Positions 1 to 64,000 of a stretch of DNA of 64,000 nt are shown here, one piece after another. This DNA is from Lepidodermella squamata (taxonomy: Eukaryota > Animalia > Gastrotricha). Location: assembly GCA_047495785.1 (NCBI GenBank), contig JBLDXI010000012.1:620001-684000 (forward strand). Reading direction: 5' to 3'. The notes under the pieces are model-generated. The model saw only the letters and a list, made by a program, of their open reading frames with translations, was not told the origin of the DNA and searched no databases. The position numbers and the translations under genes are program-made. How positions within the stretch are numbered: the stretch's first letter is position 1; each line of letters begins with the position of its first letter.

Positions 1-3000
1 TCAAGTCAAACCTGTCAAAATGGCGGAAATTGCGTGCAAAGCGGCGGCAGAATTACTTGCAGGTGCCCGGAGGGATTCGGAGGCGCGTTTTGTCAAAATC
101 CGTTGAACCCCTGCGAATTGACTCCTAACCCGTGTCAATCGGGTTCAACGTGCGTCCAACCGGATCCGGTCCGCAGTCCGCTGGCGTATGCTTGCTTGTG
201 CCCACCTGGCATGACCGGGCAATTCTGTGAGCAAGAGATAAATTATTGCGCGAATGTTTCTTGCCACCACGGCGGATCTTGCGTGAATCACGGCACTTCG
301 TTCCAGTGCATCTGCCAGACCGGATTTACGGGTGCTTACTGCGAGTTGGACATTGTAAGTTGCGACTAATCATCTACTTATGATTATTTCATGATCCCAC
401 GCGTTTTTCTTCCAGGACGAATGCAAGCTGTTTGCGCCATGTGCGCAGTCGGGGGCACCGTGTCGAAACACGATGGGCTCGTACGAATGTGATTGCCGTG
501 CTATTACCAGCCGCTGGGTAGACGGCAAAAATTGCACCGTGCCTCTTACAGGTATAACAAGAATCTGTTATTTTTTCGTAGTATCATAGCATAAAGCCGT
601 AGAAAAATCGCGCCAGACTAGACGGGTGTTTTATATTCTGCGTAGCACTCGCGTATGTGCACAGCTGGTTCTCATTGCTGGGCGAAAAAAGTATCGTAAA
701 TTAATAATAATTTCACCCCCAACTCTGGCCCACTATCTCTAGTGATTTAATTGCCAGACTAGCACCTAGAACTCCGAATGAACTTCTGTCATTTGGCGAC
801 GTCAGTTTTTATTGGCTTATTAACAATTGGTATTAGATAGACGCAAGATTTATTCATTCTTGTAATTTGCTATTCTTCTAGGCTGCTCGGGCAAGAATCT
901 GTGTCAGAATGGCGGTACCTGTCATCCGATTTTACAAGACGAGGCGCGCAATGTCCACGATTTCTACTGCATTTGCCCTCAAAGCTGGACAGGAACTTAT
1001 TGCGAAATCGCTAATACAATCAGTTTATATGGAAATGGGTCGATGAAGTACAGCCGGCCTGTTAGAGACATGCCTATATTCCTTACTTTCGACTTCAGAA
1101 CTACGATACCGGAGGGATCACTTCTCGATATCGTCCTAGCAAAAGATCGGTTAGATGACGGCAGATCGAGTTCACCGGCGTTAATTTCGCTGAATTTATT
1201 GCGCGGCTATCTTCGCATCAACTTTTTCCAGCGTAAACAATTTGCATATCCTTATTCGGCTGCTAATGACGACTGGACTTCGGTTGAACTCGCAGTTTAC
1301 CAGAACGGAACCAGCAAAATTAAGGTCAAGCAATCGATGTGCGATTTTCCATTCTGCATGTCCTCCTTCGAGGCCGTTGCTCCGGCTGGTTTAATTTCGC
1401 AAGATTCTGACCAGATGATGCATTTCTTCTTCGGATCTCGATCGAAGCCGACATCATCAGGTTTCATTGGCTGTGTCAGAAATGCGACATTGAACACTGA
1501 TATTGTCATTAATTCGCTGTTAACTGAAAAGTTGAACACTTATCACGGATGCCGCCAGACCAGTCCATGTTCCGAGCCTTCGAACCAGTGCAGCGGGAAT
1601 GGAGTTTGCGTCGATCGTTGGATTCGAACTGATTGCAAGTGCTCGCCTGGCTTCGATGGTCCCACCTGTTCTCAGCGCTTGCCAAAATACACCCTTGGTT
1701 ATGTTGATTCGATGCCGAAATCGATAAAACTAACCCCTACACCGGCTTTCAAGTACCCACTAGACATGACAATCGCGTTCAGACCATCACCGACCAATGG
1801 TAACATGACAACTCAGCTACTCATGGTCAGCTTCAATTCATCTGGTCAATCGAATGTCGGATTTTTATTCACCCTGTCGAATAACTGGTTATTTATGAAT
1901 GCGAAACAAGTCAGCGGCCGGGTTGAGCCAGGTAATCAGCATCTTCTGTCGTTGTCTGTCACGCCTGATAACCAGAGAAATAGCTTGGTGGTTCAGGTTA
2001 GATTGAACGAGACGCTGGTCACAAATTACGACCTACCGCTTCCGAATACAGTGCTAGTTTCGGTGTTGATGGGCAATTCAAACACCCGCATTCGCCGTGA
2101 AACTGTTAATTTATCGACGATACTCGGCTATTTTATCGCGGATATGATCGAAGTGAACGGAAATCGGTTGACTGTAACTGCTCCGAGCAATAGCAGTTTT
2201 GCTGGAATGACCGTTGACACAACGCTGGCTGTACCCTACGAGTTCATGAAGTCGGTTTGCCGGCCCACTGAGCCGTGTAAAAACGGCGGGGTTTGCCGCA
2301 ATTCTATTGCCGAGGGTTTTCAATGCCAATGCACGAAAGGATTTTCCGGCCGGACCTGCTCAGAACCGCAGCCGTGTGACTACGTTAATTGCCCGCCTCC
2401 GTTTTCATGCGTAGCCGTATCCTCAGACAAGGCTTACTGCTCCGGGTCGATATCTCTCGATGGCTATAAAGAGTTCGTTGAATTCGACGCTGAGAAGACC
2501 GCTTCGATTTTCGACTCGGCTATGAAGCCGTTCAAAGTCCACTTCGAGTTCAGGACGAAGCAACAGAACGGCGTTGTTATGCTTGCGGTTGCGCGAAAAA
2601 CTGGCCGTTACTTCCTCGTTGAACTAATCAATCGACGTCTTGTGCTGTCGCAAAACATTTTGCAGTCTAGCGCCAGCGGTTGGTTGAGCCAGGAGGAGGA
2701 AATCGCCGATGGCTCGTGGGTTAATTTCAGCCTAGAAATTGCGTCATCGATTAACGGCAATCAATTGCGGCTGCAAATGACAAAATCTAACGGCGGAGAG
2801 TCGCGAGTTGTAGCGGCTGGCAATTTCCCGATTGCGCAGCAACCTGCGTTCTACGCGGCTACCGATTTTTCGTTGTTCTTCGGCGGCGTTGCTATGGAAA
2901 CGTATTCGAAGTTGAAATCGGTGTTCGCCACACGTTGGAATATGACTATGTGCATTAAAAACGCGAGTTATGCCGACATACCGCTGGTTTCTGTGATGCC

Positions 3001-5057
3001 GAAGAGTTTGACAACGCGATTTGGCAACTACCAGGCATCGACCCTGGTTCGCGGTTACGAAACACTGCTGACGGTTACTGATCGGGCGCAGTTTAGCTAC
3101 GGCTGCCCGCCGACCTCGCCGTGCTCGACATCGCCGGACCTAGCGGTGTGTCAGAACCGAGGCACGTGCCTGGCGCAATGGCTCGACGATTATTCATGCA
3201 CGTGTCCGGTCGGTTTCACCGGAAAGTATTGCCAGGCGCTGGTTTCCGCCTGCTCACCTGCGAACCCGTGCGGCCCTGGTTCGACGTGTTTCGACCTCGT
3301 GGGTGGCGGCTATCGCTGTTCGTGCGCTCCTGGACGAAGTGGCGAGAGGTTCGTTGTTTTCGGTTTCAAGTTTCATTTTGATTACCTTCATTGCCCGCGC
3401 CTTATCACACAGTCCCCGCCCGCATTTTTATTAAGGCAAAAGTAAATGTGCCATGATAACACCTTATCACTCGAGCGGAAAAATTCACCCTGTCTGCTAT
3501 GTTATTCTAAATTACATAGAGAACTATTTTATACGTGAATCATGCGTTTTCTTATATTTTCACTTATTTCGATTTTCATATTACCCAGATGCGAGACCAC
3601 TGTTGAAAATTCGCCATCGCTGATTCTTAACAGTGTTTGCGACACGTTGAAGCCGTGTAAGAACAAGGCGTCTTGCGTTCCGACAAATGGCGCCCCGGGT
3701 GGCTATCGATGCAACTGCCTCGGAACAGGCTTCGACGGCCAGAATTGCACGGTTGCTCTATCGCTGTCATGCTCTCCTGCTTCTGAAGCGCCGTGCCTCA
3801 ACGATGGCGTGTGCATGAATTCTACTGCGACGAATCCGTTGGAAGCCAACTTCACTTGTTCATGCAAAAATGGGTTCTACGGTCGCGTTTGCGAATATGC
3901 GACCGACTGGTGTGCTGGAAACAACTGCCTTAATGGCGCCAAGTGCCTGCCGCAGCCGCAATACCAAAATTACACCTGCATGTGTGCCCCTGGTACGTTT
4001 CAATTTTTTCGATAATTAAGGAGGATTTTTTGTTTATTTTCATTAATTTCCTTTATGTTCGTTGTTTTTACATTTTGTTTCAATATTTTCAGGCTACACC
4101 GGCGATATGTGTGAAAACAAGACGGATTTCTGCGCGTCGAAGCCGTGTTTCAACAAGGGTGTATGCGAGAACACCGCCGTCGGCTACAACTGTTCATGTG
4201 CGAGAGGTTTCTACGGCGCTAATTGTCAGTTGCGCGAGGCGGGCGTCTGCGAAAACAAGCCGTGCAAACGCGGCGTGTGCGTCGAAACCGACGGCGGGCA
4301 GAACTTCACGTGCGACTGCTCGAACGAGCCCGGCTACGACCCGGTCACGTGCGACGACGTCGACGAGTGTGTAACGCTGTCACCTTGCAAAAACAACGCC
4401 GTTTGCGCGAATCTGGTCGGCGACTACAACTGCACGTGCGAGCTTGGCTTCGCGGGCAAAAACTGCTCAGAGGTGAACTGCGCGGCTGTTGATTGCATCC
4501 ACGGCAAGTGCAAGGAAACGCTAGACAACACCTGGGAATGTGAATGCGAGCCTTTCTACCACAAGGTCGACAAGTTCTGCTCGAAGGGAGACAAATGCGC
4601 AGCAAAGCCGTGTTTCAACGGCACTTGCATCCCAGACCAGATGCGGCCGTTCGACAGCTATCGTTGCGACTGCGCGCCAGGGTGGTTGAACGAAAACTGT
4701 TCGACTGCGAATTGCACGCTGGACAAAAATTATTGTTCAAACGGTGGCAGGTGTCGAATGGTCGAGGAAACACTTGGCTTCTGGATCGCCCAGTGCGACT
4801 GCCCGACCGGCTGGACCCCGTCATCTTTGTGCACTGAGGCGATTAAGATGGAAGAATTCCGGGCTGAGTGGGTCTGGGCGCCTCTAGTCGCCGCATTTTC
4901 GGCCGCCCTGCTAATATGCGCAGTAATTCTATTCCTCCGGATTAAACAGAAACGAGCGACTGGCGGCAATTATTCGCCGTCGAGACAGGAAGCTATCGGG
5001 ACGAGGGTGGAACTTGAAGACATCATCAAACCACCGCCCGAAGAACGGCTAATATGA
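1..5057 (+). CDS. crb: Crumbs (EGF/laminin-G type I membrane polarity protein), 5'-truncated by the window edge. Exons <1-354, 416-551, 882-3348, 3589-3992, 4093-5057
   Basis: Many EGF repeats interleaved with LamG-like blocks (FDFRT, FEFRT...NG), a TM helix, FERM-binding GNYSPSRQE and C-terminal PPPEERLI, which is diagnostic of Crumbs. GT-AG introns join in phase. Confidence 0.95.
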
Positions 5058-7612
5058 GCCCTCTAGATCACATCACATTCTCGCGCTTCTTTCTCATTGT
5101 CAAATACCTGAAGCTCTTTTTTGTTATATCAGATGAAGCTATTTTCTACCGCTCGAAAACAGATGCACGGTTTTATAATAATTATTATAAATAAATGAAG
5201 ATGAAACAAATAATTATCAGAGATCGACGAAATTATGTGCGAACCAACAAATTGATGGTGATTGCATATGTAGCGTCTTGTAAATACACGCGTCTTTTTT
5301 ACGATTTTGATGTTTTATATTTCTTGTGTTATCGTGTACGATATACGAGAAGTGGTTGCCGCCTGCCCGTGATCTTTTTCCGAACATTTGAGTCCCACGT
5401 TGTGAAATAACGTGATCCTTCTCATCTTCCTGTTTCGTTACAATAGCCGAGAGTTGAAGCCACCTTAATATTTCCTGCTGACCACTCGATTCTCTGTTTC
5501 CAAGTTTTTCTTGTTAACTGTTCAAACAAATCATTGCGTAACTTAACCAGATCAATCGGTGTTGTGATGATAATACTGCTCTCTCTCGTTCTCAGTCTAA
5601 TTTTTGAAAATATTTCGCTTCGCAATACCTAAATTTTACGTGTTTTGTCATCTCTTTGTTCGCTCAATATTCCAACAACTGAGTTGTTTTCGCCTATCAG
5701 TTCTTTCCCGCGTCAATAATTTGCCCTTATGAATTTAATTGGGCTTGATGATCAATCTGACTCCCGAGGTTGTGTTTTTATCGAAAAAGATGATTATATT
5801 ATTATCATGAGATCATCGTTCATTCTTGTTTATTTTATGCCACTCCGGATCGACCAACACGTTTTTGTGATTTTATCATATATAATAAATTGGCTACACC
5901 TGAACACGCTCCACTAGGAAATATGAAAATTGTTGCCTGATTTTACTTGAAGAAATGTTTTCTCTACCTTAATTCTCGCGACATTGTATAATTTGTAGTT
6001 CATGAAATAGGTATATTTGTCTACATTGTATATTATTCAAATTAATGATGATAAATCTATGATTTTAAATTGCTGCTACGATGCACACATGAGAAGCGTT
6101 TATGACATTTTGATTGTTGCCTTTGTTGTCTCTTATTTGTTCGGTCTTTGATAAAAATAACAAGTGGAGAGTTGAAAAAATAAAAACCGAAAGATTTGTT
6201 ACGCCAGAAACTCGCGCTCTTGTTATTGTTTTTTCCCCAACAGTTTTCCGGTGTAAAATTAGATAGCGATTTGATCGTAGTTGTTTACCAGGATGCTGGA
6301 TCCGTGAGCAACGCGTAGGCTTCATATCCACTACTAATCAGGTAGCGGGTGCCGTCATTTTCAGCGTTCTAAATGAGTAGAATTGCGCTCATTGTGTGTA
6401 CACTACGTGGAACGGGAGGTATTGGGGCACGTCGTCGCACACGGAATACGAAATTAACGTAGTTTTAATGAACAGTTCGCGAAAAGCTGAGCTCTCCCTA
6501 ATTTCGCAGCTGCACTACGCTGCGTGCTGAGGGAATGGTGTGTTGTAGCCATCACCGGACTAATGATGTCTCCAAAAGGTTGTTAAAGTCGCCGCAACTC
6601 AACTCTGAAATGGCTCTGCCCTACTTGGAGTACACCGAGCTCCGCATATTTGCAGTATATACATTTCACTACGGAATTTCGAGTTCTAAATTTTATACTA
6701 GGAACACCTGGCATATTTCAATTTTAGGAAAAATGATATTTTTCGCCCATCCTGCCAAAGGTATAAACATTTTTTGCGAATTCCCAGGTGGCATATGGTG
6801 CCAAAATTACCAGCGTGATTCAGATTTTTTTTAGCGTAAAGAGCCTATGAACTATGAATGCTCGCATCGTACAACAAAGCGTCGTTTTTTTATTAAAAAA
6901 GCGCATGATTGCGTGAAAAAGCAGCCTCCTTTCATTATTATTGCCGCATATAATACAGAACAAGTTTGCACCTGTATTTTCTACGTGGAATCGCTTATTA
7001 TTAGTATTATTGAAAATTAATATATACGAAGACTCATCTCTCTCCGCGTCCATCTTGTAGTCGAGTGTTTTATTAGTATTATACGACAAAAAATTGACTG
7101 CAGCGACAATTGTTTGCCTTTCTTGTGCAGGTATTTTTTTACTATAATATGCACCTATGCCGCGTTTACTTCCATATTTGACACATAACGTGAGGCTGGA
7201 ACATATTATACTGTATAGTTAGGTATAAGTGATGGTCGACTGTACAATGCCGACGCGATGTCGTGTAATATATGCGATTTGCATATATTTATTGCGAATT
7301 CTTGTCTTTTTACTTGTCTTGCGTAAATAAAAAACAAGAGTAAACGGCTTTGCATGCCCATTACAGAGCTAAAAGTACAGCGATAATGCTGTTTTAATAA
7401 TAATATTAATAATGGGTTCTAACGGGCGAAGAGCATACGGCGAATCACTTGACGTGTCGAATAATAAAATAGCAAGCGAACGGAGACACCTAACGCGGGT
7501 ACTTGTCCGCCAAAAGACGCCTGCACGCCCCCCTAAGCTTTTTATACGCGTAACACTTGAGCATACATTATTTCAGCGTTACTATTCTGCACTTGCATGA
7601 CAGTGTTTTTTC

Positions 7613-8297
7613 ATGATACTAATTAAGTTATGGTCTAATTTTACGATTGTTTTAGGTTAATAAATTGGCACCTAAAAACGGAGTGATTTTTAGTGTTGCT
7701 GAAAAATGCCGCATTCAGGTGCGGAGACTACACCTTTTACAACGCTGGACGCTGCCCAGCGAATTTCATTGCTCACAGATCAGTGTTTAACTTCTCCAAG
7801 CCCACTTTGCTCGGGAAATGGCAACTGTACGTTGACTTCCTCAGATGCCCACCGATCGGTAGGGAACTCATCAATGAGCCTTCTACCTGAGATTACAGCC
7901 AATCGACTCGCCACTAATGAAACACAATGCTCTTGCAACCCAGGCAAGTTGAAATTAAAATTAAAATTAAAATTAAATCGAATTTAATTGGCAAACATAT
8001 TTAGGCTGGCAGGGTGAATTTTGCCAGTTCCTCACTAAGTCTACTCAAGCCACGTTTCGACCCGAATGGGTTTGGGCACCCATTGTTTCGGTCTTTGGTG
8101 CTATCTTATTAGTGATCGGAGTTTACTTCCTATTCCGATATATCAAACGGCGCCGCGAGTCGACGGCGACATACAACCCTGGAAAGGAAGAAGTTCTTCG
8201 GCCACGGTTAGACATGGTGATAACGTCTGCCAATACAAACGGCACTTTCCGTCAAATAGATATCATGAAGCCACCACCAATAGAAAGATTGATATAG
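7613..8297 (+). CDS. Mini-Crumbs (Crb3-like), about 186 aa: putative signal peptide, one EGF, TM, FBM and ERLI tail. Exons 7613-7655, 7719-7943, 8005-8297
   Basis: The spliced product reads ...CSCNPGWQGEFC...FRPEWVWAPIVSVFGAILLVIGVYFLFRYIKRRRESTATYNPGKEE...DIMKPPPIERLI*, paralogous to the crumbs C-terminus. Intron 2 is GC-AG (CAG|GCAAGT). Total 561 nt in frame. Exon 1 is the least certain part. Confidence 0.8.
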
Positions 8298-9415
8298 AAA
8301 AATTTTAAGCTATATATTTCAATTTTTATACTATTGTGAGTAATGACTATTTACCGCCTGCTATAGATCAAAATTACCTGAAAATATCGTTGCATGAAGA
8401 TGAGTTGAAGTACAATCAAACGAGTTGTGAAAAGAGTCATTTTTCTTCTTTACAATTCATATCTATAATGAATTCTTTCTTTCATAACATCACCACCTAT
8501 AAGATAACAATATTGTGCATTCCCATCCCGTTCGTTTTTTCACTGAGAGGCAAGAAAATGTTCTGAATAGCGGCTTTACTCGCTATTTCCGCGATTGTAG
8601 TTATTCTTCTTTTCGTCAGAAAATTGTGAGCAAGTTCATCAGTATTTTCATTTTTTGTTTTATAATTCGCACCTTGCTGAGAGAGAATCACTTGCCGTCT
8701 GGACGAAATTGATGCGTGGAAATACGTTTTAAGCGAGTTACCTAAATGCTATGTATAATATTTGATAATGATGATATATTTTTGCCCGTATAATTAGCAA
8801 ATCGAATTATTTCGATCAGTGTCAACTATGCAAATTGGCTGTCTTCTTTCATTTCTGTCAAATCGCGGAGAACCAAAATTGAATAATTAAAATGCGTTTT
8901 TTCATTGAATGGTTGATTAACGAATACATTCGGCGATATTTACAAAACTTGAACGGCTCCAGCATTAAAAAAACAACGGCTTCCTGCAGAAATCATCAAC
9001 GTGTTTTATTTTTAGTTCTTGTTGTAACGTGACCAACTTATAGATCACTTGCCGCAAGGAATTTATCAAGAGTGAGAGAAGTCAGTAATTTTGATAGCAA
9101 CAACTTTTTATTGAAGACACATACACGACATTATATAGCTTAAAATTTCGTTCAATAACGCGTTGAGGCTCAGCACGGAAATAATGGAAAGCAAAAGGTA
9201 TAAACGCAATTTCAATCGAATAGAAGCGATTCTTGTAATCACACCGATTTTGAGCTACACATACGATCCAGCTTAAAAATTACTGACTCGACCTGCGGCG
9301 TGAGTGTGCATGGCTCGAATATTTTTAGAGAATTTTTATTCTTTTCCGAAGTGCAGCACATCCACACAGATGAAACGGGCACATTTTCATAATTTCTCAT
9401 GGGGTAGAAAAGCGG

Positions 9416-12400
9416 TTACGGAGCCGAGGCTATTGTCTCTTTGAGAAACGCAGCCGCATCCGAAACTTCATCGTGAAGGTTCAGAAGATCCGTGAATTCC
9501 TCCAATTCAGCCGGTACCATGTCGGAGTCAAATTTCGAAAGCAGTTTGCCGCAAGCCTGCACTAGGGCCGCGTCATTTTTGCGAATATACGACGCTAGTG
9601 CCTCGGTCCAAGTCGGGGTAGCTGTCAAACGAGGCCATAGGCTCGTGTAAATCGAGTCGCACAGGGCGAAAAACAGCAAAGAGGGGCGATAGACGTCAAA
9701 CGCGTAGATTTGTCGGTCGCCCGACCCTAGCGAGTCGATAGATTGGTTTGGCGATAGATGCCTGGCATGGGCAGCAATCAAAATCCGACGCAACAGCCCG
9801 AGTCTCAGAGCTTGCCATTGATCACGGTCGACAATAAGAAGTGACAGAACTGTGTAGTAAAACGCACCCTCCGGCTCGTAGGCGGACGAGACCCAGCGAG
9901 AAGATGGCTGTTCTAGAAACGCTATCACAACTGAATCCCGAGCATGGGATGACTCATGATTGGTCAAGGCGTACAAGGCTAGATAAAGCAAATGCGGAAC
10001 GAGCTGCAAATTCGTCTCTCGCCCGCCTCCGCCCAAGTCAGCGCTGAACGGCTTTTGTTGGGCCAGTTGAAGCAGCAAATGTTTGACATCATGAACCACG
10101 ATCGAGTATGACCAACCGCCCGTTGACGTCATCGCCAAAGCCGCGACTTCACATACATTCACGTTGTACCGCTGCAATGCAAGATTGAAGTGTTGGTCAG
10201 AAACATTAGGCCCTTGGGTGGGTAGCAAGCCGTTGCAACGAGCCCCGGCGTTGTGAAGCTGAGCCAGGGTCCAATCGGCCTGGCCACCGGCAGAACGCGC
10301 GTGGGACGCAACAGCCGAGTCGTGGCAGTCGATGTGGACACATACCATCGAACTGGCCGTTGCAACACCTGGTCTACCTCTCGGGTCGAACTCATCAAGC
10401 GGCGCGTATCTCGTGTAGGTATAAATAGCCAACAGCCGATTCGGCGATGATTTGTAACCCTCACGGCAAATGCAACACGCCAAACCGGGCTCTTCTTGAA
10501 TCATGGCCGCAGCTTGTAACGAGGCGCGAGGCGTTGTGGTGACGCGAACTTGCCCGGTCGCTTCATCAGTCGCCATACCAAGATCGGCCAACTGTTTCTG
10601 GCGGCGGTTCATCGCCAGTCGCTTCTTCTCCAAACGAGTTGCTTCTCTTATCTCAGCAACAGCTTGTTTCGCCTCACTGGAATCGACCATCGCGTCTAGT
10701 ACTGCCTCGGCAAGAGGACCGATGTTATTAACTGAACAAGCTTGTTCGGTTTGATGAAGTTGCCGCAGACAATTTTCAGCAACGTATTGTTGGCTGCTTT
10801 TGTGCCCTCTGACCAAACCGGCCAGGATCCTCAATACGAAAGGAACGGCTGGTCTGGAGGCCAATTCTCTCCACTCGGGTGAGTCGGGTGCCCATTTTCC
10901 TGACGGCGTGTGCAACTGGATGTATTCAACCGCCATTCCAAGGATACCTGAATAAAATGCATTAATGAATAAGTAAAATCCTCCTCAAAATCTAGAGACG
11001 AACATATTCTATGCATTCTGAATTCAAGAACTACTGAGTTAATGAGTAGATTTTACCTTCAGTGACAATCATGTCTTTGAGATTGCTGCCGTACTCTCCA
11101 ACGTCGATATTTTGTACGACAGTGCAAAAGCAGTCAATGATAAGCTGGTCGTCCGCCGAGCGTTCCTGGTCGAGGCGCGAGAAGGCCGCGCAATACGGCC
11201 GGAAATATTTGATCAACGCTGACATGCAATCGGGCGAGCCAAGGGCCAAATATGGCAGAATGTGCATCAGTGAATGGAGGACGCCCGAGTTTGACCGAGC
11301 CGAAGTCACGGCTAACTGGAGAAGTTGCTCAATCTGGCCAATACTGGCGCATTGACTCGCGAATGCGGCATGCTCACTAGCTGGTAATTGAGCTGCTTCG
11401 GCTAGAATGATTTCTATCAACCGGCAAAGTTCCTGGCTTAAACTTCCGGATTCTGAGGCCGATGACGGCTGGGCGCGGGGAGTGGCTGGCGGACCAGGTC
11501 TGGGGGTCTGACAGGTGGTGGCTGATTCAACAGATTCTGCCCTCAAACAGCGAGTTAGCGCTGTTAGAAGTGATGAGACCGCCCCGAGAGATGAATCGGT
11601 TAATTTTCGCCGATTCGCCGCCACGTTGACGCAATATCCGAGCAGCTTGACAGCAACAGATAATAATGGTTTACCAGCTGCAACGTTTTCAACACCAGCC
11701 AATCGCTCTAAAACTACAGATAAGCCACCGGACGAGCCAGCCATGAGCGATGCCATTTTGAATGTCTCCTCCTTATCGATATTAGCGTCGACAGGCGGCA
11801 GCGATTCGACAGCATCTTCAGTGGCATCCCCCAACAAGCCTCGCATTCGATAAATTATCCGCATAGGTTCGGCCGGATTTGCGTTCGGCCCTGCTTCAGC
11901 TAACCAAACGCGTCGGTAGACATCCTTGACCGGAAGAGAAAGATTGATGATCTTGTTGCGAATAAGAAGCTCCATGCTGTTTTCATCTTCCAACAACGCG
12001 ATGAGTTCACAGTCATGGCAAATTTTGTTCTTGATATCGCGCATCAAAGGACCCATTCCAGGGTCGGTCGACTTGTACGGGTTTCCTAACATTCGACCTT
12101 GAAGGAATTCTTCCTGCTCCTGGCATTTTTCGATTATCATCGTGAAATCGTCCTTTTGTTTCTCCTCGGGATGAATGATCTCACACAAGCGTTCGAAAAC
12201 ATACGCCGGTGACTTGTAGTCATCAAACGGCATAGTTCGCGCGATGGAAATGCAAATATCAGCCAGCTCCCGGCGATCAGCTTCGGATGTTCCCGTCAAT
12301 GTCTCCAACAAAGCTAACATAGCGGCCTGAGTTCTGTCGATGGCGCGAGTTCTTGAGGCTACAAGTCGTTTAAGGGCCAAATAGCCTCGAAGGAGTAACG

Positions 12401-15400
12401 AAACAGACTCTTTCTTGTGACGATTGCGAATCTGCTCAACCTCCAATAGACTGGTCAAAATGTCGACTAATGCGCCGAGACCAGTGCCACGAGTGAGAGA
12501 AACGGAATGGAGACCGTTCGACATGCCACCGGGTAGAAACCCGCCTAGACTAGAGTATATCGCAGCGATTTCAGATTCAGTCAAGGTTTTAATCTCCGAA
12601 TCGATCAGCTTGAAAATCCGCCTTAGACCACCTTTAATGGTCATGTATAGCCGCCATTGGTGATTAGCAATCATTTTCTTGTACAGGGCGACAAAATGAT
12701 CGCAGACCGACTCGGAATATACGACATCTTCAAGGCACGGAGTCAAAAAGGCAATGATATGACAACGACGCAGATGGACAGGCGCTATTGCCACCATAGC
12801 CTCGATGACGGAACACACCAGTTGCCGAACACCGGCCGAGTAAGGGCAGAACAGGGCTGCCTTCACCCAGGGAGATAGCAGCGGCATCGATCCGACTTGT
12901 TCGAGTTTCAAATTCAGTAACGGGCACATTCTACGCCTGACTATTGTCATTCGCCATTGGGCGGCGTATTTTTCCATCAAGTATTTATTGCGAGCAGAGC
13001 CGCGGTTTCGAAGCGACAACGCACGTTTGACGGATTCTTGCCAAGCAGCGCTTGATTTGCCGACCACGCTGACAGCTGATTGCTGAGCTTGACGCCACTT
13101 CGCGAACGAAACGCGCGGGTCGGATGATAACCAGGCTATAACGTCAACGACAAATCCTTCAGCAACGTTCAAACTCGCGGCATTTGCGGCTCTCAGGTCG
13201 GCTTGTTGCTGTTGTTGCTGGTTCTGTTGCTGCTGTTGTTGTTGGCGGCGAGAGGAAGACGAAGACGAAATCGGGATTTTGCTCGCACTTCCCGACCTTT
13301 CCGCCTCCAACGCAGCTGGTTTCAGCATTTCTTGGAACATCTCCAAAATCGGACCGAGAAGCGCCTCCCATATGAAAGGACTCAAAATAGGGCGCTGGGT
13401 GCCTTCGACAAAAAGTTGAACTGACGTCCTGAAATACGTCTCCCAAGATGGGTCATTCCTTAGAGCAGATGAGGCCAGCATTTGAACTGACGACCGGATG
13501 AAAGGGACGTCATCTGGAGGGGCGCCTTTTGATAGCCACGATGTAGCTTCAGCAGATATTGCGTTCGCAAGCCCTCGAGCTGCATCTGGGTACAAAGCGG
13601 TAAGAACACTCAAAATGGCTCGAGCATCAGCTCGTATCCTATTGCTTGTCGATGTGGCTGATAGGTCAAGCAGTAATGGAACCAAAGTGTGGACGTGTTC
13701 ACTAAGCAGTTTACGACCCGGTTCGCTGAGGGCAAACGCTCGAAGTAACGTCAAACAGTGCATCACAGTGGAAGTAAGACAGGTGAAGCAGAGATTCGCT
13801 GGTAACTGCCCGCTAACAGAAGAATGCCGGGGCGTGCCGTTATTCAGCGGCGAAGTCGGGTTTTGAGGGTTAGGCATAACTACCATGGTGTTATTTCGTC
13901 GAGCTTCATAACCCAACAACTCCATGCGACATGCCCGTAATCGTTCGGCGAGACGACTCAACTCGCCAGCCGAATGTCGACAGTCATGCGCGTAACGAGT
14001 TACCAACTGCTGAATGACAGGGTTCACCTGAGCCGAGCTGTCCGCGCCTTCGTTCCCGGACCCTTGACTGTCGCCCGACTGTTTTGACAACTCCTCGCGA
14101 CCACCTAGGCGGTCAAGCAGAGTTATGACATTACCGCGATAGCCGTGAAGCTGTTGGTAATTTTGGTCAATTTTTTCCAGCAGTGAATCGACTACAGCCA
14201 GGGTTTTCTCGTAGTCTGCATCATTTTCAATCGGTTCTACCGAAGGGCTCGGCCGGCATGTGACAACGGTTTCGATCTTGACGTATTTCGAGTAGCCGCA
14301 GCTCGCACACATGAATGGATCACGCTCGTCATACAGCAAGTGAATAGCTCGACATTTGTGGCACTGAAAAACGTTTTCGCCGCAATTTGAACACACCCCA
14401 GACGACCCGGTGACGACATTGGAGCAACGCGGGCATTGAACGACCTCCTGCCCGCCGGGTCCGCCAACAGTCGTCGACTTATTTTCGTAAAATTCAGCGA
14501 TTTCAAACATCAAATTTCCTGCTGTGATTGGGACTAGGAAATCAACCCGGGCATCTGACTGCTGCCTGACCAATGATATGGTTTTAGCTCGTTGCCACAA
14601 AGCAGGGCGACCTAAAAAACAAGTTTTTAAATATTCGGCCTAACTATTTCTCTAGGCTGATCTTACCCTTCAAATCAACCAAAGGCACGGAAAATCGGTT
14701 ATTATAGTACAGGTTGATTGTTTTGATCATGCGATGCTTCTTAACATCAATAAATTTAAACGCAATCGAAGCGATTTGATGCGATCCGCCGGACAACTTG
14801 AATGTCTGCGTCGTTGAAGTGAACTTCGCATCAGATTTCAAAGACTGCAGCTTGACCTGGCCAAATGGCGTTTCTTGGAAATTGGCACATGATGAGCATT
14901 GCGCAGTTTCCAGGTAATAGCCGGCGTTTAGACCGCCGATTGCAGTCGCGAGACGAGAATAAATTCCTGCATTCGGATGCTGCTTAATGCCAACGTTAGC
15001 CTTGTCCAACGACGAAACAGTGAAATCCAACGAAGATTTCAGTAAATCGTTATTGCTAGAAAAGGGAAACAACTTTATTATCAGCAAGAAAATTATCATT
15101 GTATACCAACCTGTTATTATCTGACAATTGACGATCGGCCGTTTTCAACCCGACAAGGGAAAATCCGAACAAATCAACGATTTGAGCAGCCCGCATGCCA
15201 GATATAGAAAATTTCCGGAAAATCCCTTCCAGAAAAGTAAGCAGGAGTTTGAAATGAGCTGCTGAGCAATTTTTCGCGAGCGATAGAACGACATCATGAC
15301 CTAGCCATCGTACGGTTGAAGTGTTCGAGGCAAGAAGAACAACATGGAGAAAGTCACTCATGACATTCGGAGGCACTTGAGCCAAAATAACATTGGCGAT

Positions 15401-17029
15401 ATGTTTGCCAGTCGCGTCTTTCGGCTGTTGAAGCACGGTGTCTAGCAACTGAAGAAGCGATAGGCGAACTTCATCGGCTGGAACAGCGGAACACATTTGC
15501 AATATGTTGGCCATTAAATCGACTCGCCGAGAAAACAGGCGAGATAAGCTAGCCGGTCGACCCCCGGCGACATCGATACAATGTTTCAATTGTTCGCAAA
15601 CTTCGAGAAGTCGGTCATAAGGCAATGCTGAAGCTGCTTGTCTCGAGTCCGCGTTATTCGAGTTTTTCAACAAAAGAGAGCTAAGCCTATCCAGTGTCGA
15701 CTCCAATTCGTTCATATCTCGGAAGTTGCGATACTCATCGGGGCCGCCGAGAATTTGTTGCAAAACGCGACGTATCTGGCGATGAGCAGGAGCCAGAGAC
15801 TTCAAAGCCAGCAGACCACACAACGTCGAGGCCCACTCATCACTACGGAGTAACACAGAGGCCGAGGAAGCAACTTGGGTGGAGGGCGACGCGGCTTGCT
15901 TGTCGATAAACGGCTTCAAACGCGACAAGAAACGTAAAACTGAATCAATCAAAGCTAGATCGTAGTCTTTGAATAAATCAGTCACGCTTCCTGTTGAAAC
16001 CCCACTTTCGATGAAAGGATGAAGGTCATAACTGGTGACAGGAAGCATTCGGAGGTGGTCCACTGCTTTGGGTGCAGAAGGTTCGACGACCGAAACAGCA
16101 GATGCGTCCGACATTTTCCGAGCTTGGCGCTTCAAAAAATGTTCGTGAAGACAGAATAGAAAGGTTTGAAGGATTGCCGGTAAATAATTTTTTATTCCAG
16201 TGTACACCACTTCTCCAAGCGTGCTTTGCTGTGAAGCATATTTCTGGCCAGAATTAGTCAGATGGGCGAAAAGTGAGGCGAGTAACCGCGAAACTAGCAA
16301 CTGGTAGTCAGTAAGGCGAGTTGAGTTCGATGACCCTTCGCTTTTCGTGGAAAATGAAAGGCCAAGAGCTGACAGAGCGGCATTAACCGCCCGTGAAACA
16401 CTCATATCCTCCACAGCAGCATTTCTCAAAATTGAAAACAAGACTTTCAGAGTCGGAATACATCGAATGGCTGGACTAGATGAAAGATCCTTCAAGCTTT
16501 CGGTTATTCCATCGAGGAGAAGAACGGTCAATCGAGGCGAGAGCGTGTTATTCGATACCTCCTTAATCAAACCTGCGGGTAGGGAGAGTTTCTCCGGCGA
16601 CCGCATGTCATCGCTCTCACTTGCCGCGTCAGAAAATGAGCTCGGCGCGAAAAGAGATGAGGCGCCTTGGGGAATACTTGATCCGCCCTGTTGAGCCGCC
16701 GCACCGGGTGCCAAATTAGCCCAGGCAAATCGGGGCACAGGAGGAATCGGTGGTACTGAATCCTCATTTTGATTACCCGAATTGTTGTTCTGTTGAACGG
16801 CATCAACATTTCCAGGATCCATTGATAGAGCTAACGCTAGGCGAAACGCCTGCTCCTCGGTCAACTCTCCGCCCTCGGCCGCCATTCCGGCTAACAATTC
16901 AGCGAACGCCGGCACCTCAGGCGGGACATCTTCGCCGTCATTTGGCGGCAAGGTGGCATTATCGTCATCATCGTCCATCACATCATCGGCTCCTCCCCAC
17001 TCGTCCTCTTCATCGTCTTCCAAATCCAT
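9416..17029 (-). CDS. UBR4: UBR4/p600/pushover C-terminal half, about 2464 aa. Exons 17029-15111, 15055-14667, 14611-11057, 10947-9416
   Basis: UIM-like EEQAFRLALALSM, DOC-like KFTSTTQ, Zn cluster QCPRCS...CGENVFQCHKCRAI, calmodulin-site-like [43 protein letters not shown] and hemiRING EEPGLACCICREGY. Exons total 7395 nt in frame. Confidence 0.92.
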
Positions 17030-17235
17030 GGTTTATCAATTTAAAAATCAACTAAAATTTAAAAAACAATGATAGTCATGGGACATCTAATTTCATTGCA
17101 GCATTGAATCGCCAATAATGTAACAGAAGTATAAGATTTTATCACACTGTAAATCAAAATCAAGACGAGAAGAGAGAAGATGATGAATATTTAGCCTTAG
17201 TTAGACAAGGAAGAACGACACTCGTAACAAACATT

Positions 17236-20200
17236 TCATTCTGTGTGCATTTTTTCGATGCTTGAAGCAGTGGGTGAAGCGATCGCCTCAGCATGAGGAG
17301 TTGCCGCCCCGAGGCACTGGTTTAGAACCGATGCCCAGGGCGAGCTTGATCCGCTGAAATAGAACAAATCGAGGGCTTGCTGTGCAACAAAAGATTCGTC
17401 AATGTGAGGACTGCTGAGCAAACCGGCAAGCATTTTAGCCGATTGTGGCCTTGAAATGGCTTCGAGCAACAATAGTACAAGGTAAGGGGCGAAAGTGAGG
17501 CTGCGAGAAAGCTCCAGTTGAAAAATAGGTGTCGTCGACCAAGTCCAAGGCCGTTCGACGCTCAACTCATTGTAGCAATCCATCATTTGCTTCAAAATCT
17601 CAGGTGAGTTTTTCGCGTCGCTAAAGGCATCTTGGCTCGCTGTTAATGCCAAGAAAGAATGTAGCATGATCGAAAGTTCGAAATGAGAAACGTCGCGTTT
17701 TTTCAGGTCAATAGACGTGGCGGCGCTGTTCACAATATTTCGAACTTGTGAAATAGTGACACCAGAACTAGACAATAGCCACGATAATGTTGCGCGGAGG
17801 ATAGCGAGCGTTGAAGGCGTTTGCAGCAGTTTGCTAACAACTTTTTCATCCGGCATGTTACCACCAAGGCGTCGTAAAATACCGATACTGGACAACAACA
17901 CGAGTTGAGCAGAAGAACCGATGTAAATCGGAGGGAATAAACGATCACGGCGAGCAGCTGAGCCAGCTTCTTCAGCTTGCTTCGAGTTATTGGCAGCCAT
18001 CGACGTGAAAATGGGAGCCAATTGAGGCGGCGCATCAGCTTCCGGCTCGACCCATCCGAATTCGTCACGCGATTTCACGTATAATTGAACAGCATCCACA
18101 ATGGTAGTTCCAGACGAACTGGCGCCAAAGACGATCTGAAGCTTGTTTCGAGCGGCGATAGTTTCAGCGCGAGTCAGCGGGCAGTCGTACCAGCGGGATT
18201 GCGAGCAACTTATAGGAATAGTACGATCAAATAACCTATAATTCAGAATTGGTAACTCAATTGATCAGTTTCAAATTAAAAAATTACCTGATAAATTGGG
18301 GAACTTTGTCGGCCCGGTGACCACCAAGTTGGAATCGCACCCCAACTAACAATGTGCCGACTGTTCGATTTGTAACTGACAAGGTGAAAGAACCCGGATT
18401 AGCGATGTACAGACTGCTGGCTGACGGAGATAGCCGGGTTTTTAACTGCTCACGATTGTATACGTATAGCAGCTGCGAGCCACCAAATTCAACATTCGTC
18501 GCCGGCTGGCAGTGCTCGAAGAAGTCGACTGGAAATTTGACGACTGCGGTATTTGCCGCAGATGCATAGCTTCCAGGCCTATTCCCGGCATTCGACCGTT
18601 TCGGTACTGGCGGTGGAACGTCCTTATTGCCCGAAGACACCCTTTTCACCTGCGGCTTCTGTTCCTCAACAGGTTGCCTGGACTCAGATGATTCAGAAAA
18701 ATCCACCAGGTTTCCAACATCGGGCGCAATAGGAGACGAATAAGCCATCCAATGACCGATTTGACTTGGTTCAAGGCTGCATTTCAGCAGCTTTCCGTCA
18801 TTTGCGATACCGAAGACGCACATGTTCTTAGTACCGTTAGACTGTGGCGCTAAGAAGAAGTGGCAACACTTGACACCACAATGATTCAGCTGCTCGGAAA
18901 TCGCAATTGAAATTTCATCAGGTCGGACTGATATCGCTACGACATTTCCTGTGTCAGTAGTACCTAGAAGCAGACCAGGTACGAGAATATCAATGATATC
19001 CCCGCCGCACAAAACCCATTTTTCTCTATCATTCCGCGGCGAAATTACGATGACATTGTCAACGAAAAAGTCAACCGGCGTGTCCATTTTAAGCACAAAA
19101 TTCGGAAGAAGATACACGCCAGACTCGCACGTCAATGCCAAAAGTTGCAAGCGATGCGAATATGTGATTGACAGCCCACCATCACCGAGCGTCTCTGCGG
19201 CATTGCGCCACGCCGAAGGTAGCGATTTCTGCTCACCGCGAGCCAAAACAACGGAAGTGACGTAGAATGGCCCGGCGTGCGCCCCGAAGTCAGCGCTTAA
19301 CTTCTGAACGTAAATGTGGCCATTCGACCCTAGAATAAGAACGTATTGTTCATCGGCTGAGTAAACCGCAAACGCCATATCAGCAATTTTGCATGAGGGT
19401 AGCAGGAAGTGATATATCGGGCTCGTCACATCTGATGCAGTATCGAAAATTTTTATACAGTCGTTTACAACGACGCCGAGAATGGAAGACGACCCGGGCA
19501 ACCACCGGCAGCCGATGATGAAGGATTGCTGGCTTTCGAGTTGAACTTGAACGGCAAGTTGCTCACGAGGGACGAAAGACGAAGCTGATAGTAGCACAAC
19601 TTCAACGTCAGACGAGCCATAAACAGCTAGCAATGCGTCGTTCTCTCGATTTATTTCAACCCCAGCCAAACTGAAAGGCAAATTCAAACTGCCCAACTTG
19701 TGCGGTTGATATTTCCGTGGTTTTGTTGTTGACTTGTTGCTAACTGAAGCAGCGGCTAATGATAAATGATTGAGCCCGAATAGGTCGAGCCTATTTCTGG
19801 CTTGGATCACGGCGTAATACCCGAGACTTCCGTAAGGATTGCAAGCAACCAGCTTCAGCCTGATCTTGCCTGTTTCAACTAGCTGCTTCAATCTCGTTTT
19901 GTCAGTTTCAAAAACTTTGTGGCCGTCAAATTTGAAATCTGACGTCAACTCAATGTAACATTGATCTCCGAACAGCGACGAGCCAATTTGAACAGGCGGC
20001 GTCGATGTGGATAAACGGTTCAGCTCTGACTTGCAACGCTTCGACAAGCACAACGATTCAGATTGCAAATGCTCAATCAACGATGACATCATCAGGCAAA
20101 CTTCGCCTTGTAAATCTGTGTCTTCGATTATATCCACGATTTTTTGTACGGCGCTTTCATTCGAAATCACAAACGAATCTGTGAAGAGCGAGGACGATGC

Positions 20201-23200
20201 TGGAGTCAAGTTAGAGTTCGACTGTGACTGAGTTGATTTCGACGACGATCCGGCTTGTTGTCGCAAATCAACTGCTTGATTTTGAGGGGGCTGCGATGGT
20301 GTGGGAGGCAGCGGCCGACCCCGAGCGAGAACGCCTAAACGACCAAATCTAGCAGCGATCGTCGGTTGTTGCGATGATTGCTCTTGAACCTGTTGCGAGG
20401 ATTGGCTAGGCTGAGCTTGGTTTTGACTTTGATTTGCGCCACTAATGCGGCGATTCTTCGCAATACAGCTGTTGTCTTCTTTTGCGCCACAATCGCAGAA
20501 AAACGATGAAAACTTCGAGTACGCTAAATCGTGGTCTTTGTGGCATACTTTAGCGCAGACTGAACAAACGCCAAAGCCATCGGTCATCGAGCAAGAATGG
20601 CAGTGGTACCAATGCTGATTCATGAACGATTTTTGGCTTTGAGTGAAAGTGCACAATTTACTGTCGATATCTTCGTCCTCTTCTGTGTCGTCGCACTCGC
20701 CACCATCTTGACCCGCAGACAGGCTACTACCTGTTTGAGATTTCACACCATCGGAAGGAATAGAAGAGCCGAGGGGTGAAAAAAGTGATCGCATCAACTC
20801 CTCAGTAGCTGGACTGTCATTTTGAGGGTTAGGTAAGATTGAAGGAGCCGATTTTGACGCCGAAGCTAGAATACGGCATGTGTAGGCCAAAAGCGTGGCT
20901 GAAGTCGCGATAGCTGCGTCTTCTTTACCCTCCGAATCGCTTATAGATTTGCGACACGTCTCAAGGAAGTGTTTCATGAGACTGATTGTGCGAATGTGAC
21001 CTTCTCCCTCGGGAAGAGCTCTAGTCGTTAGGACGACAGCTGGGAAAATATGATCCGTGACCACTGTATAATCGCCAGCTTTCAATGCTTCGCCACAAAC
21101 TTTGAGTAAACAGTCCAAGATACAGATAAAAAGACTCGAGCCAACAGTCGAAGCAGCAGCAATTAGAGATTGGAGCAACTCTTCCAAACTGCTCTTCGAG
21201 CCATTTGTCGTTGATAATAGCGACATCAGCAGGAACATGACCGAGTTTTCGTTGCAAAGCGTTTGCAGGGTTGATACGACCCCCGTGAGTTCACGTTCAA
21301 ATTCACTTTTCGCAGAAGCTAGTACGACTTGACAAACGATATTGACAGCCATAGGTTGTAGATTGGCTTCATTACATGATAGCAACAGCCGGCCTAAGTT
21401 GCAAGCATCGCCCGATGAATGCGAGTAAGTTCGCTGCCAAATCAAAGCAGTCTGCTTTGTTGATGGCAGGAGACCGGTGATGCATTTCAATGCAGCTTGT
21501 TTCAGGGTGATTGATTTCGGGAGGCTGACAGCGCTACCAACGCCAGCTGTTTCGGAAATAGCGTAGAGCAATCGATGCGAAAACACAAGCAGATACTCGC
21601 CATTTGCAACGGTCCAGGCGTCTCCGAATACATCCGTCAGAATTTGAGTCAAGGCTCGTGCCGAAGTTCCGGCGACATTGCCACTCTGCAAGTAGGGCTG
21701 AGCTTCGTAGACCGCCGAGGCTAAAGTCGGCTCAGTCCCGGAATTCAGGGCGTCGGCTGTGATTGCTAAGGCATTGGCACTCAAAGCTGATTTCCATGAA
21801 CTCAAATTGGCTGTAATATTCAACAGCTCGTTGAACATGTCGACGACGCAGTACAGGTGACGCAAATAAGGATTCAGAATGAATTGCTTCAATTCAACGG
21901 AAGCTAGCAATGGCTGGAAAAAAGTACCACCAGCGGCTCGCGGGACTGAAGAGCGATTACCCGTGCCTGATCCACTACGAGCGCCAGCTTTCGTAATCAG
22001 CAGTTCGAAAACCTTAGATTTCGAACCCTGCGAGGTGCCGTCTTGGCCACTGAATTCTTCGTGAAATACTCCGAGGTGCAGACAAGCGTCGTTGACTTCG
22101 TGAGAACGTAATGCTCGAGATGCAGCGAATTTCACGAAGTATAACAGCCATTCGTAAATCTCAACAGCCGATGTGACAAAGGCAGAATAAGCTGGTAATT
22201 TGACCATTTCATTAGCTGATGATTCACTGAAATCTTTTGTTGTCGAAGTCAGTAACTGCGAAACGTTGCTAATCAGCAGCTGAATGCTGAGAAATTGAGA
22301 CAGCGACGGCAACGAATCAGGAATTTTGGCGTCAATGGCAAATGGCAAATAAGTTTGTTTGAACTCCAACGCAATCGCCTTCAAATAGGCAGACGACACG
22401 CTAAGCATATTCTCGAGCGTGAAAACCGAACGTAAATTGGCCCAGTTTGAAGCATCGGTCACAGATGCCTGCTTCTGCGGTGAAGCCGGAGCAGCGTTCA
22501 GTTTGACATAGGCATCCTCCATCCAAGCGTTGTAGTTCGAATAGTCTCGTAGATACATCGTAGCCATGGATGAGAAAAGCAGAACCAAAGGAGTTAGAGA
22601 CGAGCAAGTCTGATCAGTCAGCTTGTTTAATGCCGTTAGTTGGTCAGCAACAGCGCTCGGAGGTGGGAGGACAGGTAAAAGGTACCACAGTCCAAGCCAA
22701 GTGTTCCAAACAGATGAAGTCTTTAGGCCAACACTGTCAACCCCAATACCAGTCCCGAATCGATCTGGATCAGTCAGCTGCAACAAAGCTGCGTGAAATT
22801 CGTTGTAATTTTGCCCTGGTAATGCGCAAAATGCAGCTAAACCGAGGCGATCCAGTGCTGGGGGAGCTTTGATTTGATGTTCAAAGCAAAAAGTTTCATA
22901 GCACGCGTTTGTTTTAGAATTGCCATCGCTATAAGGTGACATAGTGACTGAGCTGCAGCTGTCGTCGATTGGGCCGCAAATAACGCGCTCCTTAAGAGAA
23001 CTTTCCGGGAGTTCGAAGACGAATCGGCAAATGACAAGATCGGTAAAAGATAACAGCAAAGCAAACTGCGGGTACTCAAATGAAGCCTTTGAACTGGTGA
23101 CCAGTTGGGTCAACGTAGAGCAAATTTTGGCTACGACAGTTCGCTTTTCAGTGAAGGGAAGCAGGTAGAAATAAAACAGCATGTCATTCGCCAGAGGAAC

Positions 23201-25544
23201 CGACAAAATAGCGGCGTTTTGATTAAAATTCTGCAGGTTCAACTGCGATATCGTGTTCAAGTATCCAGCCCAGAGGCCTTGAACGAATTGAGCCATCGAA
23301 TTCGAGTCATTAGATGACAAATGAAATACGAAGACGAAAACCAGACGCCGAACGAAGGCATCGACGTTTGCGAGCCAAAAGTCGGAATTTCCAACATTGT
23401 TGATGGTATTAAATAACTCCTGGCAATTCTCCACATTAATTATCGACTGCTGCACCAGCGATGTGAAAATATACTTCACGATATTCAGCAGAGATGCTTT
23501 CTGTCGCGTGATAGGCATCTCGCAAAGCTTGCGAAGAGAAACCGTTATCACTGATAACTCCCTTATACCCCATGCTTTTTCAAAGCTAGCACGAATCTGC
23601 GGGTTCATCTTTCGGATAGATGAAGAGATGGAAGCCCCTAATGATAAAACCATTATCCGAATGAATTTGACGGGGACTGCCAATTTATCCACTCCATCCG
23701 ATGACCAGGTCCAATATTCTGACGATGCTCCTTTCGTAACACGGATAACGTTAAGCAATCCATTGAAACTGATAGATGATGTTTTGAGCGGTGATTTAAA
23801 ATCACTCGGCACTGGCAACTGATCGTCCAAGGCAAACAAGTTGATTAGTGCCGTGCAAGGGTCATCCTGACTGGAAGATTTCGAGGTCTTTTTAGCTGGT
23901 GTACGATGCTCATGATCGCGATCGCCATCTTCATCGATGTAGGAAGCTTCAAAATCTGACATCCCAGTGTCTATAAAATATAAAAAAATGAAACCATGAT
24001 TGAGTTGTGGAACCTTTAATACCTCTATTTCGTCCACTACCATCACTCTCTGATATTTCATCGCCGTCATCAGCTGAGGACAAATCGTCCGAGAAAATCT
24101 AAACATAGATAGTAACGCATCGCTCAGCGAATTAATGTGTAATTATTACCGCGGAAGGATCTTCGATATGCCTTTGGAAAAGCTTCCAAGACACCGCCAC
24201 TCCTTTTGCTATCGCTTCTACACAGTCTGTATTTGATTGACTTCTTGAAGATAAGTATTCGATAGAGAAATCGAGTAGTTTCGCAAAATCGAGCAATAAT
24301 ATGAAGTATAGAGAATGTTGGACAATTCCACTTTTCTGCAGCACGTCATCGAAAAAAATGGTCAGCTTTGCCACAGTATTAACAATCAATTGTTCCGCCA
24401 AATCAGATGGCAGCTGAGAGAGCATTCGACTGAGGTAATTAATCCAAGACGACATGCATGCCCGGAAATAATTGTTGATAGCGAAACAAATAGATGGCAG
24501 TTCATTGATTGGGGCTTTGCATATGATGAGGCCGATGTCGAGTATAGCCATAAACTGATGAGATATTTTAGCATGATCGTGATTTGACATGTCACTGAAA
24601 AATGTCAGAAGAGGAATTTGAATCAGGCCTTTTCGTCCCAATAGAGGAGAGCCAAGCAAAGACAGCAACAGCTTTATTTCGGGCACGATATTTGGCCACT
24701 CTTTTCTTATATTAGATACCGAAGAGCCCGAAAACTCAGAGAGCGTCGTGGATGATGATACGAGCTCGGCCAAACTTTTAGGGACGCCTCGGGCAAAAAC
24801 GCAAGACATAATCATGCGTCTCATGTTATCTAAAGTTGAAATTAATTTAACAACTAATTTAGTTGACAACTCATCAAGCAACCAACCTTTACCAGAATCA
24901 TCAGACTTTGCTAGGTCTTTCGCGATACGGTCTTCAAGATTCGACATAAGAAAACCGGAGCGAACCCCAGCCTTTTCATTCGATTTGATAACATCTGCAA
25001 AGGATGAACCTTCGGTTTGACTCCTCTCTGTAATAATATGTCTGCATGCTTCGAACAGCTCAACAACAGCATCAGTACAGCATTGCTTCGAAGATTTCGG
25101 ATATGAGTGCAAATTTAGTAAGAGCGTCAAGCAATGGCAAAACAATTCCTGAGAAAATTAAAACAAAATAAAAGATTGAAAACGTACAGCAAAAATAGTG
25201 TTACCTTAACTTCGGCATTGTTCTGTGACAATTGACGCGAAATCAAGTCGCAAATTTTATCAACAAGCAGAAAGGTGACGGGAAACTTAGCATCCTCTTC
25301 GTCACAATGTGTTATTATCAGTGTAGATATGTAACAAACGGAGAATTTAACTTCGACTGATAACGCACTCTTATCAGCAGCATCAACTCTGGAAAAAAAA
25401 CATTATAAATCACCGATATACTATTAGAATCATAAATTACATTCCGACGGTATCGATCAAGAACTGTCGCCAAGCTGCGCCACTCAACTTGGATTTATCT
25501 TTGAGCATAGAGGAGCATAAATTCAGCCATGAAGAGTCTGACAT
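17236..25544 (-). CDS. UBR4: UBR4 N-terminal half, about 2681 aa (ARM region, UBR box, beta-propeller, DOC-like domain). Exons 25544-25441, 25388-25205, 25148-24150, 24098-24023, 23970-18288, 18235-17236
   Basis: UBR box LCTFTQSQKSFMNQHWYHCHSC...CSVCAKVCHKDHDLAYSKFSSFFCDCG, plus FPVDFFEH, YVYNREQLKTRL and RWYDCPLTRAE motifs. Exons total 8046 nt in frame, ending at TGA 17238-17236. Confidence 0.9.
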
Positions 25545-26228
25545 CTTCAATTGCCGAAATAAATATCTAGATAATTGTTAAATGGTTATGTCGTCATTAG
25601 GTGACTTGAAGTTCGATTAGATGACGAATAAATTCAGGAAATCATCAAGGCCTTTAGCCTTTTAGAATACTCAAAGGGGAATTAGTCCTTAGTTCAAAAG
25701 CTGAACCACAGTCAAAAGGAAGCTGAGTGCTGAGTGAAGGACACCGTGTAAGTATGCAAACAACAAGTCAAAAATTAGTAACCAACTAATTTAGTAGTTT
25801 TGTCATGACCTAAGATGTCTCGATTTCCCGGAAAGCTGAAAATGGATACTACTTGATAGGCCCGTCTCGTTTTCCGAAAGACAACTAGCGACAAAAAGAG
25901 GGAGAGGTGGCATCTCATATCTGATTCCGGATTCCGGCCCCTCCTGACTTTTTTGTAAAATAAAAATGGGCTTTACGCAATTATGAGTGTGCATCAGCGA
26001 AGCACTCGTTTGATGCTCAAAAAAGAAGAGGCCCGAATCACCTGCAACGTCTCAACAAGTAAGGGGCGTTCCGACAGAGAGATTTTGGCAGTCGAAAAAA
26101 CCTAAAACCTACCGGCCCCAAAAATCACTCATAAAAATTTGTTCACCGATAAATAATTAAATTACTAAATTGTAGTTGTCAATTAATTTTCTTACAACAT
26201 ATAGAAATTATTTTTATTGCGTTCTTAG

Positions 26229-27014
26229 TTACGCCGCTGTCTTCTTCGCACGCTGCGAAGCCTTGAAGTGCTTCCCCGACTGGAATCGTTTCTCGTGCGC
26301 TGCGGTCTTTAGCGTCAGTTCTTTGACTAATTCAATGCGTTTTAGATTACAAGTTTCAGGCGCAGATTTACCTGCAGCCAAAACTCAAGGACGTCCTCAT
26401 AATGGTCGGAATTAGGGATCATTAGGAAGAAACTTTCAAAATCCATACATGTAAATCGCCGTCGGCTATCCATATCTTTAATCAAAGCCAACTGATTGTT
26501 CGCTGGCTGCATTTTTATAATTCTGGGCGAACGCACATCTTGTAGTAATTTTTTAGTCGCGGTTTGCGGAGTGTGTTTTGATACATTAAATATTCAAATT
26601 AGGTATTGGTCGATATCCAAAGCACATTTTTCATCGTTTTCTTCAATCCAGAAAGCGATGCTAACCGATTCACTTTCTTCGAAGAGCAGACAACGTCCGA
26701 AAGTTTCAAGCAGAATTGTCAAGTATCAAGCAATGCAGAATTGTCCTCATCGCTGACGACATAGAGCATGATTCCGACTGAACCTACCATTCGGAAGCTC
26801 ACCATTCCATGACCTCGCCAAATTGATGATGGCGGCGTAAAGACAAGGTGGATCTAGGCAGCTTCTTCAGTCGCCAATTTCCGCGAATGTCCGTCGTCAA
26901 GTGAAAAACTACGCCATGGTTTTTTGCGGTCAATGAATAACTCTGAGTCGTAATGACTCGTGGTTTTTCACACGCTTTCACCTCATAAGGCTGATATACT
27001 GCTGGAAACTGCAT
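26229..27014 (-). other. Possible small spliced gene, structure unresolved
   Basis: Minus strand has an ATG at 27014, good donors (AATG|GTGAGC near 26802, CAG|GTAAAT near 26371) and a coding-looking last exon (TAAHEKRFQSGKHFKASQRAKKTAA*) followed by AATAAA. I could not build one consistent model. Confidence 0.3.
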
Positions 27015-27061
27015 TTCAAAATCTTGTTTACAAAGTTGTGAGCAAAAAAAATTATGGTGCT

Positions 27062-27267
27062 TATCGTTAGCGACGCGCCAAAACAACCAATTTAATATTT
27101 ATAGCTTTTTTAAGAAAAGTTCGTTCGACCCTTGAACGTAAATTCAAATTACGATAAATACGATCAGTGCTCAAATAAGCCGAACGTACTCCTTCTTTAC
27201 GTTCGGCTCGTCAAAGTACGATCGAATGAATCATCAAAGTGGTTGTTTTGGCGCGTCGCTAACGATA
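27062..27267. repeat. Perfect 28-bp inverted repeat pair with TA at both outer ends (MITE-like, or a duplicated promoter element)
   Basis: tatcgttagcgacgcgccaaaacaacca (27062-27089) is the exact reverse complement of 27240-27267. Internal hairpin agccgaacgta...tacgttcggct at about 27178-27208. Confidence 0.8.
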
Positions 27268-27516
27268 TGCGTTTATGTCTGTAGTATGTGTCCACCCAAC
27301 ATGCCATGACGGACACGGCGAAGTAATAACTTGCTTGAGGTCACACTTAATATGAACCCTGACAATTAGATTAGATTGTCTACTTTCGGGATTTTTGCGT
27401 CGTTTCGTGAAACTATTCCTTTAATTTGAGTCATGATACGTCAAAAAACCTTGGCTTAGATATACTCTTGACTCTTTACTTTTCATCTTTCAGTCATTTT
27501 AAATACTGAATTAAGA

Positions 27517-30500
27517 ATGGCCATCAACGTCACTCAGGCCGTTCTTAACGAGATGGACTGGGGAAGTGGATTCGCCATCCCCGTTGCCAATACAGACAAC
27601 AAAGTGTTGGAAGCCGAGGTATGCGTTATTTCTCTACCAAAATTGTAGCTTTCATATGTATTTGCAGGTCTTTCAACGCCGAGAAGAGCTGGAGCGTGCA
27701 AAAAGAGAGCTTGAACATACAGATGATCGAGTTCATTCTATGCTGATTCATCTTGGCAATGTTAAAACAGAATTGAAAAATTGCGAGGTATAATTTGACT
27801 ACCATCTAGTCCATCGTCCAGCGTTAATTTTATCATTTTCTGCCGCAGGGATTGCTGGAAGCTCGCAATAAAGAGCTTGAAAGCGAAACGCACATGAAGA
27901 AAATTTCTGACAGAGAGCTTGGCCGCCTCGAGCACGAAATTAAAAAGCTTCACCAACAAGCTCAAGAAATTCTTGATCGAAAAAGTTCACAGGAGGTCTG
28001 TTCTAGAGTAAATAATATTAATGCGTGACTATTTAGTTGACATTAGAATCAAATCTTCATACTGAATCAAGATTTTGACAAGCTGAAAGGAATGGCGCAA
28101 ATGGATCAGAAGGCATTGGAGGTGTGGTTGGAAGAGTCGGCTCGTAGGGACGAAGACATGCTGGCTCTCTCAAAATATATGCGACAAGACGAGGAAAAAA
28201 TTAAGGTTTTCAATTCATCTTTTGCTTTCGAGTGAATAAATGTATTCGCTTTTTAGGAACTCACGCTTGAGGTAGAAAGGCTGACAAAAGAACGGGATAA
28301 GCGGCACAAGCTACTTGCTGCTGAAGCTACAGAAACGCAAATGGCCCAAGTTGAGCTTGACAGAATCGGCGAAGATTTCCGGCGTGCCCATCATGATCGA
28401 CAAGAGTTAATAAAGCAATGGGAGGGTACTGTCCATCGAATGCAACAACGCGATAAAGAAATGGAAGAGCTGGCTCAAGAACTACAAGGTGTCAAGGACA
28501 CGATGGCAGGTCGGGAGGCAACAATACGCGAGAAGCAACAGCTCCTGCTTAGTCACGAAATGAGCAACAAAGATGCTGAGGTTTACTGCCTTTGCTCTTT
28601 CGCTCACTTTATAAAATGTTGATTAATAATAGGCTAGAATTGCGTCTGCTGAAAGATTGGCTGCTAAAGTGAAGTTGGAAGTCCAAGAATCCGATCGATC
28701 TCGCGATGTTTTACAATCCGAGCTCGAGGCTCTTAAGCGCATGACTGATCGAACTGCCAATGATTTGGAGGCAGCTAGGGCTAATCTGAACCAAGTTAGG
28801 CAGCAGTTATTGCGCATGAACGATACGTAAGGCAGTGCATTATTAGGAAAAATATTGGGAAACTTTCTTGAAATATTCCAGACTTGAGAAAAATCGAGAC
28901 GATACCAAGCTAGTTCATCAAAAACTGAAGGATGCCAACAGTGAGCTGATGACCGCGGAGGAGTCGGCGAATAGGCTAGAAGAAATTCTGAAGGATCAGG
29001 AGCGCGAACAGCAACTGATGGAAGTCAGGCTCAAACATCTTCGAGAAACTGAATTTCGTCGTGTTCAAGACGTTCAAAGCCTCAACAGCAAAGAAAAGAG
29101 CATTTTAGCCGCTATTCAAGGAAGTCAGGCAACTGTTCGAAACCTGAACAGCCGAATCAGGCAAATCGATTCGGAAATGTTGAAGCAGCAAGGCATTCTG
29201 TACCAACAAGACTTCATCCTCGGTCGATTGGAAAGTCGCCTGGCAAGAATGCAAGGTGAAACGAATAGTGAAGAGAAATCACAGCTTCAGCATCGCGTTG
29301 AGGAGCTGAAAAGCATTTTCGAACAAACAAACGAAACGTTTACGACGATGACAAGTGAATTGAAATATTTGTCTGAGGAGTTGCGTCGCACACAACGTGC
29401 CAGCGAGCAATCAATGAAAGAACAGCGTGATTTGAACGATAAAATTGCCGAACTTGAGCTGTTTAACGACTCTACGCTGAAGCTACTGAAAAAGCTTACA
29501 AATCAAAAGCAAGACGTGATGGTGGAGGATAACTTGCTGAAATTGGAGGTTAAGCGCCTGCAATCATTGCTTATGGCGAAATCTGCTGATGTTCTCACTC
29601 TACAACGCCGCCAAATGGAGCTCGAGCAATTGATGAAAGAAAGAATGCGTGAAATAGGAATTCACGACCAAATGCTTTTAGCTCAGATAAAAAATTCTGA
29701 AGAGGAGCGTCAACAAATCGCGGCTGAGTTGGCAGAAAGAAATTCAAAAATTGAAAAGTTGCAGAAGCGTTATGAGATAATCACTGTGACTATGGCTCCG
29801 CCTGAAGGGGAAGAAGAGCACTCTCAGGCTTACTACGTCATCAAAGCCGCCCAGGAGCGCGAGGAGTTGCAACGCAGAGGTGACCAATTGGATGCTGATA
29901 TTCGTAAAGCTGAAAAGGAACTCAGGGCTCTTGAAAATACCATCCGCCTGGTTAACGATCGTAATGACAAATATAAGAGATCAGTTTCGAAAGTTCAAGA
30001 CAACAGTGAAGAAGTAGCAGAGAAGGAGGCTCTCGAGGCTCAGCTGTCATCAGCGATGGAGAAACTACGGATCAAACGGCAGCGATTGAACGAGGTTGAA
30101 GGTGATTTGCGGACCATGCGAACAACAATGGAAACTCTTGAACGCGAGGAGACTGCTCAAATGGCTCTTCTTGCTGATCGCCGAAATAGAATTGCTGCTT
30201 TGGAGAAGGAATTGAATGACCAGAAGGAAAAAGTCGAGCGTGCCATGAAAATGGTGACCAAATTTCAACGCGAGCTCCGAGCTGCGAAGAAAACTAAAGA
30301 AAAGACGGTGGAGGAATTGGATATCGAGCTGCGCGAGCGACGAGAATTCAACAAAACCGTGGTTGGTAGTATTAACGAAGCTATTCAACAGGCGCCCGAG
30401 ATTCAAACGCTGATTGCCATGCATTTTCATGATGCCGGTCTTCCTCCTCCCAACGAATTCGGTGGAAGTGCACCCGGGTCGGAAACCGCTAGCGTCGCCA

Positions 30501-30819
30501 GCAGTCGTAGTAGCCGTGCTGGTTCCATTGCGGGTGGCTCCGTTCGCAGCTCCATTAGTGGAGGTAGTGGAACTCTCGTTCGAACAGCCCAAGTTACCCT
30601 CGGTAATCAATTCCAATTTAATCACTCCCATTGTCTCAATTTTTTTTGTTAACAGGAGAGGATCTACCTGGTTCCGGGGCTTCGAGTCGAGCCAGCGGAA
30701 CGCCCGTTGGTAGCGGTCGCGGATCTCAAGCTGGAAGCGCCCGATCTAAAGCATCACCAGCTGGCAGTAAGCCGCCTTCTGCAGCCGGGTCTGGAACTGC
30801 ATCTCCAAAACGCAAATAA
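27517..30819 (+). CDS. CCDC39: Coiled-coil domain-containing protein 39 (axonemal 96-nm ruler), multi-exon
   Basis: N-terminus MAINVTQAVLNEMDWGSGFAIPVANTDNKVLE, RQELIKQWE, VEDNLLKLEVKRL and EEEHSQAYYVIKAAQEREELQRRGDQLDADIRKAEKELRALENT. Confidence 0.93.
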
Positions 30820-31927
30820 ACACTATACATCTCTCATTTTATTTCTTTACAATATCATAAAAAATCGCGAACTTTGTGGCTTATTTTCTCAGCCTTATTT
30901 GATGATTTCATGTGATATCTATATCGAACAAATCGTGAGTGATAATTTGTATGTCGAGCCAAGGCTATTAACATTTTAAATTATATCTAAACCTAGTTTA
31001 CACCACCGGAATAAAGCTGTTTCAACGCGTAGTCATGCAAACCGTGTTTGAGTTAGGTATGCGTTTAATTACTCGAACTAGCCGTGTCACTTGTTAAGTG
31101 TGTCGGCAGTTTGTTTGTCAACTGCCGGTGCGCGACTCCGTCTGCAAACCTGAATAAGAACAAGAAATTTGACGCAGTGATACGATAACCACGCTAGCAA
31201 AAGTTTGGCGACGCGAAGTCGCACGAGAAGAAAAAGAAGAAGCCGAGCCGACGTGGAAATTACGGTTAATAACGCTGGAAATTGACAAGTTAAAAGATGA
31301 GTCAATAGTAAAGCGTGTATCCGACCCGAATTAGAAAGCAGCACGCAAATATATGAGGTTACTTCTTGTCCTCAGCATCCTTAACAGTGATATTTGCCGA
31401 TTGTCTGTGTCCACCTTGCAGTGGGACGACCTGTCTGGTCAGATTGTCGCTGTTTAGGCTGGACGCATTCCCAGCCCACTGTTGAGTCCAGCAACGATTG
31501 CAACGCAGTCATTTTACAGAATTTTTCCCTATTACGCGATGCGCATTTGTACGATGCGGCGAGCCACTTTTGCATTGTGGTCTCGTACCTTCGCCAATGC
31601 TTTTGTTTCCCTTTTTGCACAGCTTCAAGTTATTGCGATCTCAAGTTGTTGCTTTGTTTTGTCAAAACAAAACACATGAAACGTGACTCTAATCTTCACG
31701 CTCGACAATTTTTACGCGCTAAGCTTCTATGGCTCAGAGCGCACGGTAGAAAAGTGGAAAAATACCAGCCGGGAATTTAAACATGTCTCGCTTTATAAAA
31801 CAAATTTAGGCTCAAATAATTTAATTTAATTTTTGGCTACAAACAGGCAAACAACGAACAAACCCCATTATAAGCTCAGCTTATTTGCGCACCGTTTTTC
31901 TGTTTTGATTTCGCCTCAATTTAAACC

Positions 31928-32203
31928 ATGAGCGAGTCGCTGACCTGCACACAGGTAATGTTACCCTGTCTGAATTTTACCTGCCCTTAGCTCGGATTTG
32001 TGACTAATAGGTGTTCCTTGTCATTCTCTCGATCGTCCTTCTCTTAATCTTCGTCGGAGTCTGTGAGTCTTTTCGTCTTTTTTCCTATGCCTTCTGTTAA
32101 TATCTACTGTATTTCAGTCGTGTTCGCCTGCTATTGGTCCGGGCTGTGTGCGAAAAATTCGGCGTTTGATTCCACAGGATATCGATCTTCACAAACTTAT
32201 TAA
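31928..32203 (+). CDS. 54-aa single-pass membrane microprotein. Exons 31928-31954, 32011-32062, 32118-32203
   Basis: Strong splice sites (CAG|GTAATG, AATAG|, T|GTGAGT, TTTCAG|), introns of 56 and 55 nt, AAACCATG start context. Product MSESLTCTQVFLVILSIVLLLIFVGVFVFACYWSGLCAKNSAFDSTGYRSSQTY. Absent from the ORF track. Confidence 0.8.
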
Positions 32204-32848
32204 ACTATTGCAACATGATTTTTTATTGTATATGACCGGGCTTCAAATCAAACGCAAGTGCCATACGTTCCGCAAGGCTCGCCGTTGCTCAATGGTTTTC
32301 TTGTAAATATAATGCTTTTGATATTTTATGCCATCAAGAATCGAGTATCAAACAGCCTAAAATAGTCAGTGAAAATGTAAAAATTTATCGACATTTATTG
32401 CTCCAATATTAGCACAGCATTTTAATCAACGTCGCCTTAAAAAAACGGCGAAAAATTGCAGCTTTTCTATTTCATCGACGTGCTCGTTGTATCATAAACT
32501 TGATCATTTAACAATTAATGTTGTGTAAATAAAAGCAATAGCTACCTTGGTGTGGCCTCTTTACCATTCCTTATAGATGCGATGCAAATAATCAATACCT
32601 TATTACGGGTTCATTAATGGTAATTCACCGACCTTAATTTCACACCCGATATTTCCTGCATTGTATTGATGTTGTATTGGACATAATCTGCAACTCCAGC
32701 AAAAATGCCACAGCGTTGCTTGGAAATCAGCAGATCGATATTCTGCCCAGCACTCGCGGCTCATCATAGTTAGACTCTATCATTCGCAGTTTTCGTTAAT
32801 TACGGCCTTTATGAGTGGTCCCGCTCATACTGCAATTGCTCAAAAACA

Positions 32849-33754
32849 ATGTGCGATTGGCCTCTGCCAATACCCAGCCAGGTTATTGAAGCTAACAATC
32901 GCTTCAGAGAACAGCATATGCGAGAAAATTACCAATACGTATCGACTTCGAGCTATGCTTTCAACAATGAATGGAGAAGGAAGGAGCTTCAAATAATAAG
33001 GTCCAGTGCCTTTTCTTAGCTTAATCCTCCTTAATTTCGAAACCAACAGACCGACAGAGATTCCATTGTACAATGTTGGCAGACATATATTTCCCAGGAC
33101 CCTTGAAACGTTTCCGGTGATCTATCGGAGCTCATCAAAAGGTCCAGCAATAGGTGTGTCAATGCGATCAAGTTGGCGATCAATTGATAACCAATACCCG
33201 CCGAGGACGGGACGAGAATCTTCAATTTTGGACCGATACAGGCCAGCTGAGAACTATTTTTTCTACACATTGAAAACACAAGCTGATACTGATACGCATG
33301 TGCCGTAAGTTTCACCGAAAAAGTAGCTATGACTGATAAAACATTAACTGTCAACGTTAGGCACAAGTTTGGCCCACGTAGTAGAACTGACATCAAGCCA
33401 GTTCATATTAGCCCGTTTTCTCCTGGACCCGCCAATCGAAGCTTCATTCGGAACGGGAAGCCAGCACGTGATGTACCTGCAGTCTCAATTTTATTACCAG
33501 ACAGTCCAGAGAAAATGCCAAGCCTGGCAACAATCAAAGCCATGGTGAAAGAACGACCTTTAACAGGCGCATCCATGGCCTCAATGACCAGTAGAAGCCC
33601 ATCGCTGGCAGTAAGGCGCACTGCATGGGGGCAGCGGCTTAACGATGCTGATGATCGCACTGTCAGCAGTCTGAGTTTCAGTACGGTAATGAAAGAAAAT
33701 TTCGTTTTACCCGATAGTAAGCCTGGGTATTCTTCGTCGCCTCGGCGAAAATAA
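32849..33754 (+). CDS. Unrecognised spliced protein, at least 266 aa, basic and Ser/Pro/Arg-rich; 5' end uncertain. Exons (32790/32849)-33000, 33050-33304, 33361-33754
   Basis: Two short GT-AG introns (49 and 56 nt) join three open frames in phase. AATAAA lies right after the stop. Confidence 0.6.
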
Positions 33755-33877
33755 TCGCAAAAATAAACGCAATGAAGCAAAGAAACAAATGAGTTTTTAT
33801 TACTCCTAATAAAGGGCTGGAAATATCGATGTCTGTGCATTCCAATATAGGTATTGTATAAATAGAAATTGCCCGAA

Positions 33878-35344
33878 TCATTTCGGCTCAAGAGGAGCCA
33901 TTATTACAGACTTCGTTGGAATAAAATATTCAACCAGCATGAGCAGGATAAAATGGATTGAACACATTAGCACCCAAAATGGACCAGACAGGGGGCCAGT
34001 TGTTGCATACCTGGAATATCAAAATTTAATAAGCGGAAATATTCAGTGATGAAAGGCACCGTTGAAATCGTTGTTTCAAGCTGAGTCGAAGGTTCTTGTT
34101 AGCTGTCTCGTAAACTAGTTCAGTGCGCCTGGCCACATCAGGCCAACGGTAAACGTTCGCTATCCGTCGATGAGCGTCATCTGGGTCAGGGTGTTTGCCA
34201 GTTTTGCAGTCGGAGATCGCGACTTCAAGCGCGACGATGAGATCGTCAACATTGGGTTCGGCTAATCGAATCAGATCAGGAGGCAGCACTTCTGGGACTC
34301 CACCTACCCGGGTGCTGACTACCAGCAACCCACAGGAAGCCGCCTCAACTATAGCCATGCAGAAGGCCTCAGTTAACGATGTGTTCAAAAATATGTGGCC
34401 TTTCACCAAATGATCTCGAACTTTCGAATGCTGTAAAGCTCCAGCGAAATGAACCCGATCGAACAACTGGTATCGATCACGAACTTCTTCAAGCAAAAGC
34501 AGCTTAGGTCCATCACCAGCTAGCAATGAAAACGTCATTTATTTGGTCAACTTAATTTTGAGCTGAACTCACCTATGAAAAAGTCGACATTGTTATGCTT
34601 TGAGCAGATTTCAGGGATAATTCCAGCCAGCAAGTCCATGCCTTTACGGTATACTAAGCGAGAAACAACGACAATGCCGATTCGCTTTGTAGAGGGTCTT
34701 TCTTTAGGTGGAAGGGGCGTGAAAAATTCGTGGTCGATAGCGTTAGGGATTACGGAAACCGAGCTCGGCTTCAACGCGGCCCGTAAAACCGTGTTTTCTT
34801 TACTGGTGTGAGAAACGCAAATCACGTGATCGACTACCGAAAGTGACACCTGAAAACGCCAAGTCATTTTGCGTTAAAACTTATCTAAAATTTCTCAAAC
34901 TTTTAAAATGTGATTTGTGATAATTGAGCTTGCGTCTGCAAAGCCGAATAACGAATGATCCGTGAAAACGGTGTGAATCCCAAGGGCAGCTGCGTGAAAA
35001 ATTGATTCGAGCGCCATTGTTGAGAAAGCGGAATGACCGTGAATGATCGTGATTCGCTCACGAATGAAAACGTAACGCAGCAGGGGCAGAGTGCAAAACA
35101 AGGTCGGGAGACTCGCCTGGTTATAAACTGGTTTAAAAGGCAGGTAGTAAACTTTCAGCTTAGGATCGTCAGCAATCGGATAGCACACTCCGATATATTT
35201 CGGCAGGTAAGCGTGGGTTACAATTATGACAGAATGACCTCGTTGACGAAGGCACATGGCTAGCTGCTGAACGTGTGTTTCAACTCCACCCATATTTGGG
35301 TAGAAGAAATCGGTTACCATGCAAATTCGATGACTTTTTACCAT
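33878..35344 (-). CDS. PIGA: Phosphatidylinositol N-acetylglucosaminyltransferase subunit A, 4 exons
   Basis: [40 protein letters not shown] and [22 protein letters not shown]. The last exon (34010-33878) supplies the C-terminal TM segment. Confidence 0.95.
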
Positions 35345-35587
35345 TTCTCAAATAAATAACTAAATAAAAATAACGCGTTCTTTCATTTGACTACTGCAAA
35401 AATTTATTAGTAAAGCAGCACACTTGATTTATAAGCTAATGATTATCACTCACAAAAGCGAGCGATTGAACAATTTGTTGACTGGATGGTATCAGAATCA
35501 TAACAAGGCACACTTTATACGCGTTGGGTGTTTATAACAACCTCGGCTAGTCGTTTCTGGAATTTCCCGATTGTCTCCCACCATTCA

Positions 35588-36658
35588 TTACTTTTTCTTC
35601 TTTCCAAGCGCCGCATCGATGCGGTCATCAAAAGCATCACCCGTAACGCTGAGCATAAGCGTTGATGAGTTCAGGAAAGCACGGCCGTTCGACTCGGCAA
35701 GCTGCAAATGAAGTCAAAACAAATTATGGATTTTAAAAATTTTCATGGTTAAAATGACAAACCGCGCCAGCAATTCGTTGAGCAGCCTGGAGCTTTCGCA
35801 GCTTCAAATAACCAGGGTTTGAATTAATTGCCGAACCGATGAGAGTAGCAGCAGCGGCTTCACCCTCAGCCTGGACAATTTTCTGCTGTCGTTCCTGCTT
35901 GGCTCGCTCGACGACGAATTGAGCACGCTGAGCTTCCTGTTGGGCAACTTGTTTCTGTTCAACAGCATTTGTGTATTCAGCCGAAAAGCTCAACTCGGTG
36001 ATGGAAACGTCATCAACAATGATATTGAAGTCGCGAGCTCGATCAAGCAACTCTTTGCGAATCAACAAGGAAATTTGCTGACGTTGAGTGATCAGCTGAG
36101 AAGCGTTGAATTTCGCGACAACACTCTTCAATACTTCGTTTACAATCGATGGCATTACGCGCTCGTCGTAGTCCAAACCAATACCACGAAGAATAATAGG
36201 CAGATTTTGAGCATCAGGTCGGCACAGCACACGAAGTCCAATGTTAACCATTTGCATGTCTGTGAGACAATCGGTAAATTCTCATCAACGCAAAAAATCA
36301 AACAATATAAACCTTTGCTGCCAGTGGGTGAGGCAAACTTTCTCGGCTTTGAACGGATATCAAAGATGATCGGATATTGGAACCACGGAATCCTTAAAAA
36401 GTGAATGGTTTCGGCATGCATTTATTAACGCAGTAAGTCTAGATACCTGAAGTGCAAGCCTTCGGTCAAAGTGTAATCCTGAACGCCACCAATTCGGCTG
36501 AAAATGACTGCACGGTGACCACCTTCAACTGTGTACATCGATTGATTGACACCGTATGCTAAGCCACCAGCCGCCGCAAGTAGGCCGAAGCCAACACCCA
36601 AGCCCTTTGAGCCACGGGCGAGCCTTCCAGCCATATCTTTCAAGTTATTAGGATTCAT
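35588..36658 (-). CDS. PHB2: Prohibitin-2, 4 exons
   Basis: [78 protein letters not shown] and [10 protein letters not shown]. Confidence 0.96.
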
Positions 36659-36805
36659 TTCTATTATAATGGCACAAACAGAAATAAATCACATGTTCAT
36701 TGTAAAAAGCCGTGAAAATCGCTTGAAATCAACAATAGAACTAATACTTGATTGTAAAATAATCATGAAAGCAGATGATCGAGCACTTAAGTAATGAAAA
36801 CATGT

Positions 36806-37477
36806 TCACAATTCTTTGTCACGAATAAACCGATTTCCTTCGGAATGAATTCCACGATAAACATAGCGACAAGGCCGATATGCTGCTGATTCGGGCATTG
36901 TGCCCGATACTTTCGGAAGAGGAGTGAATGCCGTTGCATTATCTTGAGCAGGGGCATCAGCATCGGTTGGAAGTATGCGAATGCGGCGCAAGAAAGGCCC
37001 GTGCCTCTGGGCTTCTCTTCGTTCTTTGGCAGATATCTGCTTAGAGTCCAAAAAGCGTAACTTCGGAAGACGATATATGACGTAGTAACGATAGCGACGA
37101 TAGTCATCTTCTGTATTTTCCAAATCCGTTAATTGATCCGGACAACATGGATTGCCAAGACAACTCAGATAGTTCAGCGATGGCATTAATCGTTCCAGCG
37201 AAGAAAGGAAATTTTCCAGCTCCGATATTTTGTTATTATTGACAGAGAGCAGTCGCACTTTCTGAAACTGATCCAGCAGCGAAACATCGGATATATTGTT
37301 GTTATCCAGTATAAGTTCCTCCACTTCCGGGAAGTTACCGAGCCCCGTAAATGAAGATATTGAGTTGAAAGACAAATCAAGACTGCGAATTTGGTCGGCA
37401 GCGACGTCCGAGAAGAACGAAGCTTCGGGAATGACTTCAAGATTCTGATTAACAGCTGAAACTGAGTGCATTTCCAT
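36806..37477 (-). CDS. LRMDA: Leucine-rich melanocyte differentiation-associated protein (C10orf11-like), intronless
   Basis: LRRs (LDLSFN, ELILDNN), YLSCLGNPCCPDQL, EDDYRRYRYYVIYRLPKLRFLD and C-terminal YVYRGIHSEGNRFIR. Confidence 0.88.
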   Translation of the reverse strand: MEMHSVSAVNQNLEVIPEASFFSDVAADQIRSLDLSFNSISSFTGLGNFPEVEELILDNNNISDVSLLDQFQKVRLLSVNNNKISELENFLSSLERLMPSLNYLSCLGNPCCPDQLTDLENTEDDYRRYRYYVIYRLPKLRFLDSKQISAKERREAQRHGPFLRRIRILPTDADAPAQDNATAFTPLPKVSGTMPESAAYRPCRYVYRGIHSEGNRFIRDKEL

Positions 37478-37596
37478 TTTCAATTGAGAAAATAAGCCTA
37501 AAACAACAAGTTAATAGGGGAAATATATTTCCATCTCGATAGCGATTTGACGCGAAATCGAGTCACACGAAATTTGGCAAAATCATGAAATGCACT

Positions 37597-37779
37597 TACA
37601 GGGGGCCAAAAAATTCCGCAGAGCGGGAATTCGCTGCGCATCAATTTAATGAGGAGTTTTAAGAAGTTGAAGAATTTCAAGCATTCTTTTGCCAATGGAA
37701 CTCCTCAATTTCTTGAAACTCCTCATTAAATTGATGCGCAGCGAATTCCCGCTCTGCGGAATTTTTTGGCCACCCTGTA
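37597..37779. mobile_element. Near-palindromic MITE, Tc1/mariner-like (TA target site, CAGGG(T)G ends)
   Basis: About 80-bp arms, TACAGGG-GGCCAAAAAATTCCGCAGAGCGGGAATTCGCTGCGCATCAATTTAATGAGGAG..., mirrored at the right end. TA at 37597-37598 and 37778-37779. Confidence 0.85.
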
Positions 37780-39070
37780 GGCTGAGATCGCGGTACAACA
37801 TAATGCATAATGTGCAATTAACCAACGAAATTTACAGCCAAGTTCCAAGTTAATAAGTGAAACATGAGAGGTAGAATTACCAAGATTCGGGTAAGCAAGG
37901 CGACAAAGGAAACCGCCAAATTATTGGCGACCCGTCGCGGGATATCGCCATATCCCCTCAACATTGGTATCTGACATCAACGATACCAGTTGCGAAATTC
38001 GATAAAATGCCATGGCACCCTAATATTATCTATACAGAATTGAACCATCGAGGCACCCGCATCAGCTTTCAGCGCTTCGTTTTTGCCAATGAGGCACCCC
38101 GGGAATGTTTTCAGTCGCGACTTCAAGAAGTAAAACATCAGACATAAGACCTGACTCGCTGGGGAAAGGTACCGCGGCCCGTGGGCGAGCTGGCGACAGG
38201 GATTCACAAAGGATTTGCAAAGGATTCGCAAAACTGACATAGTTTCAGGTGTAGCGAGGCCCAAAATACGCAGAGAAGCGGTGCCAAGACAAACATCAAA
38301 TTGAGTGTCAATTGACGGTATTTTGTGTTTCTGAATATGTTCCACCTGAAATAGCCTCAAGAGTCTACAAAATGAAATTCACTGATATTCATTGCCAGCA
38401 AATTTCCAGAGAGCAAAAGCTCGGAGCCATTACCGATCGAGGAACCCAAGGATCAGGGCCCACCGCGCTGTCTCTGGACGCAATCGCAGCGGCTACCACA
38501 CCTCTATTATCGTGAAGGTATGTTTTACGTTGAATTAATGTCAGCAGTCTATAGTCTATTATCAAACAGGCGCAGATGAGCGCAGGTGTTTTTTCTTGGC
38601 GTCGAGACAAGGTGCTCTTCCGCCCTCTCGTCTTCCATCCCTCATCCCTTGTCCTATAGGAGAAGCACTTGAGCGCTAAGTGGGAATCGCGTCACGTGTC
38701 ACGTGGGTAAATTTTGAGAATACTATTTTGTTTTGGAAAAGCTGACGGAGGATATTTTTCAGGTTGCATTTCTTAATATCGGTCAGGTTTATGAATCGAT
38801 CCGGCGCTCAATCGCCGACTGCGGTTAGGTGATGACGACGCGAAAACCTGACAGGTTTGTTCCTGTCCCCTGAACAGGTTTCTTGACTCTGGAATACTGT
38901 GCGCTCTAGTGACGTGGCGAGTTACGAATGTTAATCAATTATCAAACGGAGGATGGTTTTTATTATCATTGATTTTCCCTTACATTGCTCCGTAGAAATG
39001 ATTGTTTATTGTTTGCTTTCTTGTGCATGCTGGTATTTAGAATTTAAGCTCATTTTTACTGCCATTCAAT

Positions 39071-39538
39071 ATGATTTCCACGTTCGCTAAGCGGTCAGTC
39101 ACTGCAATTCAACAAGTCAGCAAGATATATTCAGTAAAAGCTCTGTATTCGTCGGCAGCGGGTAAGAGGTTGTACTCGAAAGAGCATGAATGGGTTTTGG
39201 TGTCTGGATCAACTGGAACTGTTGGAATTTCGGATCATGCCCAAAAAGCGCTCGGTGACGTTGTTTTTGTAGAGTTGCCTGAGGTTGGCACCAAGTTGGC
39301 TATCAATGATAAAAGTGGCGCCGTTGAAAGTGTCAAAGCTGTTAGTGATGTCTACTCGCCTGTGTCGGGTACTGTCTCCGCGGTGAATGAAGCTCTGAAA
39401 ACGTCCCCTGGCTTGATAAACAAATCCTGTTACACCGATGGATGGCTCTACAAAGTGAATATCAGCGATTCATCGGAGCTTGAACAACTAATGGACGATG
39501 CCAAGTACGACGAATTTTTGAAGAGTGCAGACAGTTGA
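39071..39538 (+). CDS. GCSH: Glycine cleavage system H protein, mitochondrial, intronless
   Basis: YSKEHEWV, GISDHAQKALGDVVFVELP, lipoyl motif VESVKAVSDVYSPVSG and a basic N-terminal presequence. Confidence 0.96.
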   Translation: MISTFAKRSVTAIQQVSKIYSVKALYSSAAGKRLYSKEHEWVLVSGSTGTVGISDHAQKALGDVVFVELPEVGTKLAINDKSGAVESVKAVSDVYSPVSGTVSAVNEALKTSPGLINKSCYTDGWLYKVNISDSSELEQLMDDAKYDEFLKSADS

Positions 39539-39814
39539 TCTGCTGCAATGCTCATCCTTGCAACCGGGCCCTTGGAATTTTTTGTTAACCTAATACAGCC
39601 TTGATAGTATTGTTGCCAAATATTTTTATTTGATTTCTCGAAACACTACATTGCTTTCCTTTGCTACTTGGTGATGGTGCGATAAATCGCGTATAAATGA
39701 TGATGACGAATTTACATTATCAATGCATAAATGACCCCACCCTGCTCCGTTTAGATTAACTCTTTTTATATAAATCATTATTCTTCATCTTTGTGCTATT
39801 TAGATTATTTAAGT

Positions 39815-41933
39815 ATGCGGGTTGAGTTGATACTTGCAATTGGAATAACATGCTTGCTTGGGAAGTCATCTGCGTTCTATCTTCCCGGCGTTGCTCCTAA
39901 AAGTTTCTGCGAAACAGCAAGCGATAATTGTCAGAATGAGATTAACATCCTCGTAAATCGACTTGAATCGATAGATTCAGCTCTTCCGTATGAGTATGCC
40001 AGCTTCGATTTTTGTCCGGCGAAGCCAAGTGTTGTGATGCCGGCCGAAAATCTGGGTCAGATTTTATTCGGAGAGAGAATTGAGCCGTCTGGTTATAACG
40101 TGAGTGTTGAATCAAAGCTATATTTTCATGCCTACTGTTATTATCTATTTCAGTTCAATTTTCGTAACAACAGCTTGAAGTGTGCGAACGTTTGCACAAA
40201 GACGTACAAGGCAACAGGTAAAGACAACGCAGCAACGAAGCTTTCATTCTTAAAGCATGCGATTGCGCTGAATTATCATCACGAATGGATCGTTGACAAC
40301 ATGCCCGTAGCTTTCTGCTACAACACGAAAGCAGGCGATGAGGAGGACAAAATCTGCGACCCTACTTTCCCTCTTGGTTGCTTCATCAAGAAGGCCGGTC
40401 TCACTTCAACTTCCGACACATGCAGCTTCTTGCTTGACGGTATCGAACAGAAAGACAACACGTACTACGTTTTCAATCACGTTGACATCGAAATTGGTTA
40501 TCATCATCCTGATGTGGCCCACCCTGAGCTTGGCGCTCGACTTGTTTCAGCCCAAGTTCGCCCCCGCAGTCTTGACTGTGCCGGTGCCACCAAAGGACCT
40601 GTTGCAATTCCTGGCGATAAAGAAGTCGATATCACAATCCCTTACACCTTTTCAGTTACGTTCAAGGAAACTGATGTCCGCTGGTCGTCTCGTTGGGATT
40701 ATTTGTTGAACGCGACTTCATCGATGACGAACATCCAATGGTTTAGCATTCTCAATGCCTCTGTCATCATTTTGTTCCTGTCTGGCATGGTTGCTATGAT
40801 CTTGATGCGCACTGTTCATCGTGATATCATGCGGTACAACCAGCAAGACGCGGAAGAAATGCAAGAAGAGTTTGGTTGGAAATTGGTCCACGGCGACGTT
40901 TTCCGTCCTCCTCAGAAGGCAATGCTTCTTGCAGTATTTGTTGGTAACGGTGTTCAGTTGCTTGTCATGACCTTGATTACTCTCATCTTTGCGGCTCTTG
41001 GATTTTTGTCGCCTGCAAACCGAGGAGCACTCGGTATTTGCGCCCTTGTCGTGTACCTTCTTCTCGGCTGCCCGGCTGGTTACGTTTCTAGTCGTCTTTA
41101 TCGTATGTTCGGCGGCGAGAGATGGTGGTCAAACCTGTGCCTTACCGTGTTTTTGTGCCCCGGAGTCTTGTTCTTAATCTTCTTCATTCTCAACATTGTC
41201 TTGTGGGTAGAGGGCAGCTCAGCTGCTGCTCCTTTCTGGTTGATTATCGTCCTGTTGGTGTTCTGGTTTTTCATCCAGGCCCCGCTCTCGTTCTTCGGCG
41301 CCTATTTTGGTTTCCGGAAAAAGACAATCCGCCAACCAGTTCGTACTAATCAAATTCCTCGCCAGATCCCACCTCAGCCCTGCTACACCCGCCCTCTGCC
41401 TTCTATTTTCATGGGCGGCATTCTCTCTTTCGGCTGTATCTTTATCCAGCTCTATTTCATTCTCAACAGCCTTTGGTAAGTTAACTGCCGATTCCTTTAA
41501 AACGGATTTCTAAAATTTGATAATTACAGGGGTCACCATCTATATTACATGTTCGGCTTTTTGATGTTGGTTTTCGTCATTTTGATCGTCACTGCCTGTG
41601 AATCTACAATCTTGCTGTGTTACTTCCATCTCTGTGCAGAGGTTTGTTCAATTTGTTGACTGATACATGAATTTAAGACGGTTTTGTTTGCAGGATTATC
41701 GCTGGTGGTGGCGCGCTTTCCTCTCGGGTGGCTGCACCGCTCTGTACTTCATGATCTACTGCATTCACTACTACGTCTACAAGACGGAAATGGTGGGAGC
41801 ACTAAACGCAGTCATCTATTTCGGCTATTCGACAGTTATGGCCGTTATCTGTTTCTTGATCACCGGCACTGTTGGCTTCTTGTCGTGCTTCTGGTTCGTC
41901 CGCAAGATCTACAGCGTCATCCGTGTCGACTAG
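39815..41933 (+). CDS. TM9SF2: Transmembrane 9 superfamily member (TM9SF2-like). Exons 39815-40099, 40154-41475, 41530-41641, 41694-41933
   Basis: Signal peptide then [59 protein letters not shown] and [14 protein letters not shown]. Confidence 0.92.
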
Positions 41934-42244
41934 ATGCCTCGTGACGATAGGCTCACATCGACGGATATAAAAACGGAACTATCGCAAAGCAAAATTGATA
42001 CCGTGATAGACTTCGTATCCATGTGTAATAATATTTAACCTAGGTGAATTTTTTGAAAGAAAAGAAATCTTGTCGAAATGGACGGTGTGTTGAAGCTGAA
42101 AATCAGACGTTGAGACTGCTTATATATTATATTGTTACAAATTGATAATGGCCGATTAACTTGAAAAGCAAAATTCGTGTTGTGCATCTTTTGTAACACA
42201 ATAGCGACGTTTAGCTGCGCGGTGAAAATGCCAATTTCTTGTAG

Positions 42245-42778
42245 TAGTTGATATGTGGCTCATTCTGTGAAAGCAATTGCTTGCGAAGCGATCATAATAT
42301 TGTAAGTTGAAACTTTGGTCTCACGGGCTTTTTATCACTCGTTCATTACAATCGGAGATCAGAAATGACGCTCCCCTCTGAACAAGACATTTGTCACTAT
42401 GCATTCCAATTATATTTAATGGCGGAAATAAGTTTGTCATCTTCTAATCATATTTATTTACGATTCTAGGGAATCGGTTCATTTTTGTAAAAGCAGACAG
42501 GAACTCTACTCACCCGTGTAAAATATTTTGTTTGGCCTGATTTTCATTGGTTTTTCGCGGTCTCTTTCAGACCTATTGTTGAGGTTGAGTTGATGACTAC
42601 TTTATAGCGGACGAATGATCAACAAATGGTTGTCATGCATACGAGCCTTACTTACGTTGAACATCTAACTTGGTTGCTGTTACGTGCAAGTCTCTTTTTT
42701 TCCTCATCGTTCGCTGAATACTTGCAGATGGAATGAATATAAGCCACTAATATTTATTGTCGAGCTACCTTCACTATG
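42245..42778 (+). other. Chain of short exon-like segments between TM9SF2 and APTX (spliced UTR, non-coding host RNA or micro-ORF)
   Basis: Donor/acceptor pairs: T|GTAAGT 42302...CAG 42362; ...CTAG 42469; T|GTAAAA...TTTCAG 42570; GAG|GTTGAG 42584...TTGCAG 42728; T|GTAACG near 42778. Confidence 0.35.
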
Positions 42779-42927
42779 TAACGACTATATTATTGTCCAT
42801 ATCATTATAAATATATATATTATATAACGTTATGCACGTTAAAAAGAGATCCTTGTGAGCTTGGAGTAAAGTGTTTCAGTTGAACATTAAATCTGAAAGA
42901 AAATATTTTGCCGCTAGAATTTTAACG

Positions 42928-43765
42928 ATGCCCAAGGAGTTATCTAACATTGCGAAAATGGCAAGCAATGCGGCATCTAAAGCCAAGCCTTATTCGAAGC
43001 CGAATTTTTTAAGCTTGAAGTCGAGCATGAGCTTATCGATGATCGATGATGATGAAGTAGTGGCTATTCGTGACAAATACTCTAAGGTATTGATCGATGA
43101 CTAATTAATTATTCATATCAAAGAAATGCCCTATTTTTTGAGGCGAAATATCACTTTTTAATACTACCTAAAGCACATCACAATCATGATGTTCTGAATA
43201 GCGTGACGGCTCTTACTGGTAACCACGTGGCGTTATTGGAACACATGATCAAAGTCGCAGATACACTGATGGCAAAGTTGAGATTTCCGGATGATATTTG
43301 CTTTAAACTACGGTGGATGTTTTTAGGGAGGCTCCTGGCGTTAAATATCAAACTGGGTTTCACTCAATTCCTAGCATGACGTAAAGTTAACGCGAATTCA
43401 CCGAATTTGAAGTATAAATATAATTTTGAAGGCCGCTCCACATGCATGTGATAAGCACCGACTTCGAATCGGAATGTTTGAAAAACAAGAAGCATTGGAA
43501 TACATTTTCGTCAGAATTCTTCCTCATGGCTGAAGGTATGTGCTTCTGTTAATTCAAACTCCGAATTCAACAAAATATTCCAGATGTCTTGAAGAAGTTG
43601 AAAGCTGATGGTAAAATTGTTGTTGATCGCGCGAAAGCCGAGGAATTGGAGAAACAAAGCCTTCGATGTCGTTGGTGTGGCGGTATCGAAATCAAGAATA
43701 TTCCTGAACTGAAAAAGCATCTAGCTACGTCAAAGCACAAAAATAATGTTGCTGCTAGTCATTAA
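42928..43765 (+). CDS. APTX: Aprataxin (HIT domain plus C2H2 zinc finger), no FHA domain, 5 exons
   Basis: Spliced product has [50 protein letters not shown] and LRCRWC...[13 protein letters not shown]. Mostly missed by the ORF track. Confidence 0.9.
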
Positions 43766-44249
43766 CACAATCTCACTTGTTGTTTTCTATCTCTGAATAA
43801 AAAATTGGAATACGACTTTCTGGGAATGACCGAATCCACCTGCAATTTATGCTGATTCGCTATTTCAGGCAGTGCATTTTAACGCACTTTTTGACGCTTA
43901 GCGATGAAACCAACGAAGCTGTACCCTTTTCAGCGTCACGTGATTTTTCCCGTCAAAGAATTCCTTACAGTTTTCAAACTAAAACTATGCGGTCATCGTC
44001 AGCGTATGTTTCATCAAAAGAATCTGGCTGGATGTTTATATTTATAAGGCATGATTGAAAATTACCAGGAAATATAAAACATATTAGGATCCAATGCTCT
44101 TCTTGCAGACGGTATCAAATCCTTCATGACGTCCATTAGCTGGCGTTATAAAAAATCCAAAAAGAAAATATGAAGCATCATGGCACCAATTTATTTAGTT
44201 TCATTAAAAAAAAGTTTTATAGAGGGGCAACTCTATAGGCACTGAGGTG

Positions 44250-45639
44250 TTAGCGTTCTTGACTAGCCAGTTTTTCAACGAGCCCACTCTTCCGCGCCTC
44301 TCGTCCGAACTCGAACGGTGCGCGCCACTCATGGGTACCAAACAACCGGTAGAGAGCATCCAACGCAGCCATTTGCTCTGCAATAAGCGTTGTTTCGCCG
44401 CCACCTTGTCCCAGTAGTTGTTTGGTACTGGAATCGTATATTCCGATTTTATAAGCAGCCAGAGGCGTGGAAACGCCTGTTTGCCAAATAATGCGCGGTT
44501 CGGGCTCACCACTTGAGCCAGCACCTCCTTTTTCAGCGGGCTTTTTCATAGTTTCAGCCAACAGTCCCATTGGATTAGTGATTTTCCAGAACTGATTAAT
44601 GTCGCGTCCGGAAAGTTGAGTCACAACAAAATCATGGATGAACAAATAGGCTTGTTTTGCACCCTGTCAAAACATGTTCCAAGGTGATTGATGATTAACC
44701 TAAAAAACAATTACCTGGTCACGCTCCAATCCACCGATTAGGGCCTTGAGCACGTTTGCAAAGACTTTGACCGCGGGCGGGAATTCCTGGGAAACAATAA
44801 TGTATGAAAAAACTGGTTTCTAATGGGCAAAACTCACGGTAGATAGGATCAGGTCAGCGGTGCCCATATTTTTGCTTACGTAACCAAGCAAGTCATCAGA
44901 TACCAAGAAATCGCACACGGCCCTAAATAGCGGAATATACAAAGTATGCAACCAATCCTAATGACTTTCGTGAACTCACTTTACCCCTGCGGCCGGGTAC
45001 GCAGGAAGAGAGTGACGAAGAAAAGCCGTGATGTAGGTGCGGCATAGCTGTTCACCTAGAGCAAAGGCAAAATTCAGGTTAAGTATCCCCATCATCAGGC
45101 GGTAGAATACCTTTCACGGCTAGTTCAACATTATTGACGACCGATGGTTCTGTACGAGATGCGATGGCATCCTCGGATTCATTGGATTTTGAAGCAAGTT
45201 TCGCTCGTCTAGCAGCCTCGGCTTCTGCGTAAGCTCTTGAAAAGTGAGAAATATTTAGATGAGGCGAGCTACAAAATTAGAACACAAACTTCTCCGTGAA
45301 AGCCTCAATCATCGTCTCCCTCGTCCATTCTTCATTCATTCTCTTAGAAAATGCGAACAGTTCTGCGTCATAGTTCCAATTCGGCAGTTCACTTCGATGC
45401 TTCGGCTTCTCAGGGCCAACCTCCTCGCGCCTGCGCCACAATTCGAAAAGCACTGGAATGTGGTGGCGACTATGCCTGAATTTGCTGCGCAAAACCGCAG
45501 GTGTCGTTGAAAAATTGAACTTCAGTTGAGCAGTAAATGGCTGGGTTGTAGATTGAGCAGCAGTATTTGATGTTGGGACTATCGGGCTGGCAGCTAACCG
45601 TGCGAGACCGGCTAATTTCGTAAGATCACGGCGAAGCAT
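44250..45639 (-). CDS. MRPL44: Mitochondrial ribosomal protein mL44, multi-exon
   Basis: RSELPNWNYDAELFAFSKR, FIHDFVVTQL...NPMGLL, EPRIIWQTG and LGQGGGET...AEQMAALDALYRLFG, with a basic presequence. Confidence 0.9.
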
Positions 45640-45698
45640 TATCAAAAGTTAATAATACGAACTAAGCCCTTTACGATAAATTCATTTCATTTCACTGA

Positions 45699-47042
45699 TC
45701 AAACGACGAAATTAAAAACATTCTCTTTTCGCTTGAAATATTCAGCTAAACGGCAGCAACCGTAACCGATAAAATCATACTCGGTTTGTATCTGCTGCGA
45801 CTGAATTAAAACAACTAGAGCCCAGAATAAGTGAGAAATCAGAGCCGCTTTTTGAACAATAACATAGTAATCAGCGGCCAATTTTTCCAGCTGGAGATCG
45901 GGCATCGATTTGGTTGAATTTCGATGCTTCAAGTAATGTTTAATCCATTTCAATTGGTACTCCCGCGATGGGTATTTGTTATAGTCGATATCCTTAATCG
46001 GCTCAACACCTAAAGAAACAGTGAACTTTATGATTGTTTTGAAAAATGGACAAACCAGCGAATTCATTGAAAAAGTTTCCGATATCGAAGGCTGGGTAAT
46101 TCAAGTCCGCGTATTCAAAATCGATAAATAGGAAAGATGCTGAAAATTAACAGGTAACATGATCAAGAAAGATTATTCTCAAGACAAATATCTCCTAACT
46201 TTTCTGTTCGTCCACAAAAACCATGTTGGTGAAAAGCAAATCGTTATGACACAAAGTCAATGCGTTTGCTTGGTGATTCTTGTAAGCATCAAAATTTGAT
46301 TGGAGCGCGTCAATTTCTGCATTTAAAGAAGACACACTTCCGTACGCCGAGCTGACTCTGTAAGGCATTGTTACGTTTCTTGTTTATGATTTATGTAAGG
46401 TACTGCTACCGGTCATTTTCGAAAATGTGAGGCAGTTGATCCTCCATAAACTTCACCAACTCCCTCATTTTGGTCCAAATAAACGAAGACTCCGAATGCC
46501 GAAAGCAAGGGTTGCTTTTTTCCAAGGGAATGTTATGAAGCTGAGCCATTTTCTCGGCAACCAATCTGGTCGATTAAAAGAATAAGGTATGGATACTTCA
46601 ATAACATCAAACTGACAGTGAATTGTCCATAGAATTCAAAACCCATTCCCGACACATGGGCTCCCCTTCAACGAACTTGTAGCAAATACCATTTTTAAAC
46701 CGGCAGATTATTCTTGGGGCCAATCCATAAGAAGCCAAAATTTCATGCACGTTCAGCTCTTTCTCACGATCCGTTAAACCAGCAGCTCGAAAAATTCTCA
46801 ATACGTACTGCGAGGATCCGATCTGCCAGCTGAGAACATGGTTAGCAAAGCCACCCGCCAAAGTCTTCAAACAATATTAATGTGTTGTCAGAAATTTCTA
46901 CCTGTACCTTTAAAACCCATGACAAATTTCCAATGTCATGATCACTGCCAACTAGAAATGCTGCCAGCTGCTTCAAAGCATCACTCTTAGCAGTCAAATT
47001 ATCGGGATCAAGTAATAAATTTGAGATCACGCCGTTCATCAT
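45699..47042 (-). CDS. ETNK: Ethanolamine/choline kinase paralog B (divergent), multi-exon
   Basis: LAGGFAN, DREKEL, GLAPRIICRFKNGICYKFVEG, LCHNDLLFTN, FIDFEYADLNYPAFDIGNFFNEFAG and YPSREYQLKWIKHYL. Confidence 0.85.
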
Positions 47043-47491
47043 TGAATCTTAAATTTCTAAAACAGGACAACAGTGAAATGGAGTCGAAACTAATCCGTCA
47101 AAGTCCAAGTTGTTGATTAGGTATAGATCCAATCCAATGGCAGTCTTTTTGTGAGGAAACCGATTTTTACCAATTTCAACATCATAACGATCTTCCTTCA
47201 TTTTAATTCGCGCATTATTAGAAGGCACATAGAAAATCATGACTTAGTAGCATCAGGGAGCCGGATCCATTTGACAACAAAATATCAGACAGTTGCACAT
47301 TGAGACATTGAGTTGATTAGGCTAATAAAATTTTTGAAGATAACAGAATTGGTTCAAAAAACCGCAAATCACAACTTTGCCTTCAAAAAATTTGATAATT
47401 AGAAGACTTTAAAATTAAGCAACTCCATAATACAATAGCCGAGCGATGGTTCAACTAAAATTGTGCATAGCCATTCAAAAAATATTGATCA

Positions 47492-48830
47492 TTAATTGAG
47501 AGAAAGATTCATGTATTGACTCTTATATTTGATGTACTGCGAATAACGCTGCACCGCGAACCTATGAAAATGTTCGTTAGACCAAATTGACAGAGAATCA
47601 AGTAATGACACTTACTCAAAATAGTCAAAGTCCAACTCGGAAAACTCTTTCTGCACCAAAGCCCAGACAGACCATATCAAGTAGGAAGCCAAGGCGAACT
47701 TTTGAACAAATATGTACCATTTTTCTACTTCAGCGTCATCGACAGGTCCGATTTGAAGGATTGAGTGGCGCTTGTTGAGGTACTGCCTAATCCAAGCAAG
47801 TTGATAATCACGCGGTGGATAACGATTGAAATCAACATCATCAACGCCGCAGTATTCGACGAGGTGATTGGCAATATCGAAAGCAGCATAGTTAAAGTCA
47901 GCATATTCGAAATCGATAAAATGTATTTCATCTAATGAAAATTGAATTGGTCCACATCAAATTTCTAAGTTAAAGACATACCTTTTTTCGAGTCGTATAA
48001 GATGTTATTCAATAGCAGATCGTTATGGCAAAACGAAATGGGCAGTTCAGCTAAAGCGTGGCAGCAAACACTCTCAATGTGGGACCTCAACTTTGACGCA
48101 TCTTCTTTGAGCTGAGCGACAGATCCGAATATTTCGGTGAACCGCGGATTAGAATTTGTGGAGCTAGCACATTCTTTTTCCAGAATATTTATAAATAAGT
48201 CCAGCTTCTTCCAAACACAGGGCTCTCTTTTGGATAGGTTTAGGGATGCCACATCATTAGTGATGCCATGGGGCTGCTCATCACTTAATGACAAGCAATG
48301 ATAAGCGGCCAACTTCTCAGCTATCAACTTGGAAATATGGGGCTCGCGGACGCTGCTAACTGTTACAGTTTTGCCATCAACAAAGCCTGAAATAAGCTAA
48401 AAATTAAACGGTTGGTGGGGAATTTTAGTCTAAATACCGTAACAGACACCATTTGCAAATTTTACGAAAACAGGTGGCGCTAAGCCAGTCTTGCTTAGCA
48501 GCACTTGAATTGAAAGCTCGCGATCGCGATCCAAGAACTTTTCAGTGCATTTGCCAAAAATTCGAATAACAGCGGCGCTTTGTTTCCGTGGTACGCTTTG
48601 TTCTGAGCTCTTCAAAAAACACCCCACCAGCTTGTTTGTTATACCATCACTAAAGACCTGCAAATTTGACAATTGAATGCATATTTATCAATAAAATACA
48701 AAATAGATACCTTTAAGTTTATTTCATCTGTATTCCAAGAGGGATCGACGAATGGGAATAGGGAAGACAGCGAGCTCGGAGTGAAGTTATCATCGATAAC
48801 ATGAGGATAGTAAGGAACTTCTAAATCCAT
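47492..48830 (-). CDS. ETNK: Ethanolamine kinase paralog A, multi-exon
   Basis: VFSDGITNKLVGC, IRIFGKCTEKFLDRDRE, FCHNDLLLNNI and FIDFEYADFNYAAFDIANH. Confidence 0.92.
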
Positions 48831-48958
48831 GAAACTCAGCCTCAACAAAACAGTTCGATCTAAACATAAGGCAAAATGATAAAATAATCACGAAAAATCC
48901 AGCAAGGCACGCAACAAAACATTGGAAGTAAGGATGATACAATATTTCAGGTCAGAAT

Positions 48959-49647
48959 TTGGCGCGACGCATATAACTGTCTCCTAAATCTACACGAGTG
49001 GAAACAAAACCCGGTCATCAAAGCAACCAAATTACTTGACTGGCTGAATCCGGCAAGAAATCAAAAATCAATCTGCGAAATTCGCGTCGACGCGAAAACC
49101 GCCTTAAGAAATCACGACATTGACCTCTTGACCCAACAGTACCACAGCGAATACGATGGAAAGCTATTTTGTGCATACTCAGCCACATTTGGGAAGCTTT
49201 TTGACTATAAGAAAAAATATCCTCGTGACGACTACCTCTTTTTGCTAAAGCTTCGCACCAACTGCTATTTCCGACCCCTACGCTTGCTTCGCCAAGGTAT
49301 CAAATTCTGCTCATGTGCGCTGTGTGGTGAACCGGTCTTGTTCTGGCAAATCCCGGCACAAATTGCCTGCGAATGTGAGGAGCGACACCAATACAACTTG
49401 CCTGCCATCGCCAACCTAGCTGAATGGCTCGATTTAGATTTTTTCAACAGAGACATTTTAGTCAAGCTCAAGAGTATATTAAATAGATTTATTCAAGCTA
49501 CTCAAATTTAATGGTGACTGTATTGTGAGACATTTTTGTAAGACTTAGTATCACATCCTCTCAACTCATGTAATTTCATGAGAAATATGTTAGAGTCTGG
49601 GGCTTTAACAATAAAACGCATTCATTCATTCATTGGCGCGACGCATA
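48959..49647 (+). mobile_element. 5'-truncated non-LTR retrotransposon (LINE), about 660 bp, with 15-bp target-site duplication
   Basis: TTGGCGCGACGCATA at 48959-48973 and 49633-49647. The frame is open from the 5' junction (48975) to the stop at 49511, with LINE-like C-terminal LLKLRTN...CALCGE...C. AATAAA and a (CATT)n tail precede the right TSD. Confidence 0.85.
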
Positions 49648-50970
49648 GAGCAATAGCTGCTCCGAGCTACGTTTATGTCGAACCAGCTAATCGAGTCTAA
49701 ATCGGACAAGGGAAAATCAATCGAATGAAATAACGAATTCAGATTATTTGTAAAATATTTCTCGTGGAAAATCTTGCAAAATAGCTTCTGCCTTTTCAGT
49801 TTTGATGGAAGCTAAATAACTTTTTAAGCAAGTAAGAACCAAAATCACGTTGAAAGTTCAATTAATTTGATCATCACTAATCACTATAATACTGTGGACC
49901 GTTGTAGTCTCAAACCTGCTAGCTGCTAGCTATTTTGAAAATGAAAGCTATTTTATATCGACTGGTTGAAAATGGCGAATTTGTGGATTGTTGTCTTTAC
50001 ATCGTCCCTTCACTCATGTGCTACATATCATCTCAAACGACCTCTAACTGCTGACATTTATTGACAACTGCAATTTATTCGGGGCTGTTATTTGTTCGGA
50101 ATAACAGATTCCGTACGTCCGATGGAATGGGTTTGAGTATTAGCAGTATTTTAGCCAACATAAATTCGCATCATGCGTGATTGGCGAAAATCATTGATGA
50201 ACAAAGTGAAGAGAAGAGGACTTAAAACGTTTCACTGAGCAACATCGGAGGTGAGATCTTTGAATGATTATTATTTACAACGAATCATCGACCGCGTTCA
50301 TGTAAAAGGCTAGCAATCCAGCGCAATACTTAGGGGCCTGAACTATTGCAAGGACGAAGTTTATCTATCAGTTTGATACGCTAAACAGAGCTAAACCTAT
50401 TCCAGATCAAAATAATTGCGTTACCTGTTACCTGTCAGCCAACGTGTGCAAAAAAACGTAGGGAGACAGGGTAACTTAGGTTACAGGTTAAACGTTTTAA
50501 TGACCCCGAAAACAGTCGTGAAGGCGCTGAAGGGGGTGCGCGCAGAGCAGACCCGCAAAAAGTTCACAGCTTGTTGCCGATTTCCAGATCACGTGACCAA
50601 CAGACCGCAGAAATTTAGCCTTTTTATTTTTTCACATTTAAAATAATTTATGAAAAAATAAGTTTTAAAACTTAAAGTTGTCATAATTTTTATAAAAATA
50701 AAAACTGGAAATTCAAAAATTTCCCGCTATGTTTTTTTAGTAGCCGCGGCGGGGTGTGTTTCGTAAAGTTGCTTCAAGGACTGCCTGAAACTAGGCCTGA
50801 CTGACTGCTTGAACTATTCTCTACATCAGCTGTTGAGTGTTGAGTATTGGTTTTCTGACATTGTATTTAATATTAGTTTTGAATGGCTAGAAATATGGAC
50901 AAATCTGTGGGCTCAAAAAGGCAGCCGGCTGCACTACCGATCGGATCCTATTATTAAAGGTTACTAAAAA

Positions 50971-51154
50971 CAGTGTGGTCCAAGCTCACAAATTTTGGAT
51001 TCAGCAGCCGGAGCCCGGAGCCCAAAATGGTCACCGGAGTCCGCAACGCGTTTTTAGTGTAATCGTTAGTGTAACAGACCCCCCAAAAAACCAAAAATCA
51101 CCCCCTGTAAAACGTCCAGAAGAGCCCAAAAGGCTCCGCAATTGGACCACATTG
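50971..51154. mobile_element. Small MITE, hAT-like
   Basis: 13-bp TIR CAGTGTGGTCCAA / TTGGACCACATTG (1 mismatch), flanking direct repeat CTAAAAA (50964-50970 and 51155-51161), internal GGAGCC/GGCTCC motifs. Confidence 0.6.
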
Positions 51155-54100
51155 CTAAAAATATCCGGCCTGACAGGACCCGGTGTTGCCGGAGTGAAGA
51201 TGTAGTTACAATCAGTTTCAAGTTAGGCGACTGGAATAACGAAGGGGACATTGTCATTGTCGAGATCGAAGAATAACTCGTATTATTTTCATCATTGCTT
51301 TCGCCGAACTGCTTCACTCGCTGTTTATCTTTATTCTGCAATGCTAAACTGTCAACGTGCTGACGGCATTGTTTAAAATGAGCTGGAAGTGCGTTGCTGG
51401 ACGTAAATTGTCATGCATCTCTGTACAAGCTGTTTGCTTTCCATCCGAATTTTCATCAGGGCTGCTAATCTGCTAACGATGCACCTGTTTGCATTTTGTA
51501 AATTGCTAATGGTTAGTCTGATCGATATTTAGCTGTCAGTAACATGTATGCGAGTGATAGTTAGACCGTTTGCTTGTCACAGTTTCGAAGCTAGAAAGTT
51601 AAGACTTTCTATTTCTTGAGCATTTGAAGTTGAAAGTGGGCTTTCGGCTTGTGGCTGTTTACCCCAGGCTTTTATCCTGTCTCAGAAAACATTGCTTGTA
51701 ACTTCTGGGATGTCTACAGTCGTTAATACGCGCTGGAAAATGCTGAAAATATGCTGCTATTATGTGGAAATATTTCGATTGTAGCTCCATAATTTCCGCG
51801 CTTTTCGTCATAGGATCACTGCCTTGTGATTCTCAGTTCCTTGCGGGGAGCTATGCATCACATGACGCGCAATCCAAGAAAAGTTATTACATTTTTTCAA
51901 GTGGTCAAATAAAAAGGTGGTGTGTACAATAATGAAAAGGCACCGGCTGGTAGTTATTTGCAATTTGGTACCTTCTCTTGGATTGTATCAATTATACTAC
52001 GACATCCGCGCTTCTTTTACGCCTCTTCGATGTATTTTGATGATAATAAGCTTTTTTGTAATTTGTAGAGCGCTTCTTGCGGATTCAGGCGTTTCGACTC
52101 TCTTCCCAGCGACTGGGCGTCTGTACCCTTTCGTATGCTGAGGAAGGCGAAGGCGAAGGCAAACCAAAAATTAAGTTACCCGCCCCCACATCCGAAAACG
52201 CTAATCCGAGAATCATGTTCAACGAATTTGTCATTATGATGTTTTTCTGTGAACTAAAACACTTACTACTATTAACTACGCATTAAGGTAAATTTTAGTC
52301 AATTTTAGTGCACTCAATAAATAAACTAGTGTACTTAAGTGCATCGAAAGCTGAGCTAATTTAACTGGCCACAGGTTCAAGTTATCAATGAAAATTGCGC
52401 CAGCACTCAATTATAACTTCAAAACTGGACAAAACTGTTTGGGCGCTATTTCATCAATTACGATTGGCTTTTGACGCCTTGATCTCCATATTTCTTTGTT
52501 AAAATCCCTTGAATTTTTCTGCCGTTCGCTAGAGCCAAAGAGTTTGATGTGATATGTGATAGCATTCTACCGCGGTTAAAGTAAGTATAGAATGGAGGCG
52601 TTAAAACTGACACAAAATTCGCATGTAACCGGCATCATGAATTCATCTGATTATCTGATTCATAATGATAATTTTCCTCAGCCTCTATTACAGTCGCCTA
52701 GAATACACCTATGTATACATAAGTAATAATAAGTAATGGTACTTCATGCGTGACCACTGACTTTTGTCTTTATACCACACGCAAAGTCACGGTAATTGAG
52801 AGTAACGTTAGTCTTAAATGACTATGCGTTCTCTAATTTATATGTCATCATAGATTTTCCATGTATTTCCTATTGCCCGCAGCGCTGTGGTGTCTTTACA
52901 CTGACTGCTAATACGCTCGGCAAACGTGCGACACGACCTCCGCAGTTTGCCGTTGTTATATCAGTCTAGCGGCTGAGGTGTGTATTTACCATTACTGGCT
53001 CCTCGGTGCGTTAAAAAGCTGTAGTGGAGGTGGTGCGATGGGCACACACATGGGGGCTTGTCTCCTACCCCATCCTATGTTTATTTACCGGATCGGTTCG
53101 TTAACAATGCCGCTATTCGCCGTATTATTGTGGCATAAAGATTTAGTTCCTTAGCATACCTCTGCAATGTGTGTCTTCCTATCTCTACAGGGCGTTTCTG
53201 TTCTGCCGAGTGCTTTTGTAGCTATGGCTTCCTGAGTTCCCTTCACTATTATTCGCCTCAAGTGCCTAGGCTCGTACTCTGAATGGCAACTGCGGCAACT
53301 TTCTTTCCGCCGATTCATCACTTGCTGTCATTGTAGTAGACATTCTACAAATAAGCCGGTGATGAAATAACCTAATAACCAAAAACATTGACCAGCATAC
53401 TTTCTGCTCCGCCGACCGCCCTTTCATCTTCAGCTGTTTGACTACACCAATTGCTTTTAGGATCATTTGTTGCAGTTACCAGCCGCTGTTGCGAACGCGC
53501 CTCTGTCCTAGCCTCGTTCGTCACGGTATTTTTACGTTTCACCGCTTGCGATAACATTTTTCAAGTAGCGCGCCATGTATCAAGTCCGAGAAGCTTTTCC
53601 AGCACAGCGAATCGTAGAAATTTCTTTAAGCTCTCACATATTCTTCTCTAACATTGTGTTGATGTTATTTTACGCTCACAGTCCAGCTAATGCTCAAAAG
53701 CGGGCTCGCGTAACCAACTTACGAACAATAATAATGCTTTTCTCCTTTTGTGAGTAGTAATGTTTTTGCTGGCTCCGATTAGTAGGAACAGCTCATTTAT
53801 TTACCCGGCTATTGTGGGTCTTTTCATTCAAATTTGGCTTCCAAATATTTCATTCATTTGCAGGTAGAAAAAATTCGCGTAAATAGTACGTATTGCTAAA
53901 TTTGTCTCAAAATGTGGCCACTTCTTCTTCGTATGAGATGAGTAGGCGCACGTTTCCTTCTAGTCATAGGACACGTGACGCACGTCCGCTGAAAGAAACA
54001 AATTTAAAACGTTGTCGAATTGTTGTTTTCATCATATGCAGAATGTTTGCCACGGCATCTTCTGTTTTCATATCTGCCGCTGTTTACCTGATATTATACC

Positions 54101-54238
54101 GAATTTTATTTAGGAAGCATTGTTTACCAGTTATTTACATATAGACATTATCGTGAAATAGGCCGATTTGAGTCACCATTTCCCGGGATGACTCTCAAAC
54201 CTCGCAATATTCAGCCGTGAATTTCGAGAAGCTAAAAA

Positions 54239-57023
54239 ATGTCTCGATCGTCGTCGATTTCCGTTGCGCCGAATTTGAGCGGCCATGGGCACCACACGCG
54301 CCCTCGCAGTTCGGCCTATTCCCAGTCCAGCGTTACGACGTTGTCTGCCGGGCCGTCTGCAAGCGAGTCCTACTACTCGCCAACCTCTTACATCTCCTCC
54401 GCGCTATCTCCAGAGTCCGGGACCGAATTTACAAAGCTGCCGATCACTAAGGCGCTTCTACAAATGGTGGCAGACAATCCGAATCTCAATTCTAAAGCGT
54501 GTGTGATCTTCTGGTCTGTTCTCCACTTCATGGGCGAAATTCAGTCCACGCAGCGTTTCACCTACATTGAGCTCACCGATGAGATATTCGGACCTCCACT
54601 TGTTCTCAAATTGCACTTGCTGAAAGACGAAATCTATCTCCAGCTGATGAAGCAATTAACACGGAACCCGGACAAGTTTGTCGAAATCAATCAATCTTAG
54701 TCATAATGTTCTAATGTATTTTCTTCGTTTCAGCCGGAGTAAGGAGCGTGCCTGGCAGTTGATGTGGTTGGCTACCGGTCTGTTTGTGCCAACTATGGAC
54801 ATCATGCGCTCGCAATTGCTGCACTTTCTTGAGCATCATCGCCATCCTTACAGCCTCGAATCTATGCGTCGATATCGAAAAACGCTGCAGTAAGTTGTTT
54901 TCATTGATAAATTCTGCTCACTTTAATATTTTAATAATATTTTAGGGTCGGAGAACGCAAGCTTCCAGCCCACCTGATTGAAGTTGAAGCTATTCTCAAT
55001 CGAACTTCGATGATTTTTCACAAATTCTACTTTCCTGATAGTTCGGACATAGTAAGTCAAAAAATTTATGAAGCACAGTTTTTGAATATATGAATTTTCT
55101 ACAACTTTCTAGCTTATCGAAGTAGATTCGACAACAACTGTTGCTGATATTATTTCAGCGATAGTTTCTCGTTTGCAAATTAAGGACGATTTTGGCTTTG
55201 CTCTGTTTATTGAATATGAGAATCGGGCAACTTCAATGCCTGAAAATGAATTCTTCTTCGACGTTCTACGCCAGCAGCAGGCGATTTGGGTTCAAAACTT
55301 CTTGCAGGACCACAAGAATGTTGAATACGGCCCGCCTTATTTCCAATACGCTGTCTACTTTTTGAAAAAGATCTGGCTTAAAACAGTGCCAGGCGATGAC
55401 CCAGCTGCTGATCAAATTTGTCACTACAACCAGGAGTGTAGTAAATATTTAGATGGCTACCACAAGTGCACGGTTGACGAGGCGGCTTGGTTGGGAGCGC
55501 TGATATTTGCGGCGGAAAACAACGATGAATCAAAATTGTCTTTGATCTCGCAAATGCTGAAATCTCTCATTCCTCAGCACATGATCAGTTTAGAATCGGA
55601 AGGATCTTGGGCCAAACGCATCGCCGAGTACTACCGCTGGCACGGTCGAATGACGCCGGAAGCCGCCAAGACGAAATTCCTACTGTACGTCTACAAATGG
55701 CCGACTTTTGGCTCGGCGTTTTTCAACGTTTGGCAAACTGGTGAATCGATCCTTCCGAGTGAGCTCATCATCGGCATTAACAAAAACGGCGTAATGCTCA
55801 TCAGCGCCGATAGCAAAGATCTTATCGCATTGCAACCGTTCTCAAAAATCACATCTTGGAACTTTACCGCTACCGAATTCGAAATTTTAATGACCGATGG
55901 ACGGCAAAATGTTGAGAAAAAATTCACGTGTCTCACGAAAATGGGCTATAAAATGGATGACCTATTGCGCGTCTACATGGAACTACAGGCTCAGAACATG
56001 TTACCCGCCCCTCCGCAACCGATGAGTAATGCAGGTAGCCGTATGTCCGAAAATCGTGTTGATGAGCCGTATGGCTCCAGCGAAGATCTTAGCGGTGAGA
56101 ATTCGAACTGGCGGCGGAACGGTGGTCATACTAACCAAAGACGGCGCAGAAGGATTCGTAAGTTTTTCTCTTTCCATGTGATTTTCAAGCTAGCGGGTAT
56201 ATTTTAGACAACACTTATCGCGCTGCCGGAGGTGGCGCTACACTTCGCCCGGCCCTCGATATCAACAATAATAACAGCGACAGTGGTAATAATAATAATC
56301 GGGGACATCGAGGCCGCTTATTGATTGAGAGGACGGGTGAAGATAATGCGCGTGGTGGAGGCGGTGGCGGCGGTGGAAATAACGGCTATGCAACGAATGA
56401 AAGCGACTTTGAAGAGCGCATTTATGACTACGACGGCGTAGCTCGAATCAGGCCTTACAACAACTCGAATGGCGGCGGTTCACGGGCTCATCGACACGGC
56501 AACGGGCACAGTCATCACCACAGCCACGGACATCGTCATCGACATGGTCATCGAAGCAGCCCTCGCGGCGACGCTGGTGATCCGGTTGTACAGGTTCACC
56601 AATCTGGAGCGATGTATGATGGCGGGGCTGGTCAAAAGTGAGCTATTTAAAAAATCCACAATTATCGTTTTCACGGTTTGATTTTCTTATTATAGCCAAA
56701 GATTTATTCATCATTTTGACACTGTGCGTCCGTTCGCTGATAACGGTGATCAAGAATCTGTTAGCGGCAGCTCCGTGTCTACGGTTAGCACCGTCAATAC
56801 GGCGAATAACATGGGAGGCGATCGGCAGATAACACCCCCTGAGGTGCCGCCGCGTCCTCGAAGCAGCCGCAACGATCAATATTCACAGAATAATCGGCAC
56901 CAAGGTCATCATCACCATCATCGTCATCATCGTCACGATAACACAATGCCTAGCAATGGCCATTGGATGGGAAATCCGGAGCATCGGCACCGATCTTACC
57001 ACGAGGGCGGTGCTCGAGAGTAG
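54239..57023 (+). CDS. Stand-alone MyTH4-FERM protein related to the myosin VII distal tail, about 833 aa, with a Gly/His/Arg-rich C-terminal extension. Exons 54239-54675, 54734-54889, 54946-55051, 55113-56157, 56208-56637, 56696-57023
   Basis: [76 protein letters not shown] and GYKMDDLL match myosin VII MyTH4-FERM2. Exons total 2502 nt in frame. In-frame TAA at 54233-54235 precedes the ATG. Confidence 0.85.
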
Positions 57024-59514
57024 CAGTGATTGGTTTCTGTTAAATTTTGTTTTCCGTAATTTCGAGTTGTGTACCTAACCATCCAAGTGGGGTAATAAGC
57101 TGTCTTTCATTGTAATAATCCGACGAAAACTAACAATTTCTCCTTCTTAAAGGCGTTATCAACGAAGAGAAACCGACTTTTGTTCGAGCTAATTGTCCAA
57201 CTTTATTATTTTTCGGATGCATTTGTTGTTAAGTTAAGCTAAGCTCTGGAATTATTTGTCACGTTTGAAGTAAGCCTGTTATGACGTTCATTTCCAATTT
57301 TTTAATAACTCAACTTCGATCGCGAACCACGCACCGTTTTCCTACACTTTGGTTTCCTTTTGTATGGATACTCACATCTGTGTTACATATTCACTTATTG
57401 AAATTTCGAAAATGCTTCATTGCTCGACATAAGAGGTTTTAAATAGTAATATTCATTCTACAATTTACTTTTCGTTCGAGACGTTTCCAAACTGCGGTCG
57501 ATGATCTGCGCTTTTCTGCTATAATAAAATGACGCGAAGAATTTGAAAAAACGTAAATTTTGTAACACCGATCTGTATCCACACTGAAAGTTCTGCCAAG
57601 TTGTCTCATTCACATATCTCAAGTAAAGGTGATTCAAACATAATAATGAAATTATAATTTTACATGGGTTCGACAAAGCAGCACTGTCCAGCGACACAGG
57701 GCAACCATTGTTAAATATGGCACCATTTGAGAGCTCCCAATGAATCGGTAAGGTTTGCAGAAAAAGAACCGCAGAAAATCGTTAGCAGTTACCCTGGTTG
57801 TTAACAAGGTTAAAAAGGTTGTTGACAGAATAATTACCTAGTAAGATGAATTTGTTCGTTAGTTTAACGTTAGCACTTACAACGTGTTCTATAAGTCGTT
57901 CAACGTTAGTTGAGATGGTTGATGCAGTTCATGTATTTTTTCAAGTGGCAGTTACCAAGAACATTTGCAATATTTCACCGAATAAAAGAAAATGTTCGCT
58001 AAGATGTTCGACCCGAAAAATCTGATAGCCAAGGGATATCAGTGCTTGTCAGTAATTTCATTCAATACGCGGTGCCTTAATTAATATCACTGTTTCTTCT
58101 GTGGCGTTACTTAGGAAAATGTACGGCCTAGCGGAGATGCCCGGTGCATAGCCGAGTGTTTGAAACCAGCAAGGGTTGCGACCAAGACTTAAAGAGGCTA
58201 CCAAGACTTAGGTATTGAATAAAGCTCGCGAAGGCAAGCTTTGAAAGTACTTGACCAAAGATATTGCAAGAAACGTTAAACGCATCACCTGTCTTGATTA
58301 TTATTTCTCCAAGCTTCTGCAGGGAACTAGGACACTTGTATTAGGAAAGCAAGCGGGGTGGTACTGATACTAGTTTTATTGAATTTCGTCTTTCATTATT
58401 TAGCTTTTGGTGTGGGAAACAGATCATAAAGGCTGCCACGCAAACTGTTATGGCAGTGAGAAATGGGCTACGCAGACCTCGAGCGCGGCTGTTTTGGTGG
58501 ACAAATCGGCCGGCCGTCCAGCTCGGTGAGCGCGACTCATGAAGGCGGAAAATTTGAGTTTCTGTTGAAGTCTTGATCATCGGAATTTCACAGAGAAGGA
58601 GCATATAAAACTTTTTTTCTCTTTTGAGTCCAGACGTTTCGATGATCTTTATTGCAAATCAATAACATCGACAATCGAGGATAAAGGTGGAGCAATTACA
58701 AATATAGTTTTTCTACTGTTTTCATAATTTGCGATCTAGCTTCCCTTTCCATTCTAGTTTTCATATCCTTCTTGCTTAACGAAAGACAGCACATCCATCT
58801 ACGAAGCGCATCTTCTTTCCAATTGTCACTTTGAATTGAGTTTCGTTGCCTCAAACTATGGTTTCATGCCTTTCCTACAAATCCTGGCCTGCTTTTCTAC
58901 AAAACGAACGTCACCCGGCAGTTTGATCAAGAGAAACACTTGCCATCGGGCCATTGTCTATTGTCCAAGTATCTTCAATGGCACTGTGCCTAGCGACTAC
59001 ATTGGCAATAAAGCTTCTGGTGGCCCCTGATCCTTCAAAGACATAAGAATGATTGAAAAACCACGGTCCCTGATTCTCCCAAGAATTACTGTCAAGAAAT
59101 GCCAACGAGCAACGTGGAAACTTGAGATTATCACAAAGATTATCGTTCGTTGAATAAAGAATTACCGCGAGATATCAGCGGCTGACTAGACATGAACCAA
59201 GAGATCAAGAGCCAAGAGCCAAGATGGAACTTCGAAAATCCAGCCGCTAAGAAATCGCATGCAGCAAGTAATACAAAAAGTATTATAAATAATAATTATT
59301 TTGTTTAGAATATTTTATGTTATCATTTAATTTTTTGTTTTCTCAAAAAATATATTTTGTTGATATACGGTGCAAGATCAACTTGCAGCCTTTGTTGGAG
59401 CTTCAGGATTTCTGGCTTGGAGTTAGTTACAGACTACCATCGAGCGAAAGTGACACACTAACACCTACGGGCGAACATCATTACACGGCCAGAACATCTT
59501 GAAGGGCCAGCAGA

Positions 59515-60941
59515 ATGTCAGCGGAACCAACAGCAACAGAGAAGACTGTCGTCAGTAAGTTAATGACTCAAATTTCATGGAAGTTTCATTCGATCCTCTG
59601 CTCAATTTTCTTTAGAAGCCAAAGTCAACGGCACCGTCAAATGGTTTAACGTGCGTGCTGGATACGGCTTTATTACCAGGTGATTATGCGTTATTTGTGT
59701 TTGCAATCTTTCATTCCTATTTTCTCACTAGATCCGACACTAATGAGGATATTTTTGTTCATCGAGTAAGTGATGCCTTCTGTACGCAATATCATAAGTT
59801 TTCATTGCTTCTTTCTTAGACTGCCATCTTGAAAAATAATCCATCCAAAGCCGTCCGAAGCGTCGGTGATGAAGAGGTTGTGGAATTCGACGTCGTTCAA
59901 GGCGAGAAGGGCCTCGAAGCTGCGAATGTGACGGGGCCCGAAGGCGGTCCTGTCAAGGGCAGTGAATACGCTCCTGCTCGTGGACGTGGTCGTTTCCGCG
60001 GCTATCGTGGTGGAAGGGGACGCGGCGGCTATCGCCGTGGTCGCTCGGCTGGCAAGGTAATTAATTGTTATTCCTAAAGGTCGCCTATCACCTAATAGAA
60101 TTGCTGTAATGTTATCTCAACGTACATCTAAATTCATCTTCAATTTAAAAATCGCGAATGCTATTTATAGGCATATTGAGGCCTAGCGACCAGTCCCGAG
60201 GGATCAGCGCGAATTAGCCCATTTGTTTTTTTTTGACGTGTCCTTGATGTTAATGATATTCTGTTCACTTATTTGCTACAGGGAGACGAAAACGGCGAAG
60301 GCGAAGGGGAAGGTGATGACGACGGCGGTTCCGGCGAAGAAGCTGCACCTGCTCCTCGATCCGCTCCTGCTGGTGGCCGTGGAGGATTCCGCGGAGGCCG
60401 AGGAAGGGGAGGATTCCGCGGCAGAGGGGGACAAGGTCGCGGAAGGGGACGCGGCGGCCGTGGCGGATCCAACGGTAACGGAAAGGACATTGGCGAAGAT
60501 GAAGTACCGCGCGGAAGAGGCGGAAATTCACAGGGTGATGAAGAATTTGAAGGTCAAGGTGGTGACCAAGGCGGCGATCGCCCAAGGACTGGCGGCCGAG
60601 GTGGCCCACGTGGAGGCCGCGGTGGTAACGGTGGTAATGGCGGCGGTCGCGGTGGTAACTACGGCGGCGGCGGCAGGTGTGTTCTCTAGCTACTTTTTAT
60701 ATTGAAATTGACAACTAAATTAATATCCGAGGTGAAATGGGCCTTGATCGATGTGATGATCAACATCAAGGTTGATACCAATGGCTTGTGATAACTATTT
60801 TTCTATTACAGGCGCCCATATGTTTTCCGTCGTGGGGGACGCGGACGCGGAGGCCGACGTGGCGGAGGAAACGGTGACAATAACCATAATGGAGTCGAAT
60901 CTGGAGGCGATGACGCCGCCGGAGGCACCTCGACCGTTTAA
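59515..60941 (+). CDS. YBX: Y-box (cold-shock domain) RNA-binding protein with RGG/acidic tail, 6 exons
   Basis: [23 protein letters not shown] and [39 protein letters not shown], followed by alternating RGG and acidic blocks. Confidence 0.93.
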
Positions 60942-62784
60942 GTCGCACTTTCCACTAGCCAGGGTCGAGCGGAGCAAAGGAAGGGTCTACGCGTTTCTGA
61001 GTTATTAGATCAACCGCCTGAACATTATTGCGCTAATCTAGACCTTATAGAGTTTCATCACCTTTTGATTCATCTTGTCTTCTCTGTTGGTTAAAAATAT
61101 CTGATTTTGATTGGAATTTTGAGTGGTTTGATTATCATCATGATTTCTCTTGAGCTTTGTTAACATGTATTGGTGAACCACTTTGGCCATCTATGCCAAT
61201 CAATCGTTGTTAAAGTTATGCGTTGGTGTATTCCGCAGCTGCTAAGCGAACTGATAACATCAGTCATTGTCAATGTGCTTTTTTGCAATAGGCCCTAGGT
61301 AGAGCGCACGCGTAACAACAAGAAAAAGAACATCTCTGTGTCTCATTCATCTATATACGTCATCTATATAGCATTGCGCTTTGAAAGATCACTTTAATTG
61401 CGAAAAAGCTTGTAATGTTTGAACTGTAGCGTGGTATCATCCTTTCAAACTTACTGCTTTAAAAATTTCACGTCATCCATTCACGCTACTCGATACCAAC
61501 TGTTAGATTCAATTACTGTGTTGTAGTAATGCTTCACTCTGTCACAATGCAATATCGAATATCGAATAGGCAGGTGAAGCGTGGTGCTTCACGATATCAA
61601 AAGTCAACAATTCGATGCATGAACCTAACATCATGCTCCTTCATGTGTTACGAATAAGTCTAATATTAGGAGCAGATATATCTACATATTATTCTACTGC
61701 AGCCAACACTTCTGCTGATACCGAATATATTTTTTTATGTTCGGGCGATTATATAGAGTTGTATACAGCGCTGCCTTTCTTTTCTACGATTTCAACAGTT
61801 AGGATTAGTCCGTATTGTGATCCAACGAATGGTTTGTATAGAGCCTCTCTGTATAAATCAGGCGTTGTTAAACTCAGTCATTCTTACTAATTGCTTCATA
61901 TCTTTTGAAACGAATTTGATTTAGTTGTAACCGTTGTTTTTCTCATCATCCGACTTTGCATCAACAAAAGTAACCTGATCTTCCTACTGTAACGACGATA
62001 GCTGTCACCTACGAATCACACTATTAACTGAATGCACTGCTCTATAGGCTGTTGTGTGACAACTTGCAAGATCATTCTTCTTATGCTGTCTTCATCTTTT
62101 TCTTGTTGTCACTCTGCTAGGCTACGAGTATTATTCTGCTCGGCTTTTTACTCGAATATTATCACCAACACTAATTATTTCGTTTATACTAACTACCTGC
62201 CCTGGTCATATCGTCTCTCTATTCAGCCTTTTGGAATCGATCAAGTGTGATTTTTGTTCTTGTTTGTAATAAGTACTTTAGCACCACGTTTTAAGGTGGG
62301 CTCGCACTTCGATGATGATGATTTGATTCGATTATTGTCTGATCTGCATGACTGACATTCATTTATCCACTACCCTACCCTGCTTTGTTTTCGTGAAAAC
62401 TTGGCTGAGGTTTGAGGACGGTTTCCTGTTGCTCCGCGTGGTCCTGTTGGCGATTACTTATTTGAGTTTGATATAGCTCCGCCTCTTATTAGATGCTACA
62501 TAAACCAATTATTGTATGATTGTGTCAGTATGTTATTCCACTCATATATGAACACCAATATATGATAAAATGAATACTATATAAAAAGAATATATACAAC
62601 AACATCAACTGTTCGTTTTAGTATTTCTCGTGTCTTGTTCTATTTAGCGCCATGTAATAAAATTAAAAATTAATCCTCTTGCAACGCTTTTTTAATCCGT
62701 TATATTTGCACCCAATGACAGAACGTGTTTTGCCTTTGCTATTTAGTACCCATACTAAAACAGTTGATCAAAGCATTAACACAA

Positions 62785-63607
62785 ATGGAGACCGATCAAT
62801 ACCAGGTCGTGGTTCTTCGTGAAGGCTTCTCCTCGATGGATGAACGAGGTAAGTCTCTTGAAGAAATCGATCTGTCAAAATGCTTATGAAATTGTATTCA
62901 GGCCGATGCAAAGCAAACGGCACAATGACGTTGATTCGAGGCAGAGGGCGCAACATAATCGTTGATACCGGCAGTCCTACTGATAGAGATATTCTTCTGC
63001 AAGGTTGGCTGCAATAATGCCGCAAATGAGGTTTCAAAATAACGTCATTTTTGTTAGCTTTGGCTAATCACAGCCTCACTCCGGACGATATTACCTACTG
63101 CATTACCACGCACGGCCATCCTGATCACTGTGGTAACATCAATCTGTTTACCAATGCGCAACATGTCTTTGGATATCACGTTTTTCGTGGAGAAATTTAC
63201 GTGGCTCATGATTTCATTGAGGTATTGCCCAAAAATGACATGAAATTAATTAAAGAAATGATAAATCAATCTGTTAGGGTATTCCCTATGAAATCGACAA
63301 TGACGACTTGTATGTGATTGCCACTCCGGGCCACTGCCTAGACGACGTCTCTGTCATTGTGAGGAACACACCCGATGGAACAGTCTGTGTCGCTGGCGAC
63401 CTTTTCGAACGTGAGGAAGATATTGTAGTGTCTCCCGAGCTGTGGCGTCGCAATTCGGGAAATGCTGAAATGCAAGCATTGAGCCGAGCTCGAATTCTTT
63501 CCCTTGCCGATGTGATCATTCCGGGCCATGGGCCGGCTTTTTATGTCAGAGACGAGCACCGAAAAATCGCCGAGTCTGACACTATTGCAGAAGAATGTTC
63601 GCCTTGA
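62785..63607 (+). CDS. MBLAC1: Metallo-beta-lactamase domain-containing protein 1, 4 exons
   Basis: IIVDTG, THGHPDHCGNINLF, TPGHCLDDVSV, VAGDLFEREED and ADVIIPGHGPAF. Confidence 0.9.
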
Positions 63608-63946
63608 GTCAATCTAACAACAACTTCCAAAAAAAACTTGAAGACATAAAATTCAAAAATGTGCTGCAGCAACTTAAATAAGCGTTGTTAAAAAATTGCG
63701 TTATTTAAAAATTGCTGCTGACATGATTGTAGAGCGCCTGGTGACGGTGGTTTTACGGCTCAATTTGTCAACTTGAAACCATGTCAGCTCTAAGCTTTTT
63801 TCAATTTCTTTTCCTCATTTTCATCGCAGAGAACCGTTGGTGATATATGTAAAGTTGAGTTCTCTAGTCTCCAGGAACCCAAGATTAATAGATTTCATTT
63901 TTTGATCCTACGTATTTTTTTATTTGATTTAGAATTTATCAATAAA

Positions 63947-64000
63947 ATGACGGCCGAAGTTGTTGACAAAATCCGACTACCTTCAGATTCAAACGACGAG
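63947..64000 (+). CDS. Probable start of the next gene (MTAEVVDKIRLPSDSNDE...), cut by the window edge
   Basis: ATG lies 14 nt after a TTTAG acceptor, the frame is open to the edge, and there is a possible short 5' non-coding exon at 63830-63848. Confidence 0.45.
   Translation, partial: MTAEVVDKIRLPSDSNDE

Follow-up and report, generated by a model that had tools for sequence, protein, structure and literature searches.

The window, a 64,000-nt stretch of gastrotrich DNA, is compact: a gene occurs roughly every 3 kb, and introns measure 51-61 nt. The initial annotation placed a T-rich YAG acceptor just before the start codon of 14 genes, and Pfam backs the identities it gave them: UBR4, CCDC39, PIGA, Band 7/prohibitin (PHB2), LRR (LRMDA-like), GCV_H (GCSH), EMP70 (TM9SF2), an aprataxin-type zf-C2HE domain (at 43589-43765 in the APTX-like gene), mL44 (MRPL44), two choline/ethanolamine kinases (ETNK-A and ETNK-B) and a metallo-beta-lactamase (MBLAC1-like). 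The acceptors are given below in the order in which they lie along the window.

17052..17065, minus strand: UBR4-C predicted acceptor (aaattttAG; AG at 17053-17052), 22 nt before ATG 17029
25567..25580, minus strand: UBR4-N predicted acceptor (ttatctAG, not T-rich; AG at 25568-25567), 22 nt before ATG 25544
27480..27493, plus strand: CCDC39 predicted acceptor (catctttcAG; AG at 27492-27493), 23 nt before ATG 27517
35360..35373, minus strand: PIGA predicted acceptor (tttttatttAG; AG at 35361-35360), 15 nt before ATG 35344
36661..36674, minus strand: PHB2 (Band 7) acceptor (ataatAG; AG at 36662-36661), 2 nt before ATG 36658, leader variant seen
37498..37511, minus strand: LRMDA-like acceptor (cttgttgttttAG; AG at 37499-37498), 20 nt before ATG 37477, leader seen on mRNA
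39027..39040, plus strand: GCSH acceptor (ggtatttAG; AG at 39039-39040), 30 nt before ATG 39071, leader seen
39790..39803, plus strand: TM9SF2 (EMP70) acceptor (gctatttAG; AG at 39802-39803), 11 nt before ATG 39815, leader seen
42904..42917, plus strand: APTX-like predicted acceptor (gccgctAG; AG at 42916-42917), 10 nt before ATG 42928
45662..45675, minus strand: MRPL44 predicted acceptor (gggcttAG; AG at 45663-45662), 22 nt before ATG 45639
47057..47070, minus strand: ETNK-B predicted acceptor (cctgttttAG; AG at 47058-47057), 14 nt before ATG 47042
48860..48873, minus strand: ETNK-A predicted acceptor (ttatgtttAG; AG at 48861-48860), 29 nt before ATG 48830
62733..62746, plus strand: MBLAC1-like predicted acceptor (tgctatttAG; AG at 62745-62746), 38 nt before ATG 62785
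63919..63932, plus strand: last gene, predicted acceptor (tttgatttAG; AG at 63931-63932), 14 nt before ATG 63947

The distances from YAG to ATG proved exact at all 14 start codons, but the description of the acceptors as T-rich holds for ten of them (at least five T in the ten preceding bases) and fails for UBR4-N, PHB2, MRPL44 and APTX. The tight packing of co-oriented genes was also borne out: stop-to-start distances of 59 (ETNK-B to MRPL44), 147 (LRMDA to PHB2), 206 (UBR4-N to UBR4-C) and 276 nt (GCSH to TM9SF2) were reproduced from the ORF coordinates, and the 243 nt between PHB2 and PIGA agree with the spliced PHB2 mRNA contig. In-frame stops lie between the UBR4-C AG and its ATG, so that this acceptor would be unable to extend the UBR4-N reading frame.

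When the 14 ATGs, which had been picked in the initial annotation, were set against a null of all 2,122 ATGs in the window, a YAG of any kind was found 2-38 nt upstream at 14/14 starts versus 60% of window ATGs (p about 8e-4), a YAG with at least five T in the ten preceding bases at 10/14 versus 12.6% (p about 6e-7), and TTTAG at 9/14 versus 3.6% (p about 2e-10). A relaxed scan for T-rich YAG, ATG and ORF returned 78 sites in the window; trans-splice sites are therefore not identifiable by the sequence signature alone.

Read data were compared with one 5.9-kb stretch of the window in the form of Logan contigs, which are short, unitig-like pieces from which rare precursors are dropped and which are blind to transcription starts. 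Within this stretch, two of the three data sets, X1 (2015) and X3 (2014), are cDNA, with poly(A) tails present and GT..AG introns of 51-61 nt spliced out; X1 further shows a SMART-type adaptor remnant on one contig end (a loose end at 39097) and zero coverage over the spacer at 37952-38936. The third, X2, covers the whole stretch evenly and is DNA. For the 5' end of PIGA, positions 35348-35375 are masked as a repeat, and the X1 contig over 35112-35347 has 22 extra letters.

The prediction that a shared leader would be present at the listed acceptors was upheld at all four sites that could be read, out of the 14. In cDNA contigs from two studies, a common leader (…GCGAATTTGATTTGTGTCTAAG, or a variant of it) is joined to the predicted AGs of LRMDA, PHB2, GCSH and TM9SF2, as 20-23 non-genomic letters at the gene 5' ends, with breaks at 37499, 36662, 39039 and 39802. 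The LRMDA contig (X1, 777 nt) covers 36745-37499 and continues into the reverse complement of GCGAATTTGATTTGTGTCTA. For PHB2, X3 contig 17 (1152 nt) is a fully spliced mRNA that ends in a poly(A) tail, has its four exons within 36662-35386 and begins at the 5' end with TCTGCGAATTAAATTTGTGTCTA followed by AG. X3 contig 18 (GCSH) begins at 39039 with TGCGAATTTGATTTGTGTCTA directly before, and X1 contig 5 (TM9SF2) begins at 39802 with GCGAATTTGATTTGTGTCTA directly before. Among these four contigs, the LRMDA, GCSH and TM9SF2 mRNAs carry a G variant of the leader and the PHB2 mRNA a TAAA variant. The leader is absent from the whole window in a search allowing three mismatches. Thus, chance or a cis intron is ruled out at these four genes by the leader on their mRNAs, and the genome employs spliced-leader (SL) trans-splicing at the predicted AGs of LRMDA, PHB2, GCSH and TM9SF2.

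Genes consisting of leader plus GT had been predicted elsewhere in the genome. A search of all 121.2 Mb (151 contigs) found the leader exactly at 28 places, and the leader-donor junction (...TCTAAG directly followed by GTATGTAT) at 40 places exactly and 66 within two mismatches, as against 0-1 for the reversed control; at least 40 copies thus have a GTATGT donor directly after the leader. Many of these genes form tandem arrays with a period of roughly 600-750 bp; copies in the arrays of contigs C17, C19 and C54 are ~605-860 bp apart, most often ~680 bp, and more clustered copies lie on C11. Encoded variants differ at leader positions 15-18 (G, A, TAAA or TATA), and at least two of them are found on mRNAs: the variant on PHB2, GAATTAAATTT, corresponds to two genomic SL genes within the arrays. 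Also, both arms of a published microRNA specific to the gastrotrich Lepidodermella squamata, Lsq-Mir-Novel-6 (supplement of PMC6468455), match the same assembly exactly, once each, at the published spacing of 102 nt.

The SL RNA unit is ~92 nt long, the leader being its first ~30 nt, AACCATCTGCGAATTTGATTTGTGTCTAAG, with AAG at the leader end. In the 12 gene copies compared, the exon and donor are invariant, the middle is variable, and a 3' hairpin of 7+2 pairs shows compensatory changes in two pairs. ACC (2-4) pairs with GGU (31-33) at the donor in 12/12 copies, with no variation in these pairs. Single-sequence folds of the SL RNA did not exceed shuffled sequences in stability (z from -1.4 to 0). 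A scan for an Sm site found no canonical RAU4-6GR, but a weakly conserved YYGG-UCUC before the 3' hairpin and YUUU after it.

Four further features bear on whether the packed genes are transcribed together.

35344..37499, minus strand: candidate operon LRMDA > PHB2 > PIGA (5' part), from contig ends and poly(A)-to-acceptor distance
35386..35410, minus strand: PHB2 3' end, AATAAA signal and poly(A) at 35386-35389; X3 contig 17 stops at 35386, then 20 T (plus strand)
39039..41933, plus strand: candidate operon GCSH > TM9SF2, leader on both genes and a 16-nt intercistronic gap
39765..39787, plus strand: GCSH 3' end, TATAAA-type signal and poly(A) site at ~39787; X1 contig 4 stops at 39787, then 22 A

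From the GCSH poly(A) site to the TM9SF2 acceptor the distance is 16 nt, and from the PHB2 poly(A) site to the predicted PIGA acceptor it is about 25 nt, gaps into which a promoter does not fit. Between the end of the LRMDA mRNA contig (~36745) and the PHB2 acceptor there are 83 nt. From the poly(A)-to-acceptor distances at the two junctions we infer that GCSH > TM9SF2 and LRMDA > PHB2 > PIGA are transcribed polycistronically. ETNK-B and MRPL44, whose predicted acceptor is 35 nt past the ETNK-B stop codon, are probably one transcription unit, and UBR4-N and UBR4-C perhaps another. APTX after TM9SF2 and ETNK-B after ETNK-A are weak candidates for operon membership, the gaps of ~990 nt (from the TM9SF2 stop) and ~450 nt being long for operon junctions.

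Taken together, SL trans-splicing and operon-like co-transcription of tightly packed co-oriented genes form our preferred reading, to which we assign a probability of roughly 0.8. The SL RNA of ~92 nt comes from small genes present in many copies elsewhere in the genome, and the spliceosome pastes its leader onto an unpaired YAG acceptor 2-38 nt before the start codon, the 5' outron being thrown away, as seen at LRMDA, PHB2, GCSH and TM9SF2. In the proposed mechanism for the clusters, packed co-oriented genes would be transcribed as one precursor RNA. Monocistronic mRNAs would be released from it as the upstream gene is cleaved and polyadenylated, a step coupled to addition of the SL 16-25 nt (up to ~80 nt) downstream.

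One alternative accepts trans-splicing as real, and holds that downstream genes are not co-transcribed but each driven by a promoter of their own, located within the preceding gene or that gene's 3' UTR, with a short outron replaced by the leader; the packing would then reflect a compact genome. Indeed, the genome is compact everywhere (about one gene per 3 kb, introns of 51-61 nt), and no contig bridging two cistrons was found among the Logan contigs of the 5.9-kb stretch, rare precursors being dropped from such contigs. Moreover, LRMDA and GCSH, the first genes of their clusters, also take the leader, which by itself is thus no mark of an operon. We nevertheless consider this alternative unlikely, as poly(A)-to-acceptor gaps of the size seen here are an accepted operon mark in tunicates and flatworms (PMC7986045, PMC12582326), and unrelated housekeeping genes share one strand.

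Two other explanations would remove trans-splicing itself. Were the YAG motifs chance occurrences in AT-rich DNA or ordinary 5'-UTR cis introns with no common leader, one would point to the 78 sites of the relaxed scan and to the YAG within 38 nt at 60% of all window ATGs, and among the ten predicted acceptors beyond the four read some could indeed be cis acceptors. As a general account it is very improbable, given one leader, not encoded in the window, at 4/4 readable sites, the TTTAG enrichment (9/14 versus 3.6%), and cis introns that here end mostly in CAG. An origin of the shared 5' letters in library preparation or assembly (adaptor, template-switch oligonucleotide or chimeric contigs) might be suspected from the adaptor remnant at 39097 and from the unitig-like nature of the contigs. 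The leader, however, is unlike that remnant, was found in two studies, joins precisely at AG acceptors, and is encoded in the genome at least 40 times, in conserved ~92-nt units where a GTATGT donor follows it directly, so that such an artefact is barely credible.

Trans-splicing at this locus is a known mechanism in a new lineage, Gastrotricha; our literature search found no paper linking gastrotrichs with spliced leaders or describing an SL system for the phylum. It is reasonably probable, though less so than the reading of the locus itself, that Gastrotricha is a further animal phylum with both SL trans-splicing and operons, using a ~30-nt, AAG-ended, multi-variant leader with no canonical Sm site and no detectable relation to the AUG-ended flatworm leaders. 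If so, the system would bear on whether gastrotrich and flatworm trans-splicing had a single origin or repeated ones. It would also mean, incidentally, that the giant UBR4 gene is divided between two cistrons of one operon, each trans-spliced on its own.

The system resembles that of nematodes such as C. elegans, whose leader is 22 nt, in its short leader at a TTTCAG/TTTAG-like acceptor near the ATG, in SL genes arranged in tandem arrays, and in operons of housekeeping and mitochondrial genes resolved by polyadenylation and trans-splicing. Nematodes, however, have a specialised SL2 that goes onto downstream genes, and intercistronic gaps of ~100 nt (PMC7986045), whereas in the four contigs here the downstream TM9SF2 takes the same G variant as the first genes LRMDA and GCSH; the downstream PHB2 takes the TAAA variant, in a different run. 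The initial annotation had argued for a ciliated host that is not a nematode; gastrotrichs are ciliated animals, and CCDC39, a gene for motile cilia, is present.

Flatworms have been proposed as close gastrotrich relatives by phylogenomic analyses (PMC6468455). Their SL RNA measures about 90-109 nt, carries the leader within its first hairpin, has a GU donor and is encoded by multicopy genes; candidate operons are called at up to 300 bp, and monocistronic genes also get the leader (PMC12582326, PMC8629364, PMC7986045). The gastrotrich system is like that of Schistosoma mansoni, Macrostomum lignano and cestodes in SL RNA length, GU donor, multicopy SL genes and a leader on monocistronic genes. 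It differs in that the flatworm leader measures 35-36 nt in S. mansoni and M. lignano and is characteristically AUG-ended, as opposed to ~30 nt and AAG-ended here, and in that flatworm SL RNA has an Sm-like UVUUUGG motif (PMC12582326), with no such U-run in the gastrotrich SL RNA. With the leaders of S. mansoni and M. lignano, the gastrotrich leader shares no more than 7-8-mers, a similarity that does not exceed that of shuffled sequences (p 0.10 and 0.21).

In Ciona intestinalis and Oikopleura dioica, both tunicates, one leader class serves monocistronic and first genes as well as downstream operon genes; the median intercistronic gap of Ciona is 1 bp, and in Oikopleura the gaps are about 31-57 bp (PMC7986045), very short like the 16 and about 25 nt here, and a compact genome with small introns is also held in common. 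Neither the phylum nor the leader sequence is related to those of tunicates, the genome here encodes several leader variants, and the operons here are candidates proposed from gap distances. As proposed, they would resemble the operons of tunicates and flatworms, where one leader class is used for first and downstream genes alike.

The sequencing runs were aligned as cDNA and DNA contigs to 34800-40700 of the window, an interval with three candidate operon junctions in which five of the 14 starts lie. Run X2 is DNA, with even coverage over this interval. Runs X1 (2015) and X3 (2014) are cDNA, as seen from the removal of GT..AG introns and the presence of poly(A) tails; X1 additionally carries a SMART-type adaptor remnant and has zero coverage of the 37952-38936 spacer. 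At four starts the cDNA contigs break from the genomic sequence and continue as a leader:

37499, minus strand: LRMDA, X1 contigs, continuing as GCGAATTTGATTTGTGTCTA
39802, plus strand: TM9SF2, X1 contigs, continuing as GCGAATTTGATTTGTGTCTA
39039: GCSH, X3 contigs, continuing as TGCGAATTTGATTTGTGTCTA
36662: PHB2, X3 contigs, continuing as the variant TCTGCGAATTAAATTTGTGTCTA

All four breaks coincide with the predicted AG, because the last letters of the leader are themselves AG. The shared leader proposed in the initial annotation is therefore carried at every acceptor that can be read, and trans-splicing of a spliced leader (SL) is demonstrated at four out of four readable sites. The fifth start, PIGA, has its acceptor outside the readable part, as 35348-35375 is masked as repeat in the alignment; a candidate alternative acceptor is a second AG at 35348-35347, 2 nt ahead of the ATG. 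Close by, at 34800-35141, two overlapping X2 DNA contigs differ by about 13 substitutions and small indels in 195 nt, and both forms are also found in X1 cDNA, suggesting that haplotypes or copies within PIGA have strongly diverged.

The acceptors themselves had been described as YAG trinucleotides just before the ATG of 14 genes, and this observation was confirmed: when coordinates were checked, YAG was found at exactly the claimed distance in 14 of 14 cases, and the stop-to-start distances proved correct. With the window's full set of 2,122 ATGs as the null, any YAG 2-38 nt upstream occurs at 60% of them; a T-rich YAG is present at 10 of the 14 starts versus 12.6% of window ATGs (p ~6e-7), and TTTAG at nine of the 14 versus 3.6% (p ~2e-10). 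Among the five cis introns visible in the RNA contigs, most end in CAG; the start-proximal acceptors end mostly in TTTAG. Since a relaxed scan of the window yields 78 sites, the signature is not specific by itself.

The window is compact animal DNA of 40-49% G+C with long exons and introns of 51-61 nt, and ARAGORN found no tRNA genes in it. Pfam confirmed the genes named previously: UBR4 (in two ORF groups), CCDC39, PIGA, a Band 7/prohibitin protein, an LRMDA-like LRR protein, GCSH, TM9SF/EMP70, an aprataxin-type zf-C2HE protein, mL44, two choline/ethanolamine kinase copies and a metallo-beta-lactamase. GCSH has a single exon; the other genes have several. Outside 9416-63947, Pfam also identified a large EGF/laminin-G repeat gene (1043-5057, plus strand). 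The spacer between the divergent LRMDA and GCSH genes contains a very high-copy repeat (37558-37951), with a DNA contig depth of ~5,000-33,000 versus ~86 in the flanks, many divergent copies and loose ends.

The leader is absent from the window at up to three mismatches. Across the 151 contigs (121.2 Mb) of the genome to which the window belongs, the leader 20-mer has 28 exact copies, and the leader-donor junction ATTTGTGTCTAAG|GTATGTAT has 40 exact copies and 66 within two mismatches, compared with 0-1 matches for the reversed control. This genome also contains one exact match to each arm of the novel L. squamata microRNA Lsq-Mir-Novel-6, at the 102-nt spacing that was published (PMC6468455). 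The genes consisting of leader plus GT that had been anticipated elsewhere in the genome are thus present. Many copies lie in tandem arrays, spaced mostly 600-750 bp apart, and the PHB2 leader variant is encoded by two genes inside these arrays. Alignment of twelve gene copies revealed an invariant exon (AACCATCTGCGAAT..ATTTGTGTCTAAG) and donor (GTATGTATC), a variable middle hairpin, and a 3' hairpin that shows compensatory changes and has YUUU after it. Furthermore, a conserved block (…GCGGGCGGTT…) lies ~45 nt upstream of the exon, and the 5' ACC of the SL RNA is able to pair with GGU at the donor. No canonical Sm site was found in the twelve aligned copies, and single-copy folds are not unusual in stability. 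No curated SL family fits, as Rfam at the gathering threshold gave no match on the window or five SL gene loci. One array gene, L005 (contig C17 of G000, the window's own genome, 1136491-1139510; position 747, minus strand), has its donor GT followed immediately by an interrupting, unrelated stretch beginning AAGgtttattgtcggaaaattcg….

Leader-like copies were also found in other settings. L002 (G000 contig C4, 651285-654304; match at 652785-652804, minus strand) has 28 nt of leader exon without the GT donor, then 12 nt and the ATG of an intronless 377-codon ORF; judged by this arrangement, it looks like a retrogene derived from a trans-spliced mRNA. L001 (C2:993644) resembles it, with a 5'-truncated leader. 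A metagenome scan with the leader-donor 18-mer returned eight loci. Two of them, L023 (JACCDR010895355.1, 780-797) and L021 (OGCL01009087.1), are on public contigs outside this assembly and have the identical SL exon and donor. L023 contains a complete SL RNA gene, unchanged in the 3' hairpin, whose middle hairpin differs (GGCTCCTGAGCC); in L021, two partial copies of leader plus donor are spaced by 32 nt. The remaining six appear to match by chance and were set aside.

Operons are probable, as judged from the gaps between poly(A) sites and acceptors. On cDNA contigs, GCSH mRNA is polyadenylated at 39787, with the TM9SF2 acceptor 16 nt downstream; PHB2 mRNA is polyadenylated at 35386-35389, with AATAAA upstream and the predicted PIGA acceptor ~25 nt further; and an LRMDA contig ends ~83 nt upstream of the PHB2 acceptor. 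Gaps this short define operons in Ciona and Oikopleura (PMC7986045), and the defining gaps in flatworm operons are up to 300 bp (PMC12582326). We infer the operon step, since no polycistronic RNA was seen in the contigs over 34800-40700 and contigs give no readout of transcription starts. A scan of 35300-39900 for bacterial promoters and terminators, which is not relevant to a eukaryote, matched no more than shuffles did. The first genes of clusters likewise carry the leader, and the downstream TM9SF2 carries the same variant as these; consequently the four contig observations, too few to decide the matter, give no sign of nematode-type SL2 specialisation.

Additional pairs are proposed from gene spacing. 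ETNK-B>MRPL44 would be a strong candidate operon pair, with only 35 nt from the ETNK-B stop codon to the predicted MRPL44 acceptor; the minus strand carries the two ethanolamine/choline kinase genes as a tandem pair (45699-48830), ~450 nt apart, with MRPL44 59 nt past the second. TM9SF2>APTX (~990 nt) and ETNK-A>ETNK-B (~450 nt) would be weak candidate junctions. UBR4 comprises two ORF groups 206 nt apart, with stops in all frames between them (17029-17238), and this gap contains no AATAAA, only ATAAAA/AATGAA-like variants. UBR4-N>UBR4-C is a plausible candidate pair on sequence grounds: with in-frame stops present from AG 17053 to ATG 17029, this acceptor cannot extend the upstream frame. Alternatively, UBR4 may be one gene, in which a longer cis intron has its end within the UBR4-C ORF.

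The mechanism is known and the lineage is new. Among open-access papers and preprints, we found none that connects spliced leaders, trans-splicing or gene operons to gastrotrichs or Lepidodermella, and none containing the leader sequence as text; the L. squamata genome paper, in which genes were modelled by BRAKER, mentions neither trans-splicing nor operons (PMC11660948). Operonic genes are likely to be fused or mis-started in such models of this genome, and SL-aware re-annotation is needed, for example of UBR4-N/UBR4-C, the ETNK pair and MRPL44. Across animal phyla, both SL trans-splicing and operons have a patchy distribution, with single versus multiple origin undecided (PMC12582326, PMC7986045). 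Documenting an SL system in Gastrotricha provides a lineage beside the flatworms in which SL RNAs and operon content are directly comparable. Compared with the leaders of S. mansoni and M. lignano, the leader found here shows no similarity above chance (p 0.10 and 0.21), and homology with them was rejected as evidence of common origin. The leaders of these flatworms, at 35-36 nt, AUG-ended and with a UVUUUGG Sm-like motif, differ from that of the gastrotrich, but the tunicate and flatworm systems work like the one described here.
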